In this document: positions 1 to 64,000 of the stretch, piece after piece
How the letters are laid out: every line of letters starts with the position of its first letter
How positions within the stretch are numbered: position 1 is the first letter of the stretch
Source of the DNA: Candidatus Woesearchaeota archaeon
GTDB taxonomy: Archaea; Nanobdellota; Nanobdellia; SCGC-AAA011-G17; UBA489
DNA: 64,000 bases
Direction: 5' to 3'
Assembly (NCBI GenBank): GCA_964622835.1
Contig: CAZUSA010000001.1
Coordinates: 50,831 to 114,830, forward strand
Position numbers and translations under genes: made by a program
The notes under the pieces: model-generated
Told to the model about the DNA's origin: nothing
What the model saw: only the letters and a program-made list of their open reading frames with translations
Database searches by the model: none

Positions 1-73
1 CTAGTTCTAGTATACCCCGTTATGATTTATAAATGTTTCTATTGTAACTACTATTAGATAGTGAAGAAAGAGG

Positions 74-1849
74 TTGCAAAGCTATTTAAACGTCCTAGAG
101 CGCCTAGCCAGAGAGATGGCAAAAAAAGAGTTTAAAGACTATTCACTAAAGCATAGCACCGCTCACATCCTAGCTTCAGCCATTAAAGAACTCTACCCCA
201 AAGCAAAGTGTGCTATTGGTCCACCAACAGAAGAGGGATTTTATTATGATTTTGATAATTTAGATATTACTGATGATAACTTCAAAGCTATTGAAAAGAA
301 GATGCGTCAAATTGCAGAAAAAGGATTGACTTTTGAAAAAACGGAAGCAACAGCTGCAGAAGCAAAGAAATTACTCAAAGATGAACCATACAAGATAAAA
401 ATCCTAAAAGATGTTGAAGGTCCAATTACCTTTTACAAACATGGAAGTTTTAATGATTTATGTGAAGGACCTCATGTAAAATCAACGAAAGAAATTAGAC
501 ATTTTAAATTAACAAAGTTAGCTGGTGCATACTGGCGTGGCGATTCTAAGAATAAAATGTTAACACGTATTTATGGTGTTACGTTCAAAACAGAAAAAGA
601 ACTTAAAGATTATTTAGTTATGATTGTAGAAGCTAAGAAACGTGATCACAAATTGTTAGGAAAACAAATGCAATTATTTACGTTTTCTGATTTAGTTGGT
701 AAAGGGTTACCATTGTGGTTACCGAAAGGTGAAATTCTTAGAAGAGAACTTGAAACCTTTGCTATTGAAGAAGAAGAAAAGGCAGGATATGTTCGTGTTG
801 CAACACCCCATTTAGGAAAGAAAGAACTCTATGAGAAGTCAGGTCACTTGCCCTATTACAAAGATTCCATGTATCCTGAAATGACAATGGATGATGGCAC
901 GTATTATCTTAAGGCAATGAATTGTCCTCACCACCACATTATTTTTGGTAGTCGTTTACGCAGTTATAGAGAGTTACCTTTACGTATCGCAGAGTATGGT
1001 ACCGTATACCGTAATGAATTATCGGGTGCGTTAGCTGGACTCTTACGTGTGCGCATGTTATCGATGAATGATGCCCATATTTATTGTACAAAAGATCAGA
1101 TTGAATCTGAAATGAAAGCTGTCATTGCTATGACACAAAATTACTTCAAATTATTTGGGCTAACAAACTATTATTATCGATTATCCTTATGGGGTCCAAA
1201 GAACAAAGACAAATACTTTAACGAACCAAAGAATTGGGAGTACACACAAGATATTTTACGTAAGGTTTTGAAAGATGCAAAGGTAGAATTTGAAGAAGTG
1301 GAAGATGAAGCTGCCTTTTACGGTCCAAAGATTGATATTCAATTCAAAACAGTACTTAACAGAGAAGAAACAATGTCAACGATTCAGTTAGATTTTGTTG
1401 CAAAGAAGAATTTTGATTTGAAGTTTACAGATAAAGATTCTGGTGAAAATAAGGAAGTCTTTGTTATTCACCGTGCACCATTATCAACACATGAGCGTTT
1501 TATTGCATTCTTAATTGAGCATTATAGTGGCAATTTCCCCCTATGGCTAAATCCTGAACAAGTGCGTGTTATGGCATTAACAGATAGAAATAACAAGTAT
1601 GCTGAAGCTATCTATAAGAAATTAAAAGATGCAGGAGTACGCGTAACGTTAGATGTTAAGTCTCATGCTATTGGTAAGAAGGTGCGTGAGGCACAATTAG
1701 AAAAAGTAGGCTATATGTTGACGTTAGGTGATAAAGAAGAGTCTAAGAAAGCATTAGCTGTTCGTACGAGAGAAGGCAAAGTAACCTATGACGTAAAGCT
1801 AGAATCTTTTATTAAAGACTTACAAAAGGAAATTGCTGACAAAAAATGA
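74..1849 (+). CDS. thrS: Threonyl-tRNA synthetase, bacterial type (N2 editing + catalytic + anticodon-binding domains; no N-terminal TGS domain)
   Basis: Class II aaRS motifs (HIIFGSRLRSYRELPLRIAEYGTVYRNE, GLLRVRMLSMNDAHIY); bacterial ThrRS N2 editing signatures HSTAHILASA...GPPTEEGFYYDFD and LCEGPHV...LAGAYWRGDS. ORF track start is TTG at 74; an in-frame ATG at about 116 (MAKKEFK) is an alternative start. Confidence 0.9.
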   Translation: MQSYLNVLERLAREMAKKEFKDYSLKHSTAHILASAIKELYPKAKCAIGPPTEEGFYYDFDNLDITDDNFKAIEKKMRQIAEKGLTFEKTEATAAEAKKLLKDEPYKIKILKDVEGPITFYKHGSFNDLCEGPHVKSTKEIRHFKLTKLAGAYWRGDSKNKMLTRIYGVTFKTEKELKDYLVMIVEAKKRDHKLLGKQMQLFTFSDLVGKGLPLWLPKGEILRRELETFAIEEEEKAGYVRVATPHLGKKELYEKSGHLPYYKDSMYPEMTMDDGTYYLKAMNCPHHHIIFGSRLRSYRELPLRIAEYGTVYRNELSGALAGLLRVRMLSMNDAHIYCTKDQIESEMKAVIAMTQNYFKLFGLTNYYYRLSLWGPKNKDKYFNEPKNWEYTQDILRKVLKDAKVEFEEVEDEAAFYGPKIDIQFKTVLNREETMSTIQLDFVAKKNFDLKFTDKDSGENKEVFVIHRAPLSTHERFIAFLIEHYSGNFPLWLNPEQVRVMALTDRNNKYAEAIYKKLKDAGVRVTLDVKSHAIGKKVREAQLEKVGYMLTLGDKEESKKALAVRTREGKVTYDVKLESFIKDLQKEIADKK

Positions 1850-2388
1850 TGGATCCAAAGAACGATGTTGAGCGTCTTATTGAAACGTTAATGTTTCAAG
1901 AGTGGTCTGAAAAGCATACTAAAGCGTATCTTTCTGATTTTTTTTGTATTTTAGATAAAGAGTCATCTGATGATAATATGTGGCAAGTTGATTATTACAA
2001 TCCAGAAGACGATACGATGACGTCGTTTGAAGTTCCTGCTGATAAGAGAAAGAAGTGTTCTATTAAGCAAGAGGAATCAAAAGTATTCAAGAAAGAAGCT
2101 GATACGGTTGAACAACTTTCTGTAGGTGAAATTACAAAGACAGATGCTGATGTTGTTGATATTGCTCAGGAAAACTTAAAATTACAACATGCTCATGAGC
2201 AACCAACGAAGTCTATTTTAATTTTACAACACAGTAAAGATCATAAGGTTCCTATTTGGAATGTAACATTAATGACGATGGCCTTAAACATGTTTAACGT
2301 AAAAATTAATGCTATTACCGGTGAAGTCTTAGAATCTTCATTAAAGTCTGCTATGTCCTTAAAGCGTGAGATGTTGAGTGGCAAATGA
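1846..2388 (+). CDS. Hypothetical protein (180 aa), translationally coupled between thrS and xth
   Basis: Continuous ORF with 4-nt overlaps on both sides (ATGA junctions). No recognisable motif; acidic. Confidence 0.4.
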   Translation: MMDPKNDVERLIETLMFQEWSEKHTKAYLSDFFCILDKESSDDNMWQVDYYNPEDDTMTSFEVPADKRKKCSIKQEESKVFKKEADTVEQLSVGEITKTDADVVDIAQENLKLQHAHEQPTKSILILQHSKDHKVPIWNVTLMTMALNMFNVKINAITGEVLESSLKSAMSLKREMLSGK

Positions 2389-3131
2389 AACTTATTTCGT
2401 GGAATGTTAATGGTATTCGTGCTGTCTTAAAGAAGGGGTTTCTGGATTTTATAAAAAAGGAAAATCCTGATGTGTTATGTATTCAAGAAACAAAGGCACA
2501 TCCTGATCAAGTGGATATGGTGTTAGACAAGTATGAACATCATTTTTGGAATAGTGCTGAAAAGAAGGGATATTCTGGTACTGCTGTCTTTAGTAAAGTA
2601 AAACCCATTCAAGTAACGTATGGTGATGGTCCGATGAATGATACAGAAGGTCGTGTTATTACTGTTGAATTTAAAGAATTTATTGTAGTCAATGTATACA
2701 CACCGAATGCAAAGCCTGATTTATCTCGTTTAAAATATCGTCAAGAGTGGGATAAAATATTCTTAAAATATTTAAAAGATTTAGAGAAGAAGAAGCCTGT
2801 TGTTCTTTGCGGTGATTTGAATGTTGCTCATAAGGCAATTGATTTGGCACGTCCTACGGCAAATACTACAAGTCCGGGTTTTACTCCTGAAGAACGAAAG
2901 GGTATGGATAATTATGTTAAGGCTGGTTTTATTGATACATTTCGTGAGTTTCATAAAGAAGGTGAACATTATTCATGGTGGACGTATCGGTTTGGTGCAC
3001 GTGAACGGAATGTTGGATGGCGTATTGATTATTTCTTAACATCCACTATATTAAAGAAGAAACTAAAGAAAGCGTTTATCCTTCCTAAAGTGTTAGGCAG
3101 TGATCATTGTCCTGTTGGTATTGAATTATAA
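2385..3131 (+). CDS. xth: Exodeoxyribonuclease III / AP endonuclease (EEP family)
   Basis: N-terminus MKLISWNVNGIRAV...VLCIQETK and C-terminal SDHCPV are classic ExoIII/Ape signatures. Confidence 0.85.
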   Translation: MKLISWNVNGIRAVLKKGFLDFIKKENPDVLCIQETKAHPDQVDMVLDKYEHHFWNSAEKKGYSGTAVFSKVKPIQVTYGDGPMNDTEGRVITVEFKEFIVVNVYTPNAKPDLSRLKYRQEWDKIFLKYLKDLEKKKPVVLCGDLNVAHKAIDLARPTANTTSPGFTPEERKGMDNYVKAGFIDTFREFHKEGEHYSWWTYRFGARERNVGWRIDYFLTSTILKKKLKKAFILPKVLGSDHCPVGIEL

Positions 3132-3773
3132 TTATTTTTTCTTTGTCACACCTTGTTGTGGACATATCTTGTTAAGAAAACATGTTGAACATATGGGTGT
3201 TGGTGCTTTACATAGTGCTCGTCCATGATCGACAAGGACATGGTTAACAAACCACCAATGTTTTTTTTCTAGTTTCTGTAATAAGTCTTGTTCTACTTTA
3301 TCTGGATTGGTGTGATGTGTCCATCCAAGTCTATAGGCAATACGTTTCACGTGTGTATCCACGGCTATACCTTCTACTTTTCCGTAGGCTTTACTTAAGA
3401 CAATGTTTGCTGTTTTTCGTGCGACACCATGTAGACTGATTAATTCTTTCATGGTATCAGGTACATTGTTATTGAATTCATCAACAATCAATGCACCTGT
3501 TTTCTTGATGTTTTTTGCTTTGTTATGATAAAACCCTGTTGATTTAATATATCGTTCAAGTTCTTTGATGTCTGTTGTTGCGTAGTCTTTTGCTGTTTTG
3601 TATCGTTTGAACAATGCTGGTGTTACTGTGTTGACTCTTTTGTCTGTACACTGTGCCGATAAGATCGTTGCAACAAGCATTTGCAGTGGATTTTTGTAAT
3701 GTAAAGAAGGCTGCTTTGCAGGATAGTGTTTATCTAACAAGTCTATTGTTTTCTTTAATGGCGCTGGTTTCAT
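3132..3773 (-). CDS. nth: Endonuclease III (HhH-GPD DNA glycosylase with 4Fe-4S cluster loop)
   Basis: HhH motif LISLHGVARKTANIVL, catalytic VDTHV, C-terminal CKAPTPICSTCFLNKIC (C-x6-C-x2-C-x5-C). Confidence 0.85.
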   Translation of the reverse strand: MKPAPLKKTIDLLDKHYPAKQPSLHYKNPLQMLVATILSAQCTDKRVNTVTPALFKRYKTAKDYATTDIKELERYIKSTGFYHNKAKNIKKTGALIVDEFNNNVPDTMKELISLHGVARKTANIVLSKAYGKVEGIAVDTHVKRIAYRLGWTHHTNPDKVEQDLLQKLEKKHWWFVNHVLVDHGRALCKAPTPICSTCFLNKICPQQGVTKKK

Positions 3774-3808
3774 AGATTGAACACTGTTCGTCTTGTTGAT
3801 AAGTGTTA

Positions 3809-4489
3809 CTAGTTATTACTAGCTATACCAAAAGGAAGTATCCCTTGGGAACGCTCAAAAGAAAGATCAGGTATTTCTCTAGAATATTGTTCTCTAAAAA
3901 TTCGAGCAACTTCTTTAGCAAGTGCTGTAGCTTTTTTTTCTGGAGAATCATGTTTTCTTGATTGGAAGGGTAGTCTCGCTAATGCATCAAGATCACAATC
4001 ATGAGTTTTATGATGGTAATCATATTCACGTCCTGAAACAAATCTGTGTGGTTGTGTGGCAATAGCAACACTCAAATCAGTAATGACATCATCATCAATT
4101 GCTTCAAGACGTTCACGGAAATGTTCTCCCTTATGAGGGTTTAATTGGTGATAGCGATGAACTACGGCGTCAGACAAGTCACTATCTCGTTCTCGACAAA
4201 AAGCTGTAGATTTATTAACGACAGCAAAACCTACACGGGCTACTTGGGAAAAGAATTCGTATCTATTTTCTGATGTAAGTTGGCCAAAAGGTACTCTCCC
4301 TTGTGCGCGAGCAATGCGTAATCCAACTTCGATAGCTTCTGTTTCTTTAAAATCTAAAAATCCATAAAGACCAGCAAGAGGTGTTTCAACAAGACCATCA
4401 TAAAGAGGTTCAAGAACCTTAGTATCACCGCCACCAGTGGCCATAACAAGATCAATGGTTGGTTTAGGTCGTTTAATTGTTGGCTGCAT
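3809..4489 (-). CDS. Hypothetical protein (226 aa)
   Basis: Long ORF. N-terminal VMATGGGDTKVLEP glycine-rich motif and a His/Asp-rich C-terminal half (YDYHHKTHDCDLD). No confident family assignment. Confidence 0.4.
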   Translation of the reverse strand: MQPTIKRPKPTIDLVMATGGGDTKVLEPLYDGLVETPLAGLYGFLDFKETEAIEVGLRIARAQGRVPFGQLTSENRYEFFSQVARVGFAVVNKSTAFCRERDSDLSDAVVHRYHQLNPHKGEHFRERLEAIDDDVITDLSVAIATQPHRFVSGREYDYHHKTHDCDLDALARLPFQSRKHDSPEKKATALAKEVARIFREQYSREIPDLSFERSQGILPFGIASNN

Positions 4490-4566
4490 ACGTCAGGTAC
4501 TGTATAACTATATTTAAATCTTTCTATTAATTGTAACTAAGGAGTAGTGGAAATATAATAATATAT

Positions 4567-5037
4567 CTAATCCCAACGAACGTTAACAACTGCTCGAAGT
4601 GCATCCAATTTATTATCGGGATCCTTAAAGGAAAAATAAGGAAACGTATGGGCTTGTCCATTTACTACTCTTTCTTTCAAATGAGACAGATCATACACAG
4701 CAAATGCCATATCTTCTCCCCTATCAAGATAATCATCTAAGCCATGGTCAGCATTATGATAAATACCAACAAGGCCAGGATTTTGGGGATGATCAACGGC
4801 ACAACAGTCCATATCATTTCTTCTTGAGAACTCTTCACGATGGAAGGTACCTGTTGTTAAAACAAGAGGTATTAGTTCAGCCTTAAAAGCACTATATCCG
4901 AATTGAGGACCAAACAAGCCACGTGGAGTGAGTTTCTCTCTAAGAATATCTTGTCGTGTAACAGCATAGCCATCAGCTTTGTTAAAATCAATGGCAAATG
5001 GGCGTATTCTTGGCATTGTATTGAGTATTATCTGCAT
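4567..5037 (-). CDS. Hypothetical protein (156 aa)
   Basis: ORF only. His/Asp-rich segment (HNADHGLDDYLD). No assignment. Confidence 0.35.
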   Translation of the reverse strand: MQIILNTMPRIRPFAIDFNKADGYAVTRQDILREKLTPRGLFGPQFGYSAFKAELIPLVLTTGTFHREEFSRRNDMDCCAVDHPQNPGLVGIYHNADHGLDDYLDRGEDMAFAVYDLSHLKERVVNGQAHTFPYFSFKDPDNKLDALRAVVNVRWD

Positions 5038-5106
5038 CTACAATCACCAAACCCCTTTATAAAACCATCTATTTATCGTAACTGAATAGTAGTATAAAAT
5101 AGAAGA

Positions 5107-5475
5107 TCATGGACGAAATGATGGCGGCATAAGTTCCCATTTGCTCCTAGAAGCACGATAGTTCACTTGCACTCGTTCTGAAAGACCATCTTCAGGTGGA
5201 ACATATCGTAATAATTGTACATGAAGATCGTCAGCAAGAGGTACACGACCACCCCATCGTTCATGAAGTGTAAGCATTCCCGCATTTTCATGGAGTGTTC
5301 TTTCTAAAGGATAATCCCCTCCAACACGCAATAAACAAGACGGTGGCCCTTCATCACTTGTAGGAGAAATACTAGCAACATTAGCAATAACAAGTTGTTT
5401 TGTAGTCAAATGTCTAAAGGTTACCTGGTCTCCAGGAACATACATTTTCCAAATACCTATTCTGTTGCTTGCCAT
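5107..5475 (-). CDS. Hypothetical protein (122 aa), possibly a beta-barrel (MOSC/PK-like) domain
   Basis: ORF only. Arg/Pro-rich composition unlike neighbouring genes. Confidence 0.3.
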   Translation of the reverse strand: MASNRIGIWKMYVPGDQVTFRHLTTKQLVIANVASISPTSDEGPPSCLLRVGGDYPLERTLHENAGMLTLHERWGGRVPLADDLHVQLLRYVPPEDGLSERVQVNYRASRSKWELMPPSFRP

Positions 5476-5519
5476 AATTTCCGAAGTGTCAAATATTCAA
5501 TTTATAAAACTTACGCTAC

Positions 5520-6266
5520 TCATTGAAAACGTGATAACGCTTCTTCTTCCATAAAGTGTAATGCACCGGGAATAATGAAACATTGCGGATTTGTTTGTAA
5601 GGTAACAGCATTTGCAGCACCAACATGTATTTCTTGTTTTCCACTACCAAGACCACCACACACAATAACTTCTGTATCAGGTTTTAATCCACAACGAATG
5701 AAGTAATCTAATCCATCTCGTGCAGTCATGAAGGTAATAGTTCCATTGATATTTTTTAGATCTAATAATACTAACGTGTGCAAACCAATCTCTTTATTTT
5801 TAATCATAAAATCATAGGTACTCGTAACATCAGTGTTTTCTTCAGGAACAGTTACTGTTCTTCCAAATTTATACAAGCTTAATCCTGTACTACCCACTGT
5901 TGTTAAGATACTTGCATTGTCTATGACTGTTGTTTGCACATCATGTTTGTTCGCCCGCGTTAACAAATCAACGTGTGTCGTAGCACCTAATGGACTACCA
6001 ACAATAAGTAAAGCAATATTTTTGTTTTGTGCTGGTGTAATCAGTTCTTCATCAGCTTGTGTTTCTAAAAAGTCACGATCAACAGGAGTAATAGTAACCC
6101 CATATGCTTGTTCTAAAGCAGCATGATCATAGTCTACTAATTGACTGGTGTAGGCTTCTAAGTACACTTTATCACATTTCTTAAGGCAATTTAAGCCTTG
6201 TAGAGTAATGTCTTGGGGTGTCCCTAGTCCTATGCCGATGAGGTATAACATTCCAAAAGGCTTCAA
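5520..6266 (-). CDS. dph5: Diphthine synthase (class III SAM-dependent tetrapyrrole-type methylase)
   Basis: N-terminus MLYLIGIGLGTPQDITLQGL... matches the diphthine synthase/DphB family. Length 248 aa. Confidence 0.8.
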   Translation of the reverse strand: MKPFGMLYLIGIGLGTPQDITLQGLNCLKKCDKVYLEAYTSQLVDYDHAALEQAYGVTITPVDRDFLETQADEELITPAQNKNIALLIVGSPLGATTHVDLLTRANKHDVQTTVIDNASILTTVGSTGLSLYKFGRTVTVPEENTDVTSTYDFMIKNKEIGLHTLVLLDLKNINGTITFMTARDGLDYFIRCGLKPDTEVIVCGGLGSGKQEIHVGAANAVTLQTNPQCFIIPGALHFMEEEALSRFQ

Positions 6267-6276
6267 AAAGTGTTAT

Positions 6277-7773
6277 TTAAACGTGTCGATACGTTGTTCG
6301 TGTACTTTTGACAGTACCAACAACACTGCGTAACATATGTCCTGTTACTTCAAGATCATACCATTGGTGTAATGGTAGTCGTTCTTTTACACCAACAATT
6401 AAGGGATAACTACCCATTTGTCGTCCAAACGTGTGATTCCCATCGTGAACTTCCATGTAGACATTTTTCATAACGGTTCCAAGAGGTACTAATCGTTTCA
6501 ATAAAGGTACATCTATGGTTTTCCGTATGGTGTTTCGCCATTGCCAATAGCGTGCTTTATTTTTTCGTAAGAATTTTCTTCCTGTTGCTTCCATTGCTGT
6601 TCCTGGTAACGGCGTCACTTGTCGTATGTTTATACGTCGTAGTAAAAGATTCTCATCAACAATTTTGTTAAGGTATTCTAGGTTGAGTTCTCCTGTTTTT
6701 TTTGATTCTCCTTTTAATCCAAAGACAATGTTAATACCTGGTAATAAATAGTGCATACCATTAGGTCCTCGTTTATTGCCAAATTCATTGATCATACGTA
6801 TGGCTTTTAATGCAATTGCTGGTGATGTGTTTAATGTATTTTGTTTGACAACGTCCATGTCAAAGCTTTCTACGCCAAAGGCTGCAACGTTTCCTTCTGT
6901 ACAATGTTTAACAACGAGTTTTGTTCGTTCTTCATTGACCATGGAGGGTATGACATTATCAATGTGTAATGTGTGTAAGCCTAAACTACTCTGCCGCCCA
7001 ATAGGCTTCAATAGTTGTTCTATGGCTTTGGGATCGCCACCGTTGTAACTGAAGAAGCATGCTTGTTTGCCTAATCGTATGTGACGTTGGTTTAATGTAA
7101 CAAACGCTTTGATTTCTTTATGAATATCAGTGTGTTTTCTCCATGAAACACGTGCTTTCAATGGTTCTGTACAGAAACTACATTTGCCCATGGCACATCC
7201 ACGTCCTGTTTCTATTTCGATCATGGCTGGCCAAGGTATTTGTTTGACAATGTCTACTCCTTGTAAGGCAAAGGGTTCAAGATCACCGTACTCGGTAAAC
7301 ACTTCAGGTAATTGTTCATCAAATAACGTACTCGTTATACGTTCGGCAGTTCTTCCACCTTCTAATTGTGTTCCTGTACTGACAACAGGCCCGTACAAGA
7401 CTGTTCTCGCTTTAACATGGGGCAAAAATGTCTTTAATTCTTGTATTGTTCCAGGTAATGCACTGAGATATTTTCCTGGTGTTTGTATGCCAACAACACA
7501 GTATAATGTTTTTGTAGAAGCTAATATTTCTTTAATGTTTTCACGCGTTCGATGAGCGATGGCAATATTTGTTTTTTGTTGTTTCTTTTCTTTGTTCTTA
7601 TATTGTAAAAAAAATCGAAGATCATCGATGGTTATGTAATTAACCTTTCCTTTAAGAGAACCTGCAAGATAGCGTGGATGCACACCTACATATGGTGGAA
7701 CACCAAGACCTGCTGGTTCATCCGTGTAACAATCCAAGATGGTATCAGGATAGATCATGCACAGAGCATGCAC
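6277..7773 (-). CDS. Radical SAM-superfamily protein with N-terminal B12-binding-like (Rossmann) domain and non-canonical Cx4Cx2C cluster motif
   Basis: ETGRGCAMGKCSFCTEP (C-x4-C-x2-C). N-terminal PAGLGVPPYVGVHPRYLAGSL resembles the B12-binding radical-SAM N-domain. 498 aa. Confidence 0.65.
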   Translation of the reverse strand: MHALCMIYPDTILDCYTDEPAGLGVPPYVGVHPRYLAGSLKGKVNYITIDDLRFFLQYKNKEKKQQKTNIAIAHRTRENIKEILASTKTLYCVVGIQTPGKYLSALPGTIQELKTFLPHVKARTVLYGPVVSTGTQLEGGRTAERITSTLFDEQLPEVFTEYGDLEPFALQGVDIVKQIPWPAMIEIETGRGCAMGKCSFCTEPLKARVSWRKHTDIHKEIKAFVTLNQRHIRLGKQACFFSYNGGDPKAIEQLLKPIGRQSSLGLHTLHIDNVIPSMVNEERTKLVVKHCTEGNVAAFGVESFDMDVVKQNTLNTSPAIALKAIRMINEFGNKRGPNGMHYLLPGINIVFGLKGESKKTGELNLEYLNKIVDENLLLRRINIRQVTPLPGTAMEATGRKFLRKNKARYWQWRNTIRKTIDVPLLKRLVPLGTVMKNVYMEVHDGNHTFGRQMGSYPLIVGVKERLPLHQWYDLEVTGHMLRSVVGTVKSTRTTYRHV

Positions 7774-8272
7774 AGGTTAGTTTATAAGCATATGCGAGAG
7801 CAAAGCCCGCTCCAAGTGCAAGTGGATAGTTTCCATTAATAAATGTATGAATGGTTAACAAAAAGATTAATGCATAGGGTACAGCAAAGACAAAAATGAT
7901 ACTATGTAATTGCGGTTTTTTATGAAAGAGACTAACATGCAACATTCCATACACAAACATCAGTGATGCTATAACAACGGCTGTTGCATTTGCAGTAAAG
8001 GCTAAGATTATTGCAAAGAGTAAGTAGGGTGGTGTTGATGTGTACATTGCTAAAAGAATACCTAAAAAGGCTACAAAAAAGAGGGGTACGGTTACTGTTG
8101 TTAATCCCATAAAGAGTAATGTTAAACTAAGTAATAAGAAAACAAGTGCTTTTACTTTAAGAAAATAGGGTATGCCACTAGTTAATTCTTCTGGTGCTAT
8201 TTTTGTTAGGAAATATCCAATGAATAATCCAAAGATAACATACAATGGTAAGAGTATTATCTGTTCAAGCAT
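7745..8272 (-). CDS. Integral membrane protein (about 5 TM helices), hypothetical
   Basis: Hydrophobic segments throughout. Start overlaps the end of the radical-SAM gene by 29 nt. Confidence 0.45.
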   Translation of the reverse strand: MLEQIILLPLYVIFGLFIGYFLTKIAPEELTSGIPYFLKVKALVFLLLSLTLLFMGLTTVTVPLFFVAFLGILLAMYTSTPPYLLFAIILAFTANATAVVIASLMFVYGMLHVSLFHKKPQLHSIIFVFAVPYALIFLLTIHTFINGNYPLALGAGFALAYAYKLTCACSVHDLS

Positions 8273-8294
8273 AGATTTTAACTAAAAAAGAAAT

Positions 8295-8708
8295 TTAAAA
8301 GCCTTTAGTATGTTTTGAGGTAATTCGCATAAATCCACCCTTACTTTCACCAATTTTTTTTGCAACAGCAGGAGAAGGTGTTTGTACCAAAAGTAAATGA
8401 AGATCACTTCTTCTACGAGCAGTAGCATCAAGCATTGCACGAGCAAAACCTAATTCACTCCTATGACGTGCATCTGCAGGATCACCATTCATACTACCAA
8501 GTATTGCATCAACCTCTGCAACATCATCAAATATTTGAAATCCATAGGGAAGAAAGGAACCCTTTGTTGGAGAATCCTTTACAGCAGTATAGTGAGCAAG
8601 ATCTACATGCCCTAATGATTCATTCCTACAATTGCCCATGCGTATGTATGTTTGCCAAGTCATAAGACCAAAACAATCAAAAAGTAGGCTTATAAAGGTT
8701 ATGTTCAA
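8295..8708 (-). CDS. Hypothetical protein (137 aa)
   Basis: ORF only. Start uncertain (several in-frame Met). Confidence 0.3.
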   Translation of the reverse strand: MNITFISLLFDCFGLMTWQTYIRMGNCRNESLGHVDLAHYTAVKDSPTKGSFLPYGFQIFDDVAEVDAILGSMNGDPADARHRSELGFARAMLDATARRRSDLHLLLVQTPSPAVAKKIGESKGGFMRITSKHTKGF

Positions 8709-8719
8709 GTAGCTATTCC

Positions 8720-10792
8720 ATGTGTGGTATTATTGGTAGTTTGGAACGAAGCAATCATGAAAAAGAAGCTACAATAGCATTAGCTCGTATTGCGTATCGT
8801 GGTAAAGATGCGCAACAGACGAAGAGTACAACAACAAGTACGTTTGCTCATTGTTTACATGCTATTGTTGGTAATGCACCGCAACCCTTAGTGCATAATG
8901 AATGGATCTTTGGTGCTAATTGTGAAATTTATAATTGGAAGGAACTCAAAGAACAATACAATCTTGCAGGTGATAATGATGCTGAAATACTCTTTAGTTT
9001 GTTACAACTACAAGAAACCCTTACTGAAGATGCTCTTAATGCGTTGTTTAAAGAAATAGATGGTGTCTTTGCTTTTTTCTTGCATAATACTAAAGAAAAC
9101 TACACAATTCTTGCACGTGATAGTTTAGGCATAAAACCCTTATGGTTTGCTAATACAGATGGGTTACTCTTTGCATCGGAACGAAAGGCTATTGCTTCTG
9201 AAACGGTTGAACCTGAAGAGTTGAATCCACGTAAAATTATCAAGTATGATCATAGTACCAAAGAAGTAATGTTGTGGCATCAAACATTTTTTACGATCAC
9301 ACACAATCCATCATATAATAATACAGAAGGAAAGAAAGAACTCGAAACATTACTTACTACTGCAGTAACGAAAAGAATTCCTCAAAAGAAGTTGGGTATT
9401 TTATTTTCTGGTGGATTCGATTCAACAATGCTTGCATGGATGCTAACACAACAAAAGATTCCGTTTACTGCATATATGACGCTTGCTGAAGGCAAAGAGA
9501 ATGAACAAGAAAATGCTGAGCGTATTGCTAAAGAGTTAGATTTCCCGTTAACGATTATTCCTGTTACGGAAGAAAGATTAAAAGCAGCATTACCTACTAT
9601 TATTACAACGATTGAATCTGCTGATCCTATTAAGGTTGAAGTGGGTGCGGTTATGTATTTTGCATTAGAAGAAGCAAAGAAAGACAACATTAAGGTTATT
9701 TTTTCTGGTGTTGGTGCGGATGATTTGTTTATGGGCTATGGTCGTATGCATAATCATCAAAATGGTAGTTTAGATTCCTTATCGAGTTTAAGAAAACTCT
9801 ATGAGAAGGATTTGTATCGTGATGATGTTTTGACGATGGCACAGAGTATTGAATTACGTTTACCTTACTTGGATAAGACATTAGTTCAAGCGTGTTTGAA
9901 CATTCCAAACGAATACAAGACAGGCGAAGTTCCCAAGTCATTACTACGCACTATTGCAATAGAGATGGGAATGCCGGAATCATTAACAACGTTAAAACGT
10001 AATGCCGCTCAGTATAGTAGTGGTCTCGGTCGGTTAGCAAAGAAATTGGTAAAGAAGGAGTACAAAGGAACCTATTATGGTACCATCTTAGGAAGAGCAA
10101 ATAGTAAACTCGGTGTATTATTTTCTTCAGGAAAGGACAGTGTCTACGCCTTACACATCCAACAGCGGTTACAATATGAAACAGCATGTTTGATTACGAT
10201 GGATAGCCACAATAAGGATTCATTTATGTTTCATACGCCAGCGATTGAACGTGCGGAAATACAGGCTGAATCATTAGGTATTCCGTTAATTCTTGAAAAA
10301 ACGCAGGGTGAGGAAGAAAAGGAGCTTGCTGATTTAGAACGGGCAATGCAACGGGCGAAGGATGAGTATAAGATCCAAGGTATTGTTACAGGAGCAATCT
10401 TTTCTAATTATCAACGAACACGTATTGAAGAGTTGTGTGATCAATTAAATCTTAAATGCTATTCTCCGTTGTGGCACATGGATCAACATACTGAGTTAAA
10501 GAACTTACTGAAAGAAGGGTTTAAGATTGTTATGACGAAAGTTGCTGCAGATGGATTAGACAGTTCGTGGTTAAACAAAGTAATGACTGAAGAAACGATT
10601 ACACAGTTACAAGAAGTTGAAAAGAAAGTAGGTATCAATGTTGCTGGTGAGGGTGGAGAGTTTGAAACGTTTGTATTAGATGCTCCGTTATTCAATAATG
10701 TGTTAACGATTACGAAGTCTTCTATTGAGGAAGATACAGATGGTGCGGCAACATTAATCATTGAATCCTTGGAATCAAAAAAGAAAGATTAA
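8720..10792 (+). CDS. Fusion protein: class-II glutamine amidotransferase + asparagine-synthetase-like PP-loop domain + C-terminal Dph6-like diphthine-ammonia ligase domain
   Basis: MCGIIG N-terminal nucleophile with FASERKAI (AsnB GATase). LFSGGFDSTML (AsnB SGGxDS PP-loop). Second PP-loop VLFSSGKDSVYAL plus GEGGEFETFVLDAPLF, typical of the Dph6/MJ0570 ATP-binding family. Confidence 0.75.
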   Translation: MCGIIGSLERSNHEKEATIALARIAYRGKDAQQTKSTTTSTFAHCLHAIVGNAPQPLVHNEWIFGANCEIYNWKELKEQYNLAGDNDAEILFSLLQLQETLTEDALNALFKEIDGVFAFFLHNTKENYTILARDSLGIKPLWFANTDGLLFASERKAIASETVEPEELNPRKIIKYDHSTKEVMLWHQTFFTITHNPSYNNTEGKKELETLLTTAVTKRIPQKKLGILFSGGFDSTMLAWMLTQQKIPFTAYMTLAEGKENEQENAERIAKELDFPLTIIPVTEERLKAALPTIITTIESADPIKVEVGAVMYFALEEAKKDNIKVIFSGVGADDLFMGYGRMHNHQNGSLDSLSSLRKLYEKDLYRDDVLTMAQSIELRLPYLDKTLVQACLNIPNEYKTGEVPKSLLRTIAIEMGMPESLTTLKRNAAQYSSGLGRLAKKLVKKEYKGTYYGTILGRANSKLGVLFSSGKDSVYALHIQQRLQYETACLITMDSHNKDSFMFHTPAIERAEIQAESLGIPLILEKTQGEEEKELADLERAMQRAKDEYKIQGIVTGAIFSNYQRTRIEELCDQLNLKCYSPLWHMDQHTELKNLLKEGFKIVMTKVAADGLDSSWLNKVMTEETITQLQEVEKKVGINVAGEGGEFETFVLDAPLFNNVLTITKSSIEEDTDGAATLIIESLESKKKD

Positions 10793-10818
10793 TAATAGTT
10801 CTTCATACTACCACATAT

Positions 10819-10971
10819 ATGGTTATGATTATTAATGTTACGTGTACTAAATGTGGTAAAAGTCAAAATATGGAGATTAGAAATCCTCAGATGACTGCGT
10901 TTGATAAGCCTAATCTTAAAGGTAAACGTAAGAAATGCGTATGGTGTGAGAAGTCCTTTAAACTGTTATAA
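10819..10971 (+). CDS. Small zinc-ribbon protein (50 aa, CxxC...CxxC)
   Basis: ATG at 10819 to TAA at 10969-10971 encodes MVMIINVTCTKCGKSQNMEIRNPQMTAFDKPNLKGKRKKCVWCEKSFKLL. Below the 60-aa ORF-track cutoff. Confidence 0.4.
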   Translation: MVMIINVTCTKCGKSQNMEIRNPQMTAFDKPNLKGKRKKCVWCEKSFKLL

Positions 10972-11229
10972 TTAAGATTGTTCTATAACAACGGTTCCAG
11001 AAATTATTTTTGCTTGGCAACAAAGGCGTTGATTATCTTCAAGGTTCATGCCTTCTTCTGCTTCGTTTTTTGGTGAAAGGTTTTCCATACCGTCAACAAC
11101 AACTACTTTACACGTCCCACATCGACCATGTCGACAGCCAAAGCGTACACCCAATTGATCTGCTGCTGGTTGTATTGCGTCACCGTCAATAACATCTGCT
11201 GATGCATTTTCTTTTGTGAGTGTTGCCAT
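10972..11229 (-). CDS. 2Fe-2S ferredoxin (plant/adrenodoxin-like)
   Basis: CRHGRCGTCK (C-x4-C-x2-C) plus distal Cys in LCCQAKI. ORF track extends to 11295 but MATLTKEN (start 11229) is the more plausible start. Confidence 0.7.
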   Translation of the reverse strand: MATLTKENASADVIDGDAIQPAADQLGVRFGCRHGRCGTCKVVVVDGMENLSPKNEAEEGMNLEDNQRLCCQAKIISGTVVIEQS

Positions 11230-11312
11230 GTATTTTTGGGAGAAAAGAGCTTTATTAAGATTTGCTTTTACGTTTTCAATACGTTTATAAAACAACTATC
11301 TACCATAATGAA

Positions 11313-11618
11313 ATGCCTGCGTATAAACAGAAGTGTTATTTGTGTAAAGAGAACTGGGCGATTGTTCGGTATTCTCGACAAAAGTTTGTTGTTTGTAAAG
11401 AGTGTGAGATGAAGTCTGTTAAGACTGCAGTGAAAGATCCGACGATGAAAAAGATGTTTGCTCTTCCTCTTGATTGGTATGAAGAAAATGATTTCTTACG
11501 AAGTATTCGATATTCCTATGGCAAATGGGGTTCGCTAACAGAAAAGCAATTAGCAGCATTTAAGAAAACAGTTAAAGAATTGAAAGAAGAAACGAAAAAG
11601 AAGAAAGATTCAAAATAA
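11313..11618 (+). CDS. Small Cys4 zinc-finger protein, hypothetical
   Basis: CYLCKEN...CKECE motif. Likely start MPAYKQK at 11313 inside the longer ORF 11262..11618. Lys-rich C-tail. Confidence 0.45.
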   Translation: MPAYKQKCYLCKENWAIVRYSRQKFVVCKECEMKSVKTAVKDPTMKKMFALPLDWYEENDFLRSIRYSYGKWGSLTEKQLAAFKKTVKELKEETKKKKDSK

Positions 11619-11619
11619 G

Positions 11620-11700
11620 CGCCGCGACCCGGATTTGAACCGGGACGCCCGAAGGCCTGGATTAGCAATCCAGTGCAATACCAGATTATGCGATCGCGGC
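11620..11700 (-). tRNA. tRNA-Ser (anticodon GCU), class II with long variable arm, no encoded CCA
   Basis: Reverse complement folds as acceptor GCCGCGA/TCGCGGC, anticodon loop TTGCTAA, variable arm GCCTTCGGGCGT, T-arm CCCGG-TTCAAAT-CCGGG. 81 nt. Confidence 0.8.
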
Positions 11701-11733
11701 ATACGTTGAATTCCTAAGAAGTTCTTTAAAAAT

Positions 11734-12219
11734 CTAACTAAAATCAGCCATGGTGGGATTGACGACAGATAGCCAGTTTTTTGTATTCAATATCATGCTC
11801 ACGGTTTTTTCTCCTGCGTTGAAATCTATGGTTTCATTTGCTAATAAAGAGTTATCTACGTAGACTGGAATATCGAAGAGGTTACCAAAGGGAGGAACAC
11901 TGCCAGGTAAACAATCGGTTAATCGTACAACATCTTCTTCTGTTGCAAAGGTTACTGGCCCACCAAGGAGTGCTTTTGCTTTCTTAAAGTCTATGCGTTT
12001 TGCTGCTGAGATAATCAGTTGATAGGGTTTGTGATGAACCATAACAATCATGGCTTTCGCTCCTCGTTTCAAAATGTCTTCTGCTTTGATACCAAATAAT
12101 CGTTCTCGTACGGCTGCCGCTTCTTCAGACGTTCGCACGGGTTCATGATCAAAGACTTGATATTTAATATTATTTGTATCAAGAAGTTTCTTTATTTGGT
12201 GAAAGGTTGTATTGCTCAT
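11734..12219 (-). CDS. YbaK/ProX-family aminoacyl-tRNA deacylase (trans-editing protein)
   Basis: MSNTTFHQIKKLLDTNNIKYQVFDHEPVRTSEE... has the YbaK/ProX fold signature. The ORF-track N-terminal 30 aa are read-through across the adjacent tRNA gene; the true start ATG is at 12219. Confidence 0.7.
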   Translation of the reverse strand: MSNTTFHQIKKLLDTNNIKYQVFDHEPVRTSEEAAAVRERLFGIKAEDILKRGAKAMIVMVHHKPYQLIISAAKRIDFKKAKALLGGPVTFATEEDVVRLTDCLPGSVPPFGNLFDIPVYVDNSLLANETIDFNAGEKTVSMILNTKNWLSVVNPTMADFS

Positions 12220-12226
12220 AGTAAAG

Positions 12227-12307
12227 CGCCGCGGGCAGGATTTGAACCTACATGCCCGAAGGCCCGGTTTTCGAGACCGGTGCGATACCAGATTACGCGA
12301 CCGCGGC
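12227..12307 (-). tRNA. tRNA-Ser (anticodon CGA), class II, no encoded CCA
   Basis: Reverse complement: acceptor GCCGCGG/CCGCGGC, anticodon loop CTCGAAA, variable arm GCCTTCGGGC, T-loop TTCAAAT. 81 nt. About 80% identical to the GCU isoacceptor. Confidence 0.8.
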
Positions 12308-12397
12308 ATAGAAAGACCTTTTTAAACCACCTTTATCAATCTAACTATCGGAACATTTATAAAGAATAACCAAGTCATAAGGAGACAAATTCACTAC

Positions 12398-13267
12398 ATG
12401 ATGGTGACAACTAATATGGCTATACAACCCACAGGCAGAACAATAGAAGACGCCTTAAGAAATCTACCAGGCGGAAGAAAAAGAATAGGAGAGATAGTAA
12501 GAGGTATCCAAAATGGTGATCCCACAGCAGTACAAGAATTATACGCAGGATTGTACATTGATGCACAAACAGGTATTGGTAATAGACGTGCATTTGATGA
12601 AAAAATTGGAGAATTAGATAGTCATTCAATTGTTATTTCAGGAGATGTTTTAGGTCTCAAAGCAGCAAACGATAGCCCTGGCGGAACAGCTGCAGGAGAT
12701 CAGTTAATTAGTAGCACAGCAGAAGGTTTACAAGGAAGTCTGCGATTTGCTTCAAATTCTTATGAAGGACCTGATAAACGAACAAGTAAACAAACAGATT
12801 ATTTACAATGGATTGCAGATGATGGTCAAGCCTACAGAGTAGGTGGTGATGAATTTGCAGCAATTCTCCCAGACGTTTTACATCTTGCAATAGGTGGGAC
12901 AATTTTAGAAAGAACACAAAACCGATTTAACAATCCAAATAAACCCCTCAATGCAATTGCACTAAGCGGTGCAGCATATGCCCCAGGAATGGATCCCGAA
13001 GCAGTAAGAGCATTATCTGAAGACGGCATGTATGCAATGAAATATGGGTTATACAATGAAGATCCTAATAAGAGAAGGGATCGCACTGATGCACGTGGCA
13101 TCTTATCTGGTTTCGCATTAGCACACCCTGGTGGAAGATTTCAGTTATTTTTCCCAAAAGGACCAGATGGAGAAAAAAGAGTAGGATCCGCACGAACGCT
13201 TGAAGAAGGATTATTCCACATAACGTTCCCTGATGGACGTACTGAAGAATATCAGCGTAAAGAGTGA
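12398..13267 (+). CDS. Stand-alone GGDEF-domain protein (putative diguanylate cyclase), no sensor domain
   Basis: DAQTGIGNRRAFDEKI (D-x-LTGL-x-NRR-x-F), ISGDVLGLKAANDSPGGTAAGDQLI (substrate/metal-binding region), RVGGDEFAAIL (GGDEF), SEDGMYAMKYG (AD-x-ALY-x-AK region). No RxxD I-site. Confidence 0.7.
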   Translation: MMVTTNMAIQPTGRTIEDALRNLPGGRKRIGEIVRGIQNGDPTAVQELYAGLYIDAQTGIGNRRAFDEKIGELDSHSIVISGDVLGLKAANDSPGGTAAGDQLISSTAEGLQGSLRFASNSYEGPDKRTSKQTDYLQWIADDGQAYRVGGDEFAAILPDVLHLAIGGTILERTQNRFNNPNKPLNAIALSGAAYAPGMDPEAVRALSEDGMYAMKYGLYNEDPNKRRDRTDARGILSGFALAHPGGRFQLFFPKGPDGEKRVGSARTLEEGLFHITFPDGRTEEYQRKE

Positions 13268-13306
13268 AAGCCTAAACATTTATAATCAACCAAAAAACAA
13301 TGTAGG

Positions 13307-14989
13307 TTGGTGGTTAAACTAACAGAAAAACGATTAATTACAGCAGCATTACCCTATGTGAACAACATCCCCCATTTGGGACACATCGTAGGCTCACATT
13401 TACCTGCTGATATTTTTGCCAGATATTGTAGAAGTAAAGGATACGATACATTATTTATTGGTGGTACTGATGAAAATGGTACACCTGCATTATTAGCGGC
13501 TGAAGAACATAATATCCCGTTACCTAAATTTCTTGATACGATTTATGAAGTCCATAAGAAAATTTATGAATGGTTTAATATTTCGTATGATAATTTTTCT
13601 CGTACATCTAAAAAAATTCATGCCGAAACAACACAAGCATTTTTCAAAACGGTAGAAAAAAACGGCTTTGTTACGCAAGGTAGTGTCAAACAGTTTTATG
13701 ATGAAGAAAAAGAATTATTTTTAGCTGATCGGTATGTTACTGGAACCTGTGGCTATTGTAACTATGAACATGCTCGCGGTGACCAATGTGAAGAATGTGG
13801 CAACGTATTAGATACGACTACATTAAAGAATCCTGTATCAACAATCTCAAAGAAGACGCCTATTATCAAAGAATCTAATCATTTATTTTTAGATTATCCT
13901 AAACTTTCACCAAAACTACAAACATGGATTGAATCACAAACACATTGGCGTCATCAAGTACGTAATCTCGCATTAGGATGGTTAAAGGAAGGATTGAAAG
14001 AACGAAGTATTACGCGTGATCTCAAGAGTGGTATTCCCGTGCCGTTAGAAGGATTTGAGGATAAAGTATTTTATGTGTGGTTTGATGCGCCTATTGGGTA
14101 TATTTCTTCAACGAAAGAACATACACCAAAGTGGAAAGACTACTGGCAAAATAAAGACTCTCAAATCTATCATTTTGTTGGCAAGGATAACATTCCGTTC
14201 CATAGTATTTTTTGGCCTGCTTCATTAATAGCTCAAGGAGAATATAATTTACCGTATAATGTGGTTGGCTTACAATACCTTACCTTTGAAGGTGGTAAGT
14301 TTTCTAAAACCCATAAACGTGGTGTCTTTTGCGAACACTTAGAAAAGGCTAAGATTCCTGTAGATATTTTACGTGCGTATTTAACGTTTTTAATTCCTGA
14401 ATCTGATGATACAGAGTTTAAGTGGGATGAATTAGGTACGCGTGTCAATGCTGATATTATTGGGAATGTTGGTAATTTTATTAATCGAACATTAACCTAT
14501 GCAGCAAACAAGTGTGAGAGCACTATTCTTCAACCAACAAAACTAAACGAAGCTGATACAACCTTTGTTGCAGCAGTAAAGAAACAAGTTGATGTTATTG
14601 AGCAAGCATTTGAAGCTGTTGAATTACGTCAAGCATTACGTGAAGTCCTAAAACTTTCCGATATTGGTAATAAATATTTTAATGATCAACAACCGTGGGT
14701 TGTTATTAAAGAAGATAAACAACGTGCTCAGGAAATTGTGTATCAATGTAGTAATGTGTGTAAAACCTTAGCTATTGTTATAGCCCCTTTCCTTCCTGAA
14801 ACGGCAGAAAAAATTAACAAACAATTGAATATTACAACAGCGTGTACGTGGGAAGAACTTCAAAATCCACTACCAAAAAAGCATACGATCGGTACGCCAA
14901 AGGTCTTATTTGAAAAAATTACGCCTGAACATATTGAACAGTGGAAGAAAATAACTGCTGAAACGTCACCCGTGTCATCCTTTTTCTAA
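13307..14989 (+). CDS. metG: Methionyl-tRNA synthetase
   Basis: Class I HIGH motif (PYVNNIPHLGHIVGS), KMSKS-like KFSKTHKRG, four-Cys knuckle CGYCNYEH...CEECG. TTG/GTG start. Confidence 0.9.
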   Translation: MVVKLTEKRLITAALPYVNNIPHLGHIVGSHLPADIFARYCRSKGYDTLFIGGTDENGTPALLAAEEHNIPLPKFLDTIYEVHKKIYEWFNISYDNFSRTSKKIHAETTQAFFKTVEKNGFVTQGSVKQFYDEEKELFLADRYVTGTCGYCNYEHARGDQCEECGNVLDTTTLKNPVSTISKKTPIIKESNHLFLDYPKLSPKLQTWIESQTHWRHQVRNLALGWLKEGLKERSITRDLKSGIPVPLEGFEDKVFYVWFDAPIGYISSTKEHTPKWKDYWQNKDSQIYHFVGKDNIPFHSIFWPASLIAQGEYNLPYNVVGLQYLTFEGGKFSKTHKRGVFCEHLEKAKIPVDILRAYLTFLIPESDDTEFKWDELGTRVNADIIGNVGNFINRTLTYAANKCESTILQPTKLNEADTTFVAAVKKQVDVIEQAFEAVELRQALREVLKLSDIGNKYFNDQQPWVVIKEDKQRAQEIVYQCSNVCKTLAIVIAPFLPETAEKINKQLNITTACTWEELQNPLPKKHTIGTPKVLFEKITPEHIEQWKKITAETSPVSSFF

Positions 14990-15003
14990 CGAACTCCAAA
15001 GCT

Positions 15004-15011
15004 TTAAAAAG
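15004..15011 (+). promoter_or_regulatory. Archaeal TATA box (TTTAAAAA) about 26 nt upstream of initiator tRNA
   Basis: A/T box centred about -26 relative to tRNA position 1 at 15033. Confidence 0.35.
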
Positions 15012-15032
15012 CTCTCTTAATGCCTCTGCCAT

Positions 15033-15107
15033 AGCGAGGTAGAACAGTTAGGAGTGTTCGTTGGGCTCATAACCCAAAGGTCGGAGGTTCAAATCCTCCC
15101 CTCGCTA
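15033..15107 (+). tRNA. Initiator tRNA-Met (anticodon CAU)
   Basis: Acceptor AGCGAGG/CCTCGCT (A1:U72), anticodon loop CTCATAA, three consecutive G:C pairs in the anticodon stem (TTGGG/CCCAA), T-arm GGAGG-TTCAAAT-CCTCC. 75 nt, no CCA. Confidence 0.8.
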
Positions 15108-15118
15108 GCCTTCTCACT

Positions 15119-16036
15119 ATGAAAAACTTTCCAAAACTCAAAAATCCATTGATTGTAGCACCAATGGCTGAAGTATCGTCATTACCCTTTCGGATGTTGT
15201 GTAGAAAGTATGGTGCTGCGATGGCATATACAGAACAATTGTCTGCATTAGCGTTAACGCGTGATTCTGTTCGAACGATTGAGATGGCTGAAACGAGTAG
15301 TAACGATACACCTGTTGGTTTGCAATTGTTTGGTCGTAATCCTGACGTCTTAATTGAAGCAGCTAAAAAACACTATAAGAACTTTGATATTATTGATTTA
15401 AACATGGGGTGTCCTTCACGTAAGATTGTGCAAGAAGGGTACGGTTCTGCATTGTTAAAAGAGAAAAAAAAGATTACTGAAATTATTGAAGCGTTAGTTG
15501 ATAATATACCACGTCCTATTACGGTGAAGATGCGTTCTGGTTTTAAACATGAAGAAGCTGTTGTATTAGCAAAAGTTATAGAAAAAGCTGGAGCGAGTGC
15601 TCTTGCCATTCACGCACGTACACAAGAACAAGGATATCGTGGTCAAGCTGATTGGTCACGTATTAAAGCAGTAAAAGAAGCAGTGAGTATTCCTGTTATT
15701 GGTAATGGTGACATTGTTGATCCATTGTCAGCAGAAAAAATGTTGAAAGAGACCACGTGTGATTATGTTATGATTGCACGTGCTGCCCGTAATAATCCTT
15801 GGATCTTCAAACAAATATTACATTACTTTAAAACGAATGAAATATTGGAACAAACAAAAGAAGATAAAATACAATTATTTGATGAATATCTTGCTTGTGG
15901 TGAAACCAATATGAAACTCTTACGTATGCGTGCTATGGACTTTACGAAAGGTATCCAAGGTTCTGGTGTCTTACGTGATAATTTAGGACGTGCACGAACG
16001 ATTGAACAGCTTAAAGAACAGTTGCAAGAAGCCTAA
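15119..16036 (+). CDS. tRNA-dihydrouridine synthase (Dus family flavoenzyme)
   Basis: LIVAPMAEVSSLPFRMLCRKYGA N-terminus and catalytic NMGCP motif. Confidence 0.8.
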   Translation: MKNFPKLKNPLIVAPMAEVSSLPFRMLCRKYGAAMAYTEQLSALALTRDSVRTIEMAETSSNDTPVGLQLFGRNPDVLIEAAKKHYKNFDIIDLNMGCPSRKIVQEGYGSALLKEKKKITEIIEALVDNIPRPITVKMRSGFKHEEAVVLAKVIEKAGASALAIHARTQEQGYRGQADWSRIKAVKEAVSIPVIGNGDIVDPLSAEKMLKETTCDYVMIARAARNNPWIFKQILHYFKTNEILEQTKEDKIQLFDEYLACGETNMKLLRMRAMDFTKGIQGSGVLRDNLGRARTIEQLKEQLQEA

Positions 16037-16069
16037 TAGTTTATATATCAATATATTGATCACATTTCT

Positions 16070-16717
16070 ATGAAACTCTGTGGTTTAGATGAAGCAGGTC
16101 GCGGACCTATTATCGGGCCGTTAGTGGTTGCAGGCGTAGCTGTGGACGAATCAATGATACCCCAATTAAAAGAAATAGGTGTTAAAGATTCTAAGATGCT
16201 CACAAAGATCCAACGTGAGTCTATGTTTGAACAAATTAAAGCTATTAGCCATTATCATATTCTTATTGTTGAACCTGAGGAAATTGATGCTGCATTAAAC
16301 CATCCTGAACTGAATTTAAATTGGTTAGAGGGATTAAAGATGGCTGAAATCATTAATGAGTTAGAGCCAGAAAAGGCTATTATTGATGCGCCAAGTAATA
16401 ATATTCCTGCGTTTACTGAATTTTTAAAGAAACAAATAACAAACAAAGATATTCAATTAACATTAGAACATAAGGCTGATGAAAAGTATGAAGTCTGTTC
16501 TGCTGCTTCTATTTTAGCAAAGGTCACAAGAGATAGAGAAATTGAAAGGATTAAAGACAAAGTAGGTGATTGTGGTTCAGGATATCCAAGTGATCCTAAA
16601 ACAAAAGAATTTGTTGAAAAGGAATGGAATAATCATAAAGAAATTTTTAGAACAACATGGGCGACGTACAAACGGTTTGCTAATGAAAAAAAACAGAAGA
16701 GTTTAGCTGACTATTGA
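16070..16717 (+). CDS. rnhB: Ribonuclease HII
   Basis: MKLCGLDEAGRGPIIGPLVVAGV N-terminus (DEAGRG catalytic motif). Confidence 0.85.
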   Translation: MKLCGLDEAGRGPIIGPLVVAGVAVDESMIPQLKEIGVKDSKMLTKIQRESMFEQIKAISHYHILIVEPEEIDAALNHPELNLNWLEGLKMAEIINELEPEKAIIDAPSNNIPAFTEFLKKQITNKDIQLTLEHKADEKYEVCSAASILAKVTRDREIERIKDKVGDCGSGYPSDPKTKEFVEKEWNNHKEIFRTTWATYKRFANEKKQKSLADY

Positions 16718-17622
16718 AGAATTTCATCCATTGCTGTCTGCATTTCATCAACCAATGTTGTTAAATGTTGAGAATCTCCATGAAGTAAAGATACATCCGA
16801 ACGTGCGCGTTCCATAAATAGTTGCAAGTATCTTTGTGAGCTATCTAGACCAACCATATCCACAATACCTTTTTTCCCAACATCCTGACCCCTTGGTTTA
16901 CCTAATGTTGTTGATGAACAACCACGGTCATAACAATCATCCATTGTTTGATACGCACGCCCAAGATATTTCCCAAAAGAGGTAAGTAACAATAAATCAT
17001 CCTCCAAACATTCCATTGGTGCTGCAGCAAGGGCACCCACAGTTGCAGCAAGAGATAAGAGAACTCCTGTTTTCCCATCATAAAGTGTAAGAACTTCTTC
17101 AAGGTTTGTTGGTTGACATTGTTTACTTAAGTCACGTTCTTGACCATTGATAAGAATGGGTATGGCTTCAGCAACTTCAGCCCCAATTCGTGTCCTTCTC
17201 ATCGCAGAGATTTTATCACAGTGAGCAACAATAATCTGGGCCTGTGCCGTAAGATAATGTGAAGCAAAAGTTGCAATGACAGTATTATATCGTTTCCAGC
17301 AGCTATCTCTGCCATGTCGTTGAAGAGCATTATCATTGTCAGGACGATCATCAATGATTAACGAGGATGCATGCAAAAGCTCGGTTGCAACAGCAGTAGC
17401 GAGTGCGCGTTCAACTTGGAAGTCTGTATTAGTATAAACACGTGCAGTTTCCAAAGTAATAAGAGGTCTCCATAAATGCCCTGGTGGAAGGACAGCATAG
17501 TGTGCTGCATCAATAGTTTGGGGAGTAAATCTATCAGGTGACTCCAAAGTATCCTCAAACATATCGGCCATAAAACGAGTTATTTGTTTACGAAGATCGG
17601 CAGTAGTATAGGTACAAGGCAT
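16711..17622 (-). CDS. Polyprenyl (geranylgeranyl) diphosphate synthase
   Basis: First Asp-rich motif LIIDDRPDND...RHG and second QTMDDCYD (DDxxD), in a trans-isoprenyl diphosphate synthase-like alpha fold. Confidence 0.65.
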   Translation of the reverse strand: MPCTYTTADLRKQITRFMADMFEDTLESPDRFTPQTIDAAHYAVLPPGHLWRPLITLETARVYTNTDFQVERALATAVATELLHASSLIIDDRPDNDNALQRHGRDSCWKRYNTVIATFASHYLTAQAQIIVAHCDKISAMRRTRIGAEVAEAIPILINGQERDLSKQCQPTNLEEVLTLYDGKTGVLLSLAATVGALAAAPMECLEDDLLLLTSFGKYLGRAYQTMDDCYDRGCSSTTLGKPRGQDVGKKGIVDMVGLDSSQRYLQLFMERARSDVSLLHGDSQHLTTLVDEMQTAMDEILQ

Positions 17623-17783
17623 GGTAAAACGTACAAAAAGGTGGTATATACTAAGGGTGTACTTCTATTTAAGATTCCCGTCATAGATGAATTCTCACAA
17701 AAGAGCGCTTCTAACCCCTCTCTAGCAACAATCTTTATAAAGCACAAACAAAGCTTTTTATGCAGAAAAAGATGTGACACTGT

Positions 17784-20700
17784 ATGGCTATTATCAAATC
17801 AATGAAGTTGAAGGGCTTCAAGAGTTTTGCGAAGCCATTAGAATTGGAATTTGGAACGGGTTTTAATTGCATTATTGGTCCTAATGGGTCTGGTAAGTCC
17901 AATGTTATGGATGCATTATGTTTTGTGTTAGGTAAATTATCTGCTAAATCTATGCGTGCTGAAAAGTCTTCTAATCTTATTTATAATGGTGGTAAAACAG
18001 GAACGCCATTAAAAGAAGCAGAAGTTTCTATTATTTTTTCAAATGATAATAATGAGTTTCCTATTGAAAGTGAAGAAGTTAAGTTAACACGTGTTATTAA
18101 AACAACGGGAAATTCTGTGTATAAAATTAATGATGAAGTATTAACGAGACAACAAATTCTTGAATTACTTGCACATGCAAAGATTGATCCTGATGGTCAT
18201 AACATTATTTTACAGGGAGATATTGTTCGGTTTATGGAGATGAAAGCTGATAATCGTCGTGAACTTATTGAAGACATTGCAGGTATTTCTATTTTTGAAG
18301 ATAAGAAAAATAAGGCAATGAATTCCTTAAATCGTGCTGAAGGCCAATTGAATGATGCTACAATTATTTTAAAAGAACGTGAAACGTATCTAAAGGAATT
18401 GAAGAAAGATAAGGATCAAGCTGAAAAGTATAAGAATTTAGAAAAAAACATTAATGCAAATAAGGCGACGTATTTACATATTCAAATTAAGGATAAAAAA
18501 GAGAAAGTTGAAGAAATTGAAAAGCGCATAAAAAAGCAACAAGAAAGTATAACACGTATTGAGGAACAAACAACTGAAACAAGAAAGAAGATTGCTGAAA
18601 AGAAGCAAGAATTAATCGCTATTAACAAGGATATTGAAGAAAAGGGTGAAAAGGAAGCAGTGAGTTTACAGGATGATATTGAGCAATTAAAGACTGATGT
18701 CGCAAGAAATGAAGAACGATTAACCACATGCAAAAATGAAGTGGAAAAAGTTCAAGAACGGAAGAAACAACTTCAAACATCGTTAGATGATACAAAGAAG
18801 ACTATTAGAGAGTTAGAAGAAAGTAAGCAAACACTTACTGCAGAAATTAAGCAATTAAAAGAAAAGGAAATTAAAGCGTCTACAGCTATTACAAGTGTCA
18901 AAGGCAAGTTAGGATTAACAGATAATACTGAACTTGACACCATTGAAACAGCGTTAGATAATGAAGTAAAGACATATCAAGAGTTACAAGAAAAGAATCA
19001 AGATATTTTACAGAAAAAGTTTAAACTGGATGCTGATATTAGTACAATTCAAGAAAAGATTACTGCTGTTGAACAGTTAGAAAAAGACACGAATATTGGT
19101 AGAATACAAAAAGACTTTGAACGCATTGATAAGGATCTTAAGAAACGTATTAATGAAGATGAAACATTATTTGCTCAACTAAAGCGAGCGAAAGAAGAGT
19201 ATGCTAAACATAATGAACAATTATTCAGAGCACAAACACAACAAAGTAGTATGAAAGCTTCTGCGTCTGCTGATTTTGCTATTAAGAAAATTAAAAGTTT
19301 ACGTAATCCTCAAGTATTTGGTACGGTCAGTGAACTTGGAGAAGTAGAAAAGAAGTTTTCTGTAGCGTTAGAAGTTGCTGCTGGTCCTCGTATTCGATCA
19401 TTGGTTGTTAAAGATGATAAGGTTGCTGCTGAATGTATTCGTACGTTAAAAACAGCAAAGGTCGGTATTGCAACGTTTTTACCGATGAATAAGATTCGTC
19501 CAAGACAAACAACGAGAATTAAAGGTAAGGGCGTATATGGTTCTGCTATGGATCTTATTTCATTTGATCCACGCTATAAAGATATTTTTTCATACGTTTT
19601 TGCAAATACCCTTGTTGTAGAAAACATCGAGATTGCACGTCGTGTAGGTATTAGTAAAGCACGCATGGTAACATTAGAAGGGGACATTGTAGAGATGTCA
19701 GGTGCAATGGTTGGTGGATATCGCACGAAACGTGTGGGCATGGGTTTCCAAGAAAAGAATGTTAATACCAATATTGAGAAGTTATCTGATAAGATTGATG
19801 AGTTAACAAAAGTAAAAGATGTATTAGAACAGAGAAAAACAGAGAATGAAGATACTATTGCTTCTTTACGTAATGAAAAATCTGAAGTGGAAGCGTCTAT
19901 TGTTAAGTATGAACGCACGTCTTCGGGTGTGAGTTTACATGAGTTACAACAACAACATAAAGCAATGAAGAACGATCCCATTTACTCAACCTTTACTAAT
20001 GTTGGTAAAGAGATGGAACGGGTAAATAAGCAAGTACAACGATTACGTTCAGAACGTGATCAAATAAGAAAAAAGACAGGCATGCAAGGAAATAATTCTG
20101 AACTAGAAACATTAGAAAGTAGACGGTTAAAGGTTCGTGAAGAGATTGTAGAAAAGAATACTGAAGTAAAGAATATTGATATTCAAACAACAAATATGTA
20201 TCGTCCTGAAGTTGAAAAGATTCAGTTATTAGTAAAGAGTTGTGATAAGGAACGTGAGGATTTTAGTGCAGAGTTTACTACCTTAAACAGTCTTATTAAA
20301 GATCAACGGAGTATTTTAGGAAAGAAGGATGGTGAAAAGTCGCGATTCCAAAAGGCATACAAAGGTCTTTTTACAACAAGAAATAAGGTGAGTGAAAGTA
20401 TTCAAAAGTTAGAGAATACTATTCTATTAGACGCAACAAGAGAAAAAACGATTCAAGATCGTGTGAATGAGTTATCTATTAACAGAGCAAAGGTTGTTGC
20501 TGAAGTTGAAGGGTTAAACACTGAATTCGAAGAGTACAAAGGTACTACCCTTCGCAGAGGATTAACTGTTGAAGATTTAAAAGTGGAAATTAAGAATTTT
20601 GAGCAGATGCTTGCTAAGATTGGTAATGTTAATATGCGCGCATTAGAAGTGTATGAAGAGTTACATAAAGAGTATGAAGTGTTAGTTAAAAAGAAAGTAA

Positions 20701-21209
20701 AACTTGAAGATGAACGTAATGATGTTCTTGATATGATTGTTGAAATTGAAAAGAATAAGAAGTCAATATTTATGAAGACGTATAAGGAATTAAATAAAAA
20801 CTTTAGTCGTATTTTCTTATCATTATCCAAAAAAGGTGATGCAACCTTAGAGTTGGAAGATAAAGAGAATCCATTAGATGGTGGCATTGATATTCGTGTA
20901 CGTATTGGTGGTAATCGTTTTTTAGATATTAAGTCATTATCTGGTGGAGAAAAAACAATGGCAGCGTTAGCATTTATTTTCGCTATTCAAGAGTATCAAC
21001 CGATGGCATTTTATTTACTTGATGAAGTTGATGCTGCATTAGATAAGAAGAACTCTGAACTTCTTTCAGAATTAGTTTCAAAGTATTCTGGTACTGCCCA
21101 ATATATTATGATTTCTCACAATGATAATGTTATTAGTGAAGCTGATTATGTGTATGGTGTAAGTATGCATCAAACGGGTATGTCTAAAGTTGTTAGTTTA
21201 AAATTGTAA
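17784..21209 (+). CDS. smc: Chromosome segregation protein SMC
   Basis: Walker A GPNGSGKSN at N-terminus, long coiled coils, hinge, C-terminal signature LSGGEK and Walker B LLDEVDAALD. 1141 aa. Confidence 0.9.
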   Translation: MAIIKSMKLKGFKSFAKPLELEFGTGFNCIIGPNGSGKSNVMDALCFVLGKLSAKSMRAEKSSNLIYNGGKTGTPLKEAEVSIIFSNDNNEFPIESEEVKLTRVIKTTGNSVYKINDEVLTRQQILELLAHAKIDPDGHNIILQGDIVRFMEMKADNRRELIEDIAGISIFEDKKNKAMNSLNRAEGQLNDATIILKERETYLKELKKDKDQAEKYKNLEKNINANKATYLHIQIKDKKEKVEEIEKRIKKQQESITRIEEQTTETRKKIAEKKQELIAINKDIEEKGEKEAVSLQDDIEQLKTDVARNEERLTTCKNEVEKVQERKKQLQTSLDDTKKTIRELEESKQTLTAEIKQLKEKEIKASTAITSVKGKLGLTDNTELDTIETALDNEVKTYQELQEKNQDILQKKFKLDADISTIQEKITAVEQLEKDTNIGRIQKDFERIDKDLKKRINEDETLFAQLKRAKEEYAKHNEQLFRAQTQQSSMKASASADFAIKKIKSLRNPQVFGTVSELGEVEKKFSVALEVAAGPRIRSLVVKDDKVAAECIRTLKTAKVGIATFLPMNKIRPRQTTRIKGKGVYGSAMDLISFDPRYKDIFSYVFANTLVVENIEIARRVGISKARMVTLEGDIVEMSGAMVGGYRTKRVGMGFQEKNVNTNIEKLSDKIDELTKVKDVLEQRKTENEDTIASLRNEKSEVEASIVKYERTSSGVSLHELQQQHKAMKNDPIYSTFTNVGKEMERVNKQVQRLRSERDQIRKKTGMQGNNSELETLESRRLKVREEIVEKNTEVKNIDIQTTNMYRPEVEKIQLLVKSCDKEREDFSAEFTTLNSLIKDQRSILGKKDGEKSRFQKAYKGLFTTRNKVSESIQKLENTILLDATREKTIQDRVNELSINRAKVVAEVEGLNTEFEEYKGTTLRRGLTVEDLKVEIKNFEQMLAKIGNVNMRALEVYEELHKEYEVLVKKKVKLEDERNDVLDMIVEIEKNKKSIFMKTYKELNKNFSRIFLSLSKKGDATLELEDKENPLDGGIDIRVRIGGNRFLDIKSLSGGEKTMAALAFIFAIQEYQPMAFYLLDEVDAALDKKNSELLSELVSKYSGTAQYIMISHNDNVISEADYVYGVSMHQTGMSKVVSLKL

Positions 21210-21211
21210 CA

Positions 21212-22288
21212 TTATTTTTTTCGTTGTGGTCGTTCTGGTATGCCTTGTATTTCATGTGAATATAACACAAATGATAATATTATGAGTAACATGACTGCCA
21301 GGACAACAAGGCGGAAGAGTGTTTTATTTAACAGTGGACCTACTTGTCCTGGCACTGCAGAAAGTGCTTGTTGTTGGGTTCCTACGGTTAAGATAAGAGA
21401 GTCTGTGAGTGTTAGTCCACCTCGACGAACTTCAAGGCCTAAAACATAGGCACCGTCTTTGATGGTTTCAGGTAATTCTAATGTTTTATCAAAAGAGGCT
21501 CCTGATGCTATATTCATTGTTTGTATTGTTCTAAGAAGTTCATTATTTTCATAGTCTTTGATGAAGTAGACAAGTTCTATGATTCCAGGGTTAAAATTAG
21601 AAAGGTATGTGTGGACAATAAACGGTGACCCTGGTGCAACAATAGAGAACATCTCGGGTAATGTAAGTTGTACTGATCCTGTAAGTTGCTTTGTACTAAT
21701 ATCTAATGAAAAAGGAATGAAACCTTTAATACCCACATCTTTGAGAAGAATAGTACCAGTAACAAGTCCGGGAGAACTACCTGTAAAGGTAACAACAATA
21801 TCATCTTCGTCATCACCACCATCTTCACCGTCATCAGGTTTAAGGACAATAACTCCTGGTTTAACTTTAACATAATCTCCCATTGTTGTAACTATCTGTA
21901 AAGAGATAGTTGTATCTAAAACATTTTGCACAGTTACTGTATATGTTTGTTCTTCTCCATGATAAAGGTCAAGTGCAAAGAGATCTGTAGATAGTTTTAA
22001 TGAACTGCCGCCAGTTGTAAGAACTTTTGTACTTTCTGCAGCAGCTTCGGTAGTTGTAGTTCCAGCATCACCTGTTGCTGTCCCATTAAGTATTTTAAGG
22101 GAGACTTCTGCAACACCACTTCCTGTCATTTCTGCTATGGATTGGTCCATTTCTTCTTGACCAAGTTTGTTAGATAATTTTGCTGTGTTAACGAGTAAAA
22201 GAAGTATGTAGACTAACAGTAATAATGTAATAATGTTGGTTCGTTGGTAGAAATTTCGTGGTGAAATCCTCTTTTTTTGATCCCTCAT
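21212..22288 (-). CDS. Cell-surface protein with N-terminal signal anchor and C-terminal TM anchor
   Basis: N-terminal hydrophobic IITLLLLVYILLLLV, C-terminal LFRLVVLAVMLLIILSFVLY plus basic tail. Thr/Gly-rich linker and acidic DDGEDGGDDEDD patch. Confidence 0.5.
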   Translation of the reverse strand: MRDQKKRISPRNFYQRTNIITLLLLVYILLLLVNTAKLSNKLGQEEMDQSIAEMTGSGVAEVSLKILNGTATGDAGTTTTEAAAESTKVLTTGGSSLKLSTDLFALDLYHGEEQTYTVTVQNVLDTTISLQIVTTMGDYVKVKPGVIVLKPDDGEDGGDDEDDIVVTFTGSSPGLVTGTILLKDVGIKGFIPFSLDISTKQLTGSVQLTLPEMFSIVAPGSPFIVHTYLSNFNPGIIELVYFIKDYENNELLRTIQTMNIASGASFDKTLELPETIKDGAYVLGLEVRRGGLTLTDSLILTVGTQQQALSAVPGQVGPLLNKTLFRLVVLAVMLLIILSFVLYSHEIQGIPERPQRKK

Positions 22289-22321
22289 ACTGTATGTAAG
22301 TAAAAATACTTATTAAATAGT

Positions 22322-22726
22322 TTACGATACACGTCGATAGAGGACAATGAGTTTACCTTCATAGAATCCCTCTTCAGCTGCCAAGGGTATTTGGAGGCGT
22401 AGTGGAAGTTTTTGTATTGTTCCTGCAGGAAGAAAGAATGTGTGGTTTTCTATGAAAATGTGGGGTATGTTTTTGAGAAAAATTTCAACGATAGCATCCT
22501 TGTCTGTATGTAATGTGAGTATCCTTTTCATATGTATGTTTGGTGTAACGGTTCCAAAATGGATAGCATCATCATCAAGATTAAAACCAGGTTCTCTCCC
22601 AATAGCGTAGTCTACGGGATAAACAGTGTATCCAAAAACAGTTGTTGAAAAATAAATGAATAATCCAAGAAAGACTATAAAAAAAGCAAGGAGAATAACA
22701 AGAAGAAAAGTATGGTGCCGTTTCAT
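22322..22726 (-). CDS. Small membrane-anchored protein (N-terminal TM), hypothetical
   Basis: MKRHHTFLLVILLAFFIVFLGLFIYF followed by a soluble domain. Confidence 0.4.
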   Translation of the reverse strand: MKRHHTFLLVILLAFFIVFLGLFIYFSTTVFGYTVYPVDYAIGREPGFNLDDDAIHFGTVTPNIHMKRILTLHTDKDAIVEIFLKNIPHIFIENHTFFLPAGTIQKLPLRLQIPLAAEEGFYEGKLIVLYRRVS

Positions 22727-22729
22727 CTG

Positions 22730-23914
22730 TTACTTCCCAAAGAGTTTTTTCATTTTTTCTTCACTATTTCTTTTAGTAGATTTTTTTCTTGCAAAGGACA
22801 TCCAAAAAATATCAGCAATGATAAGTAAAACAATAAGGAATGCTATGAATATTTCTGTTGAAAAATATAAATTGTCTCGTAGTTTAAGCGATAATGTTTC
22901 TTGTTTAGTAAGATCGTCATAGTAAACATTAACAATAACATCATAAGACCCAGCAGCAATGTCTGTAACATCTAAGAATAATGGTAGGGTAAATGTTTCT
23001 AAAGGGTTGATATTTTTTGTTTGTGAAAAAAATCTATTTGTTAGGGGTACACTATCACGTGCAAGGTAGGCCTCTACGTAAACATCCTCAACGACACGAT
23101 TCCAATGATTTTTTAGAGTTAAAGAAAACTCTTGTATACTTCCTGCAAGAAGCATTTCTGTATAGTTAATAACACTTATGTCTTTGTAACCAACAGTTAC
23201 AGAAATATCTTTCCTAGGTGTCGGAATGCCATCATAGTTTATTGAGGTAACAACAAAGTATTCTCCTGTACCAAGTTCTGTACTATTAATGGCAAGAGAT
23301 ATAGTTTTTTGATTATTTACGACAAGAGAAACTGGTTGTCCTTCATAAGTTCCAAGTGATTCTTCCATAGCAGGAGTATGATAAAACGTAACAGATGGTT
23401 TTACAGTAAAAATATTTTCACTCCCTTTATTATGCGCTGCAAAATTAAAAAGAATATTTTCACCAACATTAACATTCTGTGTAGTAACAGTGTATGCTAA
23501 GTATTTTTCCGGATAGGGAACTTCAACAATAATTTTAGCAATCACATTGAGCACTGCAGCCACACCACCACCTGGTGGTTCATTTTTAACATGAACAATG
23601 ATTTGATTGGGCCCAGGTGTTGGATGTTCATACGGCAACTTATACGTAATAGTAAAAGGTTCTGAACTCAACGGACCAATAGGAACAGAAGTGTCCACAA
23701 TGGTAAAATATTCTGCAAGTTCACCTTCAAGATATAATGATGCAAGTAAAGGAGATTCAACGGTGTTAATAACGCGCATAGATGTCGTACCTTCAGCAAG
23801 AGGGGCATAGGGCAAATAGAGATAGTCTGGTGAGAGCCCTATTCCAGAAACGAAAGGTAAAACAAACAACAAAGCACAGAGAATGAAACACCACTTTTCC
23901 ATAAAAGATCTCAT
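22730..23914 (-). CDS. Cell-surface protein, beta-sandwich (CARDB/S-layer-like) repeats, signal peptide + C-terminal TM anchor
   Basis: Signal MRSFMEKWCFILCALLFVLPFVSG; C-terminal IFIAFLIVLLIIADIFWMSF plus K/R tail. Confidence 0.5.
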   Translation of the reverse strand: MRSFMEKWCFILCALLFVLPFVSGIGLSPDYLYLPYAPLAEGTTSMRVINTVESPLLASLYLEGELAEYFTIVDTSVPIGPLSSEPFTITYKLPYEHPTPGPNQIIVHVKNEPPGGGVAAVLNVIAKIIVEVPYPEKYLAYTVTTQNVNVGENILFNFAAHNKGSENIFTVKPSVTFYHTPAMEESLGTYEGQPVSLVVNNQKTISLAINSTELGTGEYFVVTSINYDGIPTPRKDISVTVGYKDISVINYTEMLLAGSIQEFSLTLKNHWNRVVEDVYVEAYLARDSVPLTNRFFSQTKNINPLETFTLPLFLDVTDIAAGSYDVIVNVYYDDLTKQETLSLKLRDNLYFSTEIFIAFLIVLLIIADIFWMSFARKKSTKRNSEEKMKKLFGK

Positions 23915-23936
23915 GAAAGGATGTTTATAAGCCTAA

Positions 23937-24635
23937 CTACGTATGACCAAGTGAAGTCACAAGGAATTCAAGAACATCAGAGTAGGTTGTATTTGTTCCA
24001 ACGGCAGAACTAATATTGAAGAATATAGAAACGTTGATTTCATCGTGTGCATTAACATAAGAAAGGTTTGGACAAACCATCTGATGATTATTAGACATTG
24101 TTGTACCAAGAGGTTCTTGAACGGTAGAGTTTGCTTGGTGGGAGAATCCACCAGCAGTGCCATCATCTTCATCACTACAGGACGTATTAAATAATTCACC
24201 AGTTGTTGTTCCACTTGCATTCTTTACAGCAAAGCTATAGTTGACAGCAGAGTTATCAACACCCAAGAGTTCATTTGGTGTACTTCCATTAAGGGTCACA
24301 TTAACAAAACTGTTACCATCATTACGTAAGCGGAATGGTCCGGGATTATCAAAACCACCTGGATTTGCACCACCATTGTCACCGTCACTGGTATTAATAG
24401 GATCACCTGCATCTTGGATAGTGCCATCACCAAAGTCAATGGTATCAACGACGAGCGTTACTGCAACACTTGGTTCAACAGTAATATTAACATACCCATA
24501 GGTTTGGTTGCTTGATGCTAAACCGGTTATGCCACCAACGCCACCAATTTTTAAGAGAATAACAGAAAGACAACCAAGGGTAATAAGAAACGTAAATAAT
24601 CCTGTAATTAAGAGAGATCTATCTGAGACGTTCAT
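23937..24635 (-). CDS. Membrane-anchored extracellular protein (N-terminal TM; Gly/Asn/Asp-rich), possible pilin-like
   Basis: MNVSDRSLLITGLFTFLITLGCLSVILL N-terminus followed by Asp/Gly/Asn-rich region with N-x-S/T sequons. Confidence 0.45.
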   Translation of the reverse strand: MNVSDRSLLITGLFTFLITLGCLSVILLKIGGVGGITGLASSNQTYGYVNITVEPSVAVTLVVDTIDFGDGTIQDAGDPINTSDGDNGGANPGGFDNPGPFRLRNDGNSFVNVTLNGSTPNELLGVDNSAVNYSFAVKNASGTTTGELFNTSCSDEDDGTAGGFSHQANSTVQEPLGTTMSNNHQMVCPNLSYVNAHDEINVSIFFNISSAVGTNTTYSDVLEFLVTSLGHT

Positions 24636-24859
24636 ACACTACCACCTTCATGAGATATTTCAGATTGTATCGTAAGAGCAACTCGGGCACCTTCTTCAGG
24701 AACTGCTCCAGAAAAAGTATTTGATGTACGATATGATTGACCTACAGTTTCTACTGTACTAAGCACTGTCCATGTTACTAATAAACTAACAAAAAGCATC
24801 ACGACCATGAGCACAAGAAGGATTTCACGGCGCACCTCACTCTTTCTTCCCTTAGGCAT
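24632..24859 (-). CDS. Small membrane protein (75 aa; charged N-terminus then hydrophobic helix), possible pilin-like
   Basis: MPKGRKSEVRREILLVLMVVMLFVSLLVTWTVL. 4-nt overlap with the downstream gene. Confidence 0.35.
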   Translation of the reverse strand: MPKGRKSEVRREILLVLMVVMLFVSLLVTWTVLSTVETVGQSYRTSNTFSGAVPEEGARVALTIQSEISHEGGSV

Positions 24860-24891
24860 GAAATATTGTATCCATTACCCTATATAAAGAT

Positions 24892-26064
24892 TTAGATTCG
24901 CCGTTTATGGAAATGAAGGAACCATAAAATATTAACAATGATAAGTATACCTAGGATAGTAAGAATACGTGTTGTTTCTTTTGCTGTTTGTGGGGGTTGG
25001 TTAACGGTTGCACGAAATTGTTTGTTATTAACGGTCATTGCTGCTGTTCGTTCAAAGGATTTACTATCATATTGTAATAAAATATTAGCTGTATATGTTC
25101 CTTCTTTCAATGATGTGGTATCCCAATAAGAGAGTAATGTTCCTTTTTTACGTGCCCCAAGTGTAATAGATGGTGTTTGTATAACGGAAACAACAGTTCC
25201 TTGACTATCTGAAAAGGTTATGTGCGCTTGAACTGAAGAAAATTGTTCGTTCCATAAACTTTGTACAGGAATGGTTAACGCAACAGTTTCGCCTAGTGTA
25301 AAATCCTTAACAACAAGATCTTTAATTGTTATTTTTGGTTTACCTACAGTAAAGGATGTTTCTGTTGATGCAGTAGTTTCATCTGTTGTGACTGTTGCTT
25401 GTGCCGTATACACACCTGGTGCTGCTGCTTCTGGCCAAGTAAACCGTGCTTTACCCATTGTTTTAGGAGGAATAGTATGAAGTGTTTCTGTAAAATCAGT
25501 AAGGATAGTGTTTGCATCATCAACAAGTGTAAGATGCACAACAGGATTATGTAATGATTCACTACCGCTGTTGTATATAGGAACAACAAATAATACATTT
25601 TCTCGTGTGTCTCCTTCATGGACTGAAATAGTTATTGTTGCATGTTCTCCCGGATAGGGTACAGTAATACGTAAAGATGTTATGATGTTTATAGTGGTAA
25701 GAACACTTTTCCCCTGTGCTAATGGTGAGAGTTCTTGTTGCACAGAAAAAGTAATATCATGATCACCTGGTTCTAAAACACCATGAGGGATGCTTACAGC
25801 ATATTTTACAGGTGTTTCAGAAAATCCTTCTGATGTTGTAAAATCCGTAACGGGTAAAGAAACATATGATGCAAGCGGTCCTGTTGCTGTTACAGAAAAG
25901 GATTGGGATCCATCAGGAATACGCACAGTAAATGATGATTGGTGTGTAAAAGGCACAGTGTAGTCTACTAATTCTCGTGCAGGAATAACAGTAAATGCGT
26001 GAACACTTGTTACAAGAAGTAAGAGTAAACAACAAAATAAAAATATTCGTTTATTATTATTCAC
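24892..26064 (-). CDS. Cell-surface protein, beta-sandwich repeats, signal peptide + C-terminal TM anchor
   Basis: Signal IFLFCCLLLLLVTSVHA; C-terminal ILTILGILIIVNILWFLHF plus KRRI. Directly abuts the giant gene (stop/start 26064/26065). Confidence 0.5.
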   Translation of the reverse strand: MNNNKRIFLFCCLLLLLVTSVHAFTVIPARELVDYTVPFTHQSSFTVRIPDGSQSFSVTATGPLASYVSLPVTDFTTSEGFSETPVKYAVSIPHGVLEPGDHDITFSVQQELSPLAQGKSVLTTINIITSLRITVPYPGEHATITISVHEGDTRENVLFVVPIYNSGSESLHNPVVHLTLVDDANTILTDFTETLHTIPPKTMGKARFTWPEAAAPGVYTAQATVTTDETTASTETSFTVGKPKITIKDLVVKDFTLGETVALTIPVQSLWNEQFSSVQAHITFSDSQGTVVSVIQTPSITLGARKKGTLLSYWDTTSLKEGTYTANILLQYDSKSFERTAAMTVNNKQFRATVNQPPQTAKETTRILTILGILIIVNILWFLHFHKRRI

Positions 26065-29000
26065 TTAGGTGACCCCCGGATACCAAATGGTTATATTTAA
26101 TGTTATATTTTTATCACCTTCAGGTTCTCCTGTAGGCACAGTAACGTTAACATGAATGGTTGCTTCATCATTACCTTCCATGTATTCAAAGCGTTCAATG
26201 ACAATGAGTTGTGCATCTTCTGCAGGCAATGCTGTATATACTAATAACGAATTGTCTTCATCATACGCATCATTGCTTTCTGTACCATTAGCAACTTTAA
26301 AGCTAAAGTAAGCAAGATCTGTTGCACTGACTGAATCCCATAATCCCGTTGCACCACCAGTAAAGTTAAGGGTGACACGTGCATTCCCTGTATTTTCTAA
26401 GTATAAAGGACATGCTCCTGGTCCGGAACCACCTATAGTACATGCTTCTGTTGTGTTAAATTGACTTTCGAGTACACGTCCAAAAGCAACGGTGTTATTT
26501 AACAATGTTATTCCTGCTTCAACAAGGAAGTTTACAATGGTTCTATTGACGGTGCTTTGACCATAGTGGACGGAAGCATTTTCATAGGGATCACCTGCTT
26601 GAACAAACCATTCATAGTGGTAGTTGTCATCACTAAAGTAGACAGATTCATTTTCAAAGGTGTATGTACAGTTGTCTTCAAGATCAAAAATGCCATTACT
26701 ATTTGTGTCACAGTTGGTTATGTTTTCTCGTACTTGGAAGGCAAAGTGTTTGTCACACGACCCACCAGAATCATTGACACAAGTCATATTCAAGTAATAG
26801 GTCACATTATCTCCATCAACATCCGAGTGGTTGCCATCACAGAAGAAGACACCACACCCTGCATCTTCTGGTGGTAATTGTCCATATGTATTATCTGGTT
26901 TCCAAATAAACGTGAAGTTAACAGTATCTGTATCATTGATAGGATAGGTTAATGTAGGATAGTGGGGTATATAATTTTCAATAGTTGTATTGACAGATTC
27001 GTTTGCTAGTGATGCTGTACTTGCATTGTCTAAGACAGTAACATTACAACTCCAATTATCAAAGTGTGCTGTATTAAACGATGGTAGTATATCACTTCCA
27101 ACAAGTGATGCTCCTGTTGCTGCTGTGACCGTTGTTGTTGTTTGTACTTCATCTTCTTTACGGAAGGTTACATGAGCGGTTACTTCAGCGTCAAGATCGT
27201 CAATGACAACAAAGCTACAGTTAAGGTCTGCTGTAGTATTTGTTAAATTTGCTGCTGTTGGTGAAATAGTAATATTTGTAACAACAGGTTGTCGATCTAC
27301 TCTAAAGAGGAATGTTCCATTGACATCACTATTGTTAGCACTGTCAGTTACATTAACATTCCAGTAATACGTTCCTGATCGTAGTCGATAACTATCATTG
27401 ATGTCATCTGCAGTAAAGCTCCTATTGTAGATAGCAACTTCATCAATGTATCCTTGCCATCCTTGAACAAAATTGTTAGTAGGGTCACGTGAGTTCCCCA
27501 CAATCAAAGCATTACCTGTACCAATGGTTGAAAGAGTGCCTTCTTGTTCTAAGTTTCCATTTTTGTATATTGCAACACCCCCTGTAGTATTAACAACAAC
27601 ACCAATATGAACCCATTCTCCCGCCGTAAAAAAGCTTGAAACAGTTATGATTTCTGCATTGCCATAAATTTCAAGCGCAGCACTATTTTTCTTAAGAGCA
27701 AACCCAACATTAGTTGCACCATTATGTGTTGCAAGCAGACCTTCAGAACCACTTGTATCATCAGGATTCACCCACATAAGATAGGTAAAGTTATCTTTAC
27801 CTATTAAGGCAGCATTTCCTGTTCCAAAATCAACATATTCATCATCAGTCCCCTCGCCCTTGTAAGCACCTGCAAGTTTTCCTTCATTTTTAACAACTTT
27901 TGCAGAACCAAGAACAGTACCATTTTTAGATCCATTGGCAAAGTTGTAAGCATTCGTTGCGTTACTGAAGTCACTATTTTCATCAAAGTGTGCTAACAGT
28001 CTTGTTACATCATCTTCAAGATCGAGTAACGGTGCAGTGATGTTATAGGCTGATTGTGAATTGTTTGGCACACTTGTGTTGTAAAAGACTAAGTCATCGG
28101 TTGCAATTGCTGTACTTACTGTTCCATTGGTAGCATATATGCGTACTTCAAGGCCATCACCTTCAGGATCCACAACAGATGCATTAAGCAGTATTGGTCC
28201 AACTTCTGTAAAGTTAGAATTATTTACTGGTTCTATAAGTTCTGTTACTTGCGGTCCATTACCACCAATAAGGAATTCCCAGGTAGGTGTATTGTTAAAA
28301 TTATCACTTCCTGCAGCAGCTGAATCATTTGCTTCTGCAAACCAGTAGTGTTGTCCATTATCTAAGTCGAGATAATTAACTATTTCTGCTTCTGTTAGTG
28401 ATCGATTAATAACATATACTTCATCCATGCCCCCTCCCCACCAGTTTCCTCCTTCACGTTCAAGTTTTCCAATGACAAAGTCTTCTTGTGAACTAGCATC
28501 AGTAATATCCGAATAGGTGTTCACTTCTTGAAAGACACCATTTCTGTACAAACGAAGGGTTTTATTATCATATTGAACAAGAGCCAGATGAACCCATTCT
28601 CCTACGGTAAAGAAATCTGCTGTATTGAGGGTTGCAACATTCCCATCTGTTCCTACAGCAAGTGCTGCAGCATTTCGATAGATAACAAGACCGACAGTAA
28701 AACTATTTGACCAACCTCCCATAACAACCCCTTGACCAGCAGCTACAGAATTAGTGCGAACCCATGCCATGTATGTTGCATTTCGTGTTTTGTAACATTC
28801 AAAGTCGCAATCATCAACTAAAATAAATTCATTATTACCATTTAATTCAACATTCCCCCCAAGGATTGCATTACTGAAATTAATAGTTACTAACGATTCA
28901 TTGATTGTTCCATTATAATTTTCCGCCCAGTCTTTAATACGACTAAGATTTTCTCCATGATCTTCTCGCATATCAAAGTGGTATCCAAAGATCATATCAC

Positions 29001-32000
29001 TATCCACATCAAACGGATAGTATGTCCAATTGTAGTAGATGGTACTGCCATTAGTTACATTACCTTTGTAGAGAAGGTCATCTTCTCCCGGAACGCCTGT
29101 ACGGTTACCAAATATAGTTACAGTTACATTATCACGCGGATTTGTATCATCAGTAACGTTTACTTCTAAGGTAACATTTGTTGTACCTACGGCAAAGACA
29201 GTGAGATTAACAGGTGTTTGGAGATCGATATTTGGTACTGAATTTAATGTTGCTGCTGAGGTTGGCCATTCTACAACTTCAACTCTGTATGTTCGTGTTT
29301 GTCCAGTATCGCTAACCATAATTTGATATTCTGATGTTGTTACCAACATAAGGCCTATGGTGTATCTTAGGAAAGAGGTACCTGTTCCTGTTGAATAACT
29401 TGACCCAAAAATAGAAGAAACAGTAAGATCATCGAGTGTTTTTCCAATGGAAGCATTAAGATATATTGGTTCTGTTCCGCCACTTTGTGTTCCTGATGAC
29501 CGGGTAACAATTGCAGGCGTCCCATCTGTTTGTGTATTTTCAATGATATAGGCGACAGCTGTTGTTGTGGCGGCAATAGCTGAACCACCATCCACCAAAA
29601 AGGTTAAGGTATTATCAGCAGAAAAATAAACTACATGTCCTTGCTGATTAATATTATCTTGGATATTACCCATACTTTTTTGTACATGAATAAATGTTTT
29701 AGCCAAATCATTACCTAAACCTGTAGTTTCATTTTCATGCACACCTGCAGTAGTATACCCGTGTTGTACACGTTCTACATCCCAGTTATCACCTGTAAAT
29801 TCAACCACTGCGAAACTAAGTCTATTCGCATCACTGCCATGTTCACCCCGAGTAAATCTTGTGACATTTAATTGGGATGTAAATTCGTTTGTTATAAATG
29901 CATGAGTGTTATAGTCTGTTCTACCTGTGTCCCTATTTCCTTGTCCTGTAATGAACGGTACGATTTGTGAGTGATTTACATAGTTACTAATATCAGCAGT
30001 ATCCACGAACATGGTTGTTGATCCAAAGTCCAGGGTGTTTCTTGCTCTCACTATTATTTCATTATCTCCACCAATAGGTCCTATATATTCTATAATTTCC
30101 CAGTTAACATAGGCACTTGTAGCTGCTCCAAATCGCGAGAAAGTTACGTTTTCTGTGAGGTTGTTTGCGCCATCATGAAAAATATAAACAGCCACATCAT
30201 CAGCATTTGCCAGACCTCCAGTAATATTATCTCCTGAACTTACATGGTTGGTATTGGTTATTCTAATAAAGGCGTAGGAATTATTTGCAGGTGCATCATA
30301 GTCTGTGCCTGCATGAAGGGTGTGGTTAGTAACCCCTGTAATAGAAAAATCTCCTCGTTGTATTTTGAAGTCTGTTGCTGAGTTGTATGCATAAGCAGTA
30401 TTACTGCCAAAGTCAAATTTGAGTGTGTGTTTTCCTGGTTGGAGTACTTGACTTACTTCTTGTGATTCTGCACCACATTGGTAATTTTCAATCACAACAC
30501 TGCCATCTATCCATTCGTATTCTTTAACATTATCACCACAAATAATTTGTAAGAATTTGAGTTGTTCTGTCGTCCCATAGGGTAACCATGTTGTTCCATC
30601 TACAGCTGTTATATGGAGATCTGCTTGTCCTGTTGTTTGGAATTTAACAACCCAGTTCCCACTGACTTTAGGATATGATTGTACAGTAATGATCGTTAAG
30701 CCTACGTGGAATGTTTTGTTAACTTCTGGTGAAAGTGATGTTGTCCATGTTATGGTGTCAATACGGCCATTACCATTGGTATCTAATGGCGTGTAGGGGT
30801 ATGATTGTGCTGTACCATTTTCATCAACACCATAGGTGAGACTAATATCTTCTGGTAAGAGTTCTGGTACGCCTGTGCTTACAAGGACTGCATCAAAGGA
30901 CTCTGGTGTTGTAACCATGATTTCTTTCCCATAAGAATCGGGTATTTCTTGTGTTGTTGGCCCAGGTAAGTCATAAGATACAAAAGCTTCTGTAACTTCA
31001 TTTTCAATGATGATTGTTTGTTCTGTTCCTTCAGGTAATGGTATATCTTCAACGGGTTCTTCTGTTCCATTAAGAGTTGTATTGGTTTCATTAAGCAAAT
31101 CAACACCAAGAGGTTCTCCAGTAAGTGTATCAACAGCAAGTCCTGTAATGGAACTATCTGTAAGGGCAGCTACTGCTTGTTCAATAAAAGATTGTTCTTC
31201 AACAACAAGGGTATCAAGACGACGATAGCGATTATCTGCAAGAAGTTGTTTTGCTTGTGTTGATTGTTTTTCTTCATATAATATACTGGTGACATTAATG
31301 TTTGTTGCTTCTGGCGGTAATATAACAACAGCATCTGTTGTTGGTATATCAAAGGTAACATGGTTTGTCCATCGTACAGGTTTGTTTGTTTCAACGATGT
31401 CATATGTTACACTACTGTTCGCAGTACCCTTTGTTATGTTACGTTCAACAACACCTTCAATAAACGTATCATCAACGGTAAGTAACAGTGATTGATCATG
31501 GAGGTCAATAAGTGATAAACCATAGTTTAGTTCGGGATGACTTGTTGTTTCAACAGTTACTTGTTCTAATGAAAGGATGGCATCTTTAACGTAGACTTTG
31601 AGGGTAAAGTCTGTTCCAAGCGTATCACGAAGGTTACATGCATCTCCACAGAGTGATGTAAATGATGCAATGCTCATATTGGTAATATTTTGTGTTGTCA
31701 TAAAATCAATGAGTGGATCATACGGCACGTCTTCTACAACAGCTTCTTCTTTTATGACTTCAATTATTTCTTCAAGTGGTTCTTCTGGATCAAAGATACC
31801 TTCTGCAAATGCCATGACAGAACTCGTAATATTTTGTGTGTAATTAACCGTACCATTGAGTGCTGCTGTATAGGCCCATTGGCCAAGACAAATACCCACT
31901 TCAATATCCCAGAATGTACAGCGGTAGAGATAGTCACTTTGTGTAGGTGCTGTAAAGGTTAATGAGGTATTTGTACTATTGTATGCACTAATATCAAATC

Positions 32001-32910
32001 CAAAGACGTTAGTAAAACTTACATTATCTGGTTCTATGAGGCCTGCAGAGGAGTATTCTTGATAGACTATCCAACGTTTGTCTGTGGTAGGAACGTGGAT
32101 TGTTTCGATAAATGATTGGTTAAAGTGTATGTCTGTCGTTTCATTATATTCAAAGACTTTGAACAGATGGGAACGTCCAAGAATATCAACAATGCGTCTC
32201 CCTTTGAGAAGTCCTTGAGAAAGTAATGTGGAATAGTATTCTATTTCTTCTTCAATAATTGTTTCTTCATCTGTTATATTCACTATTTCACCAACGGCTA
32301 ATCCACTCACTGCTTTGAAGAAGGTTGAAATATCTACATCAAGTGCATCGCTATCAAATAATAAGAATGTATCTTTAGATGCATCATCTGTTAAGAATAA
32401 TTTTACGTTACCTCCCTGTTGTGATGCGACACGTCCACTAATACTGAGACTTTCTAACGAGGTTATACCACTTACTTCAAGATAGTATTCTGTACTTTTT
32501 GTAATGATTGTTTGAAGTGGATGTTCATGAATGACAACGACTTCTTCTTCTTCTTGGAGAATAACATTTCCTGTTACAAGGTTTCTTGAATTTGGAAAGC
32601 TATCATAGGTTGCTGAGAAGATACTAATAAAAACAAAGAAGAAAAACAATGTCATAATGATTCGATCGTTTCTCGTAACTGTACGCGAAAAATGATGACG
32701 TCGTCGGACAAGTGCGTGTTTAACGGTTGCACTACTCCGTTGTGGAACAGGTGTTGTTTGGTGTTTTCGTAGAAGAGCACGTTTCTTTTTTGCTGCTGTT
32801 GGTGTGCGTCCAAGATACACAGTGCGAACTTTACCACCAGGTAGTCGAATACTATCGTAGTAATATGGTCCTACTTTTTTTCCGTTCTTTGTAATGTACT
32901 TTGTGTACAA
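26065..32910 (-). CDS. Giant (2281 aa) surface protein: basic N-terminal tail, one TM helix, large extracellular region with two LamG (concanavalin-A-like) domains and Cys-rich C-terminal modules, with many N-glycosylation sequons
   Basis: Uninterrupted 6.8-kb ORF. TM IIMTLFFFFVFISIF. LamG_3-like blocks at about aa 1340-1520 and 1690-1840, each ending in DEV-x-(I/V)-x-NRS(L/F)T. Cys-rich GCGVFFCDG...CVNDSGGSCD near the C-terminus. Confidence 0.7.
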   Translation of the reverse strand: MYTKYITKNGKKVGPYYYDSIRLPGGKVRTVYLGRTPTAAKKKRALLRKHQTTPVPQRSSATVKHALVRRRHHFSRTVTRNDRIIMTLFFFFVFISIFSATYDSFPNSRNLVTGNVILQEEEEVVVIHEHPLQTIITKSTEYYLEVSGITSLESLSISGRVASQQGGNVKLFLTDDASKDTFLLFDSDALDVDISTFFKAVSGLAVGEIVNITDEETIIEEEIEYYSTLLSQGLLKGRRIVDILGRSHLFKVFEYNETTDIHFNQSFIETIHVPTTDKRWIVYQEYSSAGLIEPDNVSFTNVFGFDISAYNSTNTSLTFTAPTQSDYLYRCTFWDIEVGICLGQWAYTAALNGTVNYTQNITSSVMAFAEGIFDPEEPLEEIIEVIKEEAVVEDVPYDPLIDFMTTQNITNMSIASFTSLCGDACNLRDTLGTDFTLKVYVKDAILSLEQVTVETTSHPELNYGLSLIDLHDQSLLLTVDDTFIEGVVERNITKGTANSSVTYDIVETNKPVRWTNHVTFDIPTTDAVVILPPEATNINVTSILYEEKQSTQAKQLLADNRYRRLDTLVVEEQSFIEQAVAALTDSSITGLAVDTLTGEPLGVDLLNETNTTLNGTEEPVEDIPLPEGTEQTIIIENEVTEAFVSYDLPGPTTQEIPDSYGKEIMVTTPESFDAVLVSTGVPELLPEDISLTYGVDENGTAQSYPYTPLDTNGNGRIDTITWTTSLSPEVNKTFHVGLTIITVQSYPKVSGNWVVKFQTTGQADLHITAVDGTTWLPYGTTEQLKFLQIICGDNVKEYEWIDGSVVIENYQCGAESQEVSQVLQPGKHTLKFDFGSNTAYAYNSATDFKIQRGDFSITGVTNHTLHAGTDYDAPANNSYAFIRITNTNHVSSGDNITGGLANADDVAVYIFHDGANNLTENVTFSRFGAATSAYVNWEIIEYIGPIGGDNEIIVRARNTLDFGSTTMFVDTADISNYVNHSQIVPFITGQGNRDTGRTDYNTHAFITNEFTSQLNVTRFTRGEHGSDANRLSFAVVEFTGDNWDVERVQHGYTTAGVHENETTGLGNDLAKTFIHVQKSMGNIQDNINQQGHVVYFSADNTLTFLVDGGSAIAATTTAVAYIIENTQTDGTPAIVTRSSGTQSGGTEPIYLNASIGKTLDDLTVSSIFGSSYSTGTGTSFLRYTIGLMLVTTSEYQIMVSDTGQTRTYRVEVVEWPTSAATLNSVPNIDLQTPVNLTVFAVGTTNVTLEVNVTDDTNPRDNVTVTIFGNRTGVPGEDDLLYKGNVTNGSTIYYNWTYYPFDVDSDMIFGYHFDMREDHGENLSRIKDWAENYNGTINESLVTINFSNAILGGNVELNGNNEFILVDDCDFECYKTRNATYMAWVRTNSVAAGQGVVMGGWSNSFTVGLVIYRNAAALAVGTDGNVATLNTADFFTVGEWVHLALVQYDNKTLRLYRNGVFQEVNTYSDITDASSQEDFVIGKLEREGGNWWGGGMDEVYVINRSLTEAEIVNYLDLDNGQHYWFAEANDSAAAGSDNFNNTPTWEFLIGGNGPQVTELIEPVNNSNFTEVGPILLNASVVDPEGDGLEVRIYATNGTVSTAIATDDLVFYNTSVPNNSQSAYNITAPLLDLEDDVTRLLAHFDENSDFSNATNAYNFANGSKNGTVLGSAKVVKNEGKLAGAYKGEGTDDEYVDFGTGNAALIGKDNFTYLMWVNPDDTSGSEGLLATHNGATNVGFALKKNSAALEIYGNAEIITVSSFFTAGEWVHIGVVVNTTGGVAIYKNGNLEQEGTLSTIGTGNALIVGNSRDPTNNFVQGWQGYIDEVAIYNRSFTADDINDSYRLRSGTYYWNVNVTDSANNSDVNGTFLFRVDRQPVVTNITISPTAANLTNTTADLNCSFVVIDDLDAEVTAHVTFRKEDEVQTTTTVTAATGASLVGSDILPSFNTAHFDNWSCNVTVLDNASTASLANESVNTTIENYIPHYPTLTYPINDTDTVNFTFIWKPDNTYGQLPPEDAGCGVFFCDGNHSDVDGDNVTYYLNMTCVNDSGGSCDKHFAFQVRENITNCDTNSNGIFDLEDNCTYTFENESVYFSDDNYHYEWFVQAGDPYENASVHYGQSTVNRTIVNFLVEAGITLLNNTVAFGRVLESQFNTTEACTIGGSGPGACPLYLENTGNARVTLNFTGGATGLWDSVSATDLAYFSFKVANGTESNDAYDEDNSLLVYTALPAEDAQLIVIERFEYMEGNDEATIHVNVTVPTGEPEGDKNITLNITIWYPGVT
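27391..27843 (-). repeat. LamG-like domain repeat 2 inside giant surface protein (about aa 1690-1840)
   Basis: NFTYLMWVNPDDTSGSEG...GEWVHIGVVVNTTGGVAIYKNG...IDEVAIYNRSFTADDINDSY. Parallel in sequence to repeat 1. Confidence 0.5.
28351..28893 (-). repeat. LamG-like domain repeat 1 inside giant surface protein (about aa 1340-1520)
   Basis: FECYKTRNATYMAWVRTNS...GEWVHLALVQYDNKTLRLYRNG...MDEVYVINRSLTEAEIVNY. Confidence 0.5.
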
Positions 32911-33003
32911 ACGGTCACCCCGATGTTAGAAATGGTAATTCCCCAATAGTGTGTGGTTGCACTACGGTCTTATAAAAGTTATGGTACTCTAAAAAAGGGT
33001 GAT

Positions 33004-34548
33004 TTACGCTTCAAGAAGGTAAGTAAGATGAACATCACCATTACCAGACCCACTATTAGGAACTGCACGGACATATTCTAACAGGGCACTGTCTTTACCA
33101 TTAAGGGTTATACGGAAATATCCTGGAGTTTTTGTTCCAATTATTTGTGTACTAAAGCTTGGTATGTTGTATGGTGGCCAGGTCATTTCAGCAGGGTAGG
33201 GAGGAATACCAATCCATCCAGCACCAATACCAGAAGTACCACCAATAACATGTAACGTCGTCATATCACCTTGAGCATTGAGTTTTTCTCCAATACTTGC
33301 AACATGGTCGTTACCACTGAAGAATATTTGTGCACCATAATCTATCATCATTTGTTCTATGATGGCTTGTTCTCCCTTGTAAATACCACGTGGTGTATTA
33401 TCGTCTGTTGCTTTGATAGATCCCCTACCTTTGTAGAAGTTGGAACTTGTTGATCCCTGTTCACCGCCAACTAAGTGTTCTGCAAAGATGAATTTCCATT
33501 GTTTATTTGAACGAGCAAGTGTTTGATTAAGCCATGCTAATTGTGCAGGACCAAGTGTCCAATCATCTGCAACAGTTGGACTAGTAAGTGTATTTCTCAT
33601 GACATCAATAACAACAACCTGTAAGTCTCCTACTTCAAAGGAATAATATCGTCCTTCATCTTCCCCACCATTATAGACGTCAACAGCATTAACAAGATGA
33701 TTTAATCGTGCGTTTTTTCCCCAGAGAAGTTTATTGCCACCATAACCAGCTTCACCTTCATGATCACCAAGAACATAAACCATAGGTGTTTCTTTAAATA
33801 AATTACCAAGAACTGCAGGTGAAAAGATTTGGTCATAATGTAAATCTGCATCTTTCTGCGAACTTGCACCAGCAGAAGATACATTTTCTCCATGAACAGT
33901 ACATGCAGGGCAGCCATTTGGTGTACAGGTTATCATTGCCCAGTCACCACCAAGAACAACAAACGAAAGATCATCACTAATCATATTTGCTATATTTGCT
34001 TGTAGTTTGGAAAGTTTTGTTGTATCAGTTCCACACGTTGCTGTCGCCCAAAGGGTGTATGCATGTGTATCAGGCACAAAACCAAAAGTAAACGTTGTGT
34101 CTTCTACGTGAGATAATGTTCTAAACGTGTGGATTTTACGAGCACCAAAGGCATTGTCATCAGGAGTTTTACAATGAACTTGATATTCATATTCCTGAGC
34201 AGATTTAAGACCTGTAAGTGTGAAGTGTAGGAGTGCATTACCTGTTGAAGATTGTACAGTTGTTTTTTGTTGTCGAAGATCGTTTGGAGATTTATAGGTT
34301 ACATAAAAATCACTTGCTTCAGCGGGAAGAAGTGTTAGTTCTACACTTGTTGGTGTTGGAAAAGATAAGATTTCTTCATTGTAAAAGGTAACATCACATT
34401 CACCAACAGGATCTGGTGCAAGACCTCTAATCATAACATCGTTACGAACAGTTGGAGGCCCACTCATTACAAGGACAGTGGTTACTAAGAATAAAAATAA
34501 TGCTGTTAAAATAAATCGTTCGCTTTTTTTCATGGTATACTCACTCAC
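33004..34548 (-). CDS. Extracellular calcineurin-like metallophosphoesterase (purple-acid-phosphatase-like) with N-terminal signal anchor and FN3-like domain
   Basis: Signal anchor FILTALFLFLVTTVLVMSG. Metallophosphatase motifs VVLGGDWA, YVLGDHEGE (GNHE-like), FFSGNDHV, HVIGGTSGIG. Confidence 0.6.
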   Translation of the reverse strand: MSEYTMKKSERFILTALFLFLVTTVLVMSGPPTVRNDVMIRGLAPDPVGECDVTFYNEEILSFPTPTSVELTLLPAEASDFYVTYKSPNDLRQQKTTVQSSTGNALLHFTLTGLKSAQEYEYQVHCKTPDDNAFGARKIHTFRTLSHVEDTTFTFGFVPDTHAYTLWATATCGTDTTKLSKLQANIANMISDDLSFVVLGGDWAMITCTPNGCPACTVHGENVSSAGASSQKDADLHYDQIFSPAVLGNLFKETPMVYVLGDHEGEAGYGGNKLLWGKNARLNHLVNAVDVYNGGEDEGRYYSFEVGDLQVVVIDVMRNTLTSPTVADDWTLGPAQLAWLNQTLARSNKQWKFIFAEHLVGGEQGSTSSNFYKGRGSIKATDDNTPRGIYKGEQAIIEQMMIDYGAQIFFSGNDHVASIGEKLNAQGDMTTLHVIGGTSGIGAGWIGIPPYPAEMTWPPYNIPSFSTQIIGTKTPGYFRITLNGKDSALLEYVRAVPNSGSGNGDVHLTYLLEA

Positions 34549-34631
34549 AGTCCAGAAGTGTTGTAAAGTAGTTTATAAAGATTTATCTAATAAAGAATAA
34601 AAAAAAGAGAAAAAGAGGGGTTACCTCTCTT

Positions 34632-35951
34632 TTATTTTGGGTAGTATTGGTAGTAGGTTTGACCTTCTAAGGTTGATGTTTCTTCATCGTCAGTGCTGTT
34701 TATTTTTCTAAACGCAATGATTAATGCCAAAACTACTAAGACAATTACTAAGATGCCGAAGATTACAGCAAGGACAGTTTTTAGACCTTCACTTGTTGAT
34801 GCTTCTTCTGCTTCACCAGTAACGCGTGTGGTAAATGTTAGTTCTTGAAGAACGTCTGTTCCTACCATGACACGTGCGACCCATGTGTGTGTTCCTGTTG
34901 ATTCTCCGTCAAATGGTGTAACGGAAATAGTTACTTCGCCTGTTGCGTCAGGTGTAATACTCAAGAAACTTGGTTGTACACTTGCTTCGCCCCATGCGGA
35001 AACGCCATCAACTTGAACAGAGTAAACGCCGATATCTTCGCCAAGGTTTGCGAGCATAACGTTGTAGTTAGCTGTTGCGCCTGGTGCGACAGATTTGGAG
35101 TTTGAGTCACTGTTTACAATCGTTTGCACTGCATTTGATGTTTCAGTTCCTTGAACATTTACGTTAAGGGATTGACTCAGGAAGCTGTATCCACGATTGT
35201 ATTCAACGTCAACACGTACTTCGTAGGTTCCTGTAGCTGCGTCGCTTGGGATCCGTAAGAGTAAGTCTATTTGTTGACTGTTGTCATTTTTAATATGATC
35301 TTCAGCATCTTCCTGTACTTCAGTATTTAGCTCATCAATGAAATTGACGGTGCTGATACCTAAGTCGGGAATAGATACGGTTACTTTGACGTCGTTTTCT
35401 TCTTTGTCACCAAGGTTTTCTAGACGTACAGTTGCAAATAAAGAGTTACCTGCTGCTATAGTGCTACTTGGGTTAAGAAGGACATCAAAGATGCTTAGAC
35501 CGTGACGTTGTTCATCAATATGAAGGGTTATTTCTTCGGTGAGTTCAGTATTTTTGTCTGAAAGCTCAATACGAAGTGTATAATCTTCTGATGCGTCAAT
35601 ATCTTCTGGAATAGTTAACGATAATGTTTTCTTGTATGTTTTACCAGCAACAATATCGAATTGTGAAGTTGTGTCGAATATACTTCCGTATTCGTATCCG
35701 TTGATACGTGCGGAAAGTACAACATCATCTGCACCTGTAGTATCTGCTACAATACGTGCTTCAATGGTGATTGTTTCACCACGTTGTACATCGAGTACAG
35801 TAATACCATCATCTACAATAAGATCATCGATCTCAATGCTGGCAAATTCTAGGTCACTTGCAGCAGCCTGTACTGGTACAGCCATGCTTAAAGCGCCGAA
35901 AAGTGCCACTAAGACGAATAATACTGCGTGTATTTGTCTTGTGTTATTCAT
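34632..35951 (-). CDS. S-layer-like surface protein (signal peptide, beta-sandwich repeats, C-terminal TM anchor)
   Basis: Signal HAVLFVLVALFGALSMAVPVQAAAS; C-terminal LKTVLAVIFGILVIVLVVLALIIAFRK. Confidence 0.5.
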   Translation of the reverse strand: MNNTRQIHAVLFVLVALFGALSMAVPVQAAASDLEFASIEIDDLIVDDGITVLDVQRGETITIEARIVADTTGADDVVLSARINGYEYGSIFDTTSQFDIVAGKTYKKTLSLTIPEDIDASEDYTLRIELSDKNTELTEEITLHIDEQRHGLSIFDVLLNPSSTIAAGNSLFATVRLENLGDKEENDVKVTVSIPDLGISTVNFIDELNTEVQEDAEDHIKNDNSQQIDLLLRIPSDAATGTYEVRVDVEYNRGYSFLSQSLNVNVQGTETSNAVQTIVNSDSNSKSVAPGATANYNVMLANLGEDIGVYSVQVDGVSAWGEASVQPSFLSITPDATGEVTISVTPFDGESTGTHTWVARVMVGTDVLQELTFTTRVTGEAEEASTSEGLKTVLAVIFGILVIVLVVLALIIAFRKINSTDDEETSTLEGQTYYQYYPK

Positions 35952-36139
35952 TTGTTTGTAACCCCCCTAAAAGGTTTGTATGTCAATTCCTCGAAAGAAA
36001 TTGTTACTATTGTCCGGTTAGAATCGCTATATAAACCTTTCGATGGTAAATACATATTCCGTCATTTAAGAATGGTAATACACGTTAGCGACAGTGCCTA
36101 CCAAACATAGAGACCCCACACCTAGGGATATTCCGAACC

Positions 36140-36147
36140 TTTTTAAA
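36140..36147 (+). promoter_or_regulatory. Archaeal TATA box (TTTTTAAA) about 29 nt upstream of tRNA-Trp
   Basis: A/T box at the expected distance from tRNA position 1 (36173). Confidence 0.35.
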
Positions 36148-36172
36148 GAATCCGCCTACAATTCAGAACGAA

Positions 36173-36246
36173 GGGGACATAGCATAATCTGGTTAGTGTT
36201 GCCGCCTCCAGAGCGGCGTGTCCAGGTTCAAATCCTGGTGTCCCCA
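36173..36246 (+). tRNA. tRNA-Trp (anticodon CCA), intron-less, no encoded CCA
   Basis: Acceptor GGGGACA/TGTCCCC, anticodon stem GCCGC/GCGGC with loop CTCCAGA, T-arm CCAGG-TTCAAAT-CCTGG. 74 nt. Confidence 0.8.
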
Positions 36247-36262
36247 GATATACTCTCAAAAA

Positions 36263-37045
36263 ATGTTCAAACGATACACCAACCCCAATACACCAGAATT
36301 ATGGGACAAGATTTGGAAACCTACCAGCAAAGAAAGCGACCTCTATAATATCAAGAGAAATGAAGTGAGTATCTGTTGGAAAAAGATGGAACAGACCGTA
36401 CTCAAAGAGTTTGGCAGTTTCAAAGGATTAAACGTCTTAGAAATTGGGAGTGGTGGTGGCACACGTGGATTACTCTTTGCCTTACGTGGCAGTAATGTTA
36501 CTGTCTTAGACTATTCTAAAAAAGCATTAATACGTGCAAAAGAATTCTACAAACGTCAAGGCATTACCGTTAAAACCATTCATGCCGATGCATTACACTT
36601 ACCAAAGAACTTACACAATAAATTTGATGTATCATTAAGTTTTGGATTAATTGAACATTTTGAAAATAAGACAAGAACAAAAATGATGCAAGCACATAAA
36701 GATGTATTAAAAAAGAATGGTATGACTTTTATTTCTGTGCCCAATAAATGGAATCCACCGTATAGAATTTACAAGGCTGTCTTTGAAGCTATTGGTAAAT
36801 GGCAGTTTGGTTTGGAAATACCATATTCACGTAAAGAGTTATTAGAACGTGCAAAAGCATGTGAGTTACATAATACAAGAGTTATTGGCGGTTCATTCAT
36901 CAGTAGTTTTGATTATATTAATCCACTAAAATACATTAAATACGCATTAGGTATCAAGAAGAATATTAAACATATTAAAAGAGAGATTCCAAGTTGTTTG
37001 GATGATACGTTGAGTTATGGTATTATTCTTATTGGTAAGAAGTAG
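36263..37045 (+). CDS. Class I SAM-dependent methyltransferase
   Basis: Motif I VLEIGSGGGTRGLLFALRG and motif II VTVLDYS. The ORF-track start at 36218 lies inside the tRNA-Trp gene; start ATG at 36263 (MFKRYTNP) chosen. Confidence 0.65.
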   Translation: MFKRYTNPNTPELWDKIWKPTSKESDLYNIKRNEVSICWKKMEQTVLKEFGSFKGLNVLEIGSGGGTRGLLFALRGSNVTVLDYSKKALIRAKEFYKRQGITVKTIHADALHLPKNLHNKFDVSLSFGLIEHFENKTRTKMMQAHKDVLKKNGMTFISVPNKWNPPYRIYKAVFEAIGKWQFGLEIPYSRKELLERAKACELHNTRVIGGSFISSFDYINPLKYIKYALGIKKNIKHIKREIPSCLDDTLSYGIILIGKK

Positions 37046-37678
37046 TTATTCTAAATGTCCTTCATCAAGAACACTTCCCTGCTGAGGTTGACCATGGCCT
37101 GAACGTTGCATAAAAGAAGAAAGCTTATAGCGAAATGCCACATAAGAACTCTTAAGACGATCTTCCAAAATAAACTCCCGATCATGAGCATTAACAAGAA
37201 GGTCTAAACGTTCAAAACCTTCACCACAATCACCTCCACCAAAGACATTAAGAGAATCATAAACAAGACCAAAAAGGGCAGGTGATTGTGTAGAATTTAC
37301 AGTAACCAATTGTGGAGCATACACAGTAGAATCAGCCACCTCAACAAGACCTTCACTAACAGTTTCAAAGGTAAGTTCGCCAGAGCCACCTAATGTTTCT
37401 TGAAGTGTTTGTATTGCCCTATAAAATCGAAAGCCAGCAGCACCATATTCCTCTGTTGGGTGAGGATTACCTCTCACAACCAATCCCAGTTTATTAGGCA
37501 AAGCATTCCCCTGTGGAGGAATAAACGTGATAACATCAGATCCCAAATGTTGAAAAATGGACAGTATATCTCCAGTCAAACCTTTCCTATAAGGACTAAG
37601 GCGTTCAAAAAAATCTTCACGTCGTTGATTTAATCTATCATTAATGAGGGGGTATAATTGGGAGAGCGTCATCACCAA
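37046..37678 (-). CDS. Hypothetical protein (210 aa)
   Basis: ORF only. Gly/Pro/Arg-richer composition than neighbours. Confidence 0.35.
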   Translation of the reverse strand: MVMTLSQLYPLINDRLNQRREDFFERLSPYRKGLTGDILSIFQHLGSDVITFIPPQGNALPNKLGLVVRGNPHPTEEYGAAGFRFYRAIQTLQETLGGSGELTFETVSEGLVEVADSTVYAPQLVTVNSTQSPALFGLVYDSLNVFGGGDCGEGFERLDLLVNAHDREFILEDRLKSSYVAFRYKLSSFMQRSGHGQPQQGSVLDEGHLE

Positions 37679-37732
37679 AAACTAAAAGCACCATTTAAAA
37701 GCCTTACGATTGTACTAACTAATAAGTAACAA

Positions 37733-38119
37733 CTATTCTTCTTTGGCACTAAACGTAGAAGCAATATCAATGACGTATTTCCCATCATCTAACTTATACA
37801 CCAAGGGCTCACCTTTAAACAAGTCAACTAAATCAATCTCAAATTTCCCTGGTTGATTCACCCGTATTGATTCAAGATCTAAGACAACTGGATGATCTTT
37901 CGCTACTTCCTTTTTGGTCTTATCACCAATAAGTTCTAAAGCATCACGTTCTATTTGTTGTTTATCTTCTGTTGTTAAGTTCGCCGTAAAGGATTGAGAT
38001 TCTTGTACGGATTGTTCTTTCATAAAGAAGAAAAATCGTCCACCACAATCACATCCTGCCAATATTTCACGTGAACCATCAGCATACAACTTTGAACAAC
38101 GAACACATTGGTGTGGCAT
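37733..38119 (-). CDS. Zn-ribbon protein (DUF2072-like), archaeal conserved
   Basis: MPHQCVRCSKLYADGSREILAGCDCGG (C-x2-C...C-x-C). Confidence 0.5.
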   Translation of the reverse strand: MPHQCVRCSKLYADGSREILAGCDCGGRFFFFMKEQSVQESQSFTANLTTEDKQQIERDALELIGDKTKKEVAKDHPVVLDLESIRVNQPGKFEIDLVDLFKGEPLVYKLDDGKYVIDIASTFSAKEE

Positions 38120-38581
38120 CTATCGACGTCTCCGCACCGTGCGACGTTTCGGTGTTCGTTTTGTTGCAGCACGCTTGACTCGTTTCTTTGGTGCAGCACG
38201 TTTCGTTGAACCAAATTGTGGTAACGTAAACAATTCTACTTTATTTGGATTACGTCGTATTTCTTTCACAACACTTGATGGTCCAATAATCGTTATGCCA
38301 TCCCTATGCCCAATTAATGCTTTTACCATTTCTTTCTTGAATTTATTAAAAAATTGCAAGTTCTTTTCTTCTGGATAGATAGTACAAATTTCCACACCAG
38401 TAAAACTTTTTTGAATCTGAGCCATCGTCTCAGCAATTAATAGGGTTTCTTCTTCGGGTAATAACCGTCCTTGCATTAATACAATCTTTTCTTGTTTAAC
38501 AATACCGAGTAACTTATCAATGCGTTCGTTCGAAGCAAGATTTTCAATCTCACTGTAGGGGACAAATTCTAGAGTTAACAT
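38120..38581 (-). CDS. DUF2073-like archaeal protein with Arg/Lys-rich C-terminal tail
   Basis: Adjacent (0-nt gap) to the Zn-ribbon gene. C-terminal KRAAPKKRVKRAATKRTPKRRTVRRRR. Confidence 0.45.
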   Translation of the reverse strand: MLTLEFVPYSEIENLASNERIDKLLGIVKQEKIVLMQGRLLPEEETLLIAETMAQIQKSFTGVEICTIYPEEKNLQFFNKFKKEMVKALIGHRDGITIIGPSSVVKEIRRNPNKVELFTLPQFGSTKRAAPKKRVKRAATKRTPKRRTVRRRR

Positions 38582-38602
38582 TTCACACCACCTCTTGTTT
38601 TA

Positions 38603-39367
38603 TTATATAAGTCTAAATAAAGACTCATAAAACTCCTCCATATTTTTTCCTTTATGCGCGCTCATGCCCACAACATCGTATTGGGGAAAAGCGTTTTCGA
38701 CTCTGCGAATGTTCGATTTACGCAAGTCGGTTTTGTTAGCAACAACTAACACAGGAATGTTTCGTGCTGCTAAGTTGCCAATGATCGTTACATTGACTTG
38801 CGAGTAGGGATTTTCTGTAGAGTCTAAGACAACTAAACAGACATCAACATCATCTAACCATTTAATGGCTTCAATAACACCTTTTGTTGCTTCTTTAGCT
38901 CTATCTTTTGCTTGTTTATTCTTCATTTTATAACTCATGAAGTCTTCATAATCAATCTTTGTGGCAATACCCGGTGTATCAACAATGTTAAACGTCATTT
39001 CTTTATTGTCATATTTAATCGTAACTTGTTCTTTCACTTGGATAGCTCGTGTTTCATGAGGAATCTTCGAAACACTTCCCATACGTTCACCAATCCAGTC
39101 TTGACAGATTCTATTCGCTAACGTTGTTTTTCCAGCGTTGGGAGGACCATAAATACCTAATTTAATATCTTTTTTCTTGGCAAACATACTATTGATCATG
39201 CGTCGTAAGAAATTTCTCAAAAATTTAACCATTAACGGCTTAGCTTTCGACTTTGCTTTAGTTGCTTTTGGAGGTGCTGCTTGTGCTCTCTTTCGTGTAG
39301 CTCTCTTCTTTGCAGGAGCTCTCTTTTTTTTAGTTGTAGAACGTCGTGTTGTTTTTTTTGTTGCCAT
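38603..39367 (-). CDS. Small GTP-binding protein (Era/MMR_HSR1-like) with Lys/Arg-rich N-terminal extension
   Basis: G1 GPPNAGKTT, G3 DTPG, G4 NKTD. N-terminal KK/RR-rich 45 aa. Confidence 0.7.
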   Translation of the reverse strand: MATKKTTRRSTTKKKRAPAKKRATRKRAQAAPPKATKAKSKAKPLMVKFLRNFLRRMINSMFAKKKDIKLGIYGPPNAGKTTLANRICQDWIGERMGSVSKIPHETRAIQVKEQVTIKYDNKEMTFNIVDTPGIATKIDYEDFMSYKMKNKQAKDRAKEATKGVIEAIKWLDDVDVCLVVLDSTENPYSQVNVTIIGNLAARNIPVLVVANKTDLRKSNIRRVENAFPQYDVVGMSAHKGKNMEEFYESLFRLI

Positions 39368-39452
39368 AAATACTCACTCTTTTGCCCTTCTTAAGCATAG
39401 TAACGCTCACGAGGATGCTTTTAAGCATTGCTGTGATAGATACTGCACGTGG

Positions 39453-39887
39453 CTAAATATCTAAAATAACACGTGCTGTAAACGTTTGTTCTTTTTCTGT
39501 TAATGAAAAATGATGTAACGTTACTGCTTTAACGTCTGATCGAAGGTCTTGTTTTTTTGGATCAATAGTGGTTCCTTTGCAGGTTGCTTCCAACGTGAAA
39601 GCACCATCCTTTTCTGTGATAGTCACTGCTACATTGGCAAACAAGAATTGATCCACGTCTTTACGATAGATAATATCCTCAAGAAATTCATACAACAATC
39701 GTTCTCTATCTGTATGCGTTACCGTTATCGTTACTGTTTTTTCTGTAGTAAGAGTCTTGAAATCCACCATGGTTTCCATTGTTGCCATAGCTGCTGCAAT
39801 GAACACATCGTTTACTGTATCACCTGTTGCTTCAAAGGCAACATCTGCAATAGCTACATCTTCAAGAAATGTGTACTTCCCTGTCAT
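39453..39887 (-). CDS. Archease (RtcB activator)
   Basis: MTGKYTFLEDVAIADVAFEATGDT matches the archease N-terminal signature. 4-nt overlap with rtcB stop. Confidence 0.8.
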   Translation of the reverse strand: MTGKYTFLEDVAIADVAFEATGDTVNDVFIAAAMATMETMVDFKTLTTEKTVTITVTHTDRERLLYEFLEDIIYRKDVDQFLFANVAVTITEKDGAFTLEATCKGTTIDPKKQDLRSDVKAVTLHHFSLTEKEQTFTARVILDI

Positions 39888-42847
39888 CCTTTCACGTTCC
39901 CTATAGGTTTTAATTGAACGACTTTTCTTGTAATACCAGCATGATCTAAGACATCAACAACGTTGTCAATATCTTTGTACGCTTTTCCTGCTTCTTCTGC
40001 AAGTCCTTGCATACTAATAGAACGTACATAAATACCTTTTTTGGCCATGCGTTCTTGAAGTTCTTTTCCTGTAAATTCTTTTTTTGCTTGTGTTCTACTC
40101 ATTGTTCGTCCAGATCCATGTGCAGTACTACCAAAGGTTGTATCCATTGCTTTTTGTGTGCCAACAAGTAAGTATGATCCTGTTTCCATGCTGCCACCTA
40201 AGATAACGGGTTGTCCTACTGGTCTATATTCTGGTGCAAGATCTTTTTGTTTTGGTCCAAAGGCACGTGTTGCTCCTTTCCTATGAACAATAAGATCTTT
40301 TTGTTTTCCATCTATTTTGTGTGATTCTACTTTTGCTATATTATGAGCAACATCATAGACTAAGTTCATCTGTAATTGATCAGGTGTTTGTTTGAAGATG
40401 TGTTTGAACGCTTCTCTAATACGATGGGTAATCATTTGTCTATTGGCAAAGGCCATATTTGCTGCACAGGCCATTGCTTTGAAGTAGGCTTGCCCTTCAT
40501 CGCTACTAAAGGGTGCACAGGCAAGTTCCCTATCAGGTACTGTAATATTGTATTTTGGCATGGCATCGACGAATGTTTTCAAGTAATCTGTTGCAACTTG
40601 ATGACCAAAGCCTCGTGATCCACAATGGACCATGATAACTATTTGATCTTTATCGGTAATACCAAATCGTTTAGCTGTGTCTTCATCACAAATATCTGCT
40701 GCACGTTGTATTTCTAAGTAATGATTACCAGATCCTAATGTTCCTAATTGATTCATACCACGTTTTCTAGCCTTGTCTGAAATGCATGATGCATCTGCTT
40801 GTTCAATCTTACCACTACTTTCTGTGCGCCACACATCTTGTTGCCAACCATATCCATTGTCCACACACCATTGTGTTCCATTTTCTACGATATCTGTAAA
40901 TTGTTGGTTGTTTAATTGTAAAAATCCTTTACATCCTACACCTGCAGGTACCGTTCCAAATAAGTAATCAACAAGTTTTTTTAATTTTGGTTGTACTTCT
41001 TTGTATGATAAGTTCGTTGTAATAAGTCGCATACCACAATTATGGGAAACAATAGAATTCGCAATAAAATTATGATTATCATCATTCATAGTAAAATCGT
41101 AAACAAAATCAGGATGAAGAACTTCTTCAATAGAAATAATGGTATCACGGACAAATTCAGAGTGAGGTATTTGTGCTTGTGAAAAAAATTCCTGAAAAGA
41201 AGGGAATGATGAGGAAACCCTTCGGGATGTTGTTTCTTGATAAAGTGCTCCTTTGACCATTGCTTGACTAAGACCTTCTTGCATAGCAAAATTACCTATC
41301 TCCGAGAAGGTTGTTCCTTCTTCGCGCATAGATTTTCCAGCGGCAACAAAGAGAGCGGCATGATTAAGAAATTGTTTTTTATGTTTAAGATAAGCAAGAG
41401 CAACCATTGAAAGTTCTTTACGTTCACGACAATATTCAAAACCAATAGTGCCCCACAATGTAATAAGATTCTCTAATGTAGATGACAATCGTAAAGAATG
41501 TTTTATTGTTGTTTCTCCCTTAACATTAATAACACCTTCTTGTTTGTAAATATTATTCACTTTAATATTAAAATGTTTAAGAAGTTGAGCAATATCCAGA
41601 AGAAATTTTTTATTTTCTTTTTCCAAAGAAATAATTTTATTTTGACTAAAGGATGGTTCTATAAATGCAAAAGTTTCTCCTTTTCTTTGAGCAGGTTTAG
41701 ACATTTCAGCACCAAACAACCCTGCCAAATAAAGTCGTTGTATCCAACGTGGTGATGTTTTGATCCATGAAGGGAGGGTTGTTGTTGTTCTTGATTTATT
41801 GCCTTCAGGCATACCTAAAGCTTTAAGCAAAACAACAAGAGATTGAGAGTTAATATACAATTGAGAAGATGTACCACTTATTTTCCTTATAGATCCCTCA
41901 GTAGTTTGTACAACACTTGTATACGGTTTCGTAGAAATATATTTTTGGTGGTAACCCATGAGAGCAAGGTCTTTTTGTATTTCTTTGAGGTCATCTACAG
42001 CCCCAATAGCCCGCATAGACCAAACATCTTGTTTTCTTCGTTTATTATGATATTTTCCAAGCCAACCATCACCTGTAAGGAAACCAAGAAGTTTAGTAAG
42101 AATAGGAAAGTGCGGTGAGTTTTCACGTAGTGGTAAGAGATTTTTATCTCGAAGTGTTTGTATGAGTTTTGGACGATCACCAACAATTGTTTTGATTGTT
42201 TCTTCATCAACAATAATACGTGAAGAAGGTTTTTCATATTCCACCCCCGAAAAAGGATGAATAACAACAGCATCGCCTTCTTTTAATTTTCCTGCACAAA
42301 CCATATCTTCACCAGTATACAAAGGATGATCTTCTGTTAGTGTCAATGTTTCTCCACACGCAGTAGTTATTTGAAACACTTTTGTTGTAGGAATTTTTTT
42401 CATAAAAAGGAGTGCCTGTGAAGAATGTTTCTTATTATCTTTAAGATTCATTAAAGAAATAAAATCTTGAGAAAAATTTCTATCAAAATCTTTTATTTTT
42501 TTATAACAGCCATGATGAAGAAGTATTTTTGTGTCACCTGAAACACAGTTAATATCAAAGCCAATGCCACCAGGACTAATAACACCTTCATTTACATCAA
42601 AGGCAGCAACACCGCCAATGGGAAATCCATATCCCCAATGACCGTCGGGCATGCACAATGCGTGTTTTTGAATACCAGGTAAGCACGCAACATTGGTTAT
42701 TTGGTCGAAGACACCTGCGTCAAAGTTTTGTAGTAATGTTTCATTAGCAATCATACGTGCAGGAACTTGCATTCCTTTCTTGTATGTTGTAGGGATTTCC
42801 CATGTAAAATCATCTATTTTTTTAATGGATTCAGGTACGTTAGACAT
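39884..42847 (-). CDS. rtcB: tRNA-splicing ligase RtcB, interrupted by an in-frame intein
   Basis: Exteins: ...PGGIGFDIN | CGMRLITT... and C-terminal conserved RtcB block (HNIAKVE...HRKGATRA...GSMETGSY). 987 aa total = about 484-aa RtcB + 503-aa intein. Confidence 0.9.
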   Translation of the reverse strand: MSNVPESIKKIDDFTWEIPTTYKKGMQVPARMIANETLLQNFDAGVFDQITNVACLPGIQKHALCMPDGHWGYGFPIGGVAAFDVNEGVISPGGIGFDINCVSGDTKILLHHGCYKKIKDFDRNFSQDFISLMNLKDNKKHSSQALLFMKKIPTTKVFQITTACGETLTLTEDHPLYTGEDMVCAGKLKEGDAVVIHPFSGVEYEKPSSRIIVDEETIKTIVGDRPKLIQTLRDKNLLPLRENSPHFPILTKLLGFLTGDGWLGKYHNKRRKQDVWSMRAIGAVDDLKEIQKDLALMGYHQKYISTKPYTSVVQTTEGSIRKISGTSSQLYINSQSLVVLLKALGMPEGNKSRTTTTLPSWIKTSPRWIQRLYLAGLFGAEMSKPAQRKGETFAFIEPSFSQNKIISLEKENKKFLLDIAQLLKHFNIKVNNIYKQEGVINVKGETTIKHSLRLSSTLENLITLWGTIGFEYCRERKELSMVALAYLKHKKQFLNHAALFVAAGKSMREEGTTFSEIGNFAMQEGLSQAMVKGALYQETTSRRVSSSFPSFQEFFSQAQIPHSEFVRDTIISIEEVLHPDFVYDFTMNDDNHNFIANSIVSHNCGMRLITTNLSYKEVQPKLKKLVDYLFGTVPAGVGCKGFLQLNNQQFTDIVENGTQWCVDNGYGWQQDVWRTESSGKIEQADASCISDKARKRGMNQLGTLGSGNHYLEIQRAADICDEDTAKRFGITDKDQIVIMVHCGSRGFGHQVATDYLKTFVDAMPKYNITVPDRELACAPFSSDEGQAYFKAMACAANMAFANRQMITHRIREAFKHIFKQTPDQLQMNLVYDVAHNIAKVESHKIDGKQKDLIVHRKGATRAFGPKQKDLAPEYRPVGQPVILGGSMETGSYLLVGTQKAMDTTFGSTAHGSGRTMSRTQAKKEFTGKELQERMAKKGIYVRSISMQGLAEEAGKAYKDIDNVVDVLDHAGITRKVVQLKPIGNVKG
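41039..42547 (-). mobile_element. Intein (503 aa) with LAGLIDADG homing-endonuclease domain inserted in rtcB
   Basis: Begins with Cys (CVSGDTKILL), ends ...SIVSHN, followed by the +1 Cys of CGMRL. Two LAGLIDADG-like motifs (LLGFLTGDGWL, LYLAGLFGAEMS). Boundary codons verified in DNA. Confidence 0.75.
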
Positions 42848-42907
42848 GGTATTTAGAACAAAATAAGTCTATATAAAACAAAGGGGTACAAAGAAAAGTA
42901 ATTCTCC

Positions 42908-43495
42908 TTATGCGGAGAATCTGTTGCTTATTTCGTCCCAATTGATAAGGTGCATGAAGTTGTCTACCCATTCTGCACGTTTATTTTGGTATTTCAAGTA
43001 GTATGCGTGTTCCCAGACGTCACACAAGACTAAGATGGTTGATTCGGGTAATGCAAGTTTTTGGTGGTTTTCTACAGTTACTATGTGTAAACTTCCATCT
43101 GCTACTTGTACTAATGATCCCCATCCTGATCCTTCAATAGCCGTAGTCGCAGCTTTGAATTGTTTAACAAAGGCGTCAAAGCTTCCGAAGTTTTTTTCTA
43201 TGCCTGCAAGTAATGCACCTGTTGGTTTGTTATCGTCTTGTCCAGCACGCATGTTTTCCCAAAAGATTGTATGTAAGATATGGCCTGCACCATGGAAAGC
43301 TAATTCTCGTTCCCAGTGTTTTACTAAAGAAAAATCTCCAGCTTTACGTGCTTCTGAAAGTTTTTCAATAGCGTTGTTTAATCCTTTAACATATCCTGCA
43401 TGATGTTTGTCATGGTGTAATGCAACCGTTTCTTTATCGTAGTACGGTTCTAACGCATCAACAGCATAGGGTAATTCAGGTAATGTATATGCCAT
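42908..43495 (-). CDS. sod: Fe/Mn superoxide dismutase
   Basis: MAYTLPELPYAVDALEPY, HHDKHH, DVWEHAYY metal-ligand motifs. Confidence 0.9.
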   Translation of the reverse strand: MAYTLPELPYAVDALEPYYDKETVALHHDKHHAGYVKGLNNAIEKLSEARKAGDFSLVKHWERELAFHGAGHILHTIFWENMRAGQDDNKPTGALLAGIEKNFGSFDAFVKQFKAATTAIEGSGWGSLVQVADGSLHIVTVENHQKLALPESTILVLCDVWEHAYYLKYQNKRAEWVDNFMHLINWDEISNRFSA

Positions 43496-44076
43496 TATAT
43501 TTTACCTACTAAGCCCATACCAGGTTTTAATGTTTCATTACCAGGTTCCCAATTAACAGGACAGACTTGATCGCCATGTTCTTCAACAAACTGTGCTGCT
43601 TTTATTTTACGTAATAATTCTTTTGTATTACGTCCAATAGAATTGTCATGCATTTCGTATGCTTTTAAGATTCCTTCTGGATCAATAATAAAAGTTCCAC
43701 GTAATGATAATCCTTCGTCATGAATGTATGTTCCGTATGCGTGACATACTTTTCCTGTTGGATCAGCTAACATTGGGAATTGTATTTTCTTTATTGTTTC
43801 TGAATTGTCATGCCATGCTTTGTGCACGAACGGTGTATCTGTACTGACACTAATAACTTCGCAATTAAGATCTTTAAATGCTTGATAGTTATCAGCTAAG
43901 TCACCAAGTTCTGTTGGGCAGACAAAGGTGAAGTCTGCTGGGTAAAAGAAGAGAACAACCCATTTGCCTTTGTAGTCGCTTAGGTTGATTTTCTTAACAT
44001 CATTTTGAATGAGTGCTTCAGCAGTAAAACTAGGTGCGAGTGCACCAATTTCCAAGTGTTGTTGGTCATCTGTCAT
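43495..44076 (-). CDS. Peroxiredoxin (AhpC/Prx1 family)
   Basis: Peroxidatic Cys motif FTFVCPTE. ORF track extends to 44112, but MTDDQQHLEIGALAPSF (start 44076) fits typical Prx N-termini. Start alternatives remain. Confidence 0.8.
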   Translation of the reverse strand: MTDDQQHLEIGALAPSFTAEALIQNDVKKINLSDYKGKWVVLFFYPADFTFVCPTELGDLADNYQAFKDLNCEVISVSTDTPFVHKAWHDNSETIKKIQFPMLADPTGKVCHAYGTYIHDEGLSLRGTFIIDPEGILKAYEMHDNSIGRNTKELLRKIKAAQFVEEHGDQVCPVNWEPGNETLKPGMGLVGKI

Positions 44077-44268
44077 AGTATGTTCCTCCAAGAAGAGATG
44101 AGGCATATTCACCCCAAAAGTGTATCTTCCATGTTGAATGAGGAGTATATTAACATTTCGTTGATAAAAGCCATACGTCTAAAGTCTTTTAAACGCCTAT
44201 AGAAAGATATTCTCTGTCCAGTTGTGTGACCCTTGCGAGAAGCCTTCGGGCGTCGAAGAACAAGGGAG

Positions 44269-44883
44269 TTAGCTGGACGTTTTTTTCATAACAAAGTGTG
44301 CATACAATATTCCACACAATCCACCAAAGAAGTTGTAGATGAAATCAAACATGGTATTGAACCATTCACTGTTGATAAATTCTGTATTGATATCTCCTAA
44401 TCCATGGCCAAAGACACCAAGGCCATCACCAACAACAAAGTATCCATAGAATTCCATGAATTCAACAAAGACGCCAAACCCTAAGATGGATAATAAAATT
44501 AAACAATATAATGTCCATCGTTCTGCTGTTGTTTTTTGTTTGAAATAGTTACCAAGTTTAAAATAATTGTACACAAAGATTGCTGCGACGAATTCCCCAA
44601 CGAAATGTGTTACATGATCCCATTGTAATCCAACAGGTGAGATATTATAGAATCCAAAGACGCCCGCATTATGTAATGCAAAAGCAAATGTTAATGCCAT
44701 GTAAATACGGGGTGTTAATCGTAACGAGTTATACCACCAAAAAAGCAAGCTCATGATAACAATTAACATAATACTATCTGAAATATAATCATGAACGTCA
44801 ACGAGATATGCAGTGCCAATAAATGCTAAGAATATTGCAAGGGTTGTTATGTAAGCCCACCAGGGACGTTGTTGTGTTTTCAT
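44269..44883 (-). CDS. Integral membrane protein (His-rich loops), hypothetical
   Basis: Multiple hydrophobic helices. Lies directly downstream of the E2 gene (1-nt gap). Confidence 0.45.
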   Translation of the reverse strand: MKTQQRPWWAYITTLAIFLAFIGTAYLVDVHDYISDSIMLIVIMSLLFWWYNSLRLTPRIYMALTFAFALHNAGVFGFYNISPVGLQWDHVTHFVGEFVAAIFVYNYFKLGNYFKQKTTAERWTLYCLILLSILGFGVFVEFMEFYGYFVVGDGLGVFGHGLGDINTEFINSEWFNTMFDFIYNFFGGLCGILYAHFVMKKTSS

Positions 44884-44884
44884 G

Positions 44885-46216
44885 TTACATATCGACGAGC
44901 AATAAGTCGGGATCTTCGAGATAGCTAATAACTTTGTTCATAAATCTTGCGGCTTCTGCTCCATCAAGGATTCTATGGTCAAAGGATAACGTCAAGTACA
45001 TGACTTTTCTCATGCTGGCTTTGCCTTTGTCATCAACGATAGCTTCATCTTTCATGCGCCCAATACCTAAGATAGCGGCTTCTGGATAGTTAATGATGGG
45101 TGTTCCATACATGCCACCAATACTTCCATAGTTTGTAACGGTAAAGGTCCCACCTTTCAAATCTCCTAAGTTAATAGAACGTTTTTGTGCGTTTGTTGCA
45201 AGGTCTACTATTTCTTTTGCAAGATCTAAAATGCTTTTGTGATCTGCTCCTTTAATGACAGGTACCATGAGTCCATCTGGTGTGTCAACAGCAACACCAA
45301 TGTTGTAATATTTTTTTAAGACTATTTCATCTCCTAACTCTGAAGTTTCTAGTGAAGCATTAAGTGATGGGTGATCTTGTAATGCTGCGATTAATGCTTT
45401 GATAATAAATGGTAAGTAGGTTAATTTTATTCCTTTTTTTTCTGCATGTAGTTTTTCTGCTTGCCGTATGGCAACAAGTTTAGTCATGTCAACTTTATCT
45501 ATATGTGAAACATGTGGTATGGTTGTTGCACTGATGACCATATTTTTTGCAATGGCTTTACGTACTCCTTTCAATGGTACGCGACTAACATATCCATACA
45601 TGTCATATTTTCGCACATGTTTGACTTCTTTTGCAATAGGTGATGTTCCTTTTCCTTGCACACTTCTAACATCACTATCAGTTACTTGACCGTGTGCACC
45701 GGTTGCTTTTGTTGTTGCTAAATCTATGCCTAATTCTTTTGCTAATTTTTTTACACCAGGCATGGCTAATGCTTTACCGACAGCTGCATCTGCTTGTTTC
45801 ACAGCTGTTTCTACTTTAGGTTTTATTGGTATTAATGTCTTGCGTGCTTCTTGAACAGGTGTTTCAATAACAGTATCAGCATCTTCTAATTCCCCTACAA
45901 CGCCTACAGAGCCTTTTTTCTTCGTAGTTTCTTTTGTGGGTGTTACTTTTTCTTCAAGGTTTTCTTGTGGTTTTTCCCCTTTTTCTCCTATGACCACAAA
46001 GACATCACCAACATGAATAGTTGTTCCTTGTTGTGCACGTAATTCTAAGATTGTTCCTCCAACGGGCGAAGGTATTTGTACAACGGCTTTATCAGTTTCA
46101 ACATCTGCTAGTACTTGATCTTCTTTAACAACATCACCAACCTTTACTTTCCATTCGACAAGTTCTCCTTCAGTAATTCCTTCGCCAACGTCTGGAAATT
46201 TAAAGTTGTATGCCAT
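44885..46216 (-). CDS. pdhC: Dihydrolipoamide acyltransferase (E2) of 2-oxoacid dehydrogenase complex
   Basis: Lipoyl domain VETDKAVVQIPSP. Pro/Ala-rich linker, peripheral subunit-binding domain, catalytic domain with DHRILDGA. Confidence 0.85.
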   Translation of the reverse strand: MAYNFKFPDVGEGITEGELVEWKVKVGDVVKEDQVLADVETDKAVVQIPSPVGGTILELRAQQGTTIHVGDVFVVIGEKGEKPQENLEEKVTPTKETTKKKGSVGVVGELEDADTVIETPVQEARKTLIPIKPKVETAVKQADAAVGKALAMPGVKKLAKELGIDLATTKATGAHGQVTDSDVRSVQGKGTSPIAKEVKHVRKYDMYGYVSRVPLKGVRKAIAKNMVISATTIPHVSHIDKVDMTKLVAIRQAEKLHAEKKGIKLTYLPFIIKALIAALQDHPSLNASLETSELGDEIVLKKYYNIGVAVDTPDGLMVPVIKGADHKSILDLAKEIVDLATNAQKRSINLGDLKGGTFTVTNYGSIGGMYGTPIINYPEAAILGIGRMKDEAIVDDKGKASMRKVMYLTLSFDHRILDGAEAARFMNKVISYLEDPDLLLVDM

Positions 46217-47194
46217 TTAGTATTCCACCACTGTTTTTATTGCATTAACAATACGGTGTTGTTCTGGTAAGTAATGGTTTTCATTTTGGAAGTATGGGAA
46301 AACAGTATCGAAACCTGTAACACGAACAACAGGTGCTTCTAAATATAATAATGCTCGCTCATTAATGCGTGCTATAATTTCTGCACCAACACCACATGTT
46401 CGTGGTCCTTCATGAACGATAACACAGCGTCCTGTTTTTTTAACTGATGTAATAATAGTTTCTGTGTCTAATGGTTTGATACTGCGTAAGTCTATAATTT
46501 CACAACTGATGTTCTCTGCTTTGACTGCTTCTGCTGCACGTTGTGCTTCACGTACCATCGCACCATATGCTATGATCGTAACGTTCGTTCCTTCTTGCAC
46601 GATGTTTGCTTTACCAAAAGGTATAGTGTATTCTTTTGTTGGAACGTCTTGTTTTATTGCTCTGTAAATACGCTTGGGTTCCATAAAAATAACAGGATCG
46701 TCTGATTTGATGGCTGTTGCTAGTAAGCCTTTAGCATCATAGGGTGTACTAGGAATAATAACTTGGAGTCCTGGTATATGTGCAAATAAACTTTCCATAC
46801 TTTCACTGTGATGTTCTAATGCACGAATACCACCACTGTATGGCATGCGCACGATTAATGGACAGGTATATCGTCCTCGTGATCTATTACGTATGCGTGA
46901 TGCGTGGGAAATAAGTTGTTGGAATGCTGGATACATAAAACCACTAAATTGCATTTCTGCTATAGGTCGTAAACCCGCTGCTGCCATACCAATAGATGTT
47001 CCAACAATGCCATTTTCACTTAAGGGTGTATCAACAACTCTGTCAGTACCATATTTTTTTTGTAAACCTGCTGTTACTCTAAAGACGCCACCTTCTTTTC
47101 CAACGTCTTCTCCCAAGACAATAATACGTTTATCTTTTGCCATTGCTTGGTGTAATGTTTGGTTTATGGCATCAACCATATTTACAACAGTCAT
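46217..47194 (-). CDS. pdhB: 2-oxoacid (pyruvate) dehydrogenase E1 beta subunit
   Basis: Transketolase-like Pyr and C-terminal domains. Begins immediately after E2 start and overlaps the lplA end by 4 nt. Confidence 0.85.
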   Translation of the reverse strand: MTVVNMVDAINQTLHQAMAKDKRIIVLGEDVGKEGGVFRVTAGLQKKYGTDRVVDTPLSENGIVGTSIGMAAAGLRPIAEMQFSGFMYPAFQQLISHASRIRNRSRGRYTCPLIVRMPYSGGIRALEHHSESMESLFAHIPGLQVIIPSTPYDAKGLLATAIKSDDPVIFMEPKRIYRAIKQDVPTKEYTIPFGKANIVQEGTNVTIIAYGAMVREAQRAAEAVKAENISCEIIDLRSIKPLDTETIITSVKKTGRCVIVHEGPRTCGVGAEIIARINERALLYLEAPVVRVTGFDTVFPYFQNENHYLPEQHRIVNAIKTVVEY

Positions 47195-48057
47195 AATGGC
47201 ACCACCTGTTCTGTGTCATGAGTTGAAAATGGATCTTTCATAAGTCCTGCAACATAACAGATATATGCTCTTTTTTTTCCTGAAGAAAGATGTTCTGCAT
47301 TTGCATAGGTTGATTCTACTAATGTTTGTGCTTCTCGTAATTCAAACCCTGTTACATCTTTTACATGTTTATTTGGAAAGAGTTCTTGTAGTGCTAATGG
47401 AAAAGCAGTTGGATTACCCTGTGGCCAATTATGAAGTGTGGTAACATGTTTATCCCATAGTGTTCGTTCTTCACCACTTGCTTCAAGAAGATCAAACGTT
47501 TCATCAGTGTAAGGTTGTACAAGGATACCTCCTTGGTGCAAATATGCTTTAGTTCCCATACGTTTTGCTGTTCCTGCAAGTATTCGTTTTGTTTCACCAT
47601 CATCTATACGAACTGATGTATTGCCAAGACACACGCCATCATAGCCTGACTGCTGTAATGCTTCAACGACCAAGGTGTTAAAATGGTGATAGCCTTGAAT
47701 AGGGTCTCTCCCATGGAAAAGATTCATGGGACAGACTAATGAAAATTGCATGTCATCTGAGCCATAGAACATGTGTCCCCCACCAGTATCTCGTTGTGTT
47801 ATGTCCACACCATATTGTTCTGCAAGTGCATCATTAACATATCCTTTTCTTTGTTGATTCCATCCTAAGATGACAGCTGGTTTAGAAAATTGATGTGTTC
47901 GTACAATGGGATGTACTTCTATCCCTTGTTTTATTTCTCGTTCTACACGCCGAAGTAATACTCTGTCTATAGCTAAAGATAATGCTGCACTGTCCCCTGT
48001 ACGATGAGGTACAACACGCACGTCACCTAAGCGTTCAATAATTGATTCCAAGCTCAC
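47191..48057 (-). CDS. lplA: Lipoate-protein ligase A
   Basis: BPL/LplA catalytic region ...GTKAYLHQGGILV... (compare RKISGSAQ...LHHGTLL). Embedded between E1alpha and E1beta with 4-nt overlaps. Confidence 0.6.
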   Translation of the reverse strand: MSLESIIERLGDVRVVPHRTGDSAALSLAIDRVLLRRVEREIKQGIEVHPIVRTHQFSKPAVILGWNQQRKGYVNDALAEQYGVDITQRDTGGGHMFYGSDDMQFSLVCPMNLFHGRDPIQGYHHFNTLVVEALQQSGYDGVCLGNTSVRIDDGETKRILAGTAKRMGTKAYLHQGGILVQPYTDETFDLLEASGEERTLWDKHVTTLHNWPQGNPTAFPLALQELFPNKHVKDVTGFELREAQTLVESTYANAEHLSSGKKRAYICYVAGLMKDPFSTHDTEQVVPL

Positions 48058-49139
48058 GCACCTTCCTCCTTGGATTCGAATTGTTTCAAGTAGTCCTGTT
48101 GTTCTCGTAAGTCTTGTGGCATGTCTTTGTACATGTAAGTAAACATGTCATCTATTTTCAAGTGCATGCCTTCTGCTTTTTTTACTGCATCTTCTACTTT
48201 TTGTGTTGCCCATGCTTGTATTTTTTCTTCGTAGGCTTTATTCCAGTAGCCTAAACTCAGTAAGTATTTTTGGAAGCGTCGTATGGGTTCTTGTTGTTGC
48301 CATGTTTTTACTTCTTTATCACTGCGATATAATGTTGGATCATCTGCGGATGTGTGGGGTCCTAGCCGATATGTTAATGCTTCTACTAACGTCGGACCCT
48401 TACCACTGCGTGCTTTGGCAAGTGCTTCTTTTATCACAACGTATAATGCTAAGGGATCATTACCGTCTACACGTATTCCCTCAAATCCGTATGCATAGGC
48501 TTTTTCTGCTATCGTAGCTGATGCGGTTTGGTGACTAAATTGTGTTGATATGGCATATTGATTGTTTTGACAGACAAGAACACTATTTGTTTTAAACACG
48601 CCTGCAAAGTTCATGGCTTCGTGAAAGTCTCCTTCTGATGTTGCACCATCTCCAAAGAATCCTACGCTACATGTTTTTTCTTTTTTTATTTTGAATGCCC
48701 ATCCTGCTCCAACGGCATGTAATGCTTGACTGCCAACCGGTACAGATATAGTAAAATTATTAACGTCTTTTGGCATGCGGTTGCCTTCTTCGTTTCCCAT
48801 GAAGACTAAGTAAAATAAGTGTGGTGGCATGCCACGATACATCATAGCTGCGTGTTCTCTAAAGGATGGAAATAACCAATCTTTTTGTTCCATGGCTGCA
48901 GCAACGCCAACTTGTGCTTCTTGTCCGGTTAGTTGTGCAAAGGTTCCCATGCGTCCACTACGTTGTAACTTGACTGCTTTTTCGTCAACAAGTCGTGCAA
49001 GCACCATGTATTCATAAATCTTAAGAAGATCTGCTTTCTTTAGTTTGGGAAGATCTTTTTTGTTAACAACCTTGCCGGTCTTATCGAGTATACGAAAGAT
49101 TTTTCCTTTTCTTGGATCATTACTTGTTATGACGCTCAC
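48054..49139 (-). CDS. pdhA: 2-oxoacid (pyruvate) dehydrogenase E1 alpha subunit (TPP-binding)
   Basis: TPP-binding GDGATSEGDFHEAMNFA motif. 361 aa. Confidence 0.85.
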   Translation of the reverse strand: MSVITSNDPRKGKIFRILDKTGKVVNKKDLPKLKKADLLKIYEYMVLARLVDEKAVKLQRSGRMGTFAQLTGQEAQVGVAAAMEQKDWLFPSFREHAAMMYRGMPPHLFYLVFMGNEEGNRMPKDVNNFTISVPVGSQALHAVGAGWAFKIKKEKTCSVGFFGDGATSEGDFHEAMNFAGVFKTNSVLVCQNNQYAISTQFSHQTASATIAEKAYAYGFEGIRVDGNDPLALYVVIKEALAKARSGKGPTLVEALTYRLGPHTSADDPTLYRSDKEVKTWQQQEPIRRFQKYLLSLGYWNKAYEEKIQAWATQKVEDAVKKAEGMHLKIDDMFTYMYKDMPQDLREQQDYLKQFESKEEGA

Positions 49140-49160
49140 TGAATCACCTCTTGATTATAA

Positions 49161-49430
49161 TTAGGCTGTTGCCCATGCTTTGAGTTTGTCGTAGTCCATG
49201 TTGCCACAGACCCATTGATTGTTTTTTTCGTTGTAAAAGAAGGGTACACCACCACATTTTCCATCATCTAATTTTTTTAGTTTGGCCATATTTTGGTCAT
49301 TATGCCAGACTTCCACTTGTTCGATGTGAACAGTTTCTTCTTTTTCTAATCGTTCTATGAGGGGCATCATCTCGTGACAATGCGTACATTCTGTACCATA
49401 GAACATGAGTAAGTGTGTTTCGTTAGCCAT
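49161..49430 (-). CDS. Glutaredoxin/thioredoxin-like small protein (CxxC)
   Basis: YGTECTHCHEMMP active-site CTHC. 89 aa. Directly upstream of E1alpha on the same strand. Confidence 0.55.
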   Translation of the reverse strand: MANETHLLMFYGTECTHCHEMMPLIERLEKEETVHIEQVEVWHNDQNMAKLKKLDDGKCGGVPFFYNEKNNQWVCGNMDYDKLKAWATA

Positions 49431-49532
49431 AGTAAATCATCTCCTTTTAGTAAGAGAAAGGGGTTAGAGGGACTATTTAAAGGTTGAGTTGAAGCATTGT
49501 CTATATTTAGTGACTTCCATGGATTAGTTACC

Positions 49533-51431
49533 TTAGACAATCCTATATTTAAAGAAGTAAGCATCAATAACCCCGCCAGGCTGACCACTAGGCAAATTTC
49601 CTTGAACATCTGAAGAAGCAATAATAATATATCTTTTTCCATCAAGGGTAACAATTCTTGGAAAGCCAGATGTTCTATCCCATTCTGGATCTCCTGCAAC
49701 AACTTCTGTTTCGATAAGGTCTGTTAAAACAATCCATTTATGGTTTTGAACAAGAACGTCTGTATTATCCCATTTCAAAATACGAAGACAATTACCCGCA
49801 CATTCAGGGATAGTACTTGATGCGCCAACAATATAAAGATCGCCCGTAAGTGTATCTTCTATTAAAAAATTATGAACAGCAATATCAAGACCAGCACCAG
49901 CAGTTAAAGGTACACGAATTTCTTCATCACCTGTTGTTAAATCTTTTCTAACATAGTGGATATTTCCACCGCTAGAGAATGTCATATGAATTTTTGAGTC
50001 AGTAACAAGCAATGAACTAATTGCACCACCAACATTACAGGACATTATTTCTGCACCAGGATATCCCGTGTCAGTACAAACAAATCCTTGATAGTTATTT
50101 ACAGGATAGGGTGTTGTAATAATACTGTTATCACTTTTTCTCCAAATTAGTGACGCACCATTTGTCACCATATCACCAACATTATTAGAACGGAGATATA
50201 ACACAGCATCATTACTTTGTCCAGGATCTGTTTGTGTATTGTAGATAAGATGGATGTTACCAGATTCATCAACTGCAAGACCGTGTCTATGTGCATTTAT
50301 GTTAACACCTCCACCCAAGCTAGCAGAAAGTGCAATGTCTGAAGAGTCAATAAAGTTGCCATTAGTGTCCACGGTTAAAACATTTAAAGCGGGACTATTC
50401 AAAGCAGGATCATTATATCTTCTTGAAAAGTGGAGGACATCATACACCGGATTATATTTCATAGACCATTTAGAACCCATATTGCTCATGCAGGTATCTA
50501 AAATGAGTATAAACAAATTTCCTTGAAAGGGATCAAATCGTAAATGTCTCACACAATTCCCATTGGCAGTATCTCTCCCCATAGCATGAATTCTTCCAAG
50601 ATAATCTGTTGCAAGAACTGGTGGTTGACTCGTTTCCCAATCATCAAAGGCAATAGACCATGTTTCACCTGCATCATCGCTTTCCATAATTTTTGCCCTA
50701 AATGGTTTTAAGCCATCACCGTCATCATCATCATATATTCCTACAAATAATTGTTGTCCTGATTTTGCAAATCGTTGATTGAAGGATCCAAAAACTCCTG
50801 AAACAGAAAAGCCAGGTGAAGGTAATGTTGCATCAAATTTTGTAAAATAAAAGGTCTCTCCTTCAGAGACAGGACAGTCAATAACACAATTTATATCATT
50901 TTCTCCAATTTCACAAATACCATTACCACACATAGTAGGAAGGGGATTACCTTGTTGCTGTTGTGTTGTTACGAAACAGTCAAGAGCACAACGTCCTATT
51001 TCTTCATCGGCACAGTGGTCATCACCACAAACAATGGGTTGGCAAATATTGTATGGCGGATAGGATAATGATTTATCACAGTAAAAACCAGTCGGACAAT
51101 ACGCACCTACAGCATCTCCGCAAAGACATTGACAACCATTATTTTCAGTATAACTTATACAAAAGTTAAAAGGATATTGTCCACCAGTTGTAAATGGACA
51201 GTTGAGATCTGGAACAGTAAACAAAGATCCTGTATCACAGCTTTCTCCTTTATCAACAGTACCATCACCACAGCTACTTGTTCCTGCAAACGTTGGATTA
51301 ACAACAGGTAATTGTTTAACAATAGGTTGTCCTGTTAATTCACCATTACCAAAAAACATTGCTACAGCAAAAACAAGCACTAGCGTTACAACAAAACCTC
51401 TTTTTTCCATTAGTTTTACTATAGTGGCCAT
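49533..51431 (-). CDS. Secreted/membrane-anchored protein with Cys-rich CGDG...GE-CD repeats and BNR (Asp-box) beta-propeller-like region
   Basis: N-terminal TM FVVTLVLVFAVAMFF. SSCGDGTVDKGESCD and MCGNGICEIGEND Cys-rich repeats. Asp-box SDDAGETW. Confidence 0.5.
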   Translation of the reverse strand: MATIVKLMEKRGFVVTLVLVFAVAMFFGNGELTGQPIVKQLPVVNPTFAGTSSCGDGTVDKGESCDTGSLFTVPDLNCPFTTGGQYPFNFCISYTENNGCQCLCGDAVGAYCPTGFYCDKSLSYPPYNICQPIVCGDDHCADEEIGRCALDCFVTTQQQQGNPLPTMCGNGICEIGENDINCVIDCPVSEGETFYFTKFDATLPSPGFSVSGVFGSFNQRFAKSGQQLFVGIYDDDDGDGLKPFRAKIMESDDAGETWSIAFDDWETSQPPVLATDYLGRIHAMGRDTANGNCVRHLRFDPFQGNLFILILDTCMSNMGSKWSMKYNPVYDVLHFSRRYNDPALNSPALNVLTVDTNGNFIDSSDIALSASLGGGVNINAHRHGLAVDESGNIHLIYNTQTDPGQSNDAVLYLRSNNVGDMVTNGASLIWRKSDNSIITTPYPVNNYQGFVCTDTGYPGAEIMSCNVGGAISSLLVTDSKIHMTFSSGGNIHYVRKDLTTGDEEIRVPLTAGAGLDIAVHNFLIEDTLTGDLYIVGASSTIPECAGNCLRILKWDNTDVLVQNHKWIVLTDLIETEVVAGDPEWDRTSGFPRIVTLDGKRYIIIASSDVQGNLPSGQPGGVIDAYFFKYRIV

Positions 51432-51441
51432 TCTTTAAAAG

Positions 51442-52152
51442 CTATCGTTTAGCCATCCCCCATAATAATTGAAAATAATTTCTGTATCCTTCTGCTATGT
51501 CTTTTTCATGGATAACAATGGCAAAGGGTCGTTCTTTACTCCAGTGAATAATAGCAACTTTATCACCGTAGATGTTCATGGCTGCAGGATTTTGAAATGC
51601 TTTTGGCAAGTATTTTATTGTAACGTTATGAAGATTTCTCCGTTTTCGATTATCTTCTGTGTATAATAATTTCATGGGTAAACATTGTTTTTCTCGTCGT
51701 TTGTTAAAGTGATGGATATAATATTTCATCATGGTTTCTGCAACGGGTGATGCACCTAAGACTAAGATTTCTTTATCTGTTATCAATTGATCTTCGAAAA
51801 TAGTTTTTAATCCGTTTTTTCCTTTGAAGAATAATGTTTCTTGTTTTGCAACGACTGCCTTATACTTTGTTTGTAGTTGTGGCATGATGGTATCTAAAGA
51901 TGCTTCTTTTTCATCAAGTAATTTTTTTAAGAAACTTGGATCGACGGCTTCGAAGTGTTTTCTGTTGTTTTTAGAAATATATCCTACGAGTCCTTTTTCA
52001 CTTAACCTCGCCGTAGCATCGTACACAGATCGCCGATGAATACCTGCTTTTCGTGCGATGATTCCTGCTGTCGAAGGACCTAACCGTAATAGCGTTAAGT
52101 AGATTTCTGCTTCTGTGGTTGTTAGGCCAAGGTTTTCTAGGACGGCACGCAT
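51442..52152 (-). CDS. trmB: TrmB-family transcriptional regulator
   Basis: N-terminal wHTH LGLTTTEAEIYLTLLRLGPSTAGIIARKAGIHRRSVYDATARLSEKGLVGY. Confidence 0.8.
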   Translation of the reverse strand: MRAVLENLGLTTTEAEIYLTLLRLGPSTAGIIARKAGIHRRSVYDATARLSEKGLVGYISKNNRKHFEAVDPSFLKKLLDEKEASLDTIMPQLQTKYKAVVAKQETLFFKGKNGLKTIFEDQLITDKEILVLGASPVAETMMKYYIHHFNKRREKQCLPMKLLYTEDNRKRRNLHNVTIKYLPKAFQNPAAMNIYGDKVAIIHWSKERPFAIVIHEKDIAEGYRNYFQLLWGMAKR

Positions 52153-52263
52153 AGTTCTTTACACCCTTTAAGATATATAACTATTGTGGTAATGAACTGC
52201 ACCACATTTTTTCTTTAATTACCCTACCTACAAACACCCTATCAAAGAATAGGAGGAACGACA

Positions 52264-52746
52264 ATGAAACGTTCACCATTAGAAACAACAATACGCAACA
52301 TGGTTGCATGCGACATATTAGCTAAACCACTATCAAGTTTAGGACAAAAAGCAAAGAGGCGACGAGATAAACTCGCTCATCGAGCACAAGGATATATAGG
52401 TCAAGCCAGTAAGTTAACAAGAGCATTTGCACGTATTGAAGAAACAGAACAAGAAAAAGCAAGAACATTAACAGAAGGTATTAAGGTCTTTAAAGACCAA
52501 CACCCTCGTTCAGGCAAGATTCTTGAAAGTTTAATTGCTGAAACACGTGCAGAACGATGTAATGAATTAACCTATGGTATTAATATAAATGCAACATTAG
52601 GTGTTGCAGATTACCGTTCAGTAATGACTGATTTAGGTTTAACCGCGAGAGAAGCTGATGCCATGTATGGACATATTATTGATATTGGCGATCGATTAGG
52701 AAAACCAGACCAATATGAGGAGAGGAGTATTCTTCTCTCGTCCTAA
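52264..52746 (+). CDS. Hypothetical protein (160 aa)
   Basis: ORF only. Arg codons AGA/CGA-rich, similar to the GGDEF gene. Confidence 0.35.
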   Translation: MKRSPLETTIRNMVACDILAKPLSSLGQKAKRRRDKLAHRAQGYIGQASKLTRAFARIEETEQEKARTLTEGIKVFKDQHPRSGKILESLIAETRAERCNELTYGININATLGVADYRSVMTDLGLTAREADAMYGHIIDIGDRLGKPDQYEERSILLSS

Positions 52747-53040
52747 TTATTTAAACGTAGACATATTTTTTGACAATTTCACAAACGGAAAGGGTCGTTG
52801 ATTACTCATAAACGTAATATATCGTAAGAATACATAGACTTGTGTGTTCCACATTTCACAGAGTAATGCAAGGTCTTTATGGCGTTTACCAGTAAAGAGT
52901 GTAATAATAAAGTTAATAACCATAAAGAGTTGGATAACTGCTTTCCACAATCCTAAGATAATGCCTGAAACGACAACGACAACAATACGCATAAGCGCTT
53001 CCACACGTTCAATTTCTTTTTTGGCCACTCTTTTTGCCAT
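52747..53040 (-). CDS. Small membrane protein (97 aa), hypothetical
   Basis: Two hydrophobic helices (IVVVVVSGIILGLW..., LFMVINFIITLF). Confidence 0.3.
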   Translation of the reverse strand: MAKRVAKKEIERVEALMRIVVVVVSGIILGLWKAVIQLFMVINFIITLFTGKRHKDLALLCEMWNTQVYVFLRYITFMSNQRPFPFVKLSKNMSTFK

Positions 53041-53155
53041 AGAACAACGATAAAAAGGCTCTTTTTAAAGGTTCGTATAGCCATTAAAAAAGCGTAACAA
53101 AAGAGTTATAAACCAAAAAAATGCTTTTCTAACCTAGAGGTTTGAGTCCACTACA

Positions 53156-53701
53156 ATGGTTTTACGGAACAAAATTCGAAATCTTCAAATGTTCGGTATG
53201 AACAATCGAAAAACACCTCTATCAAGAATATTCACCTGGTTTATTGTTCTCGTAGTGTTTGTTGGTGTTGGAAAATTTTTGATTCCTAGTGGCGAACCAT
53301 CTCTTACTGGCCAAGTTATTACTGATATACCACAAGAAGTACCAATAGCAAAATCACTTACAGCAGATACGACAGAAGAAGAAACAATCGAAGACAGCAC
53401 ACAAGAAGACATAGAAGATGAAGAAGACTATGAAGTTTATGAGTATTACGAGTATGGGGGAGAATGCTCAAAGAATATTAAGACTTCAGAAAAGGATGTT
53501 GAATCTATTTCATTATACATTGACGACAGAAAAGATACCTATAAAACATTAAAGGAAGAATATAATCAAAAGCTTGATGATTTGCGTGACCAATATGAAA
53601 TTCCTATTGAAAACGCAAAACAAGAGTATGAAAACGAACAAGGTGCATTAATAGATGCACAAAACACGTTGCAAGAGTTGCAAGAAGTGTGTTCATTTTA
53701 A
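53156..53701 (+). CDS. Membrane-anchored acidic protein with Tyr/Glu-rich segment and coiled-coil tail
   Basis: TM IFTWFIVLVVFVGVGKFLI, then E/D/T-rich region and YEVYEYYEYGGE. Confidence 0.4.
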   Translation: MVLRNKIRNLQMFGMNNRKTPLSRIFTWFIVLVVFVGVGKFLIPSGEPSLTGQVITDIPQEVPIAKSLTADTTEEETIEDSTQEDIEDEEDYEVYEYYEYGGECSKNIKTSEKDVESISLYIDDRKDTYKTLKEEYNQKLDDLRDQYEIPIENAKQEYENEQGALIDAQNTLQELQEVCSF

Positions 53702-53736
53702 AAAGAGGTTGATGCATTGGTCGGAGGGATCATACC

Positions 53737-54237
53737 ATGAACCAAACAGAAAAAAAGTTATATACAGCATTGGGAGTTGTCTTAGTACTAACCATTCTAC
53801 TTAGTGTGTTTAGTTTTGGCGTAATGGCAAGTGAACCAAAGAGTTCTGTTGTTGCAAACCAAATTAATGTTCTCAACGTACCCGCTGCACAAAGTACAGG
53901 CAAATTAACACAAAATTTAGGCCAGTCATTAAAGGAACAACAAAAGAAGAATCCTGCGACGGTTACGAATAATTATAAGATTGATATTAAAGAAACCCAT
54001 TATAGTGGGAAATACGCTACTAACGGGTATTATTCTAGTCATAAATACTACAACAAGAATAAGTACAATAAACATAACAACCACTATTCTAAGTATGGTT
54101 CAAACAGGTATTACTACCCGCAAGCGTACTACAAACCAAACTACTACCACAGCTATAACCCGTATGGATATCAATCATACAATGGATATTATGGCTACAA
54201 GAAGCATATGAACTATGCGATTGGTAAAGGCTGGTAG
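53737..54237 (+). CDS. Secreted Tyr/Asn/Lys-rich low-complexity protein
   Basis: Signal anchor LYTALGVVLVLTILLSVFSFGVMA. C-terminal 90 aa about 30% Tyr (YYSSHKYYNKNKYNKHNNHYSKYG...YYGYKK). Confidence 0.4.
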   Translation: MNQTEKKLYTALGVVLVLTILLSVFSFGVMASEPKSSVVANQINVLNVPAAQSTGKLTQNLGQSLKEQQKKNPATVTNNYKIDIKETHYSGKYATNGYYSSHKYYNKNKYNKHNNHYSKYGSNRYYYPQAYYKPNYYHSYNPYGYQSYNGYYGYKKHMNYAIGKGW

Positions 54238-54363
54238 ACAGCTATTTAAATCAGATTCTCTGCCGAATTAAAGAGGTGAAGATCTATCGTTAGTAAGAGT
54301 GCTATTAATTATGCCCAAGAGTTATTACGTCGTGGGTTTACAGAGGATGCTGCTCGGCAAGTA

Positions 54364-55575
54364 TTGTTATCTCGTGGTTTAACCAGCAAGGAAGTTACTG
54401 ATGCATTAAATGGGCGTAGTAGCAAGAAGAAAACAATGGGTTTGCCAATGATGATTGGTATTGCTGTTGTGTTATTATTATTCCTCATTCCTGTGATGTA
54501 TCTTGCAAAACAAACAACAAGTCAAGATGTGAGCACTACTGTTACCAACGATGTTAGTGGAAATACTAACCCAACCTATCCTGTTCCGGATACGACAACA
54601 CTACAGTGCATTATTAATGATGAGTGTTTATTTAATGAATGGTGTAGCGACGGTGTCTGCCTCCCATTAACCTGTACTGATTGTGAAGATCTTATTGATC
54701 ACATGTGTCAACCAATTATTTGTGATGACGACGACATATGCACTGATGATCTCTGTAGTGAAGGCGCATGTATTCATCCAATAAATGCTGCATGTCAACA
54801 AACAAATACAACCAATGATGAGTGTGTAACTGATTTAGATTGTGCTGACGGTAATCTCGACACGATTGATACCTGTATTCTTCTCGGTGAAAATCAATCA
54901 ACAATCTGTAATCATGCTATCCCAAGTTGTATACCTAATGATAATATTTGTGGAACGAACTGTACGGTACTTGATGATAATGATTGTGAACCAATTTGTG
55001 GTAATGGTGTTATTGAAAATGATGAAGAGTGTGACGGTGCCTGTCCTGTAACAGTGAATGATTGTCAAGATAATAGCACGTGTTCAGTAAAGACATTGTT
55101 AGGTTCGGCTAGTTTGTGTACGGCAGAGTGTGTGTTCACAGAAATAGTTAGTTGTACATCAAGTGATGGTTGTTGTCCTACAGGGTGTGTTTATGCAACG
55201 GATAATGATTGCGAACCTTCCAGCACATTACTAGCTACAGGGAGTTTTACAACAGTACAACGAACAACATTAGGATCTGTTGAAAAGTATGCTATTGAAG
55301 ATGGTTCAACACATATTGTCTTTGATGCTTCATTTTCCATAGCAAATACGAATATTGAGCCAGCAGTAAAAGTATACTTAGCTGTACAACAAGTAGTAAC
55401 ATCAAAAGAAACCTTAGATGCAGGTAATTATTTTATTGGTGAATTACAAGCTGTTGGTGGAGCACAAACATATCCTTTGGGTATTATTGATACAAGTGGG
55501 TACAACAGTGTTGTTATCTATCATGAAACATATAATGCTATTTTAACGTATGCAACGTTGGCGGATGTACCATGA
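54364..55575 (+). CDS. Secreted cysteine-rich repeat protein (CGNG...EECD-type repeats)
   Basis: TM PMMIGIAVVLLLFLIPVMYL. More than 40 Cys in 200 aa, including CGNGVIENDEECDGAC. Confidence 0.5.
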   Translation: MLSRGLTSKEVTDALNGRSSKKKTMGLPMMIGIAVVLLLFLIPVMYLAKQTTSQDVSTTVTNDVSGNTNPTYPVPDTTTLQCIINDECLFNEWCSDGVCLPLTCTDCEDLIDHMCQPIICDDDDICTDDLCSEGACIHPINAACQQTNTTNDECVTDLDCADGNLDTIDTCILLGENQSTICNHAIPSCIPNDNICGTNCTVLDDNDCEPICGNGVIENDEECDGACPVTVNDCQDNSTCSVKTLLGSASLCTAECVFTEIVSCTSSDGCCPTGCVYATDNDCEPSSTLLATGSFTTVQRTTLGSVEKYAIEDGSTHIVFDASFSIANTNIEPAVKVYLAVQQVVTSKETLDAGNYFIGELQAVGGAQTYPLGIIDTSGYNSVVIYHETYNAILTYATLADVP

Positions 55576-56273
55576 GAGTGTACCTCATATGTCTTCTTCT
55601 TCTCCTTGTAGGGTGTAGTGCTGAAGAACAAATAACAGGAAGAGTTCTCGAAGAAAAGGTAACGTTAGCAACAACTGATGGTATTAATATTGAAGGTACA
55701 TTTTATCCTGCTGATAGTACTGATGGCATTATTCTTTTACACATGTATACACAAGATCGTTCTGTATGGAAACCTTACATTGAAACGTTCCGTCAAAAAG
55801 ACTTTAACGTATTGACCATTGATTTGCGTGGCCATGGAGGGAGTGATTTGTCATATACATCCATGTCTAAAGAAGATTTCAACGCAATGACCTATGATGT
55901 AAAGGCTGCACTTGATTTTTTAATGAAAAGACAAATTGAAGAAATAACCGTTATAGGTGCATCGTTAGGGGCGAATGTTGCTTTAGCTATTGCTACAAAG
56001 GATTTGCGCATCAAAGATATTGTCCTCATATCACCCGGCCTTGATTACAAAGGCATTACTACTGGCGATACTATTCGTAAGTATAGTCGACCATTACTGA
56101 TTATTGTTGGTGGTAATGATGGAACAGCGTGGAAATCATCAAATACCTTATTCGATCGTTCACCAAGTAAAATAGTCTTACAACCATATGATACTGCCTT
56201 ACACGGAACAGATATGATAAAAGAACTTCCAGAAGTATCTACAAGAATTCTTGAGTGGCTTGAAACAAATTAA
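55572..56273 (+). CDS. Alpha/beta-hydrolase (dienelactone hydrolase/prolyl-oligopeptidase-like) lipoprotein
   Basis: Lipobox-like LLLLLVGCSA. Nucleophile elbow VIGASLGAN (GxSxG). 4-nt overlap with upstream gene. Confidence 0.6.
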   Translation: MRVYLICLLLLLVGCSAEEQITGRVLEEKVTLATTDGINIEGTFYPADSTDGIILLHMYTQDRSVWKPYIETFRQKDFNVLTIDLRGHGGSDLSYTSMSKEDFNAMTYDVKAALDFLMKRQIEEITVIGASLGANVALAIATKDLRIKDIVLISPGLDYKGITTGDTIRKYSRPLLIIVGGNDGTAWKSSNTLFDRSPSKIVLQPYDTALHGTDMIKELPEVSTRILEWLETN

Positions 56274-57448
56274 GTAAACATTCTTGTTCTTTTTGCAAGG
56301 ACAATGTGAAGTGCAATAAAAGATACAGCAATAAAGCCTGTAAGTAACATGTATGCTGCCGAAAAGGAGACTGCTTTGATAACAGCTCCTGTAATAAAGA
56401 AGATTCCAGCTACACCAACATTGTCCATCATATTACGAACAGAAAGCATAGTTGCTCGATGTTTTTTTGTGACACGTGTATTAGTATAATTATCAATAAT
56501 AATAGAAAAGAACCCGCTCACTAATGAAAGAAGAAAATAAAAGAGTAAACCATAGTAGGGAAAAAGAAAGATAATACCAAACATACAAAGAAGGATAGCA
56601 AAGGAACTCACAAACATTGATTTCTTTTCTCCAAAGAATTTCTCAAGAACATCTGCTTTCTTGGCAGTATAGGCTGTACATATCGATCCTAAGAAGGCAA
56701 TAACACCCATGAAAACGAGTGGTATGGCAATCATTTCAAAGTAGACTGAAGAAAGTGATAAAGTAATTGCTATGACAGTTGCAAGAGGAACAGAATACAA
56801 TGCAAGAATGCGTAATGAAGTATTTCTAAAGAAGTAAGCAATACCTTCAACAAAGTGTGCTGTTGCTTTTTTAAACGTTAAGCGATGTTTGACAGGGTAG
56901 GGTTCTGTAAGAAAAAAGGTAAGAAAAAAACCAAGAACAATAAAGGGAAGTGAGAGATACACAGGGTATTTGTAATGCAAAGTAAATAAGTATGCCCCAA
57001 TAATAAAGACAAATGCCATGGAAATATTTGTAATGGCAAAGATATTTCCTGAAATTTTCTTATGATCTTTTTCTCTTTTCATTTTCTTAAGTGTTTCAAA
57101 CCGCAAAGCACTTGATGTTCCAGAATCTAAACTAACACCTAATCCACTAATGATTTTAGCTATAAGAAAAGGATAAAATCCATCAAAGAACGCAAGACCT
57201 GCTATTTCTAGAACATAACAAAAACGTGCAAGGAGTAATGTTTTTTTCTTCCCCACAAGATCTGCAAAAACGCCAGAGGGTATTTCAAAGAGAAGGATGA
57301 CTAATGAAAAAACACTCATAATAATAGCAAATTCATCAAGGCTAACTTGACTGGCTATGTAAAACAGTGCAAGGATAGGTACGTGGAATCGAAACCACAT
57401 AAGACTTGAAATAATATAAAATAATGGAATATTATGTTTAAGCTTCAC
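56270..57448 (-). CDS. MFS-type transporter
   Basis: 12 predicted hydrophobic helices. MFS motif GVFADLVGKKKT (loop 2-3). Confidence 0.65.
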   Translation of the reverse strand: MKLKHNIPLFYIISSLMWFRFHVPILALFYIASQVSLDEFAIIMSVFSLVILLFEIPSGVFADLVGKKKTLLLARFCYVLEIAGLAFFDGFYPFLIAKIISGLGVSLDSGTSSALRFETLKKMKREKDHKKISGNIFAITNISMAFVFIIGAYLFTLHYKYPVYLSLPFIVLGFFLTFFLTEPYPVKHRLTFKKATAHFVEGIAYFFRNTSLRILALYSVPLATVIAITLSLSSVYFEMIAIPLVFMGVIAFLGSICTAYTAKKADVLEKFFGEKKSMFVSSFAILLCMFGIIFLFPYYGLLFYFLLSLVSGFFSIIIDNYTNTRVTKKHRATMLSVRNMMDNVGVAGIFFITGAVIKAVSFSAAYMLLTGFIAVSFIALHIVLAKRTRMFT

Positions 57449-57498
57449 AATTCAGAGGGGAGGGTTTAATTTATAAGAATAGTCTATCACCTTCACAT

Positions 57499-57804
57499 AT
57501 GGCTAAAGAGAGTTTTTATGAGCAATGTTATACCCAACTCAAAAAAGTACCCAAGGGGAAGCTTACAACGTACAAGGACCTTGCTCAAGCAGTAGGATCT
57601 AACGCATACCGTGCAGTAGGCACAGCAATGAACAAAAACCCTTATGCTCCAAAAGTACCGTGTCATCGGGTGATTAATAGTGATGGAAAGATCGGTGGAT
57701 TTGCCAGTGGTACAAACAAAAAGATCCAAATGCTAAAGAAAGAAGGCATTATCATCAAGAAGAACAAAGTAGTCAACATGCAAAAGTATTTATATCGTTG
57801 GTAA
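57499..57804 (+). CDS. ogt: Methylated-DNA-protein-cysteine methyltransferase, minimal single-domain form (101 aa)
   Basis: Active-site PCHRV, and YGDLA-like, NAYRAVGTAMNKNP, KIGGF. Lacks the usual N-terminal domain. Confidence 0.8.
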   Translation: MAKESFYEQCYTQLKKVPKGKLTTYKDLAQAVGSNAYRAVGTAMNKNPYAPKVPCHRVINSDGKIGGFASGTNKKIQMLKKEGIIIKKNKVVNMQKYLYRW

Positions 57805-57820
57805 TGATTAACAAAAAGAG

Positions 57821-59197
57821 GTGATGCATATACTTGATACATTCTTTAATCCAAAATCTGTAGCCATCATTGGTGCGTCACGTAATCCTGAGAAGATTGG
57901 CCATGTATTTTTGAATAATCTCTTAGAAACAGGGTATAAAGGAAAAGTGTATCCTGTTAATCCTAAGACAACGTCCATTAAAGGGTTACGGTGTTATCCT
58001 TCTATTGCTGAAGCGGTAAAGGCTAATAAGAAACCTATTGATTTAGCTGTTATTTCTATTCCTACTGAACCAAGTATTGTTGTTACAGATAATTGTGGAA
58101 CATTAAAGATTAAGAATATTTTATCAATTACTGCTGGTTTTTCTGAAGTGGGTAATACTGATGCAGAAGAGCGATTAAAGAAAGTTATTCAGAAACATAA
58201 ACTTAATTTTATGGGTCCTAATTGTTTGGGTATTATTGATGCGTATTCTGGGTTGGATATGATTTTCTTACCAAAGGTTCGTTTGAAACGTCCTGATAAA
58301 GGAAAAGTTTCATTCATTTGCCAGTCAGGAGCCATTGGTTCTGCAACATTAGATTTGTTATCAGCTCAGGGGTTGGGTTTTTCTAAGTTTATTACGTATG
58401 GTAATGCGACAACAATGAATGAAACACATTTATTAGAATACTTAGGAAAGGACAAAAATACTGATGTTGTGTGCATGTATATTGAGGGTGTTCGTGAAGG
58501 AAAACGGTTTATTGACGTGGCAAAGAAGGTTACAAAGAAGAAGCCAGTGATTGTGTTAAAAGGTGGATGGACTGTATCGGGTGCCCATGCTACTATGTCT
58601 CATACGGCTTCCTTAGCAGGAGCAGCTGCTGTATACAAAGGAGCATTCAAACAAGCAAATATTATCAAAGCAGATACATTATATGATTTATACGATTTTG
58701 CAAAAATTTTAGAAAAGGCACCAAAACCTAAGGGTCGCCGTGTCCAAGTCATTACGAATGGTGGTGGATTTGGTATTTTATGTGCTGATGGTATTGATCA
58801 AAACAAGTTAACGACAGGGAAACTACAACGAAAAACAGAATCCTTCCTTACAAAGAAATTACCTAAGGAATATGTTATTCACAATCCTATTGATTTAACA
58901 GGTGGTGCAAAAACTGAGGATTATAACATTGCTATTAAGGCATGTTTAGAAGATACAGGTAGTGATATTATTTTATTAGTGTTATTAATGCAAACACCGT
59001 TATTAGATATTAAGGTTATTGATATTGTTGCTAAATATAATAAACAACAAAAGAAACCTATTGTTGCTGTGTTAACGGGTGGTAGTTTTACTGAAATTCA
59101 AAAACAACGATTAGAAGCTGCTGGCGTTCCATGTTATACATATCCCACAAATGCTACAAAATCTATTAAGGCATTGTGTGATTATTACGAAAAGTAA
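57821..59197 (+). CDS. Acetyl-CoA synthetase (ADP-forming) alpha subunit / CoA-binding + succinyl-CoA-synthetase-like domains
   Basis: FNPKSVAIIGASRNPEKIGHV CoA-binding Rossmann. 458 aa with ligase-CoA domain. No beta (ATP-grasp) subunit adjacent. Confidence 0.7.
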   Translation: MMHILDTFFNPKSVAIIGASRNPEKIGHVFLNNLLETGYKGKVYPVNPKTTSIKGLRCYPSIAEAVKANKKPIDLAVISIPTEPSIVVTDNCGTLKIKNILSITAGFSEVGNTDAEERLKKVIQKHKLNFMGPNCLGIIDAYSGLDMIFLPKVRLKRPDKGKVSFICQSGAIGSATLDLLSAQGLGFSKFITYGNATTMNETHLLEYLGKDKNTDVVCMYIEGVREGKRFIDVAKKVTKKKPVIVLKGGWTVSGAHATMSHTASLAGAAAVYKGAFKQANIIKADTLYDLYDFAKILEKAPKPKGRRVQVITNGGGFGILCADGIDQNKLTTGKLQRKTESFLTKKLPKEYVIHNPIDLTGGAKTEDYNIAIKACLEDTGSDIILLVLLMQTPLLDIKVIDIVAKYNKQQKKPIVAVLTGGSFTEIQKQRLEAAGVPCYTYPTNATKSIKALCDYYEK

Positions 59198-62100
59198 CCT
59201 ACTTCGTCGGCTTCATTCAAGAATGTTTGGTGGTAGATAAGTCCTTGTATGTATCCTGGTTTGGTAACCCATTGGCCGTCTGCATTATTATATTTCCATG
59301 CAACATTCCTATACAATGCTTCTGCTTTTTGTAACCATTTTTCTTCACCAGTAATACGGTATGCCATGATGAAAGGTATTTCTTGTTGGTATTCCATGCC
59401 TTGTTGGTTTAATGTTTCACTGTAAAAGTCTGCTTGTGAGAAACAGTAAGAATACCAATAACCACTATTAGCAGCATTATTGTAATCTAAGTAGATCATA
59501 CCATTACCTTGATCATTATTGGCCATGTAAGCAATATCCACAATACGTTGTTCTAAGAGATCTTTCAAACTACCCTCATCCATGATAGACCATGCATAGG
59601 CAAGACCATTCATCATTCTGTGAGTGAGCATCCATGGACGTACTTCTTCTCCACCATTCTTACAATCATTACCACTGTTTTTTCCTGTCCAGTGTCCACG
59701 ACGAACAGCTTTTGAACTATCAACCCATGCAGAAACAGCACTACTGTCATCTAACGTAGATAATACAAGGTCTTGTCCCGGTGGATTGATCCATCCAAGA
59801 CTTAGTTTTAATTCTGGTTTTGATGTAGATCCGGATGTATCTGCAGTAAAGGTTCCTGCTGGTTGATTAAGTGCATCAGATAATGATTCTTCAATTTTGT
59901 CAAGATCTTCTTGATCATATGTAAATTGGTAATGTTGTCCTAACATATAGAGGGGTTGTGCTGCTGCACGGTGGTTTTCCCAATTAGCAGTATTGAGATA
60001 CCATGCACATTTTGCATGTTCTGCCGAATAATCATAGGCTTCTTTGAATAAGGGTTCACCTGTTGTTAACCAGTACCATGAAAAGACATCCGCCCAAAGA
60101 TGTGCTTGTTCCCAGAATGTTTGTTGTGTGACAGGAAATTGTCCATCATTAGTTGCACCAAGAACACCTGATCCACTATTCCATGTATTACCATTAGAAT
60201 AATCTGCACAAGATTCACCATCTAAATAACGGACAGATTCATCAAGACGATGACGTGCTACAGTATATTTATTAAGATATTTCCCACCAGGGAAACTACC
60301 TGCTGCACCAGCCCTATCAGAAAGAAGAACCCAATTAAAGACATCACGATTAGTTTCACCACCACCACCTTGAGCTGATTGAATAAACTGTGTCCACCGT
60401 AACGCTTCATTTCCAGGAAGAAGGTTTGCTGTGGGAATACCCATTTTTTCATTAAGTTCTTGATGATCCTCATAACTTAATAATGTTGCAGGATAATAGA
60501 CATTCTTTTGTTCGTTACCATTGATAGTTCCTGCTGTCTGGTCGTTAAAGTAGTTATAATCAGTAGGGAATACATGCAAGGGATATTCATGTTGGTGAAC
60601 AGTTTCCTGGAATGCTGTACTATAATCACTTAATGGCTCACCGTCACCAGTGGTTCCAAATTGGTAGAGGTGCGGACTGCCTGTTCGTTTTTGCCGCCAT
60701 GCAATACTATATTGTTTGTTAGCATCAGGAACATATTCAGGTAATGTTGCTGCAGAGATAATACCATTTTCTATGGACACACCACCTGCCCAATCATAGG
60801 GTGCATAGGTTAATGCTGCAAGTATGTAAACATTACTCGCACTATTGCGAGCAACCATTATAACATCATCAGGGTATTGTGTTCCAGATCCTGTTGCTTG
60901 AACAACCGTGCTAGAACCACCATTAAGCGTTCCCACAGTATATCCTTCAAAGTTTATAACTTCAGGAACGTATCCCCAACTTCCTTGTTGATGTTCTGTT
61001 CCTGTTGTTTCTCCCATGATAGCATAAGCACCATCAGTGTTTTGCAAAGAAACAAATTGTATAGCTGCAGGATTTGATGGGTGAGAAAGCCCTACAGTAT
61101 CGGGTTGCGTGTCTTGTGCACTTGCAAAACTAAAGCGAGCATAGTCTAAGGAAACATGTTGTTTAGTGATAGTACCATCAGCTAAAACGCGTTTATCATT
61201 CTCAAAGGAGGTCCATTCTTTAACATAATCTTTTCCTTTAACAAAGGTAAGGTATGTTGCAAAGTCTAAATCATATTCTTCTCCTTCAGCAGTATACAAT
61301 GCTCCTTTTATTTCAATTTCACAAAGAACAGGGCCATTATACACAATAGTTGCTTCTGCATTACTATCATATGCTGAAGCATACACTTTATCATTTAATG
61401 CATCTTTAACAACAACACCTAACGCACCGTTGTTCGTTGTCGCATCAACAACCACAGTACCATCTTGCAATGTAACGGTTTCAAGTCCTTTGAAGTTTTG
61501 TCCACGAACAACAACATCGATTAACCCTGTATTTGCAGTAATACCCTCATCAATAACAGAACATACTGTTGGACCTGAAGAAACACCAGGACCACCAACC
61601 GCATTAAACGCAGACGGTGTTTGTGCACCGTCATAATTCACAAGTGCATGTATGAGTGCCCATTTTGTTTCTCCTGATTGCCATGGAACAAGTTCTGTTG
61701 CTTGATATCCTAAGACTGAAGAGCCAAGGAGGGCAAGTTGTGCATCAGTAATAGCGTGATCTTCACCGAGAGGTATTGAAAAGGTAACGAGTTCATTATT
61801 CGTACCAAAGTCTGAAATGCCCGTAGGAAGTGCACGGGTAAGAGTAAAAGGTTCGTTAAGAGGTCCTTGAACAACAGGTTCATCGAAACCTGGAGAAATA
61901 ACAGTAAAGAAATACGGTTCGGATGCTGCAAGAGCTTCGTCAAGATAATTATAAGCAACAACTGAAAAGCTATAATTACCGCTTACATTAATCGGAGGAA
62001 ATAATAGTTGAACTTCTTCGGGACTAATATAACTGAAAGGATAAGTAAACGTTGTATTTGTTTCATTACCATCATCAAGTAACGTAAAGACAAATGTTGT

Positions 62101-63222
62101 TGAAGCAAGAGTTGTATCAACATATGGCGGGAAGAAAAGATCTCCTGTTACATTAATAGTGTATAATCCTTGAACATCAGGCAACATAAAAGAGAGGTCT
62201 GCAGGATTAGGTGTCATTGCAGTAATTGTTGGTTGTGAACTACTCATAGCACCATACACATTAAACAGTGTTGGTTGCGAATAAGTAACATCTGTTTTGT
62301 AGTAATTAGCAACACGAATTTGGAGTGTTTGTGAGGGTATAGATATTAAGGGAATGGTAATAATACCTGAAGTAGGACTTTGTGAGGTATAGTCAAAAAC
62401 ATAAATGTGAAGATCTCCACCAAGGCTACCATCGGGTTGCACAGCATTTACAACAATAAACGTAAATTCTTCATCTCCAGCTCCTTCATATACATCATAC
62501 ACATCTGAAACGGCAAGAATAACATCACACGTTGGTTCTGCATTGGGTTTTCTGTTGTTTTGTATAGACGAGTCATCTCCTTTTATGCCAAAGTTTGCTG
62601 TTGCAGTAATGCTTGGTCCATCACTTTCATCAGGTAAACATGTAGTAAAGTCTAAGGGGTTAGGTGTTATACGTTCAAGTTGTGGAACAATACCTTCTGA
62701 TAGACCCATGTTTGATAAAATATTACCAATTACATCTAAAAAGTCAGCTCGTTGTTTTAATACTCCTAAACGGTTTTCTGTACTTGAACGAAAATCAAGA
62801 TTCTCACGTTCAAATTCTCGTTCTTGATGATCTTCAATGGTACGTTTTGCATGATCGATAGCAATACTTTTTTGCAAGGTAACAATTGAGTCTACAAGTT
62901 TCTCTCGTGCTTCTTTCCGGTGTTTTTTTTCTTCAGAAAGTGTTAGTTCTTCAGCTTTACGTTTTCCTTCGAATGTGCGAACGATACGTTGGGTAATACG
63001 CGATACTCTGTCCCCCATGTTATCATTAGAAAATCGAGCATCCCTTTCCTGCCCTAAGGATTCTTCTATATGCTCATAGTTTACTGTTTCTTCTGTTTCA
63101 ATAATAAGGTCTTCAATGTCTTCTTCTCGTTCATCACGCGAACGATCATCTTGTGCAAGAGCAAAAGAAATAAACAATAAGAGTAATAGAAATATTATAC
63201 TAGATCGTACACCCTTTTTCAT
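59185..63222 (-). CDS. Large secreted protein (about 1345 aa): signal peptide, charged coiled-coil region, beta-rich middle, alpha-rich C-terminal domain
   Basis: Signal MKKGVRSSIIFLLLLLFISFALA|QDD. The ORF track extends to 63270, which would overlap the gdh gene. An internal Met start at 63222 removes the overlap. Confidence 0.55.
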   Translation of the reverse strand: MKKGVRSSIIFLLLLLFISFALAQDDRSRDEREEDIEDLIIETEETVNYEHIEESLGQERDARFSNDNMGDRVSRITQRIVRTFEGKRKAEELTLSEEKKHRKEAREKLVDSIVTLQKSIAIDHAKRTIEDHQEREFERENLDFRSSTENRLGVLKQRADFLDVIGNILSNMGLSEGIVPQLERITPNPLDFTTCLPDESDGPSITATANFGIKGDDSSIQNNRKPNAEPTCDVILAVSDVYDVYEGAGDEEFTFIVVNAVQPDGSLGGDLHIYVFDYTSQSPTSGIITIPLISIPSQTLQIRVANYYKTDVTYSQPTLFNVYGAMSSSQPTITAMTPNPADLSFMLPDVQGLYTINVTGDLFFPPYVDTTLASTTFVFTLLDDGNETNTTFTYPFSYISPEEVQLLFPPINVSGNYSFSVVAYNYLDEALAASEPYFFTVISPGFDEPVVQGPLNEPFTLTRALPTGISDFGTNNELVTFSIPLGEDHAITDAQLALLGSSVLGYQATELVPWQSGETKWALIHALVNYDGAQTPSAFNAVGGPGVSSGPTVCSVIDEGITANTGLIDVVVRGQNFKGLETVTLQDGTVVVDATTNNGALGVVVKDALNDKVYASAYDSNAEATIVYNGPVLCEIEIKGALYTAEGEEYDLDFATYLTFVKGKDYVKEWTSFENDKRVLADGTITKQHVSLDYARFSFASAQDTQPDTVGLSHPSNPAAIQFVSLQNTDGAYAIMGETTGTEHQQGSWGYVPEVINFEGYTVGTLNGGSSTVVQATGSGTQYPDDVIMVARNSASNVYILAALTYAPYDWAGGVSIENGIISAATLPEYVPDANKQYSIAWRQKRTGSPHLYQFGTTGDGEPLSDYSTAFQETVHQHEYPLHVFPTDYNYFNDQTAGTINGNEQKNVYYPATLLSYEDHQELNEKMGIPTANLLPGNEALRWTQFIQSAQGGGGETNRDVFNWVLLSDRAGAAGSFPGGKYLNKYTVARHRLDESVRYLDGESCADYSNGNTWNSGSGVLGATNDGQFPVTQQTFWEQAHLWADVFSWYWLTTGEPLFKEAYDYSAEHAKCAWYLNTANWENHRAAAQPLYMLGQHYQFTYDQEDLDKIEESLSDALNQPAGTFTADTSGSTSKPELKLSLGWINPPGQDLVLSTLDDSSAVSAWVDSSKAVRRGHWTGKNSGNDCKNGGEEVRPWMLTHRMMNGLAYAWSIMDEGSLKDLLEQRIVDIAYMANNDQGNGMIYLDYNNAANSGYWYSYCFSQADFYSETLNQQGMEYQQEIPFIMAYRITGEEKWLQKAEALYRNVAWKYNNADGQWVTKPGYIQGLIYHQTFLNEADEVGYFS

Positions 63223-63257
63223 AGAATAATACACAAAAAAGGTCTTTAAAAAGGTTG

Positions 63258-64000
63258 TTAAATATGACAAACATCACACTTTGCAAGAACACGTTCTTTT
63301 GCAATACCCAATGCACAATCGCGCGGTGATATTGATTCTCTCGCTGCACGATCAAGAACAATTTGTGTATTTTTTGTTATTTTCTTTTCAACTAAGGCCC
63401 ACATTTCTTTGATAGTTCCACCTTTGTATTCAACGTAACTACTAATAACGCCACCAGCATTTGCAACAAAATCGGGAACAACAAGGACTCCTTTTTTGTG
63501 AAAGAGTTCTTCAACTTCATGAATCATAGGAATGTTACTCCCTTCTACGATGATCTTAAATTTCATTTCATCAACATCACCTGCGTTAATAAAATCAGGA
63601 ATAGCTGCAGTAATTAATATGTCTGCTTTAACGGTTTTAATTGCCCTACCTGGTAAGACTTTACCGTCTTTGTATGCGGTTACGGTTCGTTTATTTTTTT
63701 TAACATCAACGAGTTTCTTGAATGATAATCCCTTTGGGTTGTGTATGACACCTCTCGAGTCTGATACTGCCACAAGTGTTGCTCCTGCTTCTGTTAAAAA
63801 TTTAACGGCAAACCATCCAACGTTACCAAATCCTTCTACAGCAAAGGTTGCTTTTTTCAAGTCGATACTTTTATGATTACAAGCAACTTTTGTTGCGTGG
63901 AAAACACCAAATCCTGTACTTCCAAGTTCATGAGGTATACCACCCATACTTTTGGGTTTTCCCGTACATGCTTTTTTATTACCAATAGTGTCTGCGAATA
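63258..64000 (-). CDS. gdh: Glu/Leu/Phe/Val dehydrogenase (glutamate dehydrogenase), C-terminal NAD(P)-binding domain; N-terminus outside window
   Basis: GFGNVGWFAVKFL Rossmann GxGxxG and conserved C-terminal ELFH family block. ORF reaches the window edge. Confidence 0.7.
   Translation of the reverse strand, partial: FADTIGNKKACTGKPKSMGGIPHELGSTGFGVFHATKVACNHKSIDLKKATFAVEGFGNVGWFAVKFLTEAGATLVAVSDSRGVIHNPKGLSFKKLVDVKKNKRTVTAYKDGKVLPGRAIKTVKADILITAAIPDFINAGDVDEMKFKIIVEGSNIPMIHEVEELFHKKGVLVVPDFVANAGGVISSYVEYKGGTIKEMWALVEKKITKNTQIVLDRAARESISPRDCALGIAKERVLAKCDVCHI

Follow-up and report, generated by a model that had tools for sequence, protein, structure and literature searches.

The gene at 8720..10792 (+) of the window, i.e., of the whole 64-kb stretch of DNA analysed here, is best interpreted, with a probability of roughly 0.55, as encoding a glutamine-using diphthine-ammonia ligase (Dph6) that carries a remodelled partner domain derived from AsnB, in an uncultured DPANN archaeon with ties to Woesearchaeota. 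Most archaea and eukaryotes conserve diphthamide, a modification of EF-2 that keeps translation faithful and on which diphtheria toxin acts. The ORF call, profile searches and an AlphaFold2 model divide the encoded protein (690 aa plus stop codon) into an N-terminal Ntn class-II glutamine amidotransferase (GATase), an AsnB-like PP-loop domain and a C-terminal Dph6 domain. According to the preferred reading, glutamine would be hydrolysed at Cys1 of the GATase, and the ammonia would pass through an AsnB-type tunnel to be used in the amidation of diphthine, which would make the organism independent of free ammonium. The middle PP-loop domain would not be an asparagine synthetase, its acceptor pocket apparently having been remodelled (Glu348 to Leu/Val and Ala388 to Asp, in AsnB numbering) with the ATP site kept; it would probably play an ATP-dependent catalytic or gating role in the same reaction, and is unlikely to be just a passive pipe or an enzyme in its own right. 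The original prediction had already put forward glutamine-derived ammonia for diphthine amidation, a reasonable idea that agrees with an earlier published proposal (PMC3541065).

The C-terminal domain (aa 463-690; 10106..10789, +) displays every sequence and fold feature of archaeal Dph6, a family recognised here by TIGR03679, by PF01902 plus PF28410 and by the Dph6 subgroup of DUF71. It matches Pfam Diphthami_syn_2 over aa 463-674 (2.8e-60) and reaches 261 bits against TIGR03679 (Dph6_archaeal; cut-off 197.3), covering model positions 2-216 of 218. Its 228 residues align end to end with the stand-alone Dph6 proteins PF0828 of P. furiosus (3RJZ/3RK0/3RK1; 4.7e-54) and PH1257 of P. horikoshii (2D13; 1.6e-51), and the folds agree with Foldseek TM scores of 0.95-0.97 (target-normalised) and an rmsd of 1.2-1.3 A. 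All three proteins share the PP-loop and the EGGExE motif; the two stand-alone ones lack an ammonia-generating module. Within the PP-loop of this domain, SSGKDS (aa 469-474; 10124..10141, +), residues S469, G471, K472 and D473 do not vary among 118 aligned sequences. The EGGEFE motif (aa 644-649; 10649..10666, +) is likewise invariant in the family and corresponds to the Dph6 signature EGG[E/D]xE188, as opposed to the ENGE[F/Y]H188 of the B12-salvage subgroup of DUF71 (PMC3541065), so that an assignment to B12 (cobamide) salvage is ruled out. Additionally, nine signature residues of PF0828 can be mapped, namely S44, Y45, E78, Y103 and Q104 (S501, F502, E535, Y564 and Q565 in the window protein) and A149, E183, E186 and E188 (A609, E644, E647 and E649), eight of which vary little or not at all; the exception is F502, a position that is mostly Tyr in the family. 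By homology, the domain would adenylate the diphthine carboxylate on EF-2 and amidate it to diphthamide. The possibility that the C-terminal region might fall outside the Dph6 family was thus looked at and is contradicted by TIGR03679, by the PF0828/PH1257 alignments and by the fold; no second, canonical dph6 was found within the 64-kb window.

[quoted passage not shown] The window protein keeps Cys2 (mature Cys1), Arg27, Asn67, Glu69 and Asp87, and 118-119 of the 119 fusion proteins have the same residues at the corresponding positions (Cys1, Arg30, Asn74, Glu76 and Asp98 in AsnB numbering). Two other positions depart from AsnB: Arg49, which binds the alpha-carboxylate of glutamine (residue roles from PMC6748925), is replaced by Leu46, followed by His47, and Gly75 is replaced by Cys68. 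The first of these positions is Leu in all 119 fusion proteins and the second Cys in 116 of them. No fetched locus has Arg at the Arg49 position, which in most lineages is occupied by Leu; the nitrogen donor, or the way it is bound, may therefore differ from that of AsnB.

Pfam, NCBIfam, alignment and Foldseek place an AsnB-derived PP-loop ATP-pyrophosphatase domain between these two modules (aa 200-445; 9317..10054, +), with the Pfam Asn_synthase match beginning at aa 207 (2e-38). E. coli AsnB (1CT9) and human ASNS (6GQ3) resemble the first two modules with a TM score (normalised to these two structures) of about 0.8 and an rmsd of 3.1-3.2 A, and equivalents of AsnB Cys1, Asn74, Glu76, Asp98, SGGxDS, Asp384, Arg387 and Lys449 are present in the window protein. 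The AsnB-like part stops near aa 445, roughly level with residue 470 of the 553 in E. coli AsnB; the synthetase domain had been predicted to be some 100 aa shorter than in AsnB, and by alignment roughly 85-110 C-terminal AsnB residues are indeed absent. AsnB TTIRAS has become xKVxV. The first PP-loop of the protein, SGGFDS (aa 230-235; 9407..9424, +), is invariant in all family members, including those in which the GATase is missing or mutated. Three further segments can be equated with AsnB by alignment: SGVGADD (9704..9724, +), the counterpart of SGEGSDE, with Val331 at the Glu348 position; DLYRDD (9809..9826, +), in which Asp364 and Arg367 correspond to Asp384 and Arg387; and KRNAAQYSS (9995..10021, +), the counterpart of RQK449EQFSDG with its adenylate-phosphate Lys. 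The last has the family consensus RKKxAAQYGS, with K at the Lys449 position in 94 and R in 24 of the 119 fusion proteins (K426-R427 in the window).

In human ASNS, where the carboxylate of Glu-364 (AsnB position 348) is required for aspartate activation, both E364A and E364Q are inactive (PMC6748925); in the fusion proteins this position is Leu, Val or Ile in 118 of 119 cases, and in the fetched genome loci, where L/V/I/S/T/M/A/N/F/Q are seen, it is never Glu. The tunnel-lining Ala388 (human Ala-404; tunnel residues assigned after PMC11615228) is replaced by Asp368, which is kept in all groups, and the neighbouring Asp369 (human Asp-405) decays where the GATase has been lost. Both swaps leave the acidic pair at 351/352 in place. 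The protein scores below both AsnB equivalog cut-offs (TIGR01536, 231.7 vs 267.1; PRK09431, 209.9 vs 499), and these scores together with the Glu348 and Arg49 positions rule out a canonical AsnB; an ATP site that is invariant in every group equally rules out a decaying relic. The alternative raised in the original prediction, a bifunctional asparagine/diphthamide enzyme, is weakened by the absent Glu for aspartate activation and by the missed cut-offs. Even so, Asp368 may functionally replace Glu348, in which case activity on aspartate would be possible, and with Asp368 invariant the middle domain is better not called 'inactive'.

A stand-in carboxylate of this kind is part of the case for two independent enzymes on one polypeptide, which we regard as unlikely but deserving of real weight. 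The GATase and AsnB-like domain would form a self-contained, glutamine-dependent amidotransferase that makes asparagine or amidates some other small carboxylate, with GATase ammonia reaching only its own PP-loop site, and Dph6 would be merely co-translated and use free ammonia. The strong conservation of the middle ATP site, of the Asp351/Glu352 equivalents and of Asp384, Arg387 and Lys449 speaks for it, as does the independence of this conservation from the GATase, which is expected of a real catalytic site; versions consisting of a GATase and a PP-loop domain alone also exist away from Dph6, and the possibility was raised by a reviewer in PMC3541065. On the other hand, the 348 carboxylate needed in human ASNS is variable and non-acidic here, the curated AsnB cut-offs are missed, and the subfamily overwhelmingly occurs fused to Dph6. 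The predicted structure points the same way: the full-length AlphaFold2 model (mean pLDDT 94.3, pTM 0.92) joins the AsnB-like and Dph6 domains by a 17-aa linker (10055..10105, +) that is predicted to be helical and ordered (pLDDT about 89-96) and is no floppy tether, which makes the predicted assembly of the three modules a single rigid body. Stand-alone AsnB-like proteins terminate in the same segment as this linker. The fusion is, moreover, kept by genome-reduced DPANN archaea, which generally lack most amino-acid biosynthesis.

Altogether, 57 three-module proteins were found in DPANN, Methanosarcinales, ANME-1 and Halobacteria. In a neighbour-joining tree the fused Dph6 domains form one clade, and the stand-alone Dph6 proteins of Woese- and Nanoarchaeota form another apart from it; on this sequence evidence the window protein belongs to a monophyletic clade of Dph6 fused to an AsnB-like module. 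Stand-alone Dph6 of related archaea evidently manages without such a module, an observation that counts against the preferred explanation. The nearest 120 relatives of one stand-alone AsnB-like protein include about 100 Dph6 fusions, and no dph6 adjoining stand-alone AsnB-like genes was seen on three contigs. By these comparisons the AsnB-like module constitutes a subfamily of its own, hardly ever seen except in fusion with Dph6. Automatic names for these proteins alternate among 'asparagine synthase (glutamine-hydrolysing)', 'ATP-binding protein' and 'diphthine--ammonia ligase', the last being the label that NCBI and JGI already give to Woesearchaeota homologues.

The GATase has been wholly lost in five lineages; two-module loci were re-screened for it at E<1, and five remain truly GATase-less. 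One apparent case, a close relative of 62% identity, was discarded since a GATase is encoded immediately before it, with a single in-frame stop between the two ORFs. Additionally, a clade of Halobacteria and ANME-1 has a mutated GATase pocket, with Cys1 replaced in three of five proteins. All GATase-less or mutated forms nevertheless keep SGGxDS, Gly330/332, Tyr340, Arg342, Lys400, Lys406 and AAQY in the middle domain, and the Dph6 site is likewise invariant in them. The simple ammonia-delivery picture is therefore incomplete, since a middle domain that solely carries GATase ammonia is hard to square with repeated loss of the GATase and an invariant ATP site.

In a further reading, to which we give a low probability, the partner that Dph6 cannot do without is the AsnB-derived PP-loop domain rather than the GATase. 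This domain would perform or gate an ATP-dependent step on EF-2 itself. Its pocket may fit the trimethylammonio-carboxylate of diphthine, or ATP binding may drive docking or release of EF-2, and the GATase would be an optional ammonia booster. At least five independent GATase losses and one mutated clade, all with invariant middle-domain residues, favour it; the replacement of Glu348 by mostly hydrophobic residues and of Ala388 by Asp could suit a quaternary ammonium, and the middle-site motif (aa 429-434) lies only about 35 residues in sequence from the Dph6 PP-loop (aa 469-474) within the rigid model. However, this reading is wholly inferential, and a second ATP site in diphthine amidation has no known precedent. 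With the catalytic residues of the Dph6 domain all retained, another adenylating site seems superfluous. Most archaea make do with a stand-alone Dph6, and the yeast enzyme shows activity in vitro (PMC3585130).

That the fusion arose artificially, through misassembly or a frameshift that merged an asnB-like gene with a separate dph6, is vanishingly improbable: split versions do occur in some assemblies, one locus (L087) carrying an in-frame stop and two others (L016 and L070) being divided into neighbouring ORFs, but the identical uninterrupted ORF in three independent assemblies, more than 100 full-length homologues, on contigs of up to 1.3 Mb and in one complete genome, and a linker that is conserved and confidently modelled rule it out. 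The window gene is a single unbroken ORF with an ATG start and the N-terminus MCGIIG, and ENA, JGI and Logan assemblies all yield the identical 690-aa product, with no frameshift in the ORF. Among the matches listed, at least 120 full-length homologues share the architecture at 42-62% identity, and several hundred occur across Archaea. Genomes that carry the fusion include Nanosalina sp. VS9-1 (NZ_CP180230.1), GCA_028279745.1, where it lies on the 1.3-Mb contig, and Methanolobus. Thus, the recurrence of the same ORF and the many homologues indicate that the fusion is genuine. The presence of all three modules in one ORF, as first predicted, is borne out by Pfam, NCBIfam, the Dph6 sequence match and Foldseek; the two halves give the same profile matches when searched apart as within the whole, the three motifs quoted (SGGFDS, SSGKDS and EGGEFE) were all found, and the same fusion was present when sought in other archaeal genomes. 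Upstream lies a divergent intergenic region of 56 bp (8664..8719, +), bounded by a neighbouring gene call whose end at 8663 was taken from the coordinates of locus L002 shifted by 4849. It contains a TATA-like TTATAAA about 30 nt before the ATG at 8720, an arrangement that supports this ATG as the start and suggests that the fusion mRNA is leaderless or has a short leader.

The diphthine synthase gene dph5 (5520..6266, -; TIGR00522, 205.9 bits vs a cut-off of 114.3) is encoded upstream on the opposite strand, 2,454 bp away from the ATG, matching the distance of about 2.5 kb originally given, and its presence in the same window was counted towards the Dph6 identity. An adjacent ORF (6277..7773, -) matches Radical_SAM at 23.4 bits, below the gathering score, and carries a CX4CX2C motif at Cys193; it was considered as Dph2 and rejected, with no PF01866 match and only weak Radical_SAM and B12-rSAM similarity, and it has no sequence match in the PDB. 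Neither dph2 nor EF-2 was located in the window. The loose EF-2-modification neighbourhood suggested earlier finds no support in the wider family: the dph5-rSAM-fusion cluster is kept only in the subclade of the window (L006 and L087), and a dph gene occurs in the flanks of 7 of 83 non-self loci vs about 3.6 expected (P about 0.07), so that a conserved EF-2-modification gene cluster has no support beyond that subclade.

The architecture itself, which the original prediction took to be undescribed, was published in 2012, when an AsnB-DUF71 fusion was reported and glutamine proposed as the NH3 source (de Crécy-Lagard et al., 2012; Biol Direct 7:32; PMC3541065). Those fusions, from Methanohalophilus mahii, Methanosalsum zhilinae and 'Ca. 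Nanosalinarum', have the module order of the window protein, with GAT-II, the Asn_Synthase_B_C PP-loop and then DUF71/Dph6, and which of the two PP-loop domains consumes the ammonia was left undecided by one of the reviewers (PMC3541065). The fusions of Methanolobus, Methanohalophilus and Nanohaloarchaea fall within the same fused-Dph6 clade and share with the window protein the signature Leu49/His50/Cys75/non-Glu348; the window protein is 37-42% identical to the fetched Methanosarcinales and Nanohaloarchaea fusions. In contrast, its own lineage (DPANN, Woesearchaeota-like) lies outside those discussed in PMC3541065, and the relevant passages contain no mention of the residue departures from AsnB or of repeated GATase loss. 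An analogous solution is found in yeast Dph6 (YLR143W), in which the catalytic domain is fused to C-terminal RidA/YjgF-UK114 domains that are essential and have been suggested to generate ammonia (PMC3585130). The next-best fold matches to the window protein are the AsnB-fold enzymes beta-lactam synthetase (1JGT) and carbapenam synthetase (1Q15). Neither is known to have a working glutaminase, Cys1 being absent, or a fused second PP-loop enzyme. The Glu348 position is replaced in both, by Tyr348 in beta-lactam synthetase and Tyr345 in CarA, with a change of chemistry. Searchable literature yielded no biochemical test of any AsnB-Dph6 fusion.

The in vivo ammonia source of Dph6, which catalyses the final step of diphthamide formation, has been inferred only from fusion partners, which are RidA-like in eukaryotes and AsnB-like in some archaea. 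The AsnB-type fusion is widespread and known since 2012, and the window gene is nothing new in kind; what is added here is that the AsnB-like module is non-canonical, that the GATase has repeatedly been lost or has mutated catalytic residues, that the protein is predicted to be a rigid body, and that linkage to dph5 is limited to close relatives. The family analysis sharpens the question posed in 2012, namely which PP-loop domain uses the glutamine nitrogen, as the ATP site of the AsnB-like partner outlives the glutaminase in evolution. It is conceivable, though we think it doubtful, that throughout the clade the AsnB-derived domain, with its Glu348 now non-acidic and mostly hydrophobic, Ala388 now Asp and Arg49 now Leu, serves the diphthamide synthetase as a second ATP site that it cannot do without, kept with its active site intact after loss of the glutaminase, and is neither an asparagine synthetase nor a passive channel for ammonia. 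If so, this second ATP site would represent a new role in EF-2 modification, e.g., an ATP-gated hand-over of ammonia or a direct action on diphthine.

The fusion gene (8720..10792, forward strand) is one uninterrupted ORF encoding a 690-aa protein with the N-terminus MCGIIG. Pfam places GATase_7/GATase_6 at aa 30-159, Asn_synthase from aa 207 onward and Diphthami_syn_2 at aa 463-674 (2.8e-60), and these matches are unchanged when aa 1-460 and aa 461-690 are queried apart, each half recovering its expected families. Against NCBIfam, the C-terminal part exceeds the cut-off of the Dph6_archaeal equivalog (261 bits vs. 197.3), and the N-terminal part falls under those of the asparagine synthetase equivalogs TIGR01536 (231.7 vs. 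267.1) and PRK09431 (209.9 vs. 499). In alignment to E. coli AsnB, the AsnB-like part ends at approximately aa 445, so that about the last 100 AsnB residues are absent. The three-module anatomy of the original prediction, which included this shortening and whose quoted motifs all occur in the protein, is therefore real and correctly dissected. No second Dph6 or AsnB homologue was found within the 64-kb window. An artefactual origin of the fusion is rejected, since the identical product is called on contigs of three independent assemblies (ENA, JGI and Logan). A TATA-like TTATAAA approximately 30 nt 5' of ATG 8720, together with the MCGI start found throughout the family, supports this ATG as the start codon, and the same evidence supports a Cys that would be exposed as N-terminal nucleophile once Met is removed. 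The TATA-like element lies inside a 56-bp divergent intergenic region, as gene calls on identical contigs begin the minus-strand neighbour at 8663 (122 aa); the mechanical ORF (8295..8708; 137 aa, TTG start) reaches to 11 bp from the fusion ATG.

The Dph6 module is complete, aligning over its full length with the crystal-structure proteins PF0828 (4.7e-54) and PH1257 (1.6e-51); the modelled domain superposes on both with a TM of 0.95-0.97 and an rmsd of 1.2-1.3 A. De Crécy-Lagard et al. (2012; PMC3541065) give S44, Y45, E78, Y103, Q104, A149, E183, E186 and E188 (PF0828 numbering) as strictly conserved in Dph6 orthologues; their equivalents here are S501, F502, E535, Y564, Q565, A609, E644, E647 and E649, all invariant or nearly so in the fusion family, with F502 the one exception, Tyr being the usual residue there. 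Likewise, the discriminator motif EGGEFE is of the type that the same source assigns to the Dph6 subgroup (EGG[E/D]xE) and not to the B12 subgroup (ENGE[F/Y]H). Diphthine-ammonia ligase (Dph6) activity is thus predicted for the fusion protein with high confidence. An AlphaFold2 model (118-sequence alignment; mean pLDDT 94.3, pTM 0.92) contains no low-confidence segment and has an ordered 17-aa linker, which indicates that the three modules would form one rigid body. For its first two modules, the leading fold matches are human ASNS and E. coli AsnB (TM of about 0.8, normalised to target), followed by beta-lactam and carbapenam synthetases; among the structure-search matches, no solved structure had all three modules.

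The architecture had been thought undescribed, wrongly, because PMC3541065 reports the AsnB/COG0367 module (GAT-II plus Asn_Synthase_B_C PP-loop) fused N-terminal to DUF71 in Methanohalophilus mahii, Methanosalsum zhilinae and 'Ca. Nanosalinarum', and proposes that NH3 from glutamine hydrolysis goes to DUF71 and/or the AsnB domain. The idea of glutamine-derived ammonia is hence the mechanism proposed there, and the present gene adds one more example to a fusion class described in 2012. A reviewer of that paper asked which of the two PP-loop domains gets the ammonia, a point the paper does not settle, and our literature search found no later paper testing this.

A protein search with the fusion gave 1,109 matches at E<=1e-10, the best 120 of which are nearly all 640-740 aa long, with the same Pfam architecture, 42-62% identity and, where named, usually the source name 'diphthine--ammonia ligase [Candidatus Woesearchaeota / Nanoarchaeota archaeon]'. 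A genome scan (one genome per species) yielded 78 loci, dissected with purpose-built HMMs and then screened again, at high sensitivity, for leftover GATase sequence. Three-module fusions (57 loci) occur in Woesearchaeota, Nanoarchaeota, Iainarchaeia, Micrarchaeota, Altiarchaeota, Nanohaloarchaea (including a complete Nanosalina genome), Methanosarcinales (Methanolobus, ANME-3), ANME-1/Methanophagales and Halobacteria MAGs. Five loci (L050, L053, L056, L057, L060) encode an AsnB-type PP-loop domain plus Dph6 without a GATase remnant at E<1, one (L054, Methanohalophilus sp. RSK) has half a GATase without Cys1, three (L066, L067, L075) carry a stand-alone AsnB-like gene, a fourth (L070) being split, and about 12-13 a stand-alone Dph6 gene (L069, L071-L080, L082, L083). 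In the relative's locus L087 (GCA_900089805.1; protein P0024, 62% identical), the fusion orthologue (3109-5193) contains one in-frame stop codon that separates the GATase part (3109-3630) from the remainder (3634-5193). Sequencing error, pseudogene formation, ongoing fission or read-through could each account for it, and comparable splits occur in L016 and L070.

As predicted, dph5 (5520..6266, minus strand; TIGR00522, 205.9 bits vs. 114.3) encodes a true diphthine synthase and lies about 2.5 kb (2,454 bp) from the fusion gene, on the opposite strand. It belongs to a tightly packed minus-strand run, divergent from the fusion, that encodes the 122-137-aa protein, a 175-aa membrane protein, a 498-aa radical-SAM-like protein, dph5 and a 122-aa protein. 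The radical-SAM-like protein (6277..7773, minus strand), directly upstream of dph5, has a non-canonical CX4CX2C motif (CAMGKCSFC, Cys193) and no PDB sequence match; showing only weak similarity to Radical_SAM (23.4 bits, below cut-off) and B12-binding/rSAM TIGR04013 (40.8 bits), it was rejected as Dph2. The dph5-rSAM-membrane-fusion order is also present in L006 (61% identity) and L087, the two closest relatives, and the rSAM gene adjoins the fusion in both and in L019, there as divergent neighbour. Among 83 non-self loci, 3 have dph5 and 4 a Dph2 fragment in the flank, against about 3.6 flanking dph genes expected if a 1-Mb genome holds three of them (Poisson P ~0.07, non-independent relatives included), and in one 1.3-Mb contig unrelated translation genes flank the fusion. 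Given these few dph genes and unrelated neighbours, the proposed EF-2 modification neighbourhood, which holds for L006 and L087 but not across the 83 loci, is at most a local feature of the window's subclade.

Directly downstream and convergent lies a gene for a small 2Fe-2S ferredoxin (10972..11295, minus strand; PF00111), kept beside the fusion only in assemblies of the same organism. Also encoded nearby are a YbaK/ProX-type aminoacyl-tRNA editing-domain protein (11734..12309, minus strand; PF04073) and a 289-aa GGDEF-domain protein (12398..13267, plus strand; PF00990, 34.9 bits vs. a gathering score of 23.8) with a literal GGDEF. A GGDEF gene is called at the syntenic position in L087 (10526-11329), and the host appears to be a DPANN archaeon; Archaea seldom have diguanylate-cyclase-like proteins. 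In locus L085 (GCA_964385055.1, 10341-11554), a gene for a 222-aa Dph2-family fragment (PF01866), of the split Dph1/2 kind typical of DPANN, is followed 5 bp on by one for a 179-aa DnaJ-domain protein; the pair begins 3 kb downstream of a stand-alone AsnB-like gene belonging to the present subfamily. The J-domain protein beside dph2 recalls eukaryotic Dph4, of which no archaeal example is known, and may be a coincidence.

E. coli AsnB was aligned to 119 fusion proteins and to all genome loci (numbering Cys = 1), with residue roles taken from PMC6748925 and PMC11615228. Invariant in the family are AsnB Cys1, Arg30, Asn74, Glu76 and Asp98 (window C2, R27, N67, E69, D87) and the PP-loop SGGxDS (234-239; window SGGFDS, 230-235); Ser346, Gly347, Arg387, Glu398 and Arg400 are invariant or nearly so (S329, G330, R367, E378, R380), Asp384 is Asp (D364), or Asn in one subclade, and Lys449 is Lys or Arg (K426-R427). 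Arg49 (human Arg-48, glutamine site) is Leu in all 119, followed by a near-invariant His (L46, H47), in an ungapped 9-mer alignment (AHERLSIVD vs. AHCLHAIVG). Gly75 is Cys in 116 of the 119 (C68), Ala388 (human tunnel-lining Ala-404) is a nearly invariant Asp (D368), and Glu348 (human Glu-364) is Leu, Val or Ile in 118 of the 119 (V331). Meyer et al. are said to have reported in Biochemistry in 2010 that E. coli Glu348 is needed for beta-aspartyl-AMP formation. Human ASNS E364A, E364Q and D367A are inactive (Zhu et al. 2019, PMC6748925). The stand-alone AsnB-like proteins carry the whole family signature and end with the linker segment of the fused forms, and when the 120 proteins nearest to one of them are considered, about 100 are Dph6 fusions, which makes this a Dph6-associated AsnB-like subfamily. 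Judged from its sequence, the module is a distinct, remodelled subfamily, not canonical AsnB, and its site looks re-shaped, not dead. The protein is most likely a diphthine-ammonia ligase able to take its nitrogen from glutamine, and we put the probability of the glutamine-channelling part at roughly 0.55. An asparagine synthetase joined to Dph6, the bifunctional alternative first offered, is weakened by the missed equivalog cut-offs and by the occurrence of Glu348 in no genome locus, and we consider it unlikely.

In a neighbour-joining tree of Dph6 domains without bootstrap, the fused domains form one clade, apart from stand-alone Woese/Nanoarchaeota Dph6 genes, and the five GATase-less proteins are dispersed through it, suggesting several independent losses. 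The proteins whose GATase pocket is mutated group together in a single Halobacteria/ANME-1 subclade of MAGs (L044, L045, L049, L051, L081); they have Asp or Ser in place of Asn74, four of the five have Ser or Ala in place of Asp98, and three have Thr or Tyr in place of Cys1. We tracked 95 positions at least 95% conserved among 47 three-module proteins. In GATase-mutated or GATase-less forms, the glutamine pocket decays, as do the GATase-facing Glu378 (human Glu-414), Arg380 and Asp369 (human Asp-405, partner of a tunnel-gate residue). Essentially invariant in these forms are the middle PP-loop, Gly330/332/339, Tyr340, Arg342, Asp368, Lys400, Lys406 and AAQY, and likewise the conserved Dph6 positions bar R566, mostly Lys in the GATase-mutated clade; half-GATase L054 also keeps the invariant AsnB-type PP-loop and the Dph6 site. 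The invariance of the middle ATP site despite GATase decay shows selection on this site independent of glutamine hydrolysis, which argues against a purely passive ammonia pipe. A new role for the middle PP-loop domain strikes us as quite improbable, and its evolutionary behaviour is the one interesting loose end. On these conservation patterns, the middle domain would be either a separate enzyme or an integral, ATP-dependent component of such a diphthamide synthetase.

Follow-up and report, generated by a model that had tools for sequence, protein, structure and literature searches.

A complete gene for a stand-alone GGDEF protein lies on a contig of a Candidatus Woesearchaeota archaeon. The stretch of DNA analyzed here is 64 kb (64,000 nucleotides) in length and is called the window; coordinates are given in Table 1. 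The motif blocks listed in the initial annotation were all found in the translation, namely DAQTGIGNRRAF at residues 55–66, GDVLGLKAANDSPGGTAAGDQLI at residues 82–104, RVGGDEFAAIL at residues 147–157, and EDGMYAMK at residues 208–215. The protein has a significant match to Pfam GGDEF (PF00990) at 34.9 bits (E 1.6e-8; gathering cut-off 23.8 bits), in two stretches. It scores 23 bits against the stricter NCBIfam model TIGR00254, below the curated cut-off of 37.4, and is therefore considered divergent; the low score is attributed to an insert that splits the GGDEF domain. The Pfam scan detected no further domain. As annotated, there is no sensor or receiver domain and no transmembrane segment (highest Kyte-Doolittle 19-residue mean 1.46). 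A putative promoter and a putative Shine-Dalgarno sequence precede the start codon. Both resemble elements upstream of other window genes, many of which have TTTATA-type boxes at −26 to −50.

TABLE 1 Features of the GGDEF locus and its surroundings (positions in the window)
Feature	Position	Strand	Details
TP_methylase-fold gene	5520–6266		Consistent with dph5
tRNA-Ser(gct)	11619–11700		Upstream of GGDEF gene
tRNA-Ser(cga)	12226–12307		Upstream of GGDEF gene
TATA-box-like element TTTATAAA	12356..12363	+	42 nt 5′ of ATG; archaeal type; read from sequence
Shine-Dalgarno-like AAGGAG	12379..12384	+	13 nt 5′ of ATG; read from sequence
Stand-alone GGDEF protein gene, complete	12398..13267	+	From ORF list; 289 aa; begins with ATG; coordinates include the stop codon
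N-terminal helical region, residues 16–53	12443..12556	+	AF2 helices 16–21, 26–38, 42–53; precedes DxxTG hinge
GGDEF core, first half, residues 54–116	12557..12745	+	D55/T58 hinge, D83 metal site, K88, N91/D92, D101, R116
Family-specific insert, residues 117–143	12746..12826	+	alpha2-beta2 loop; pLDDT <50 at 119–129; helix 130–142
GGDEF core, second half, residues 144–220	12827..13057	+	R147, G149-G150-D151-E152-F153, K215; alignment and model
C-terminal beta region, residues 238–286	13109..13255	+	AF2 strands 238–243, 247–252, 261–269, 272–276, 282–286
Methionyl-tRNA synthetase (MetRS)	13307..14989	+	Pfam; conserved same-strand downstream neighbour; own TTTATAA box at −28
Initiator-type tRNA-Met	15033–15107		Typed as initiator because of A1:U72 and GGG/CCC anticodon stem

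The window encodes diphthamide synthesis genes, OapB/OapC, archease, RtcB with an intein, TrmB, and an initiator-type tRNA. This gene content and the 58–70% identity of neighbouring genes to those of Candidatus Woesearchaeota archaeon metagenome-assembled genomes (MAGs) support an archaeal contig. The archaeal markers named at first (initiator tRNA, dph5, and archease/rtcB-intein) were recovered, dph5 as a TP_methylase-fold gene. The reported tRNA-Ser/ybaK/tRNA-Ser block consists of the two tRNA-Ser genes and a YbaK-type tRNA_edit gene, all upstream of the GGDEF gene. As had been noted, PilZ, EAL, and HD-GYP domains are absent from the 55 window ORFs scanned, a set made up of every non-overlapping ORF of 100 aa or more and one of 50 aa. 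Rfam detected no c-di-GMP riboswitch in the 64-kb window, which thus shows no complete signalling circuit. The ORF scan found no CRISPR or effector genes near the GGDEF gene, and PADLOC gave no defence-system match.

The same DNA is present at 99.9–100% identity and in the same gene order in the JGI 3300009481 and Logan SRR5211068 assemblies. The independent JGI assembly reproduces both junctions of the GGDEF gene, and the Logan assembly reproduces the downstream one. The GGDEF gene differs at one nucleotide between the only close pair; all other pairs are saturated. In GCA_016845225.1 and TARA contigs, a positional counterpart lies upstream of MetRS/Dus/RNase HII/polyprenyl synthase/SMC, and in GCA_018655015.1 the GGDEF gene is directly upstream of Dus without an intervening MetRS. 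Adjacency to MetRS is present in L091, L092, L093, L094, and L095, and the two genes are on the same strand with a 39–49-nt gap in four lineages. One further lineage has a GGDEF homologue among entirely different neighbours. The conserved neighbours are the downstream MetRS and Dus, while the tRNA-Ser/ybaK surroundings are not conserved in relatives. Uncharacterized neighbours in relatives (ORFs of L091, L093, and L097) have no Pfam domains and revealed no conserved partner. NCBI lists two relatives as Candidatus Woesearchaeota archaeon. Positional counterparts of the GGDEF gene share 25–30% identity; six neighbouring genes were compared as well, and five of them reach 58–70%. By this sequence comparison the GGDEF gene evolves fast. 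A Woesearchaeota stand-alone GGDEF family was defined in the present analysis by synteny, the insert, and a C-terminal G[YF]A..P hairpin; the window protein has all three. Multiple Woesearchaeota lineages keep the gene at this syntenic position, and any transfer from bacteria would predate their split.

The recurrent same-strand adjacency to MetRS, with the initiator tRNA, other tRNA genes, YbaK, and Dus nearby, could suggest a palm-fold nucleotidyltransferase with a tRNA- or translation-related role. This is very improbable: the whole Dus/RNase HII/polyprenyl synthase/SMC block is syntenic, so that the pairing may simply follow from relatedness, MetRS carries a TATA-like box of its own, the two exceptional lineages described above lack the arrangement, and the active site matches a GTP-GTP cyclase. 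MetRS is treated here as context, with no functional partnership implied.

Arg and A-ending codon usage had been read in the initial annotation as a hint of horizontal acquisition. The counts themselves were reproduced: AGA accounts for 12 of 22 Arg codons in the GGDEF gene, A-ending codons for 0.479 of all codons (rank 2 of 55 genes), and CGT for 10 of 17 Arg codons in MetRS, the neighbouring aminoacyl-tRNA synthetase gene. The AGA-rich usage also departs from that of the window pool (Fisher p = 0.0009). Horizontal transfer as the reading of this bias was rejected by whole-window comparison of the 55 genes. In overall synonymous-codon deviation (chi-square per codon) the GGDEF gene is 34th of 55, its GC3 is 0.203 and under the window mean, and AGA is the commonest Arg codon in three other resident window genes. 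Higher GC in codon positions 1–2 reflects amino-acid composition. Tetranucleotide distance, raised as a possible mark of foreign DNA confined to this gene, is ordinary, with 28–32% of equal-sized windows equally deviant. A repeat search around the gene found no flanking direct repeats; its one long repeat was the tRNA-Ser gene pair. An exhaustive search of 1.84 billion representatives returned a best match outside the protein's own cluster of 31% identity (E 3.5e-12) and no close bacterial homologue; four of the best nine such matches, including the top match, are family members.

It is extremely unlikely that the gene comes from bacterial contamination or a chimeric assembly, or that it was inserted horizontally very recently beside the tRNA-Ser genes. 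GGDEF domains are overwhelmingly bacterial, contamination has been raised in the literature for archaeal matches (PMC5847659; PMC10086821), and the gene combines AGA-rich Arg usage with adjoining tRNA genes. Against this stand the junctions recurring in other assemblies, homologues at the same position in divergent Woesearchaeota genomes, the ordinary composition, the lack of bracketing direct repeats, and the lack of a close bacterial homologue in the exhaustive search. The gene is resident in the archaeal lineage, without sign of recent transfer, and is not contamination. Nor was there a sign of viral origin: a phage collection gave only weak partial matches to Pseudomonas phage GGDEF genes (32–35% identity) and no close relative.

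The AF2 monomer model (pLDDT 80.5, pTM 0.81) has the five-stranded sheet, flanking helices, and GG(D/E)EF hairpin of the GGDEF fold. Leading Foldseek matches are all diguanylate cyclases, the best being DgcB, a coiled coil plus GGDEF (6ttr, E 6.6e-9). The family profile matched 47 solved GGDEF chains in the PDB (best E 6e-20) and was required, as a single-sequence phmmer search gave one marginal match (3icl, E 0.16). The window protein is a true GGDEF-fold protein, stand-alone and amid housekeeping genes. Structural matches to the archaeal palm-fold proteins GTP cyclohydrolase III MJ0145 and Cas10/mCpol are much weaker than those to GGDEF cyclases. There was no profile match to archaeal GTP cyclohydrolase III (PF05165), whose structure is not closer than GGDEF, and Cas10/mCpol gave no Pfam or PADLOC match and no CRISPR or effector linkage.

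The N-terminal helices of the monomer model resemble the DgcB coiled coil and probably form a stalk or coiled coil, with a role in dimerization suggested by analogy. A modelled relative, P0157, has longer N-terminal helices (4–17 and 23–44). The first half of the core has pLDDT 90–94, contains family-invariant columns, and aligns with solved cyclases. Past the core, the first C-terminal hairpin (GFALAHPGGRFQLFFPK, residues 238–254) is the family motif; the pattern G[YF]A..P...[FI].[IL]..P aligns throughout the family, and the hairpin is confidently predicted in P0157 too. The last three strands are specific to the window protein.

Residues D55, T58, D83, K88, N91, D92, D101, R147, G149, G150, D151, E152, F153, and K215 are invariant in 14 family proteins that share only 22–28% identity with the window protein. 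The GG(D/E)EF motif (G149-G150-D151-E152-F153) is thus intact and invariant across the family. Metal-binding D83, and K88 of the same DxDxFKxxND block, align with solved cyclases and correspond to PleD D327 and K332. The guanine-specifying positions are N91 and D101, equivalent to PleD N335 and D344. In the AKxxGRN block, K215 is invariant, GRN is absent, and the residue four positions on is Tyr219 in the window protein and Lys or His in relatives. K215 and Tyr219 align with PleD K442 and R446, which are phosphate or transition-state contacts (R446 a phosphate contact). In the ND..GH..GD block, the window protein has GG and a one-residue insertion in place of GH. The substitutions seen on alignment are at the GH and R446-equivalent positions, and metal, base, and GGDEF residues are all retained.

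The insert is charged, about 27–30 residues long, and predicted with low confidence. It occupies the loop that bears the RxxD I-site in canonical cyclases. Four solved cyclases align to the family profile in two stretches, skipping profile positions about 117–147, and the equivalent residues of P0157 (112–137) are also of low confidence. The reported absence of an inhibitory site was borne out at the canonical position: no RxxD lies 4–7 residues before R147, where the sequence is IADDGQAYRVGGDEF. The residues preceding R147 read IADDGQAY, whereas product-inhibited cyclases of the I-site class have RxxD five residues before GGDEF. In the alignment, R116 falls opposite the I-site Arg of DosC, but the insert follows it. 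Because the insert holds the place of the RxxD product-inhibition loop, classical feedback inhibition is predicted to be absent. From its sequence, the protein is most likely an active diguanylate cyclase without product inhibition.

The initial annotation had left the choice between a cyclase and a degenerate or repurposed fold. Invariant metal, base, and GGDEF residues, and the lack of an I-site for a receptor role, favor an active cyclase over a degenerate domain. A catalytically dead scaffold or nucleotide receptor, like the degenerate domains of FimX, LapD, and PelD type, would fit the high sequence divergence, the score under the NCBIfam cut-off, and the substituted GH and R446-equivalent positions. 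In degenerate receptor GGDEFs, the motif itself or the metal ligands are usually lost and RxxD is retained. The window family has the reverse pattern, with catalytic residues invariant and RxxD absent, and a dead domain is distinctly unlikely.

Proteins of this kind are already labelled in GenBank, and the locus represents a known kind of protein in an unusual host. Woesearchaeota MBT3865689.1, MBT6045011.1, MBT3262317.1, and relatives are entered as 'GGDEF domain-containing protein' or 'diguanylate cyclase'. They share with the window protein the stalk, the insert, GGDEF, a C-terminal G[YF]A..P..I/L..P hairpin, and a location 5′ of MetRS/Dus/RNase HII/polyprenyl synthase/SMC. They are only 22–28% identical to the window protein, which diverges more than any other member, has weak tree support, and differs from these entries in GG for GH, a shorter N-terminus, and the extra three-strand C-terminal extension. 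Bacterial stalk-plus-GGDEF cyclases include DgcB of Caulobacter (6ttr), WspR (3bre), TpbB/YfiN (7a7e), PleD (1w25), and DgcZ (3tvk). The window protein has the same GGDEF motif as these enzymes, the same Asp for metal binding, Asn/Asp for reading guanine, and catalytic Lys, and an N-terminal helix runs into its DxLT hinge as it does in cyclases regulated by a coiled coil. Unlike the bacterial enzymes, it is archaeal, has only 18–25% sequence identity to them, is without a sensor or receiver, has the charged insert in place of the RxxD I-site, continues from an extended last helix into the C-terminal beta-hairpin, and has the PleD R446-aligned Arg replaced.

c-di-GMP signalling counts as a hallmark of bacteria, and GGDEF proteins are the enzyme type that makes c-di-GMP in bacteria. 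A 2018 census recorded only one archaeal GGDEF domain and suspected contamination behind other bacterial-type signalling hits in archaeal drafts (PMC5847659). A 2021 paper mentioned over 300 BLAST hits that had not been verified, many of them from Asgard and DPANN archaea (PMC8646023), and a 2022 review considered archaeal GGDEF proteins still to be confirmed on archaeal contigs (PMC10086821). The present locus confirms a GGDEF gene on an archaeal contig for one lineage, because the assembly is reproducible, the position conserved, the composition native, the upstream signals promoter-like, and the active site intact; it bears on the question of real genes versus contamination. The small soluble 289-aa protein is a concrete subject for a direct test of c-di-GMP synthesis in an archaeon, and the subfamily defined here, whose I-site is replaced by an insert, offers material for structural work. 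Should the protein be inactive or never expressed, the finding would shrink to an annotated domain homologue.

The locus is probably a long-resident gene of marine Woesearchaeota (DPANN) encoding a stand-alone diguanylate-cyclase-type GGDEF enzyme. By homology, two copies would pair via the N-terminal helical stalk, and each GGDEF domain would bind one GTP, with guanine read by N91 and D101. Mg2+ would be held by D83 and D151, E152 and K215 would support catalysis, and the paired domains would condense two GTP to c-di-GMP. Control would probably be exerted by expression level or by partners binding the insert or the C-terminal beta-hairpin. More tentatively, marine Woesearchaeota may have a lineage-inherited pathway for c-di-GMP or a close dinucleotide, with a flexible charged insert for the product-inhibition loop and a novel receptor type. 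Such receptors might be archaeal proteins; alternatively, as the gene evolves very fast and its host is a probable symbiont, they might be targets in partner cells. If true, this would be the first functional c-di-GMP system in Archaea.

There is a smaller chance that the active GGDEF-fold enzyme has a product or role other than classical c-di-GMP signalling, for example a different cyclic or linear dinucleotide (cGAMP, pppGpG), GTP binding or hydrolysis, or a molecule directed at bacterial or archaeal partner cells of this probable symbiont. The window encodes no known c-di-GMP receptor or phosphodiesterase, the insert replaces the I-site loop, and the R446-equivalent residue is other than Arg. 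The divergence from positional counterparts, in excess of that of most neighbours, points the same way; very fast divergence is typical of proteins at organism-organism interfaces. Hypr GGDEF domains provide a precedent in making cGAMP, and Hallberg et al. in 2016 reportedly found Ser at their base-specifying (PleD D344) position. In the window family, however, the residue at this position is the invariant Asp D101, N91 is invariant, the full GGDEF motif is intact, and the closest structures are all c-di-GMP synthases. A second precedent is the GdpP/YybT GGDEF domain, which hydrolyses ATP (cited in PMC8646023).

The window protein aligned to a leave-one-out model of the Woesearchaeota family in one continuous stretch (residues 42–254) and scored 81 bits, versus 90–98 bits for several bacterial GGDEFs. 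In a small neighbor-joining tree it joins the family weakly (43% bootstrap) and pairs with bacterial P0030 (81%); a second transfer at the same locus may have replaced an earlier gene. A profile search of genome contigs with the family alignment returned generic bacterial GGDEF genes, with no family member among the matches listed. Short GGDEFs of small-genome bacteria (for example Candidatus Curtissbacteria OGD95151.1, P0030, and P0089) are likewise stand-alone, at 210–260 aa, with 27–40% identity over partial lengths. They differ in their bacterial hosts and in a C-terminal hairpin motif that is not clearly shared. P0030 and P0089 have an insert in the same loop, and P0030 has the TDY...GYR-GGDE block in common with the window protein. 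As in the window, their contexts are housekeeping: P0030 adjoins bL10/bL12, and P0089 adjoins the hrcA-grpE-dnaK-dnaJ operon.

All the GGDEF motif blocks quoted in the initial annotation were found in the translation of the gene (table below). PF00990 was the sole Pfam-A family returned (E 1.6e-8, 34.9 bits, gathering cut-off 23.8), in two stretches, and the stricter NCBIfam GGDEF domain model gave 23 bits against a cut-off of 37.4. With Pfam above its cut-off and the stricter model below, the domain is real yet divergent. As described earlier, the protein has no sensor or receiver domain (Pfam-A finds no second domain), no transmembrane segment (no hydrophobic stretch; maximum 19-residue Kyte-Doolittle mean 1.46) and, at the usual spacing ahead of GGDEF, no RxxD.

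Features of the GGDEF gene, its protein and the surrounding genes
Feature	Position	Strand	Description
GGDEF gene	12398-13267	+	ATG start, 289 aa, ORF read from the window
TTTATAAA box	-42 from GGDEF gene start		upstream sequence
AAGGAG	-13 from GGDEF gene start		upstream sequence
Motif DAQTGIGNRRAF	residues 55-66		translation
Motif GDVLGLKAANDSPGGTAAGDQLI	residues 82-104		translation
Motif RVGGDEFAAIL	residues 147-157		translation
Motif EDGMYAMK	residues 208-215		translation
Helices	residues 16-53		AF2 model
Low-confidence loop	residues 119-129		AF2 model
Helix after loop	residues 130-142		AF2 model
C-terminal five-strand sheet	residues 238-286		AF2 model
Asn-synthase/Dph6 fusion gene	8720-10792	+	690 aa; glutamine amidotransferase, asparagine-synthase module, Dph6-type diphthamide synthase domain
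YbaK-type editing ORF	11734-12309	-	mechanical ORF
tRNA-Ser(cga) gene	12226-12307	-	overrun by YbaK-type ORF
Polyprenyl synthase gene	16711-17622	-	
Gene near giant ORF	24892-26064		weak Ig-like or host-binding-domain match
Giant ORF	26065-32910	-	2281 aa; two Laminin_G_3/ConA-like lectin domains
Gene near giant ORF	34632-35951		weak Ig-like or host-binding-domain match
OapC and OapB genes	37733-38581	-	side by side
Archease and RtcB tRNA ligase genes	39453-42847	-	archease gene overlaps end of RtcB gene
Fe/Mn superoxide dismutase and peroxiredoxin genes	42908-44112		adjoin 2-oxoacid dehydrogenase cluster
2-oxoacid dehydrogenase E1 alpha, E1 beta, E2 and lipoate-protein ligase genes	44885-49139	-	cluster
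Giant ORF	59185-63270	-	1361 aa; no Pfam match
LAGLIDADG gene of relative L091	10641-11399		between MetRS and Dus

The surroundings, previously called archaeal, include diphthamide synthesis genes (among them the Asn-synthase/Dph6 fusion), the origin-associated proteins OapB and OapC, TrmB, archease and an intein-bearing RtcB. The two tRNA-Ser genes, the YbaK-type editing gene and the archease/rtcB-intein pair named earlier were all recovered, a MetRS gene lies near the GGDEF gene, and the tRNA-Met is initiator-type (A1:U72, GGG/CCC anticodon stem). For the proposed dph5, a TP_methylase-fold gene is present and is consistent with that name. A JGI metagenome contig is 99.93% identical to the window DNA over 15.1 kb and a Logan assembly from a different run 100% identical over 2.8 kb. 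Both keep the GGDEF gene and its junction with downstream MetRS intact, and the JGI contig covers the upstream side as well. A stand-alone GGDEF gene holds the same place in GCA_016845225.1 and several TARA contigs (GGDEF, MetRS, Dus), the latter running on past Dus into RNase HII, polyprenyl synthase and SMC; GCA_018655015.1 keeps this order without MetRS. In NCBI, the proteins of two relatives, both Candidatus Woesearchaeota archaeon, are labeled "GGDEF domain-containing protein" or "diguanylate cyclase". Given the archaeal genes, the same DNA in other assemblies and the same position in distant genomes, contamination has a small probability, and both it and chimerism are ruled out for practical purposes.

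The Asn-synthase/Dph6 fusion also occurs in the Woesearchaeota relatives L001, L004 and L091. The true ybaK start is probably an internal Met that would yield 161-162 aa, the start called in L001. The tRNA-Ser genes on both sides of ybaK are 79% identical, and both have a similar 17-nt CTTTA..ATCTAACTA element after them. Several relatives have free-standing LAGLIDADG homing-endonuclease genes adjoining the GGDEF locus; in L005-L009 these lie on the upstream side of the GGDEF gene. No two lineages have the same neighbors upstream of that gene, and the junction therefore seems liable to rearrange.

Horizontal acquisition had been suggested from codon usage. The underlying counts were correct: AGA makes up 12 of 22 Arg codons, A-ending codons (0.479) rank 2 of 55 genes, and the neighboring MetRS and ThrRS favor CGT. 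Transfer does not follow from them: compared with the rest of the window, the gene ranks only 34 of 55 in overall synonymous-codon deviation. AGA is also the top Arg codon in three other resident genes. GC3 is 0.203, under the window mean; the excess GC sits at codon positions 1-2 (0.509) and therefore reflects amino-acid content. The tetranucleotide distance is ordinary, with 28-32% of equal-sized windows at least as deviant. Neither bracketing repeats around the gene nor a close phage homologue was found. TTTATA boxes stand at -26 to -50 ahead of many window genes (-28 for MetRS). Given its ordinary composition, the lack of bracketing repeats and of a close phage homologue, promoter-like boxes matching those of other window genes, and the synteny, the gene has long been resident in this Woesearchaeota clade.

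An exhaustive phmmer search of 1.84 billion representative proteins returned only 421 matches at E 1e-3 or better. Outside the protein's own cluster, P0008 alone was better than 1e-10 (E 3.5e-12, 31% identity). The best single-stretch matches, P0008, P0010, P0013 and P0018, are short stand-alone proteins that resemble the window protein in having an N-terminal helical segment, a pre-GGDEF insert and a C-terminal motif, G[YF]A..P...[FI].[IL]..P. P0009, a 2587-aa protein matched in eight separate stretches, is apparently a multi-GGDEF-like repeat protein. A profile built from the four short proteins found 11 clusters at E 1e-54 or better, including the window protein's P0001, followed by a gap down to 1e-25, where ordinary bacterial GGDEFs begin. 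Invariant in 14 family proteins are D55, T58, D83, G86, K88, N91, D92, G95, G100, D101, L111, R116, D134, R147, G149-F153, L157, R172, M211 and K215. Family members share only 22-28% identity with the window protein. Positional counterparts are 25-30% identical, against 58-70% between relatives for the flanking Dus, RNase HII, SMC, MetRS and Dph6-fusion proteins. By these comparisons, the gene evolves much faster than its surroundings with its active site kept; that the domain is degenerate is improbable. Polyprenyl synthase (30-36% between relatives) is the sole other fast gene of the syntenic block.

An AF2 model from a 109-sequence alignment (pLDDT 80.5, pTM 0.81) has a canonical GGDEF core. 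Foldseek against PDB retrieved diguanylate cyclases only, the best being the DgcB coiled coil plus GGDEF (6ttr, E 6.6e-9). In a second model, of the relative P0157 (pLDDT 85), the N-terminal stalk is longer, the insert (112-137) is of low confidence throughout and the C-terminal hairpin is confident. Matches of the family profile extend to 47 solved GGDEF chains; in the four alignments examined, the match comes in two pieces with profile positions about 117-147 skipped, and family R116 aligns with the I-site Arg (RSSD) of DosC. This places the insert precisely in the loop from which the allosteric product-inhibition site is normally built.

On a leave-one-out family HMM, the window protein scored 81 bits, and its alignment runs unbroken over residues 42-254, spanning insert and C-terminal hairpin; several bacterial GGDEFs scored higher (90-98 bits). 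A small neighbor-joining tree of 25 sequences and 214 columns unites the 13 other members at 99% bootstrap; the window protein joins them with only 43% support and pairs with P0030 at 81%. P0030, a 253-aa stand-alone GGDEF encoded beside the bacterial ribosomal proteins bL10 and bL12, has an insert of equal size and the same TDY...GYR-GGDE block. Bacteria encode other comparable short stand-alone GGDEFs, one in Candidatus Curtissbacteria and one beside hrcA-grpE-dnaK-dnaJ. The likeliest history is a single old acquisition of this stand-alone type from bacteria, then fast divergence; the resident gene may instead have been replaced by another transfer into its locus.

The protein belongs with GGDEF diguanylate cyclases by fold and motifs and would work like them, but lacks the I-site feature and falls under one curated profile cut-off. 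Residue roles are those we presume by homology with the published PleD and WspR structures: D83 and D151 would bind Mg2+, N91 and D101 read guanine, and E152 and K215 serve catalysis, with R147 ahead of the GGDEF hairpin. Joining two GTP needs two GGDEF domains to meet, with the N-terminal helices as the obvious candidate dimerisation element. Since I-site and sensor domain are absent, limits on activity would come from the level of expression, or from partners binding the insert or hairpin. Tyr219 at the position of PleD R446 and a replaced GH dipeptide weaken a simple cyclase reading, as does the lack of partners: as noted initially, PilZ, EAL and HD-GYP are absent among the 55 ORFs scanned, and no c-di-GMP riboswitch was found in the window, only a fraction of the genome. 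Synthesis of c-di-GMP is moderately probable, an active enzyme with another product or role is a lesser possibility, and a tRNA-linked role has little probability.

The domain call in archaea is not new, since relatives are so labeled in GenBank and a 2021 paper mentions >300 BLAST hits, many in Asgard and DPANN archaea (PMC8646023). A Methanocella domain was described as the only archaeal one known, with contamination raised as a possibility (PMC5847659), and such proteins "need to be confirmed in archaeal contigs" (PMC10086821). Added here are an authentically archaeal gene of conserved position, the point flagged in those two papers, and a subfamily defined by an insert replacing the I-site. 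Interest would rise considerably with demonstrated c-di-GMP synthesis and a receptor.

Elsewhere in the window, the RtcB intein is large (about 500 residues). The adjoining OapC and OapB genes suggest that a replication origin may be near. The two giant ORFs may encode proteins for the surface, or for adhesion, of a cell attached to a host. With superoxide dismutase and peroxiredoxin genes next to it, the 2-oxoacid dehydrogenase cluster points to a life exposed to oxygen, which is unusual for a DPANN archaeon with a reduced genome.

What the first reader, a model, noticed from the sequence alone, without database searches (positions are those of the whole stretch)
21212..35951. 15-kb single-strand cluster of nine cell-surface protein genes bounded by smc and tRNA-Trp
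- Seen in sequence: nine consecutive minus-strand genes, several abutting or overlapping (24632/24635, 26064/26065).
- Five genes (34632.., 24892.., 22730.., 21212.. and the 2281-aa giant 26065..32910) encode proteins with an N-terminal signal/anchor plus a C-terminal TM anchor with basic tail. Three are short N-terminally anchored proteins (75, 134, 232 aa). One is a PAP-like metallophosphoesterase.
- Dozens of N-x-S/T sequons are present throughout.
- Inference: this is a cell-envelope/attachment locus (S-layer plus giant adhesin plus accessory subunits). Such loci in DPANN-type symbionts are candidate host-interaction systems.
- The small N-anchored proteins could be pilin-like subunits, but no assembly ATPase or polytopic platform protein is present here.
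- The cluster ends 220 nt from tRNA-Trp, a classical integration hotspot. No integrase is seen.
Basis: partly seen in the sequence, partly recalled or inferred. Interest (0 to 1): 0.55.

Follow-up and report, generated by a model that had tools for sequence, protein, structure and literature searches.

The report
Archaeal WxL-like surface adhesin gene cassette
A small symbiont-type archaeon carries a conserved seven-gene cassette that probably builds a surface attachment device (a giant sugar-binding adhesin, a pilin-like glycoprotein and membrane anchors), and part of it is related to the 'WxL' surface complexes so far described almost only in Gram-positive bacteria.

Summary
The nine minus-strand genes exist as described, between smc and tRNA-Trp. 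Two details are wrong. The 2281-aa giant has no C-terminal membrane anchor. N-glycosylation sequons are enriched only in the giant and the 232-aa protein.

The real unit is a seven-gene cassette (21212-32910): giant, A(390), s75, g232, B(394), c134, d358. The first six genes keep this order in all ten cassettes examined (window included). g232 identity falls to about 25%, and three of the ten cassettes are not next to smc. The phosphoesterase is not part of it, and the S-layer-like gene is only a frequent neighbour.

- **A and B:** remote homologues of bacterial WxLIP/CscA (hhalign 96%, E 2.6e-9).
- **g232:** founds an unannotated family (459 representatives at 50% identity). Its AlphaFold model (pLDDT 85) resembles donor-strand-exchange pilins best.
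- **Giant:** ends in a g232-type domain and carries two LamG lectin domains.
- **s75:** equals g232's N-terminal anchor plus first strand only.

Best reading: an archaeal counterpart of the Gram-positive Csc/WxL complex, held together by β-strand complementation and possibly forming a short fibre with a giant tip adhesin. The WxL domain itself is absent. The type IV pilus and tRNA-island ideas are not supported. All of this is in silico.

The parts
26065..32910 (-). Giant adhesin (2281 aa, TTG start). The cytoplasmic N-terminal module, single TM, about 2100-aa ectodomain and C-terminal g232-type domain are listed as separate parts below. There is no C-terminal TM. It has 89 sequons.
   Evidence: ORF. 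One TM only. Sequon excess 89 versus 32.6±5.0. The N-terminus is conserved in 8 orthologues, which supports the TTG start.
32662..32910 (-). Giant, aa 1-83. Conserved cytoplasmic module 'MY(K/T)KYIxKxGKKVGPYYYDSIRLxxGKxxxVYLG' followed by a basic stretch, lying before the TM (aa 84-102, nt 32605-32661). Function unknown.
   Evidence: Alignment A5 shows 15 invariant positions. No Pfam or PDB match.
27397..28608 (-). Giant, aa ~1435-1838. Two concanavalin A-like/LamG lectin domains with an Ig-like spacer.
   Evidence: Pfam Laminin_G_3 at E 3e-37, two stretches, best at aa 1690-1838. Sialidase N-terminal lectin-like hit at aa 1435-1511.
26068..26562 (-). Giant, aa ~2117-2281. C-terminal domain homologous to the g232 β-sandwich.
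   Evidence: hhalign of the g232 family against giant C-termini: 98.4%, E 6.9e-15. An HMM built from giant C-termini hits g232 at E 2.3e-7. The g232-family HMM hits the C-terminus of the L025 giant at E 1.2e-20. Bridging paralogues occur in L016.
24892..26064 (-). A (390 aa). WxLIP/CscA homologue 1: Sec signal peptide (…VHA|F), three Ig-like domains, C-terminal TM and a basic tail.
   Evidence: Pfam WxLIP_HBD 27.2 bits, cutoff 28.9. The family profile's best PDB hit is EfmWxLIP1, E 9.4e-5. hhalign against six plasmid WxLIPs: 96.2%, E 2.6e-9 over 217 columns. TM.
24632..24859 (-). s75 (75 aa). Carries only the anchor and strand: N-region, TM, (S/T)G-x-A motif, one conserved β-strand (ARVALTIQ) and an acidic tail.
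   Evidence: An HMM of the first 58 residues of the g232 family hits s75 end to end (E 2.3e-8). It is the only other hit among all window ORFs. Orthologues are present in all ten cassettes.
23937..24635 (-). g232 (232 aa). Founder of an unannotated family: conserved leader (aa 1-40: N-region, TM, ITG-x-A), N-terminal strand (YVNITV) and a pilin-like β-sandwich. It has 14 sequons and conserved Cys pairs.
22730..23914 (-). B (394 aa). WxLIP/CscA homologue 2, a paralogue of A with the same architecture.
   Evidence: BLASTP A versus B, E 4e-10. Joint alignment A3. Same evidence as for A.
22322..22726 (-). c134 (134 aa). N-terminal TM anchor plus one Ig-like (PapD/ASH-type) domain related to domain 1 of A and B.
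   Evidence: TM. The L016 and L024 orthologues hit the A/B HMMs at E 1e-5 to 3e-7, in domain 1. Weak ASH/HYDIN Pfam hits.
21212..22288 (-). d358 (358 aa). g232-type leader (TM, TG-x-A, strand), a Ser/Thr-rich linker, Ig-like domains and a C-terminal TM with a basic tail. HMM-confirmed in L025; called at the same position in seven further cassettes; no match in L016 or L024.
   Evidence: TMs. The leader HMM hits d358 orthologues at E 2e-6 to 1e-5. It shares a domain with g439 (E 4e-4). The L025 orthologue matches at E 7e-39.
33004..34548 (-). g514. Secreted or anchored PhoD/purple-acid-phosphatase-like metallophosphoesterase. A neighbour, not part of the conserved cassette.
   Evidence: Pfam PhoD 27.6 bits (cutoff 27) and Pur_ac_phosph_N 21.9 bits. 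No such gene was listed in any related cassette.
34632..35951 (-). g439. S-layer-like protein: signal peptide, CARDB/NPCBM_assoc-type Ig domains and a C-terminal TM. A frequent but not constant upstream neighbour, distantly related to A and B.
   Evidence: NCBIfam NF033506 'putative S-layer protein' 59 bits, cutoff 110. Pfam NPCBM_assoc E 2e-11. The A/B HMM hits it at E 1.4e-4. Present in L002-5, L007 and L015. Replaced by other genes in L012, L017 and L025.
36173..36246 (+). tRNA-Trp (CCA). It marks the boundary only; there is no evidence of an integration site.
   Evidence: ARAGORN and Rfam. Related loci have no tRNA-Trp here.
17784..21209 (+). smc, convergent with d358 (2-nt gap). It is a conserved neighbour in eight of the ten cassettes (window included).
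   Evidence: Pfam. Synteny.

Best explanation
Genes 21212-32910 form a conserved cassette. I read it as an archaeal counterpart of the Gram-positive Csc/WxL cell-surface complex, adapted to a wall-less Woesearchaeota/Nanoarchaeota-type cell.

Proposed mechanism:
- All seven proteins are exported through Sec.
- Two type-I membrane proteins (A, B), homologous to WxLIP/CscA, sit at the membrane. c134, a single Ig domain tethered by an N-terminal TM, sits there with them.
- They hold two heavily N-glycosylated partners that share one β-sandwich domain: the small g232 and the giant adhesin, which ends in a copy of that domain.
- The giant projects two LamG lectin domains plus about 1300 residues of unannotated ectodomain towards a host cell or a glycan surface.
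- Contacts are made by β-strand complementation in trans. g232, s75 and d358 share one N-terminal module (TM, (S/T)G-x-A, a strand with alternating hydrophobic residues). s75 is nothing but that module, so its strand must bind a partner, most simply the groove of a g232-type domain.
- g232 may stack head to tail into a short stalk or fibre, with the giant at the tip and s75 or d358 as the membrane anchor.

Shown: gene order conservation, the homologies, TM and sequon patterns, the fold class of g232.

Inferred: physical complex, strand complementation, signal-peptidase cleavage at G-x-A, polymerisation, adhesive role.
For: - The first six genes keep the same order in all ten cassettes (window plus nine related contigs). 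g232 identity falls to about 25-32%. Three cassettes are not beside smc. Family membership was checked with HMMs.
- A/B are homologous to WxLIP: hhalign 96.2%, E 2.6e-9 over 217 columns. The best PDB sequence hit is EfmWxLIP1, E 9.4e-5. Pfam WxLIP_HBD hits 6 of 17 members.
- The giant's C-terminus is a g232-type domain.
- The g232 AF2 model has pLDDT 85.4. Its best structural matches by two methods are donor-strand-exchange fibre subunits: TLP-1, CsuA/B, CanX, AbpA, TasA, PapA, FimA/F/G, the Saci_0406 thread and Tafi.
- s75 and d358 share the g232 leader plus strand.
- Sequon excess occurs only in g232 and the giant. The g232 family mostly has an even number of Cys and a median of 11 sequons. 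Both fit the distal, exposed parts.
- The four Csc component types are mirrored here: CscA with a C-terminal TM, small CscB, large CscC with a ConA-like lectin and the shared C-terminal domain, and the very short anchored CscD (PMC1534035; PMC9772566).
- AlphaFold2 predicts strand insertion of WxLIP into WxL in the bacterial system (PMC10599100).
- Haloarchaeal tafi are an archaeal precedent for a LamG tip adhesin plus pilin-like subunits plus a membrane terminator (PMC11821415).
Against: - g232 shows no detectable sequence homology to the WxL domain: hhalign 1-3%, E 0.015-0.04. PF13731 hits none of 147 members.
- The giant's C-domain contains the equivalent of the first strand in cis, so trans complementation is not required by the sequence.
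- The giant has its own N-terminal TM and a conserved cytoplasmic module. It may be anchored without any partner.
- A/B homology to WxLIP rests on profile methods. The single-sequence Pfam score is just below the curated cutoff.
- There are no expression, localisation or interaction data.
- No complex prediction could be run.
Confidence: 0.55

Rival explanations
1. It is a true donor-strand-exchange pilus. g232 polymerises into a long shaft. The giant is the tip adhesin, incorporated through its C-terminal pilin-like domain as FimH and PapG are. s75 or d358 terminates and anchors the fibre. A, B and c134 act as membrane-tethered chaperones that cap subunit grooves before assembly. This is a stronger version of the best explanation.
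For: - DSE pilins dominate both fold searches.
- After the predicted G-x-A cleavage site, g232 carries a conserved strand with alternating hydrophobic residues.
- s75 is a strand-only protein.
- The adhesin has a C-terminal pilin-type domain.
- TATA-like boxes directly upstream of s75-g232 could raise subunit expression.
- Archaeal DSE fibres are known: threads, ABP, cannulae and tafi.
Against: - Structural scores are low, and no filament has been seen.
- Known archaeal DSE fibres assemble without chaperones.
- The giant has the first strand in cis.
- A/B resemble WxLIP, not PapD-family chaperones, at sequence level.
Confidence: 0.25
2. The genes encode independent surface or S-layer-type glycoproteins that are merely co-located and co-inherited, with no defined complex.
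For: - Most parts are generic Ig-like domains.
- g439, A, B and d358 share CARDB-like domains and C-terminal TMs.
- Eight of the ten cassettes lie in one conserved chromosomal neighbourhood, so part of the synteny could be inherited.
Against: - The order is kept at about 25% identity and in three contexts away from smc.
- Start and stop codons are tightly coupled.
- One domain is shared between the small and giant proteins, and one leader-plus-strand module is shared among three proteins.
- s75 has no fold of its own.
- The homologous bacterial system is a co-expressed cluster.
Confidence: 0.12
3. The architecture is the same, but the role is capture of polysaccharide or glycan substrates (nutrient acquisition, as first proposed for Csc clusters) rather than attachment to a host cell.
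For: - LamG/ConA-like lectin domains are the only recognisable functional domains of the giant.
- Csc clusters were proposed to act in carbohydrate acquisition (PMC1534035).
- A secreted phosphoesterase lies next door.
Against: - No glycoside hydrolase or transporter is present in any cassette examined.
- Genome-reduced Woesearchaeota-type archaea are thought to depend on partners (general knowledge, not tested here).
- Later work on WxL clusters favours adhesion.
Confidence: 0.2
4. It is a type IV pilus-like system, with the small N-anchored proteins as type IV pilins.
For: - The N-terminal hydrophobic helix of g232 is unusually conserved and resembles pilin α1 in composition.
- The AF2 model gives a confident helix at aa 5-29.
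Against: - A class III motif occurs in only 12 of 147 members.
- A conserved (S/T)G-x-A site follows the helix, as for signal peptidase I.
- No ATPase, platform or prepilin peptidase gene was listed in any of the ten cassettes, and none was found among the window ORFs scanned.
- No archaellin or type IV pilin appears among the top structural hits.
Confidence: 0.03
5. It is a horizontally acquired island integrated at tRNA-Trp.
For: Only the proximity: the tRNA lies 221 nt from the last gene.
Against: - GC content is 0.38, against 0.37 in the flanks.
- No integrase or repeats were noted.
- One relative (L005) keeps the same flanks on both sides, OapB/OapC/GTPase and smc/polyprenyl synthase/RNase HII, and seven related contigs keep smc on the downstream side.
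- The tRNA is not conserved there.
Confidence: 0.03

Closest known systems
Csc / WxL cell-surface clusters of Bacilli (CscA/WxLIP = DUF916-DUF3324-TMH; CscB small WxL; CscC large WxL; CscD small LPxTG protein)
   Same: - A and B are sequence homologues of WxLIP and share its signal peptide, Ig domains, C-terminal TM and basic tail.
- A small protein consists of one β-domain, and a very large protein ends in the same domain.
- ConA-like/LamG lectin domains occur in the large protein.
- A very short anchored protein is present.
- The genes form a tight operon-like cluster.
- In the bacterial system, β-strand insertion between WxLIP and WxL is predicted.
   Different: - There is no WxL domain: no Trp-x-Leu motifs, no PF13731 hit, hhalign not significant.
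- There is no LPxTG motif, sortase or peptidoglycan. Anchoring is by TM helices.
- There are two WxLIP paralogues, each with three Ig-like domains.
- Extra components c134 and d358 are present.
- The giant has a cytoplasmic N-terminal module and a TM.
- The distal parts are heavily N-glycosylated.
- The host is an archaeon, whereas 91% of known WxL proteins are in Firmicutes (PMC9772566).
Haloarchaeal Tat-fimbriae (tafi: TafC tip with a LamG domain, TafE adapter, TafA shaft, TafF membrane terminator) and DUF1102/TasA-like archaeal fibres (ABP, cannulae)
   Same: - It is an archaeal gene cluster with a small pilin-like β-sandwich subunit.
- It has an adhesin that combines a pilin-like domain with LamG.
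- It has a membrane-anchored component proposed to terminate or anchor the fibre.
- Donor-strand exchange is proposed.
   Different: - There is no sequence membership: no TasA, DUF1102 or Taf family hit apart from a 19.7-bit LamG-region hit to TafC.
- Export is by Sec, not Tat.
- The cluster has no dedicated signal peptidase.
- The pilin-like domain of the adhesin is C-terminal, not N-terminal.
- The adhesin is about six times larger.
- WxLIP-like proteins are present here and absent from tafi.
Chaperone-usher pili (Fim, Pap, Csu)
   Same: - The adhesin has two parts, with the pilin-type domain at the C-terminus (as in FimH and PapG).
- The best Foldseek hits include PapA, FimA/F/G and CsuA/B.
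- Ig-like accessory proteins begin with a PapD-like 'G(I/V)SPxR' strand.
   Different: - There is no outer membrane and no usher.
- The accessory Ig proteins are membrane-tethered and WxLIP-like, not PapD-family.
- Similarity is at fold level only (TM-score 0.3-0.5).
TLP-1a/b environmental fibrils (CryoSeek, PDB 9ikj/9ikk)
   Different: There is no sequence similarity. The closest TLP-1 models are from Flavobacteriales (PMC11494351), so this is a different family and probably a different organism group.
Sulfolobus acidocaldarius threads (Saci_0406)
   Different: There is no sequence relation. No isopeptide-bond evidence was looked for. The gene neighbourhood is different.

Membership tests
Csc/WxL cluster | WxLIP/CscA protein: signal peptide, DUF916 (PGBD), DUF3324 (HBD), C-terminal TM helix | tested here: met
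   - The A/B profile against six annotated WxLIPs gives hhalign 96.2%, E 2.6e-9 over 217 columns.
- The best PDB hit is EfmWxLIP1, E 9.4e-5.
- WxLIP_HBD hits 6 of 17 members and WxLIP_PGBD hits 1 of 17.
- Signal peptide and C-terminal TM are present.
- The homology is remote: the single-sequence Pfam score of 27.2 bits is below the 28.9-bit cutoff.
Csc/WxL cluster | Small protein made only of a WxL domain (two Trp-x-Leu motifs, PF13731) | tested here: not met
   - PF13731 hits none of the 147 g232-family members.
- hhalign against 5 and against 125 WxL sequences gives probability 1.4-2.9%, E 0.015-0.04.
- There is no WxL motif in alignments A1 and A2.
- Whether the PDB WxL chain (9i25_A) was in the fold libraries is unknown. 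It is not among the top 50-60 hits.
Csc/WxL cluster | Large multidomain protein whose C-terminal domain is of the same type as the small protein | tested here: met
   Giant C-terminus against the g232 family: hhalign 98.4%, E 6.9e-15; HMMER E 2.3e-7 and 1.2e-20. The shared domain is not WxL.
Csc/WxL cluster | Short LPxTG-anchored protein (CscD) and peptidoglycan attachment | tested here: not met
   s75 has no LPxTG motif. It is anchored by an N-terminal TM. Peptidoglycan binding is not testable with these tools.
Donor-strand-exchange pilins (chaperone-usher, TasA-like, threads, tafi) | Ig-like subunit with an incomplete fold that is completed by the N-terminal strand of a neighbouring subunit | tested here: inconclusive
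Donor-strand-exchange pilins (chaperone-usher, TasA-like, threads, tafi) | Sequence membership in a known pilin family (Fimbrial, SCPU, TasA/Peptidase_M73, DUF1102, Taf) | tested here: not met
   No Pfam or NCBIfam family was found for g232 or its 147 relatives. There is no PDB sequence hit.
Chaperone-usher pathway | Outer-membrane usher and a periplasmic PapD-family chaperone | tested here: not met
   No such genes were listed in any cassette. A/B/c134 are Ig-like, but they match WxLIP or ASH families only weakly and do not match PapD.
Archaeal type IV pilins | Class III signal peptide ([KRDE][GA] followed by the hydrophobic helix) and a nearby ATPase or platform gene | tested here: not met
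   The motif occurs in 12 of 147 members. No T2SSE/T2SSF-type gene was listed in any cassette, and none was found among the window ORFs scanned. The genome-wide presence of PibD was not tested.
Archaeal S-layer protein (NF033506) - g439 | Score at or above the curated cutoff | tested here: not met
   59.3 bits against a cutoff of 110. It is 'S-layer-like' only.
PhoD-like / purple acid phosphatase metallophosphoesterase - g514 | Pfam gathering score | tested here: met
   PhoD 27.6 bits against 27, which is marginal. Pur_ac_phosph_N 21.9 bits, below 30. Catalytic residues were not checked.

The most novel reading that the evidence does not exclude
The cassette encodes a previously unseen attachment organelle of Woesearchaeota/Nanoarchaeota-type episymbionts. 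It would be a glycosylated donor-strand-exchange fibre built from a new pilin family (g232). It would be tipped by a 2000-aa-class lectin adhesin and anchored by a 'strand-only' membrane peptide. Assembly would use membrane-tethered WxLIP-like chaperones. This would tie the Gram-positive WxL/Csc complexes and archaeal DSE fibres to one ancestral strand-complementation system for cells without an outer membrane.
Probability: 0.25. Interest if true: 0.85.

Novelty: new variant of a known kind. Interest (0 to 1): 0.62.

Why it matters
How small-celled DPANN-type archaea hold on to their hosts is largely unknown, because almost none are cultured.

- The cassette is tightly linked and carries a giant lectin-bearing protein. 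It gives a concrete, testable candidate for that contact apparatus in Woesearchaeota/Nanoarchaeota-type lineages.
- Its pilin-like subunit family alone has 459 representatives at 50% identity and no annotation at all.
- It extends the WxLIP/CscA family, so far treated as a Gram-positive speciality tied to peptidoglycan, to wall-less archaea. This argues that the core job of WxLIP is to hold partner proteins, not to bind peptidoglycan.
- The 'anchor plus strand only' protein is a simple, experimentally tractable clue to assembly by strand complementation.

Tried and rejected
- **First AF2 run on g232:** with 17 close homologues it gave an unusable model (pLDDT 47.7). It was rescued with a 147-sequence alignment.
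- **Fold libraries:** afdb50 was unavailable, so the g232 model could not be compared with predicted WxL structures.
- **Family scans of g232:** Pfam and NCBIfam found nothing for g232 or its family. A PDB sequence search with the family profile gave only noise.
- **g232 as a divergent WxL domain:** not supported, even after collecting 120 more WxL proteins. Only the last ~30 columns align ('i.L.IP…Y..tltf' against 'L.VP…Y..TLTW.L'), which is not significant.
- **Single-sequence search with A (g390):** it found only 2 proteins, because A evolves fast.
- **GTDB genome scan with the g232 profile:** only 3 loci. Contexts were obtained through exact-protein look-ups instead.
- **Class III (type IV pilin) signal:** rejected.
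- **tRNA-Trp integration:** rejected.
- **The giant's cytoplasmic N-terminal module:** no match anywhere.
- **Literature:** searches for DPANN with donor strand, or Woesearchaeota with LamG, found no prior description in the held library. No paper for PDB 9i25 was found.

Full report
**1. The observation**

The nine minus-strand ORFs are at exactly the stated coordinates.
- smc (17784-21209, +) is confirmed by Pfam.
- tRNA-Trp is at 36173-36246, 221 nt beyond the last gene.
- Junctions are tight. g75 and g232 overlap by 4 nt, the giant and g390 abut, and every gap between 21212 and 32910 is 33 nt or less. The gaps around the phosphoesterase are 83 and 93 nt and contain T-runs and TATA-like boxes.
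- A hydropathy scan confirms N-terminal hydrophobic segments in all nine proteins. It confirms a C-terminal TM plus basic tail in g439, g390, g394 and g358.

- The giant has a single TM (aa 84-102) and no C-terminal anchor. Its orthologues also lack one.
- Sequons are not spread throughout. They are about 3-fold enriched in g232 (14 against 4.7±1.9) and the giant (89 against 32.6±5.0). No shuffle out of 2000 reaches either value. The other seven proteins are at or below expectation.

**2. The organism and the true unit**

Close homologues of g232 come from MAGs labelled Nanoarchaeota, Woesearchaeota or Nanoarchaeia. The window's other genes are ordinary archaeal housekeeping genes.

Exact-protein look-ups of g232 relatives gave nine further distinct cassettes. 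In all ten (window included) the order is giant, A (~400 aa), small (~75 aa), g232-like (~225 aa), B (~390 aa), c134 (~136-148 aa).
- A d358 homologue follows in eight of them.
- Three cassettes (L016, L024, L025) are not next to smc. Their g232 is only about 25-35% identical to the window's. Family membership there was verified with HMMs.
- No gene like the metallophosphoesterase g514 was listed in any related cassette.
- The S-layer-like g439 is a frequent but not constant upstream neighbour.

So the conserved unit is 21212-32910.

The tRNA-Trp 'hotspot' idea has no support.
- GC content equals the flanks.
- One relative (L005) keeps both flanks, OapB/OapC/GTPase on one side and smc/polyprenyl synthase/RNase HII on the other, and seven related contigs keep smc on the downstream side.
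- No related locus has tRNA-Trp at that site.

**3. The parts**

*A (g390) and B (g394).*
- They are paralogues (E 4e-10) and align over their full length.
- Both have an ordinary Sec signal peptide, three Ig-like domains, a C-terminal TM and a basic tail.
- Pfam gives WxLIP_HBD just under its threshold for A (27.2 against 28.9 bits). It hits 6 of 17 family members.
- The family profile's best hit in the whole PDB sequence set is E. faecium WxLIP1 (E 9.4e-5).
- hhalign against six annotated WxLIPs taken from Gram-positive plasmids gives 96.2%, E 2.6e-9 over 217 columns.
- I therefore accept A and B as remote homologues of WxLIP/CscA.

*g232.*
- It has 17 close homologues. A profile search found 459 representatives at 50% identity with E ≤ 1e-3, nearly all full-length proteins of 200-260 aa.
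- No Pfam, NCBIfam or PDB sequence match exists.
- The family shares a strikingly conserved leader of the form M-x-x-I-S-N-K-T-L-A…, then a TM, then (I/L)(S/T)G-x-A. It is followed by a strand with alternating hydrophobic residues (G-x-V-N-V-T-V).
- 118 of 147 members have the (S/T)G motif, with the Gly at a median position of 39. Ala is the commonest residue two positions later (68 members). This fits a signal peptidase I −3/−1 site.
- Cys counts are mostly even, and the median is 11 sequons.
- With 147 sequences, AlphaFold2 gave a confident model (pLDDT 85.4, pTM 0.72): a helix at aa 5-29, a flexible linker, then a β-sandwich.
- TLP-1 is an environmental fibril with no sequence relation to g232.

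*The giant.*
- It begins with a conserved cytoplasmic module found in all orthologues, which supports the TTG start. A basic stretch, one TM and an 'L-(V)-T-G-N-V-I' motif follow.
- No known family matches that module.
- Only aa ~1435-1838 has recognisable domains, namely two LamG/ConA-like lectin domains.
- Its last ~165 residues are a g232-type domain: hhalign 98.4%, E 6.9e-15. An HMM of giant C-termini hits g232 at E 2.3e-7. The g232-family HMM hits the L025 giant C-terminus at E 1.2e-20. L016 has bridging paralogues and a split giant.

*s75.*
- An HMM of only the first 58 residues of the g232 family hits s75 end to end (E 2.3e-8). It hits no other ORF in the window.
- The alignment covers the N-region, the TM, 'FSGAV' (matching 'ITGFA') and the strand 'ARVALTIQ' (matching 'GTVNVTI').
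- s75 is therefore the g232 leader plus first strand, with no domain behind it.

*d358 and c134.*
- d358 orthologues carry the same leader plus strand (E 2e-6 to 1e-5). Ig-like domains and a C-terminal TM follow.
- c134 is an N-anchored single Ig-like domain related to domain 1 of A and B. It gives only weak ASH/HYDIN/PapD-like Pfam hits.

**4. How it most likely works**

The component list mirrors the Gram-positive Csc/WxL cluster one for one. That cluster has a membrane-anchored CscA/WxLIP and a small protein made of one domain. It also has a large protein with ConA-like lectin domains that ends in the same domain. Its fourth part is a very short anchored protein with only 40-60 exposed residues (PMC1534035; PMC9772566; PMC10599100). 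For the bacterial system, AlphaFold2 predicts that a WxLIP β-hairpin inserts into the WxL domain.

In the archaeal cassette the shared domain has a pilin-like fold. Three proteins share one 'anchor plus strand' module, and one of them is nothing else. The simplest reading is a surface assembly held together by β-strand complementation in trans.
- A, B and c134 sit at the membrane.
- g232 and the giant, the only sequon-rich and therefore presumably exposed proteins, form the distal parts.
- s75 or d358 supplies membrane-tethered strands.
- Whether g232 polymerises into a real fibre with the giant at the tip, in the manner of FimH or TafC, or forms a stoichiometric complex, cannot be decided here. 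I give the fibre version about 0.25.
- The haloarchaeal tafi system shows that archaea do build such fibres: a LamG tip adhesin, pilin-like subunits and a membrane terminator (PMC11821415).

Counter-evidence:
- The giant has the first-strand equivalent in cis and its own TM.
- The fold scores are weak.
- Nothing is known about expression.

**5. Comparison and membership**

The cassette contains true homologues of WxLIP, but the WxL domain, a defining feature of WxL clusters, was tested and is absent. LPxTG is absent too. I therefore do not file it as a WxL cluster. I file it as a WxL/Csc-like system with a different partner domain.

It is not a member of any known pilin family by sequence. It lacks an usher and a PapD-type chaperone. 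It fails the type IV pilin tests (and no ATPase or platform gene).

The held literature contains no description of this cassette. WxL proteins are reported as 91% Firmicutes.

**6. Verdict**

This is a real, conserved, operon-like cassette of seven surface-protein genes. I rate it a new variant of a known kind: a Csc/WxL-type complex and/or an archaeal DSE fibre.

Interest is moderate to high. It offers a concrete candidate for the host-contact apparatus of Woesearchaeota-type archaea. It defines a large unannotated pilin-like family. It extends WxLIP beyond peptidoglycan-bearing bacteria. All functional statements are inferences from sequence, synteny and one predicted structure.

Noticed in passing
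window 32662-32910 (-), giant aa 1-83: There is a strongly conserved cytoplasmic N-terminal module, 'MYKKYIxKKGKKVGPYYYDSIRLxxGKxKxVYLG' plus a basic stretch, ahead of the TM of a giant surface protein. It has 15 invariant positions in 8 orthologues and no Pfam or PDB match. Its role is unexplained; targeting, regulation or a permanent anchor are possibilities.
   Followed up: partly
window 37733-39367 (-): OapC, OapB (origin-associated proteins) and a GTPase lie just beyond tRNA-Trp, and the same trio flanks the cassette in L005. A replication origin may be close by. It was not searched for.
   Followed up: no
window 39884-42847 (-); L002-L004, L007, L014 smc: RtcB carries an intein. The smc gene of several relatives is 1686 aa, with an intein plus a LAGLIDADG domain, whereas the window's smc (1141 aa) is intein-free.
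   Followed up: no
window 49533-51431 (-) and 59185-63270 (-): Two large ORFs (632 and 1361 aa) have no Pfam match at all. They do not hit any of the cassette HMMs.
   Followed up: partly
window 22289-22321, 23915-23936, 24860-24891, 32911-33003, 34549-34631, 35952-36172: TTTATA(T/A)A-like boxes sit about 15-25 nt before the start codons in the short gaps before s75, B and d358, and about 30-75 nt before the starts of g514, the giant and g439. This suggests leaderless transcripts and internal promoters, for example directly before s75-g232. T-runs follow g439 and g514.
   Followed up: no
window 34632-35951 (-): The S-layer-like g439 is hit by the A/B (WxLIP-like) family HMM at E 1.4e-4 over domains 2-3 plus the TM. 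It also shares a domain with d358 (E 4e-4). The S-layer-like protein and the cassette's anchors may be one superfamily.
   Followed up: partly
L016 6129-9746; L024 8800-9534; L025 8312-9718: The cassette varies between lineages. L016 and L024 carry a second g232 paralogue between A and s75. In L016 a separate 418-aa protein carries the giant's C-terminal region with the g232-type domain. L025 has a radical-SAM/B12-binding gene inserted between A and s75.
   Followed up: partly
window 33004-34548 (-): A secreted PhoD/PAP-like metallophosphoesterase sits next to the WxLIP-like genes. A 2025 paper (PMC12537917) lists metallophosphatases and DUF916 proteins as frequent neighbours of bacterial Ang-2 metal-binding domains. 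This may be coincidence, because no such gene was listed in the related cassettes.
   Followed up: no
window 8720-10792 (+): A single 690-aa ORF fuses an asparagine synthase-like amidotransferase (GATase_7 + Asn_synthase) to a diphthamide synthase domain (Diphthami_syn_2).
   Followed up: no
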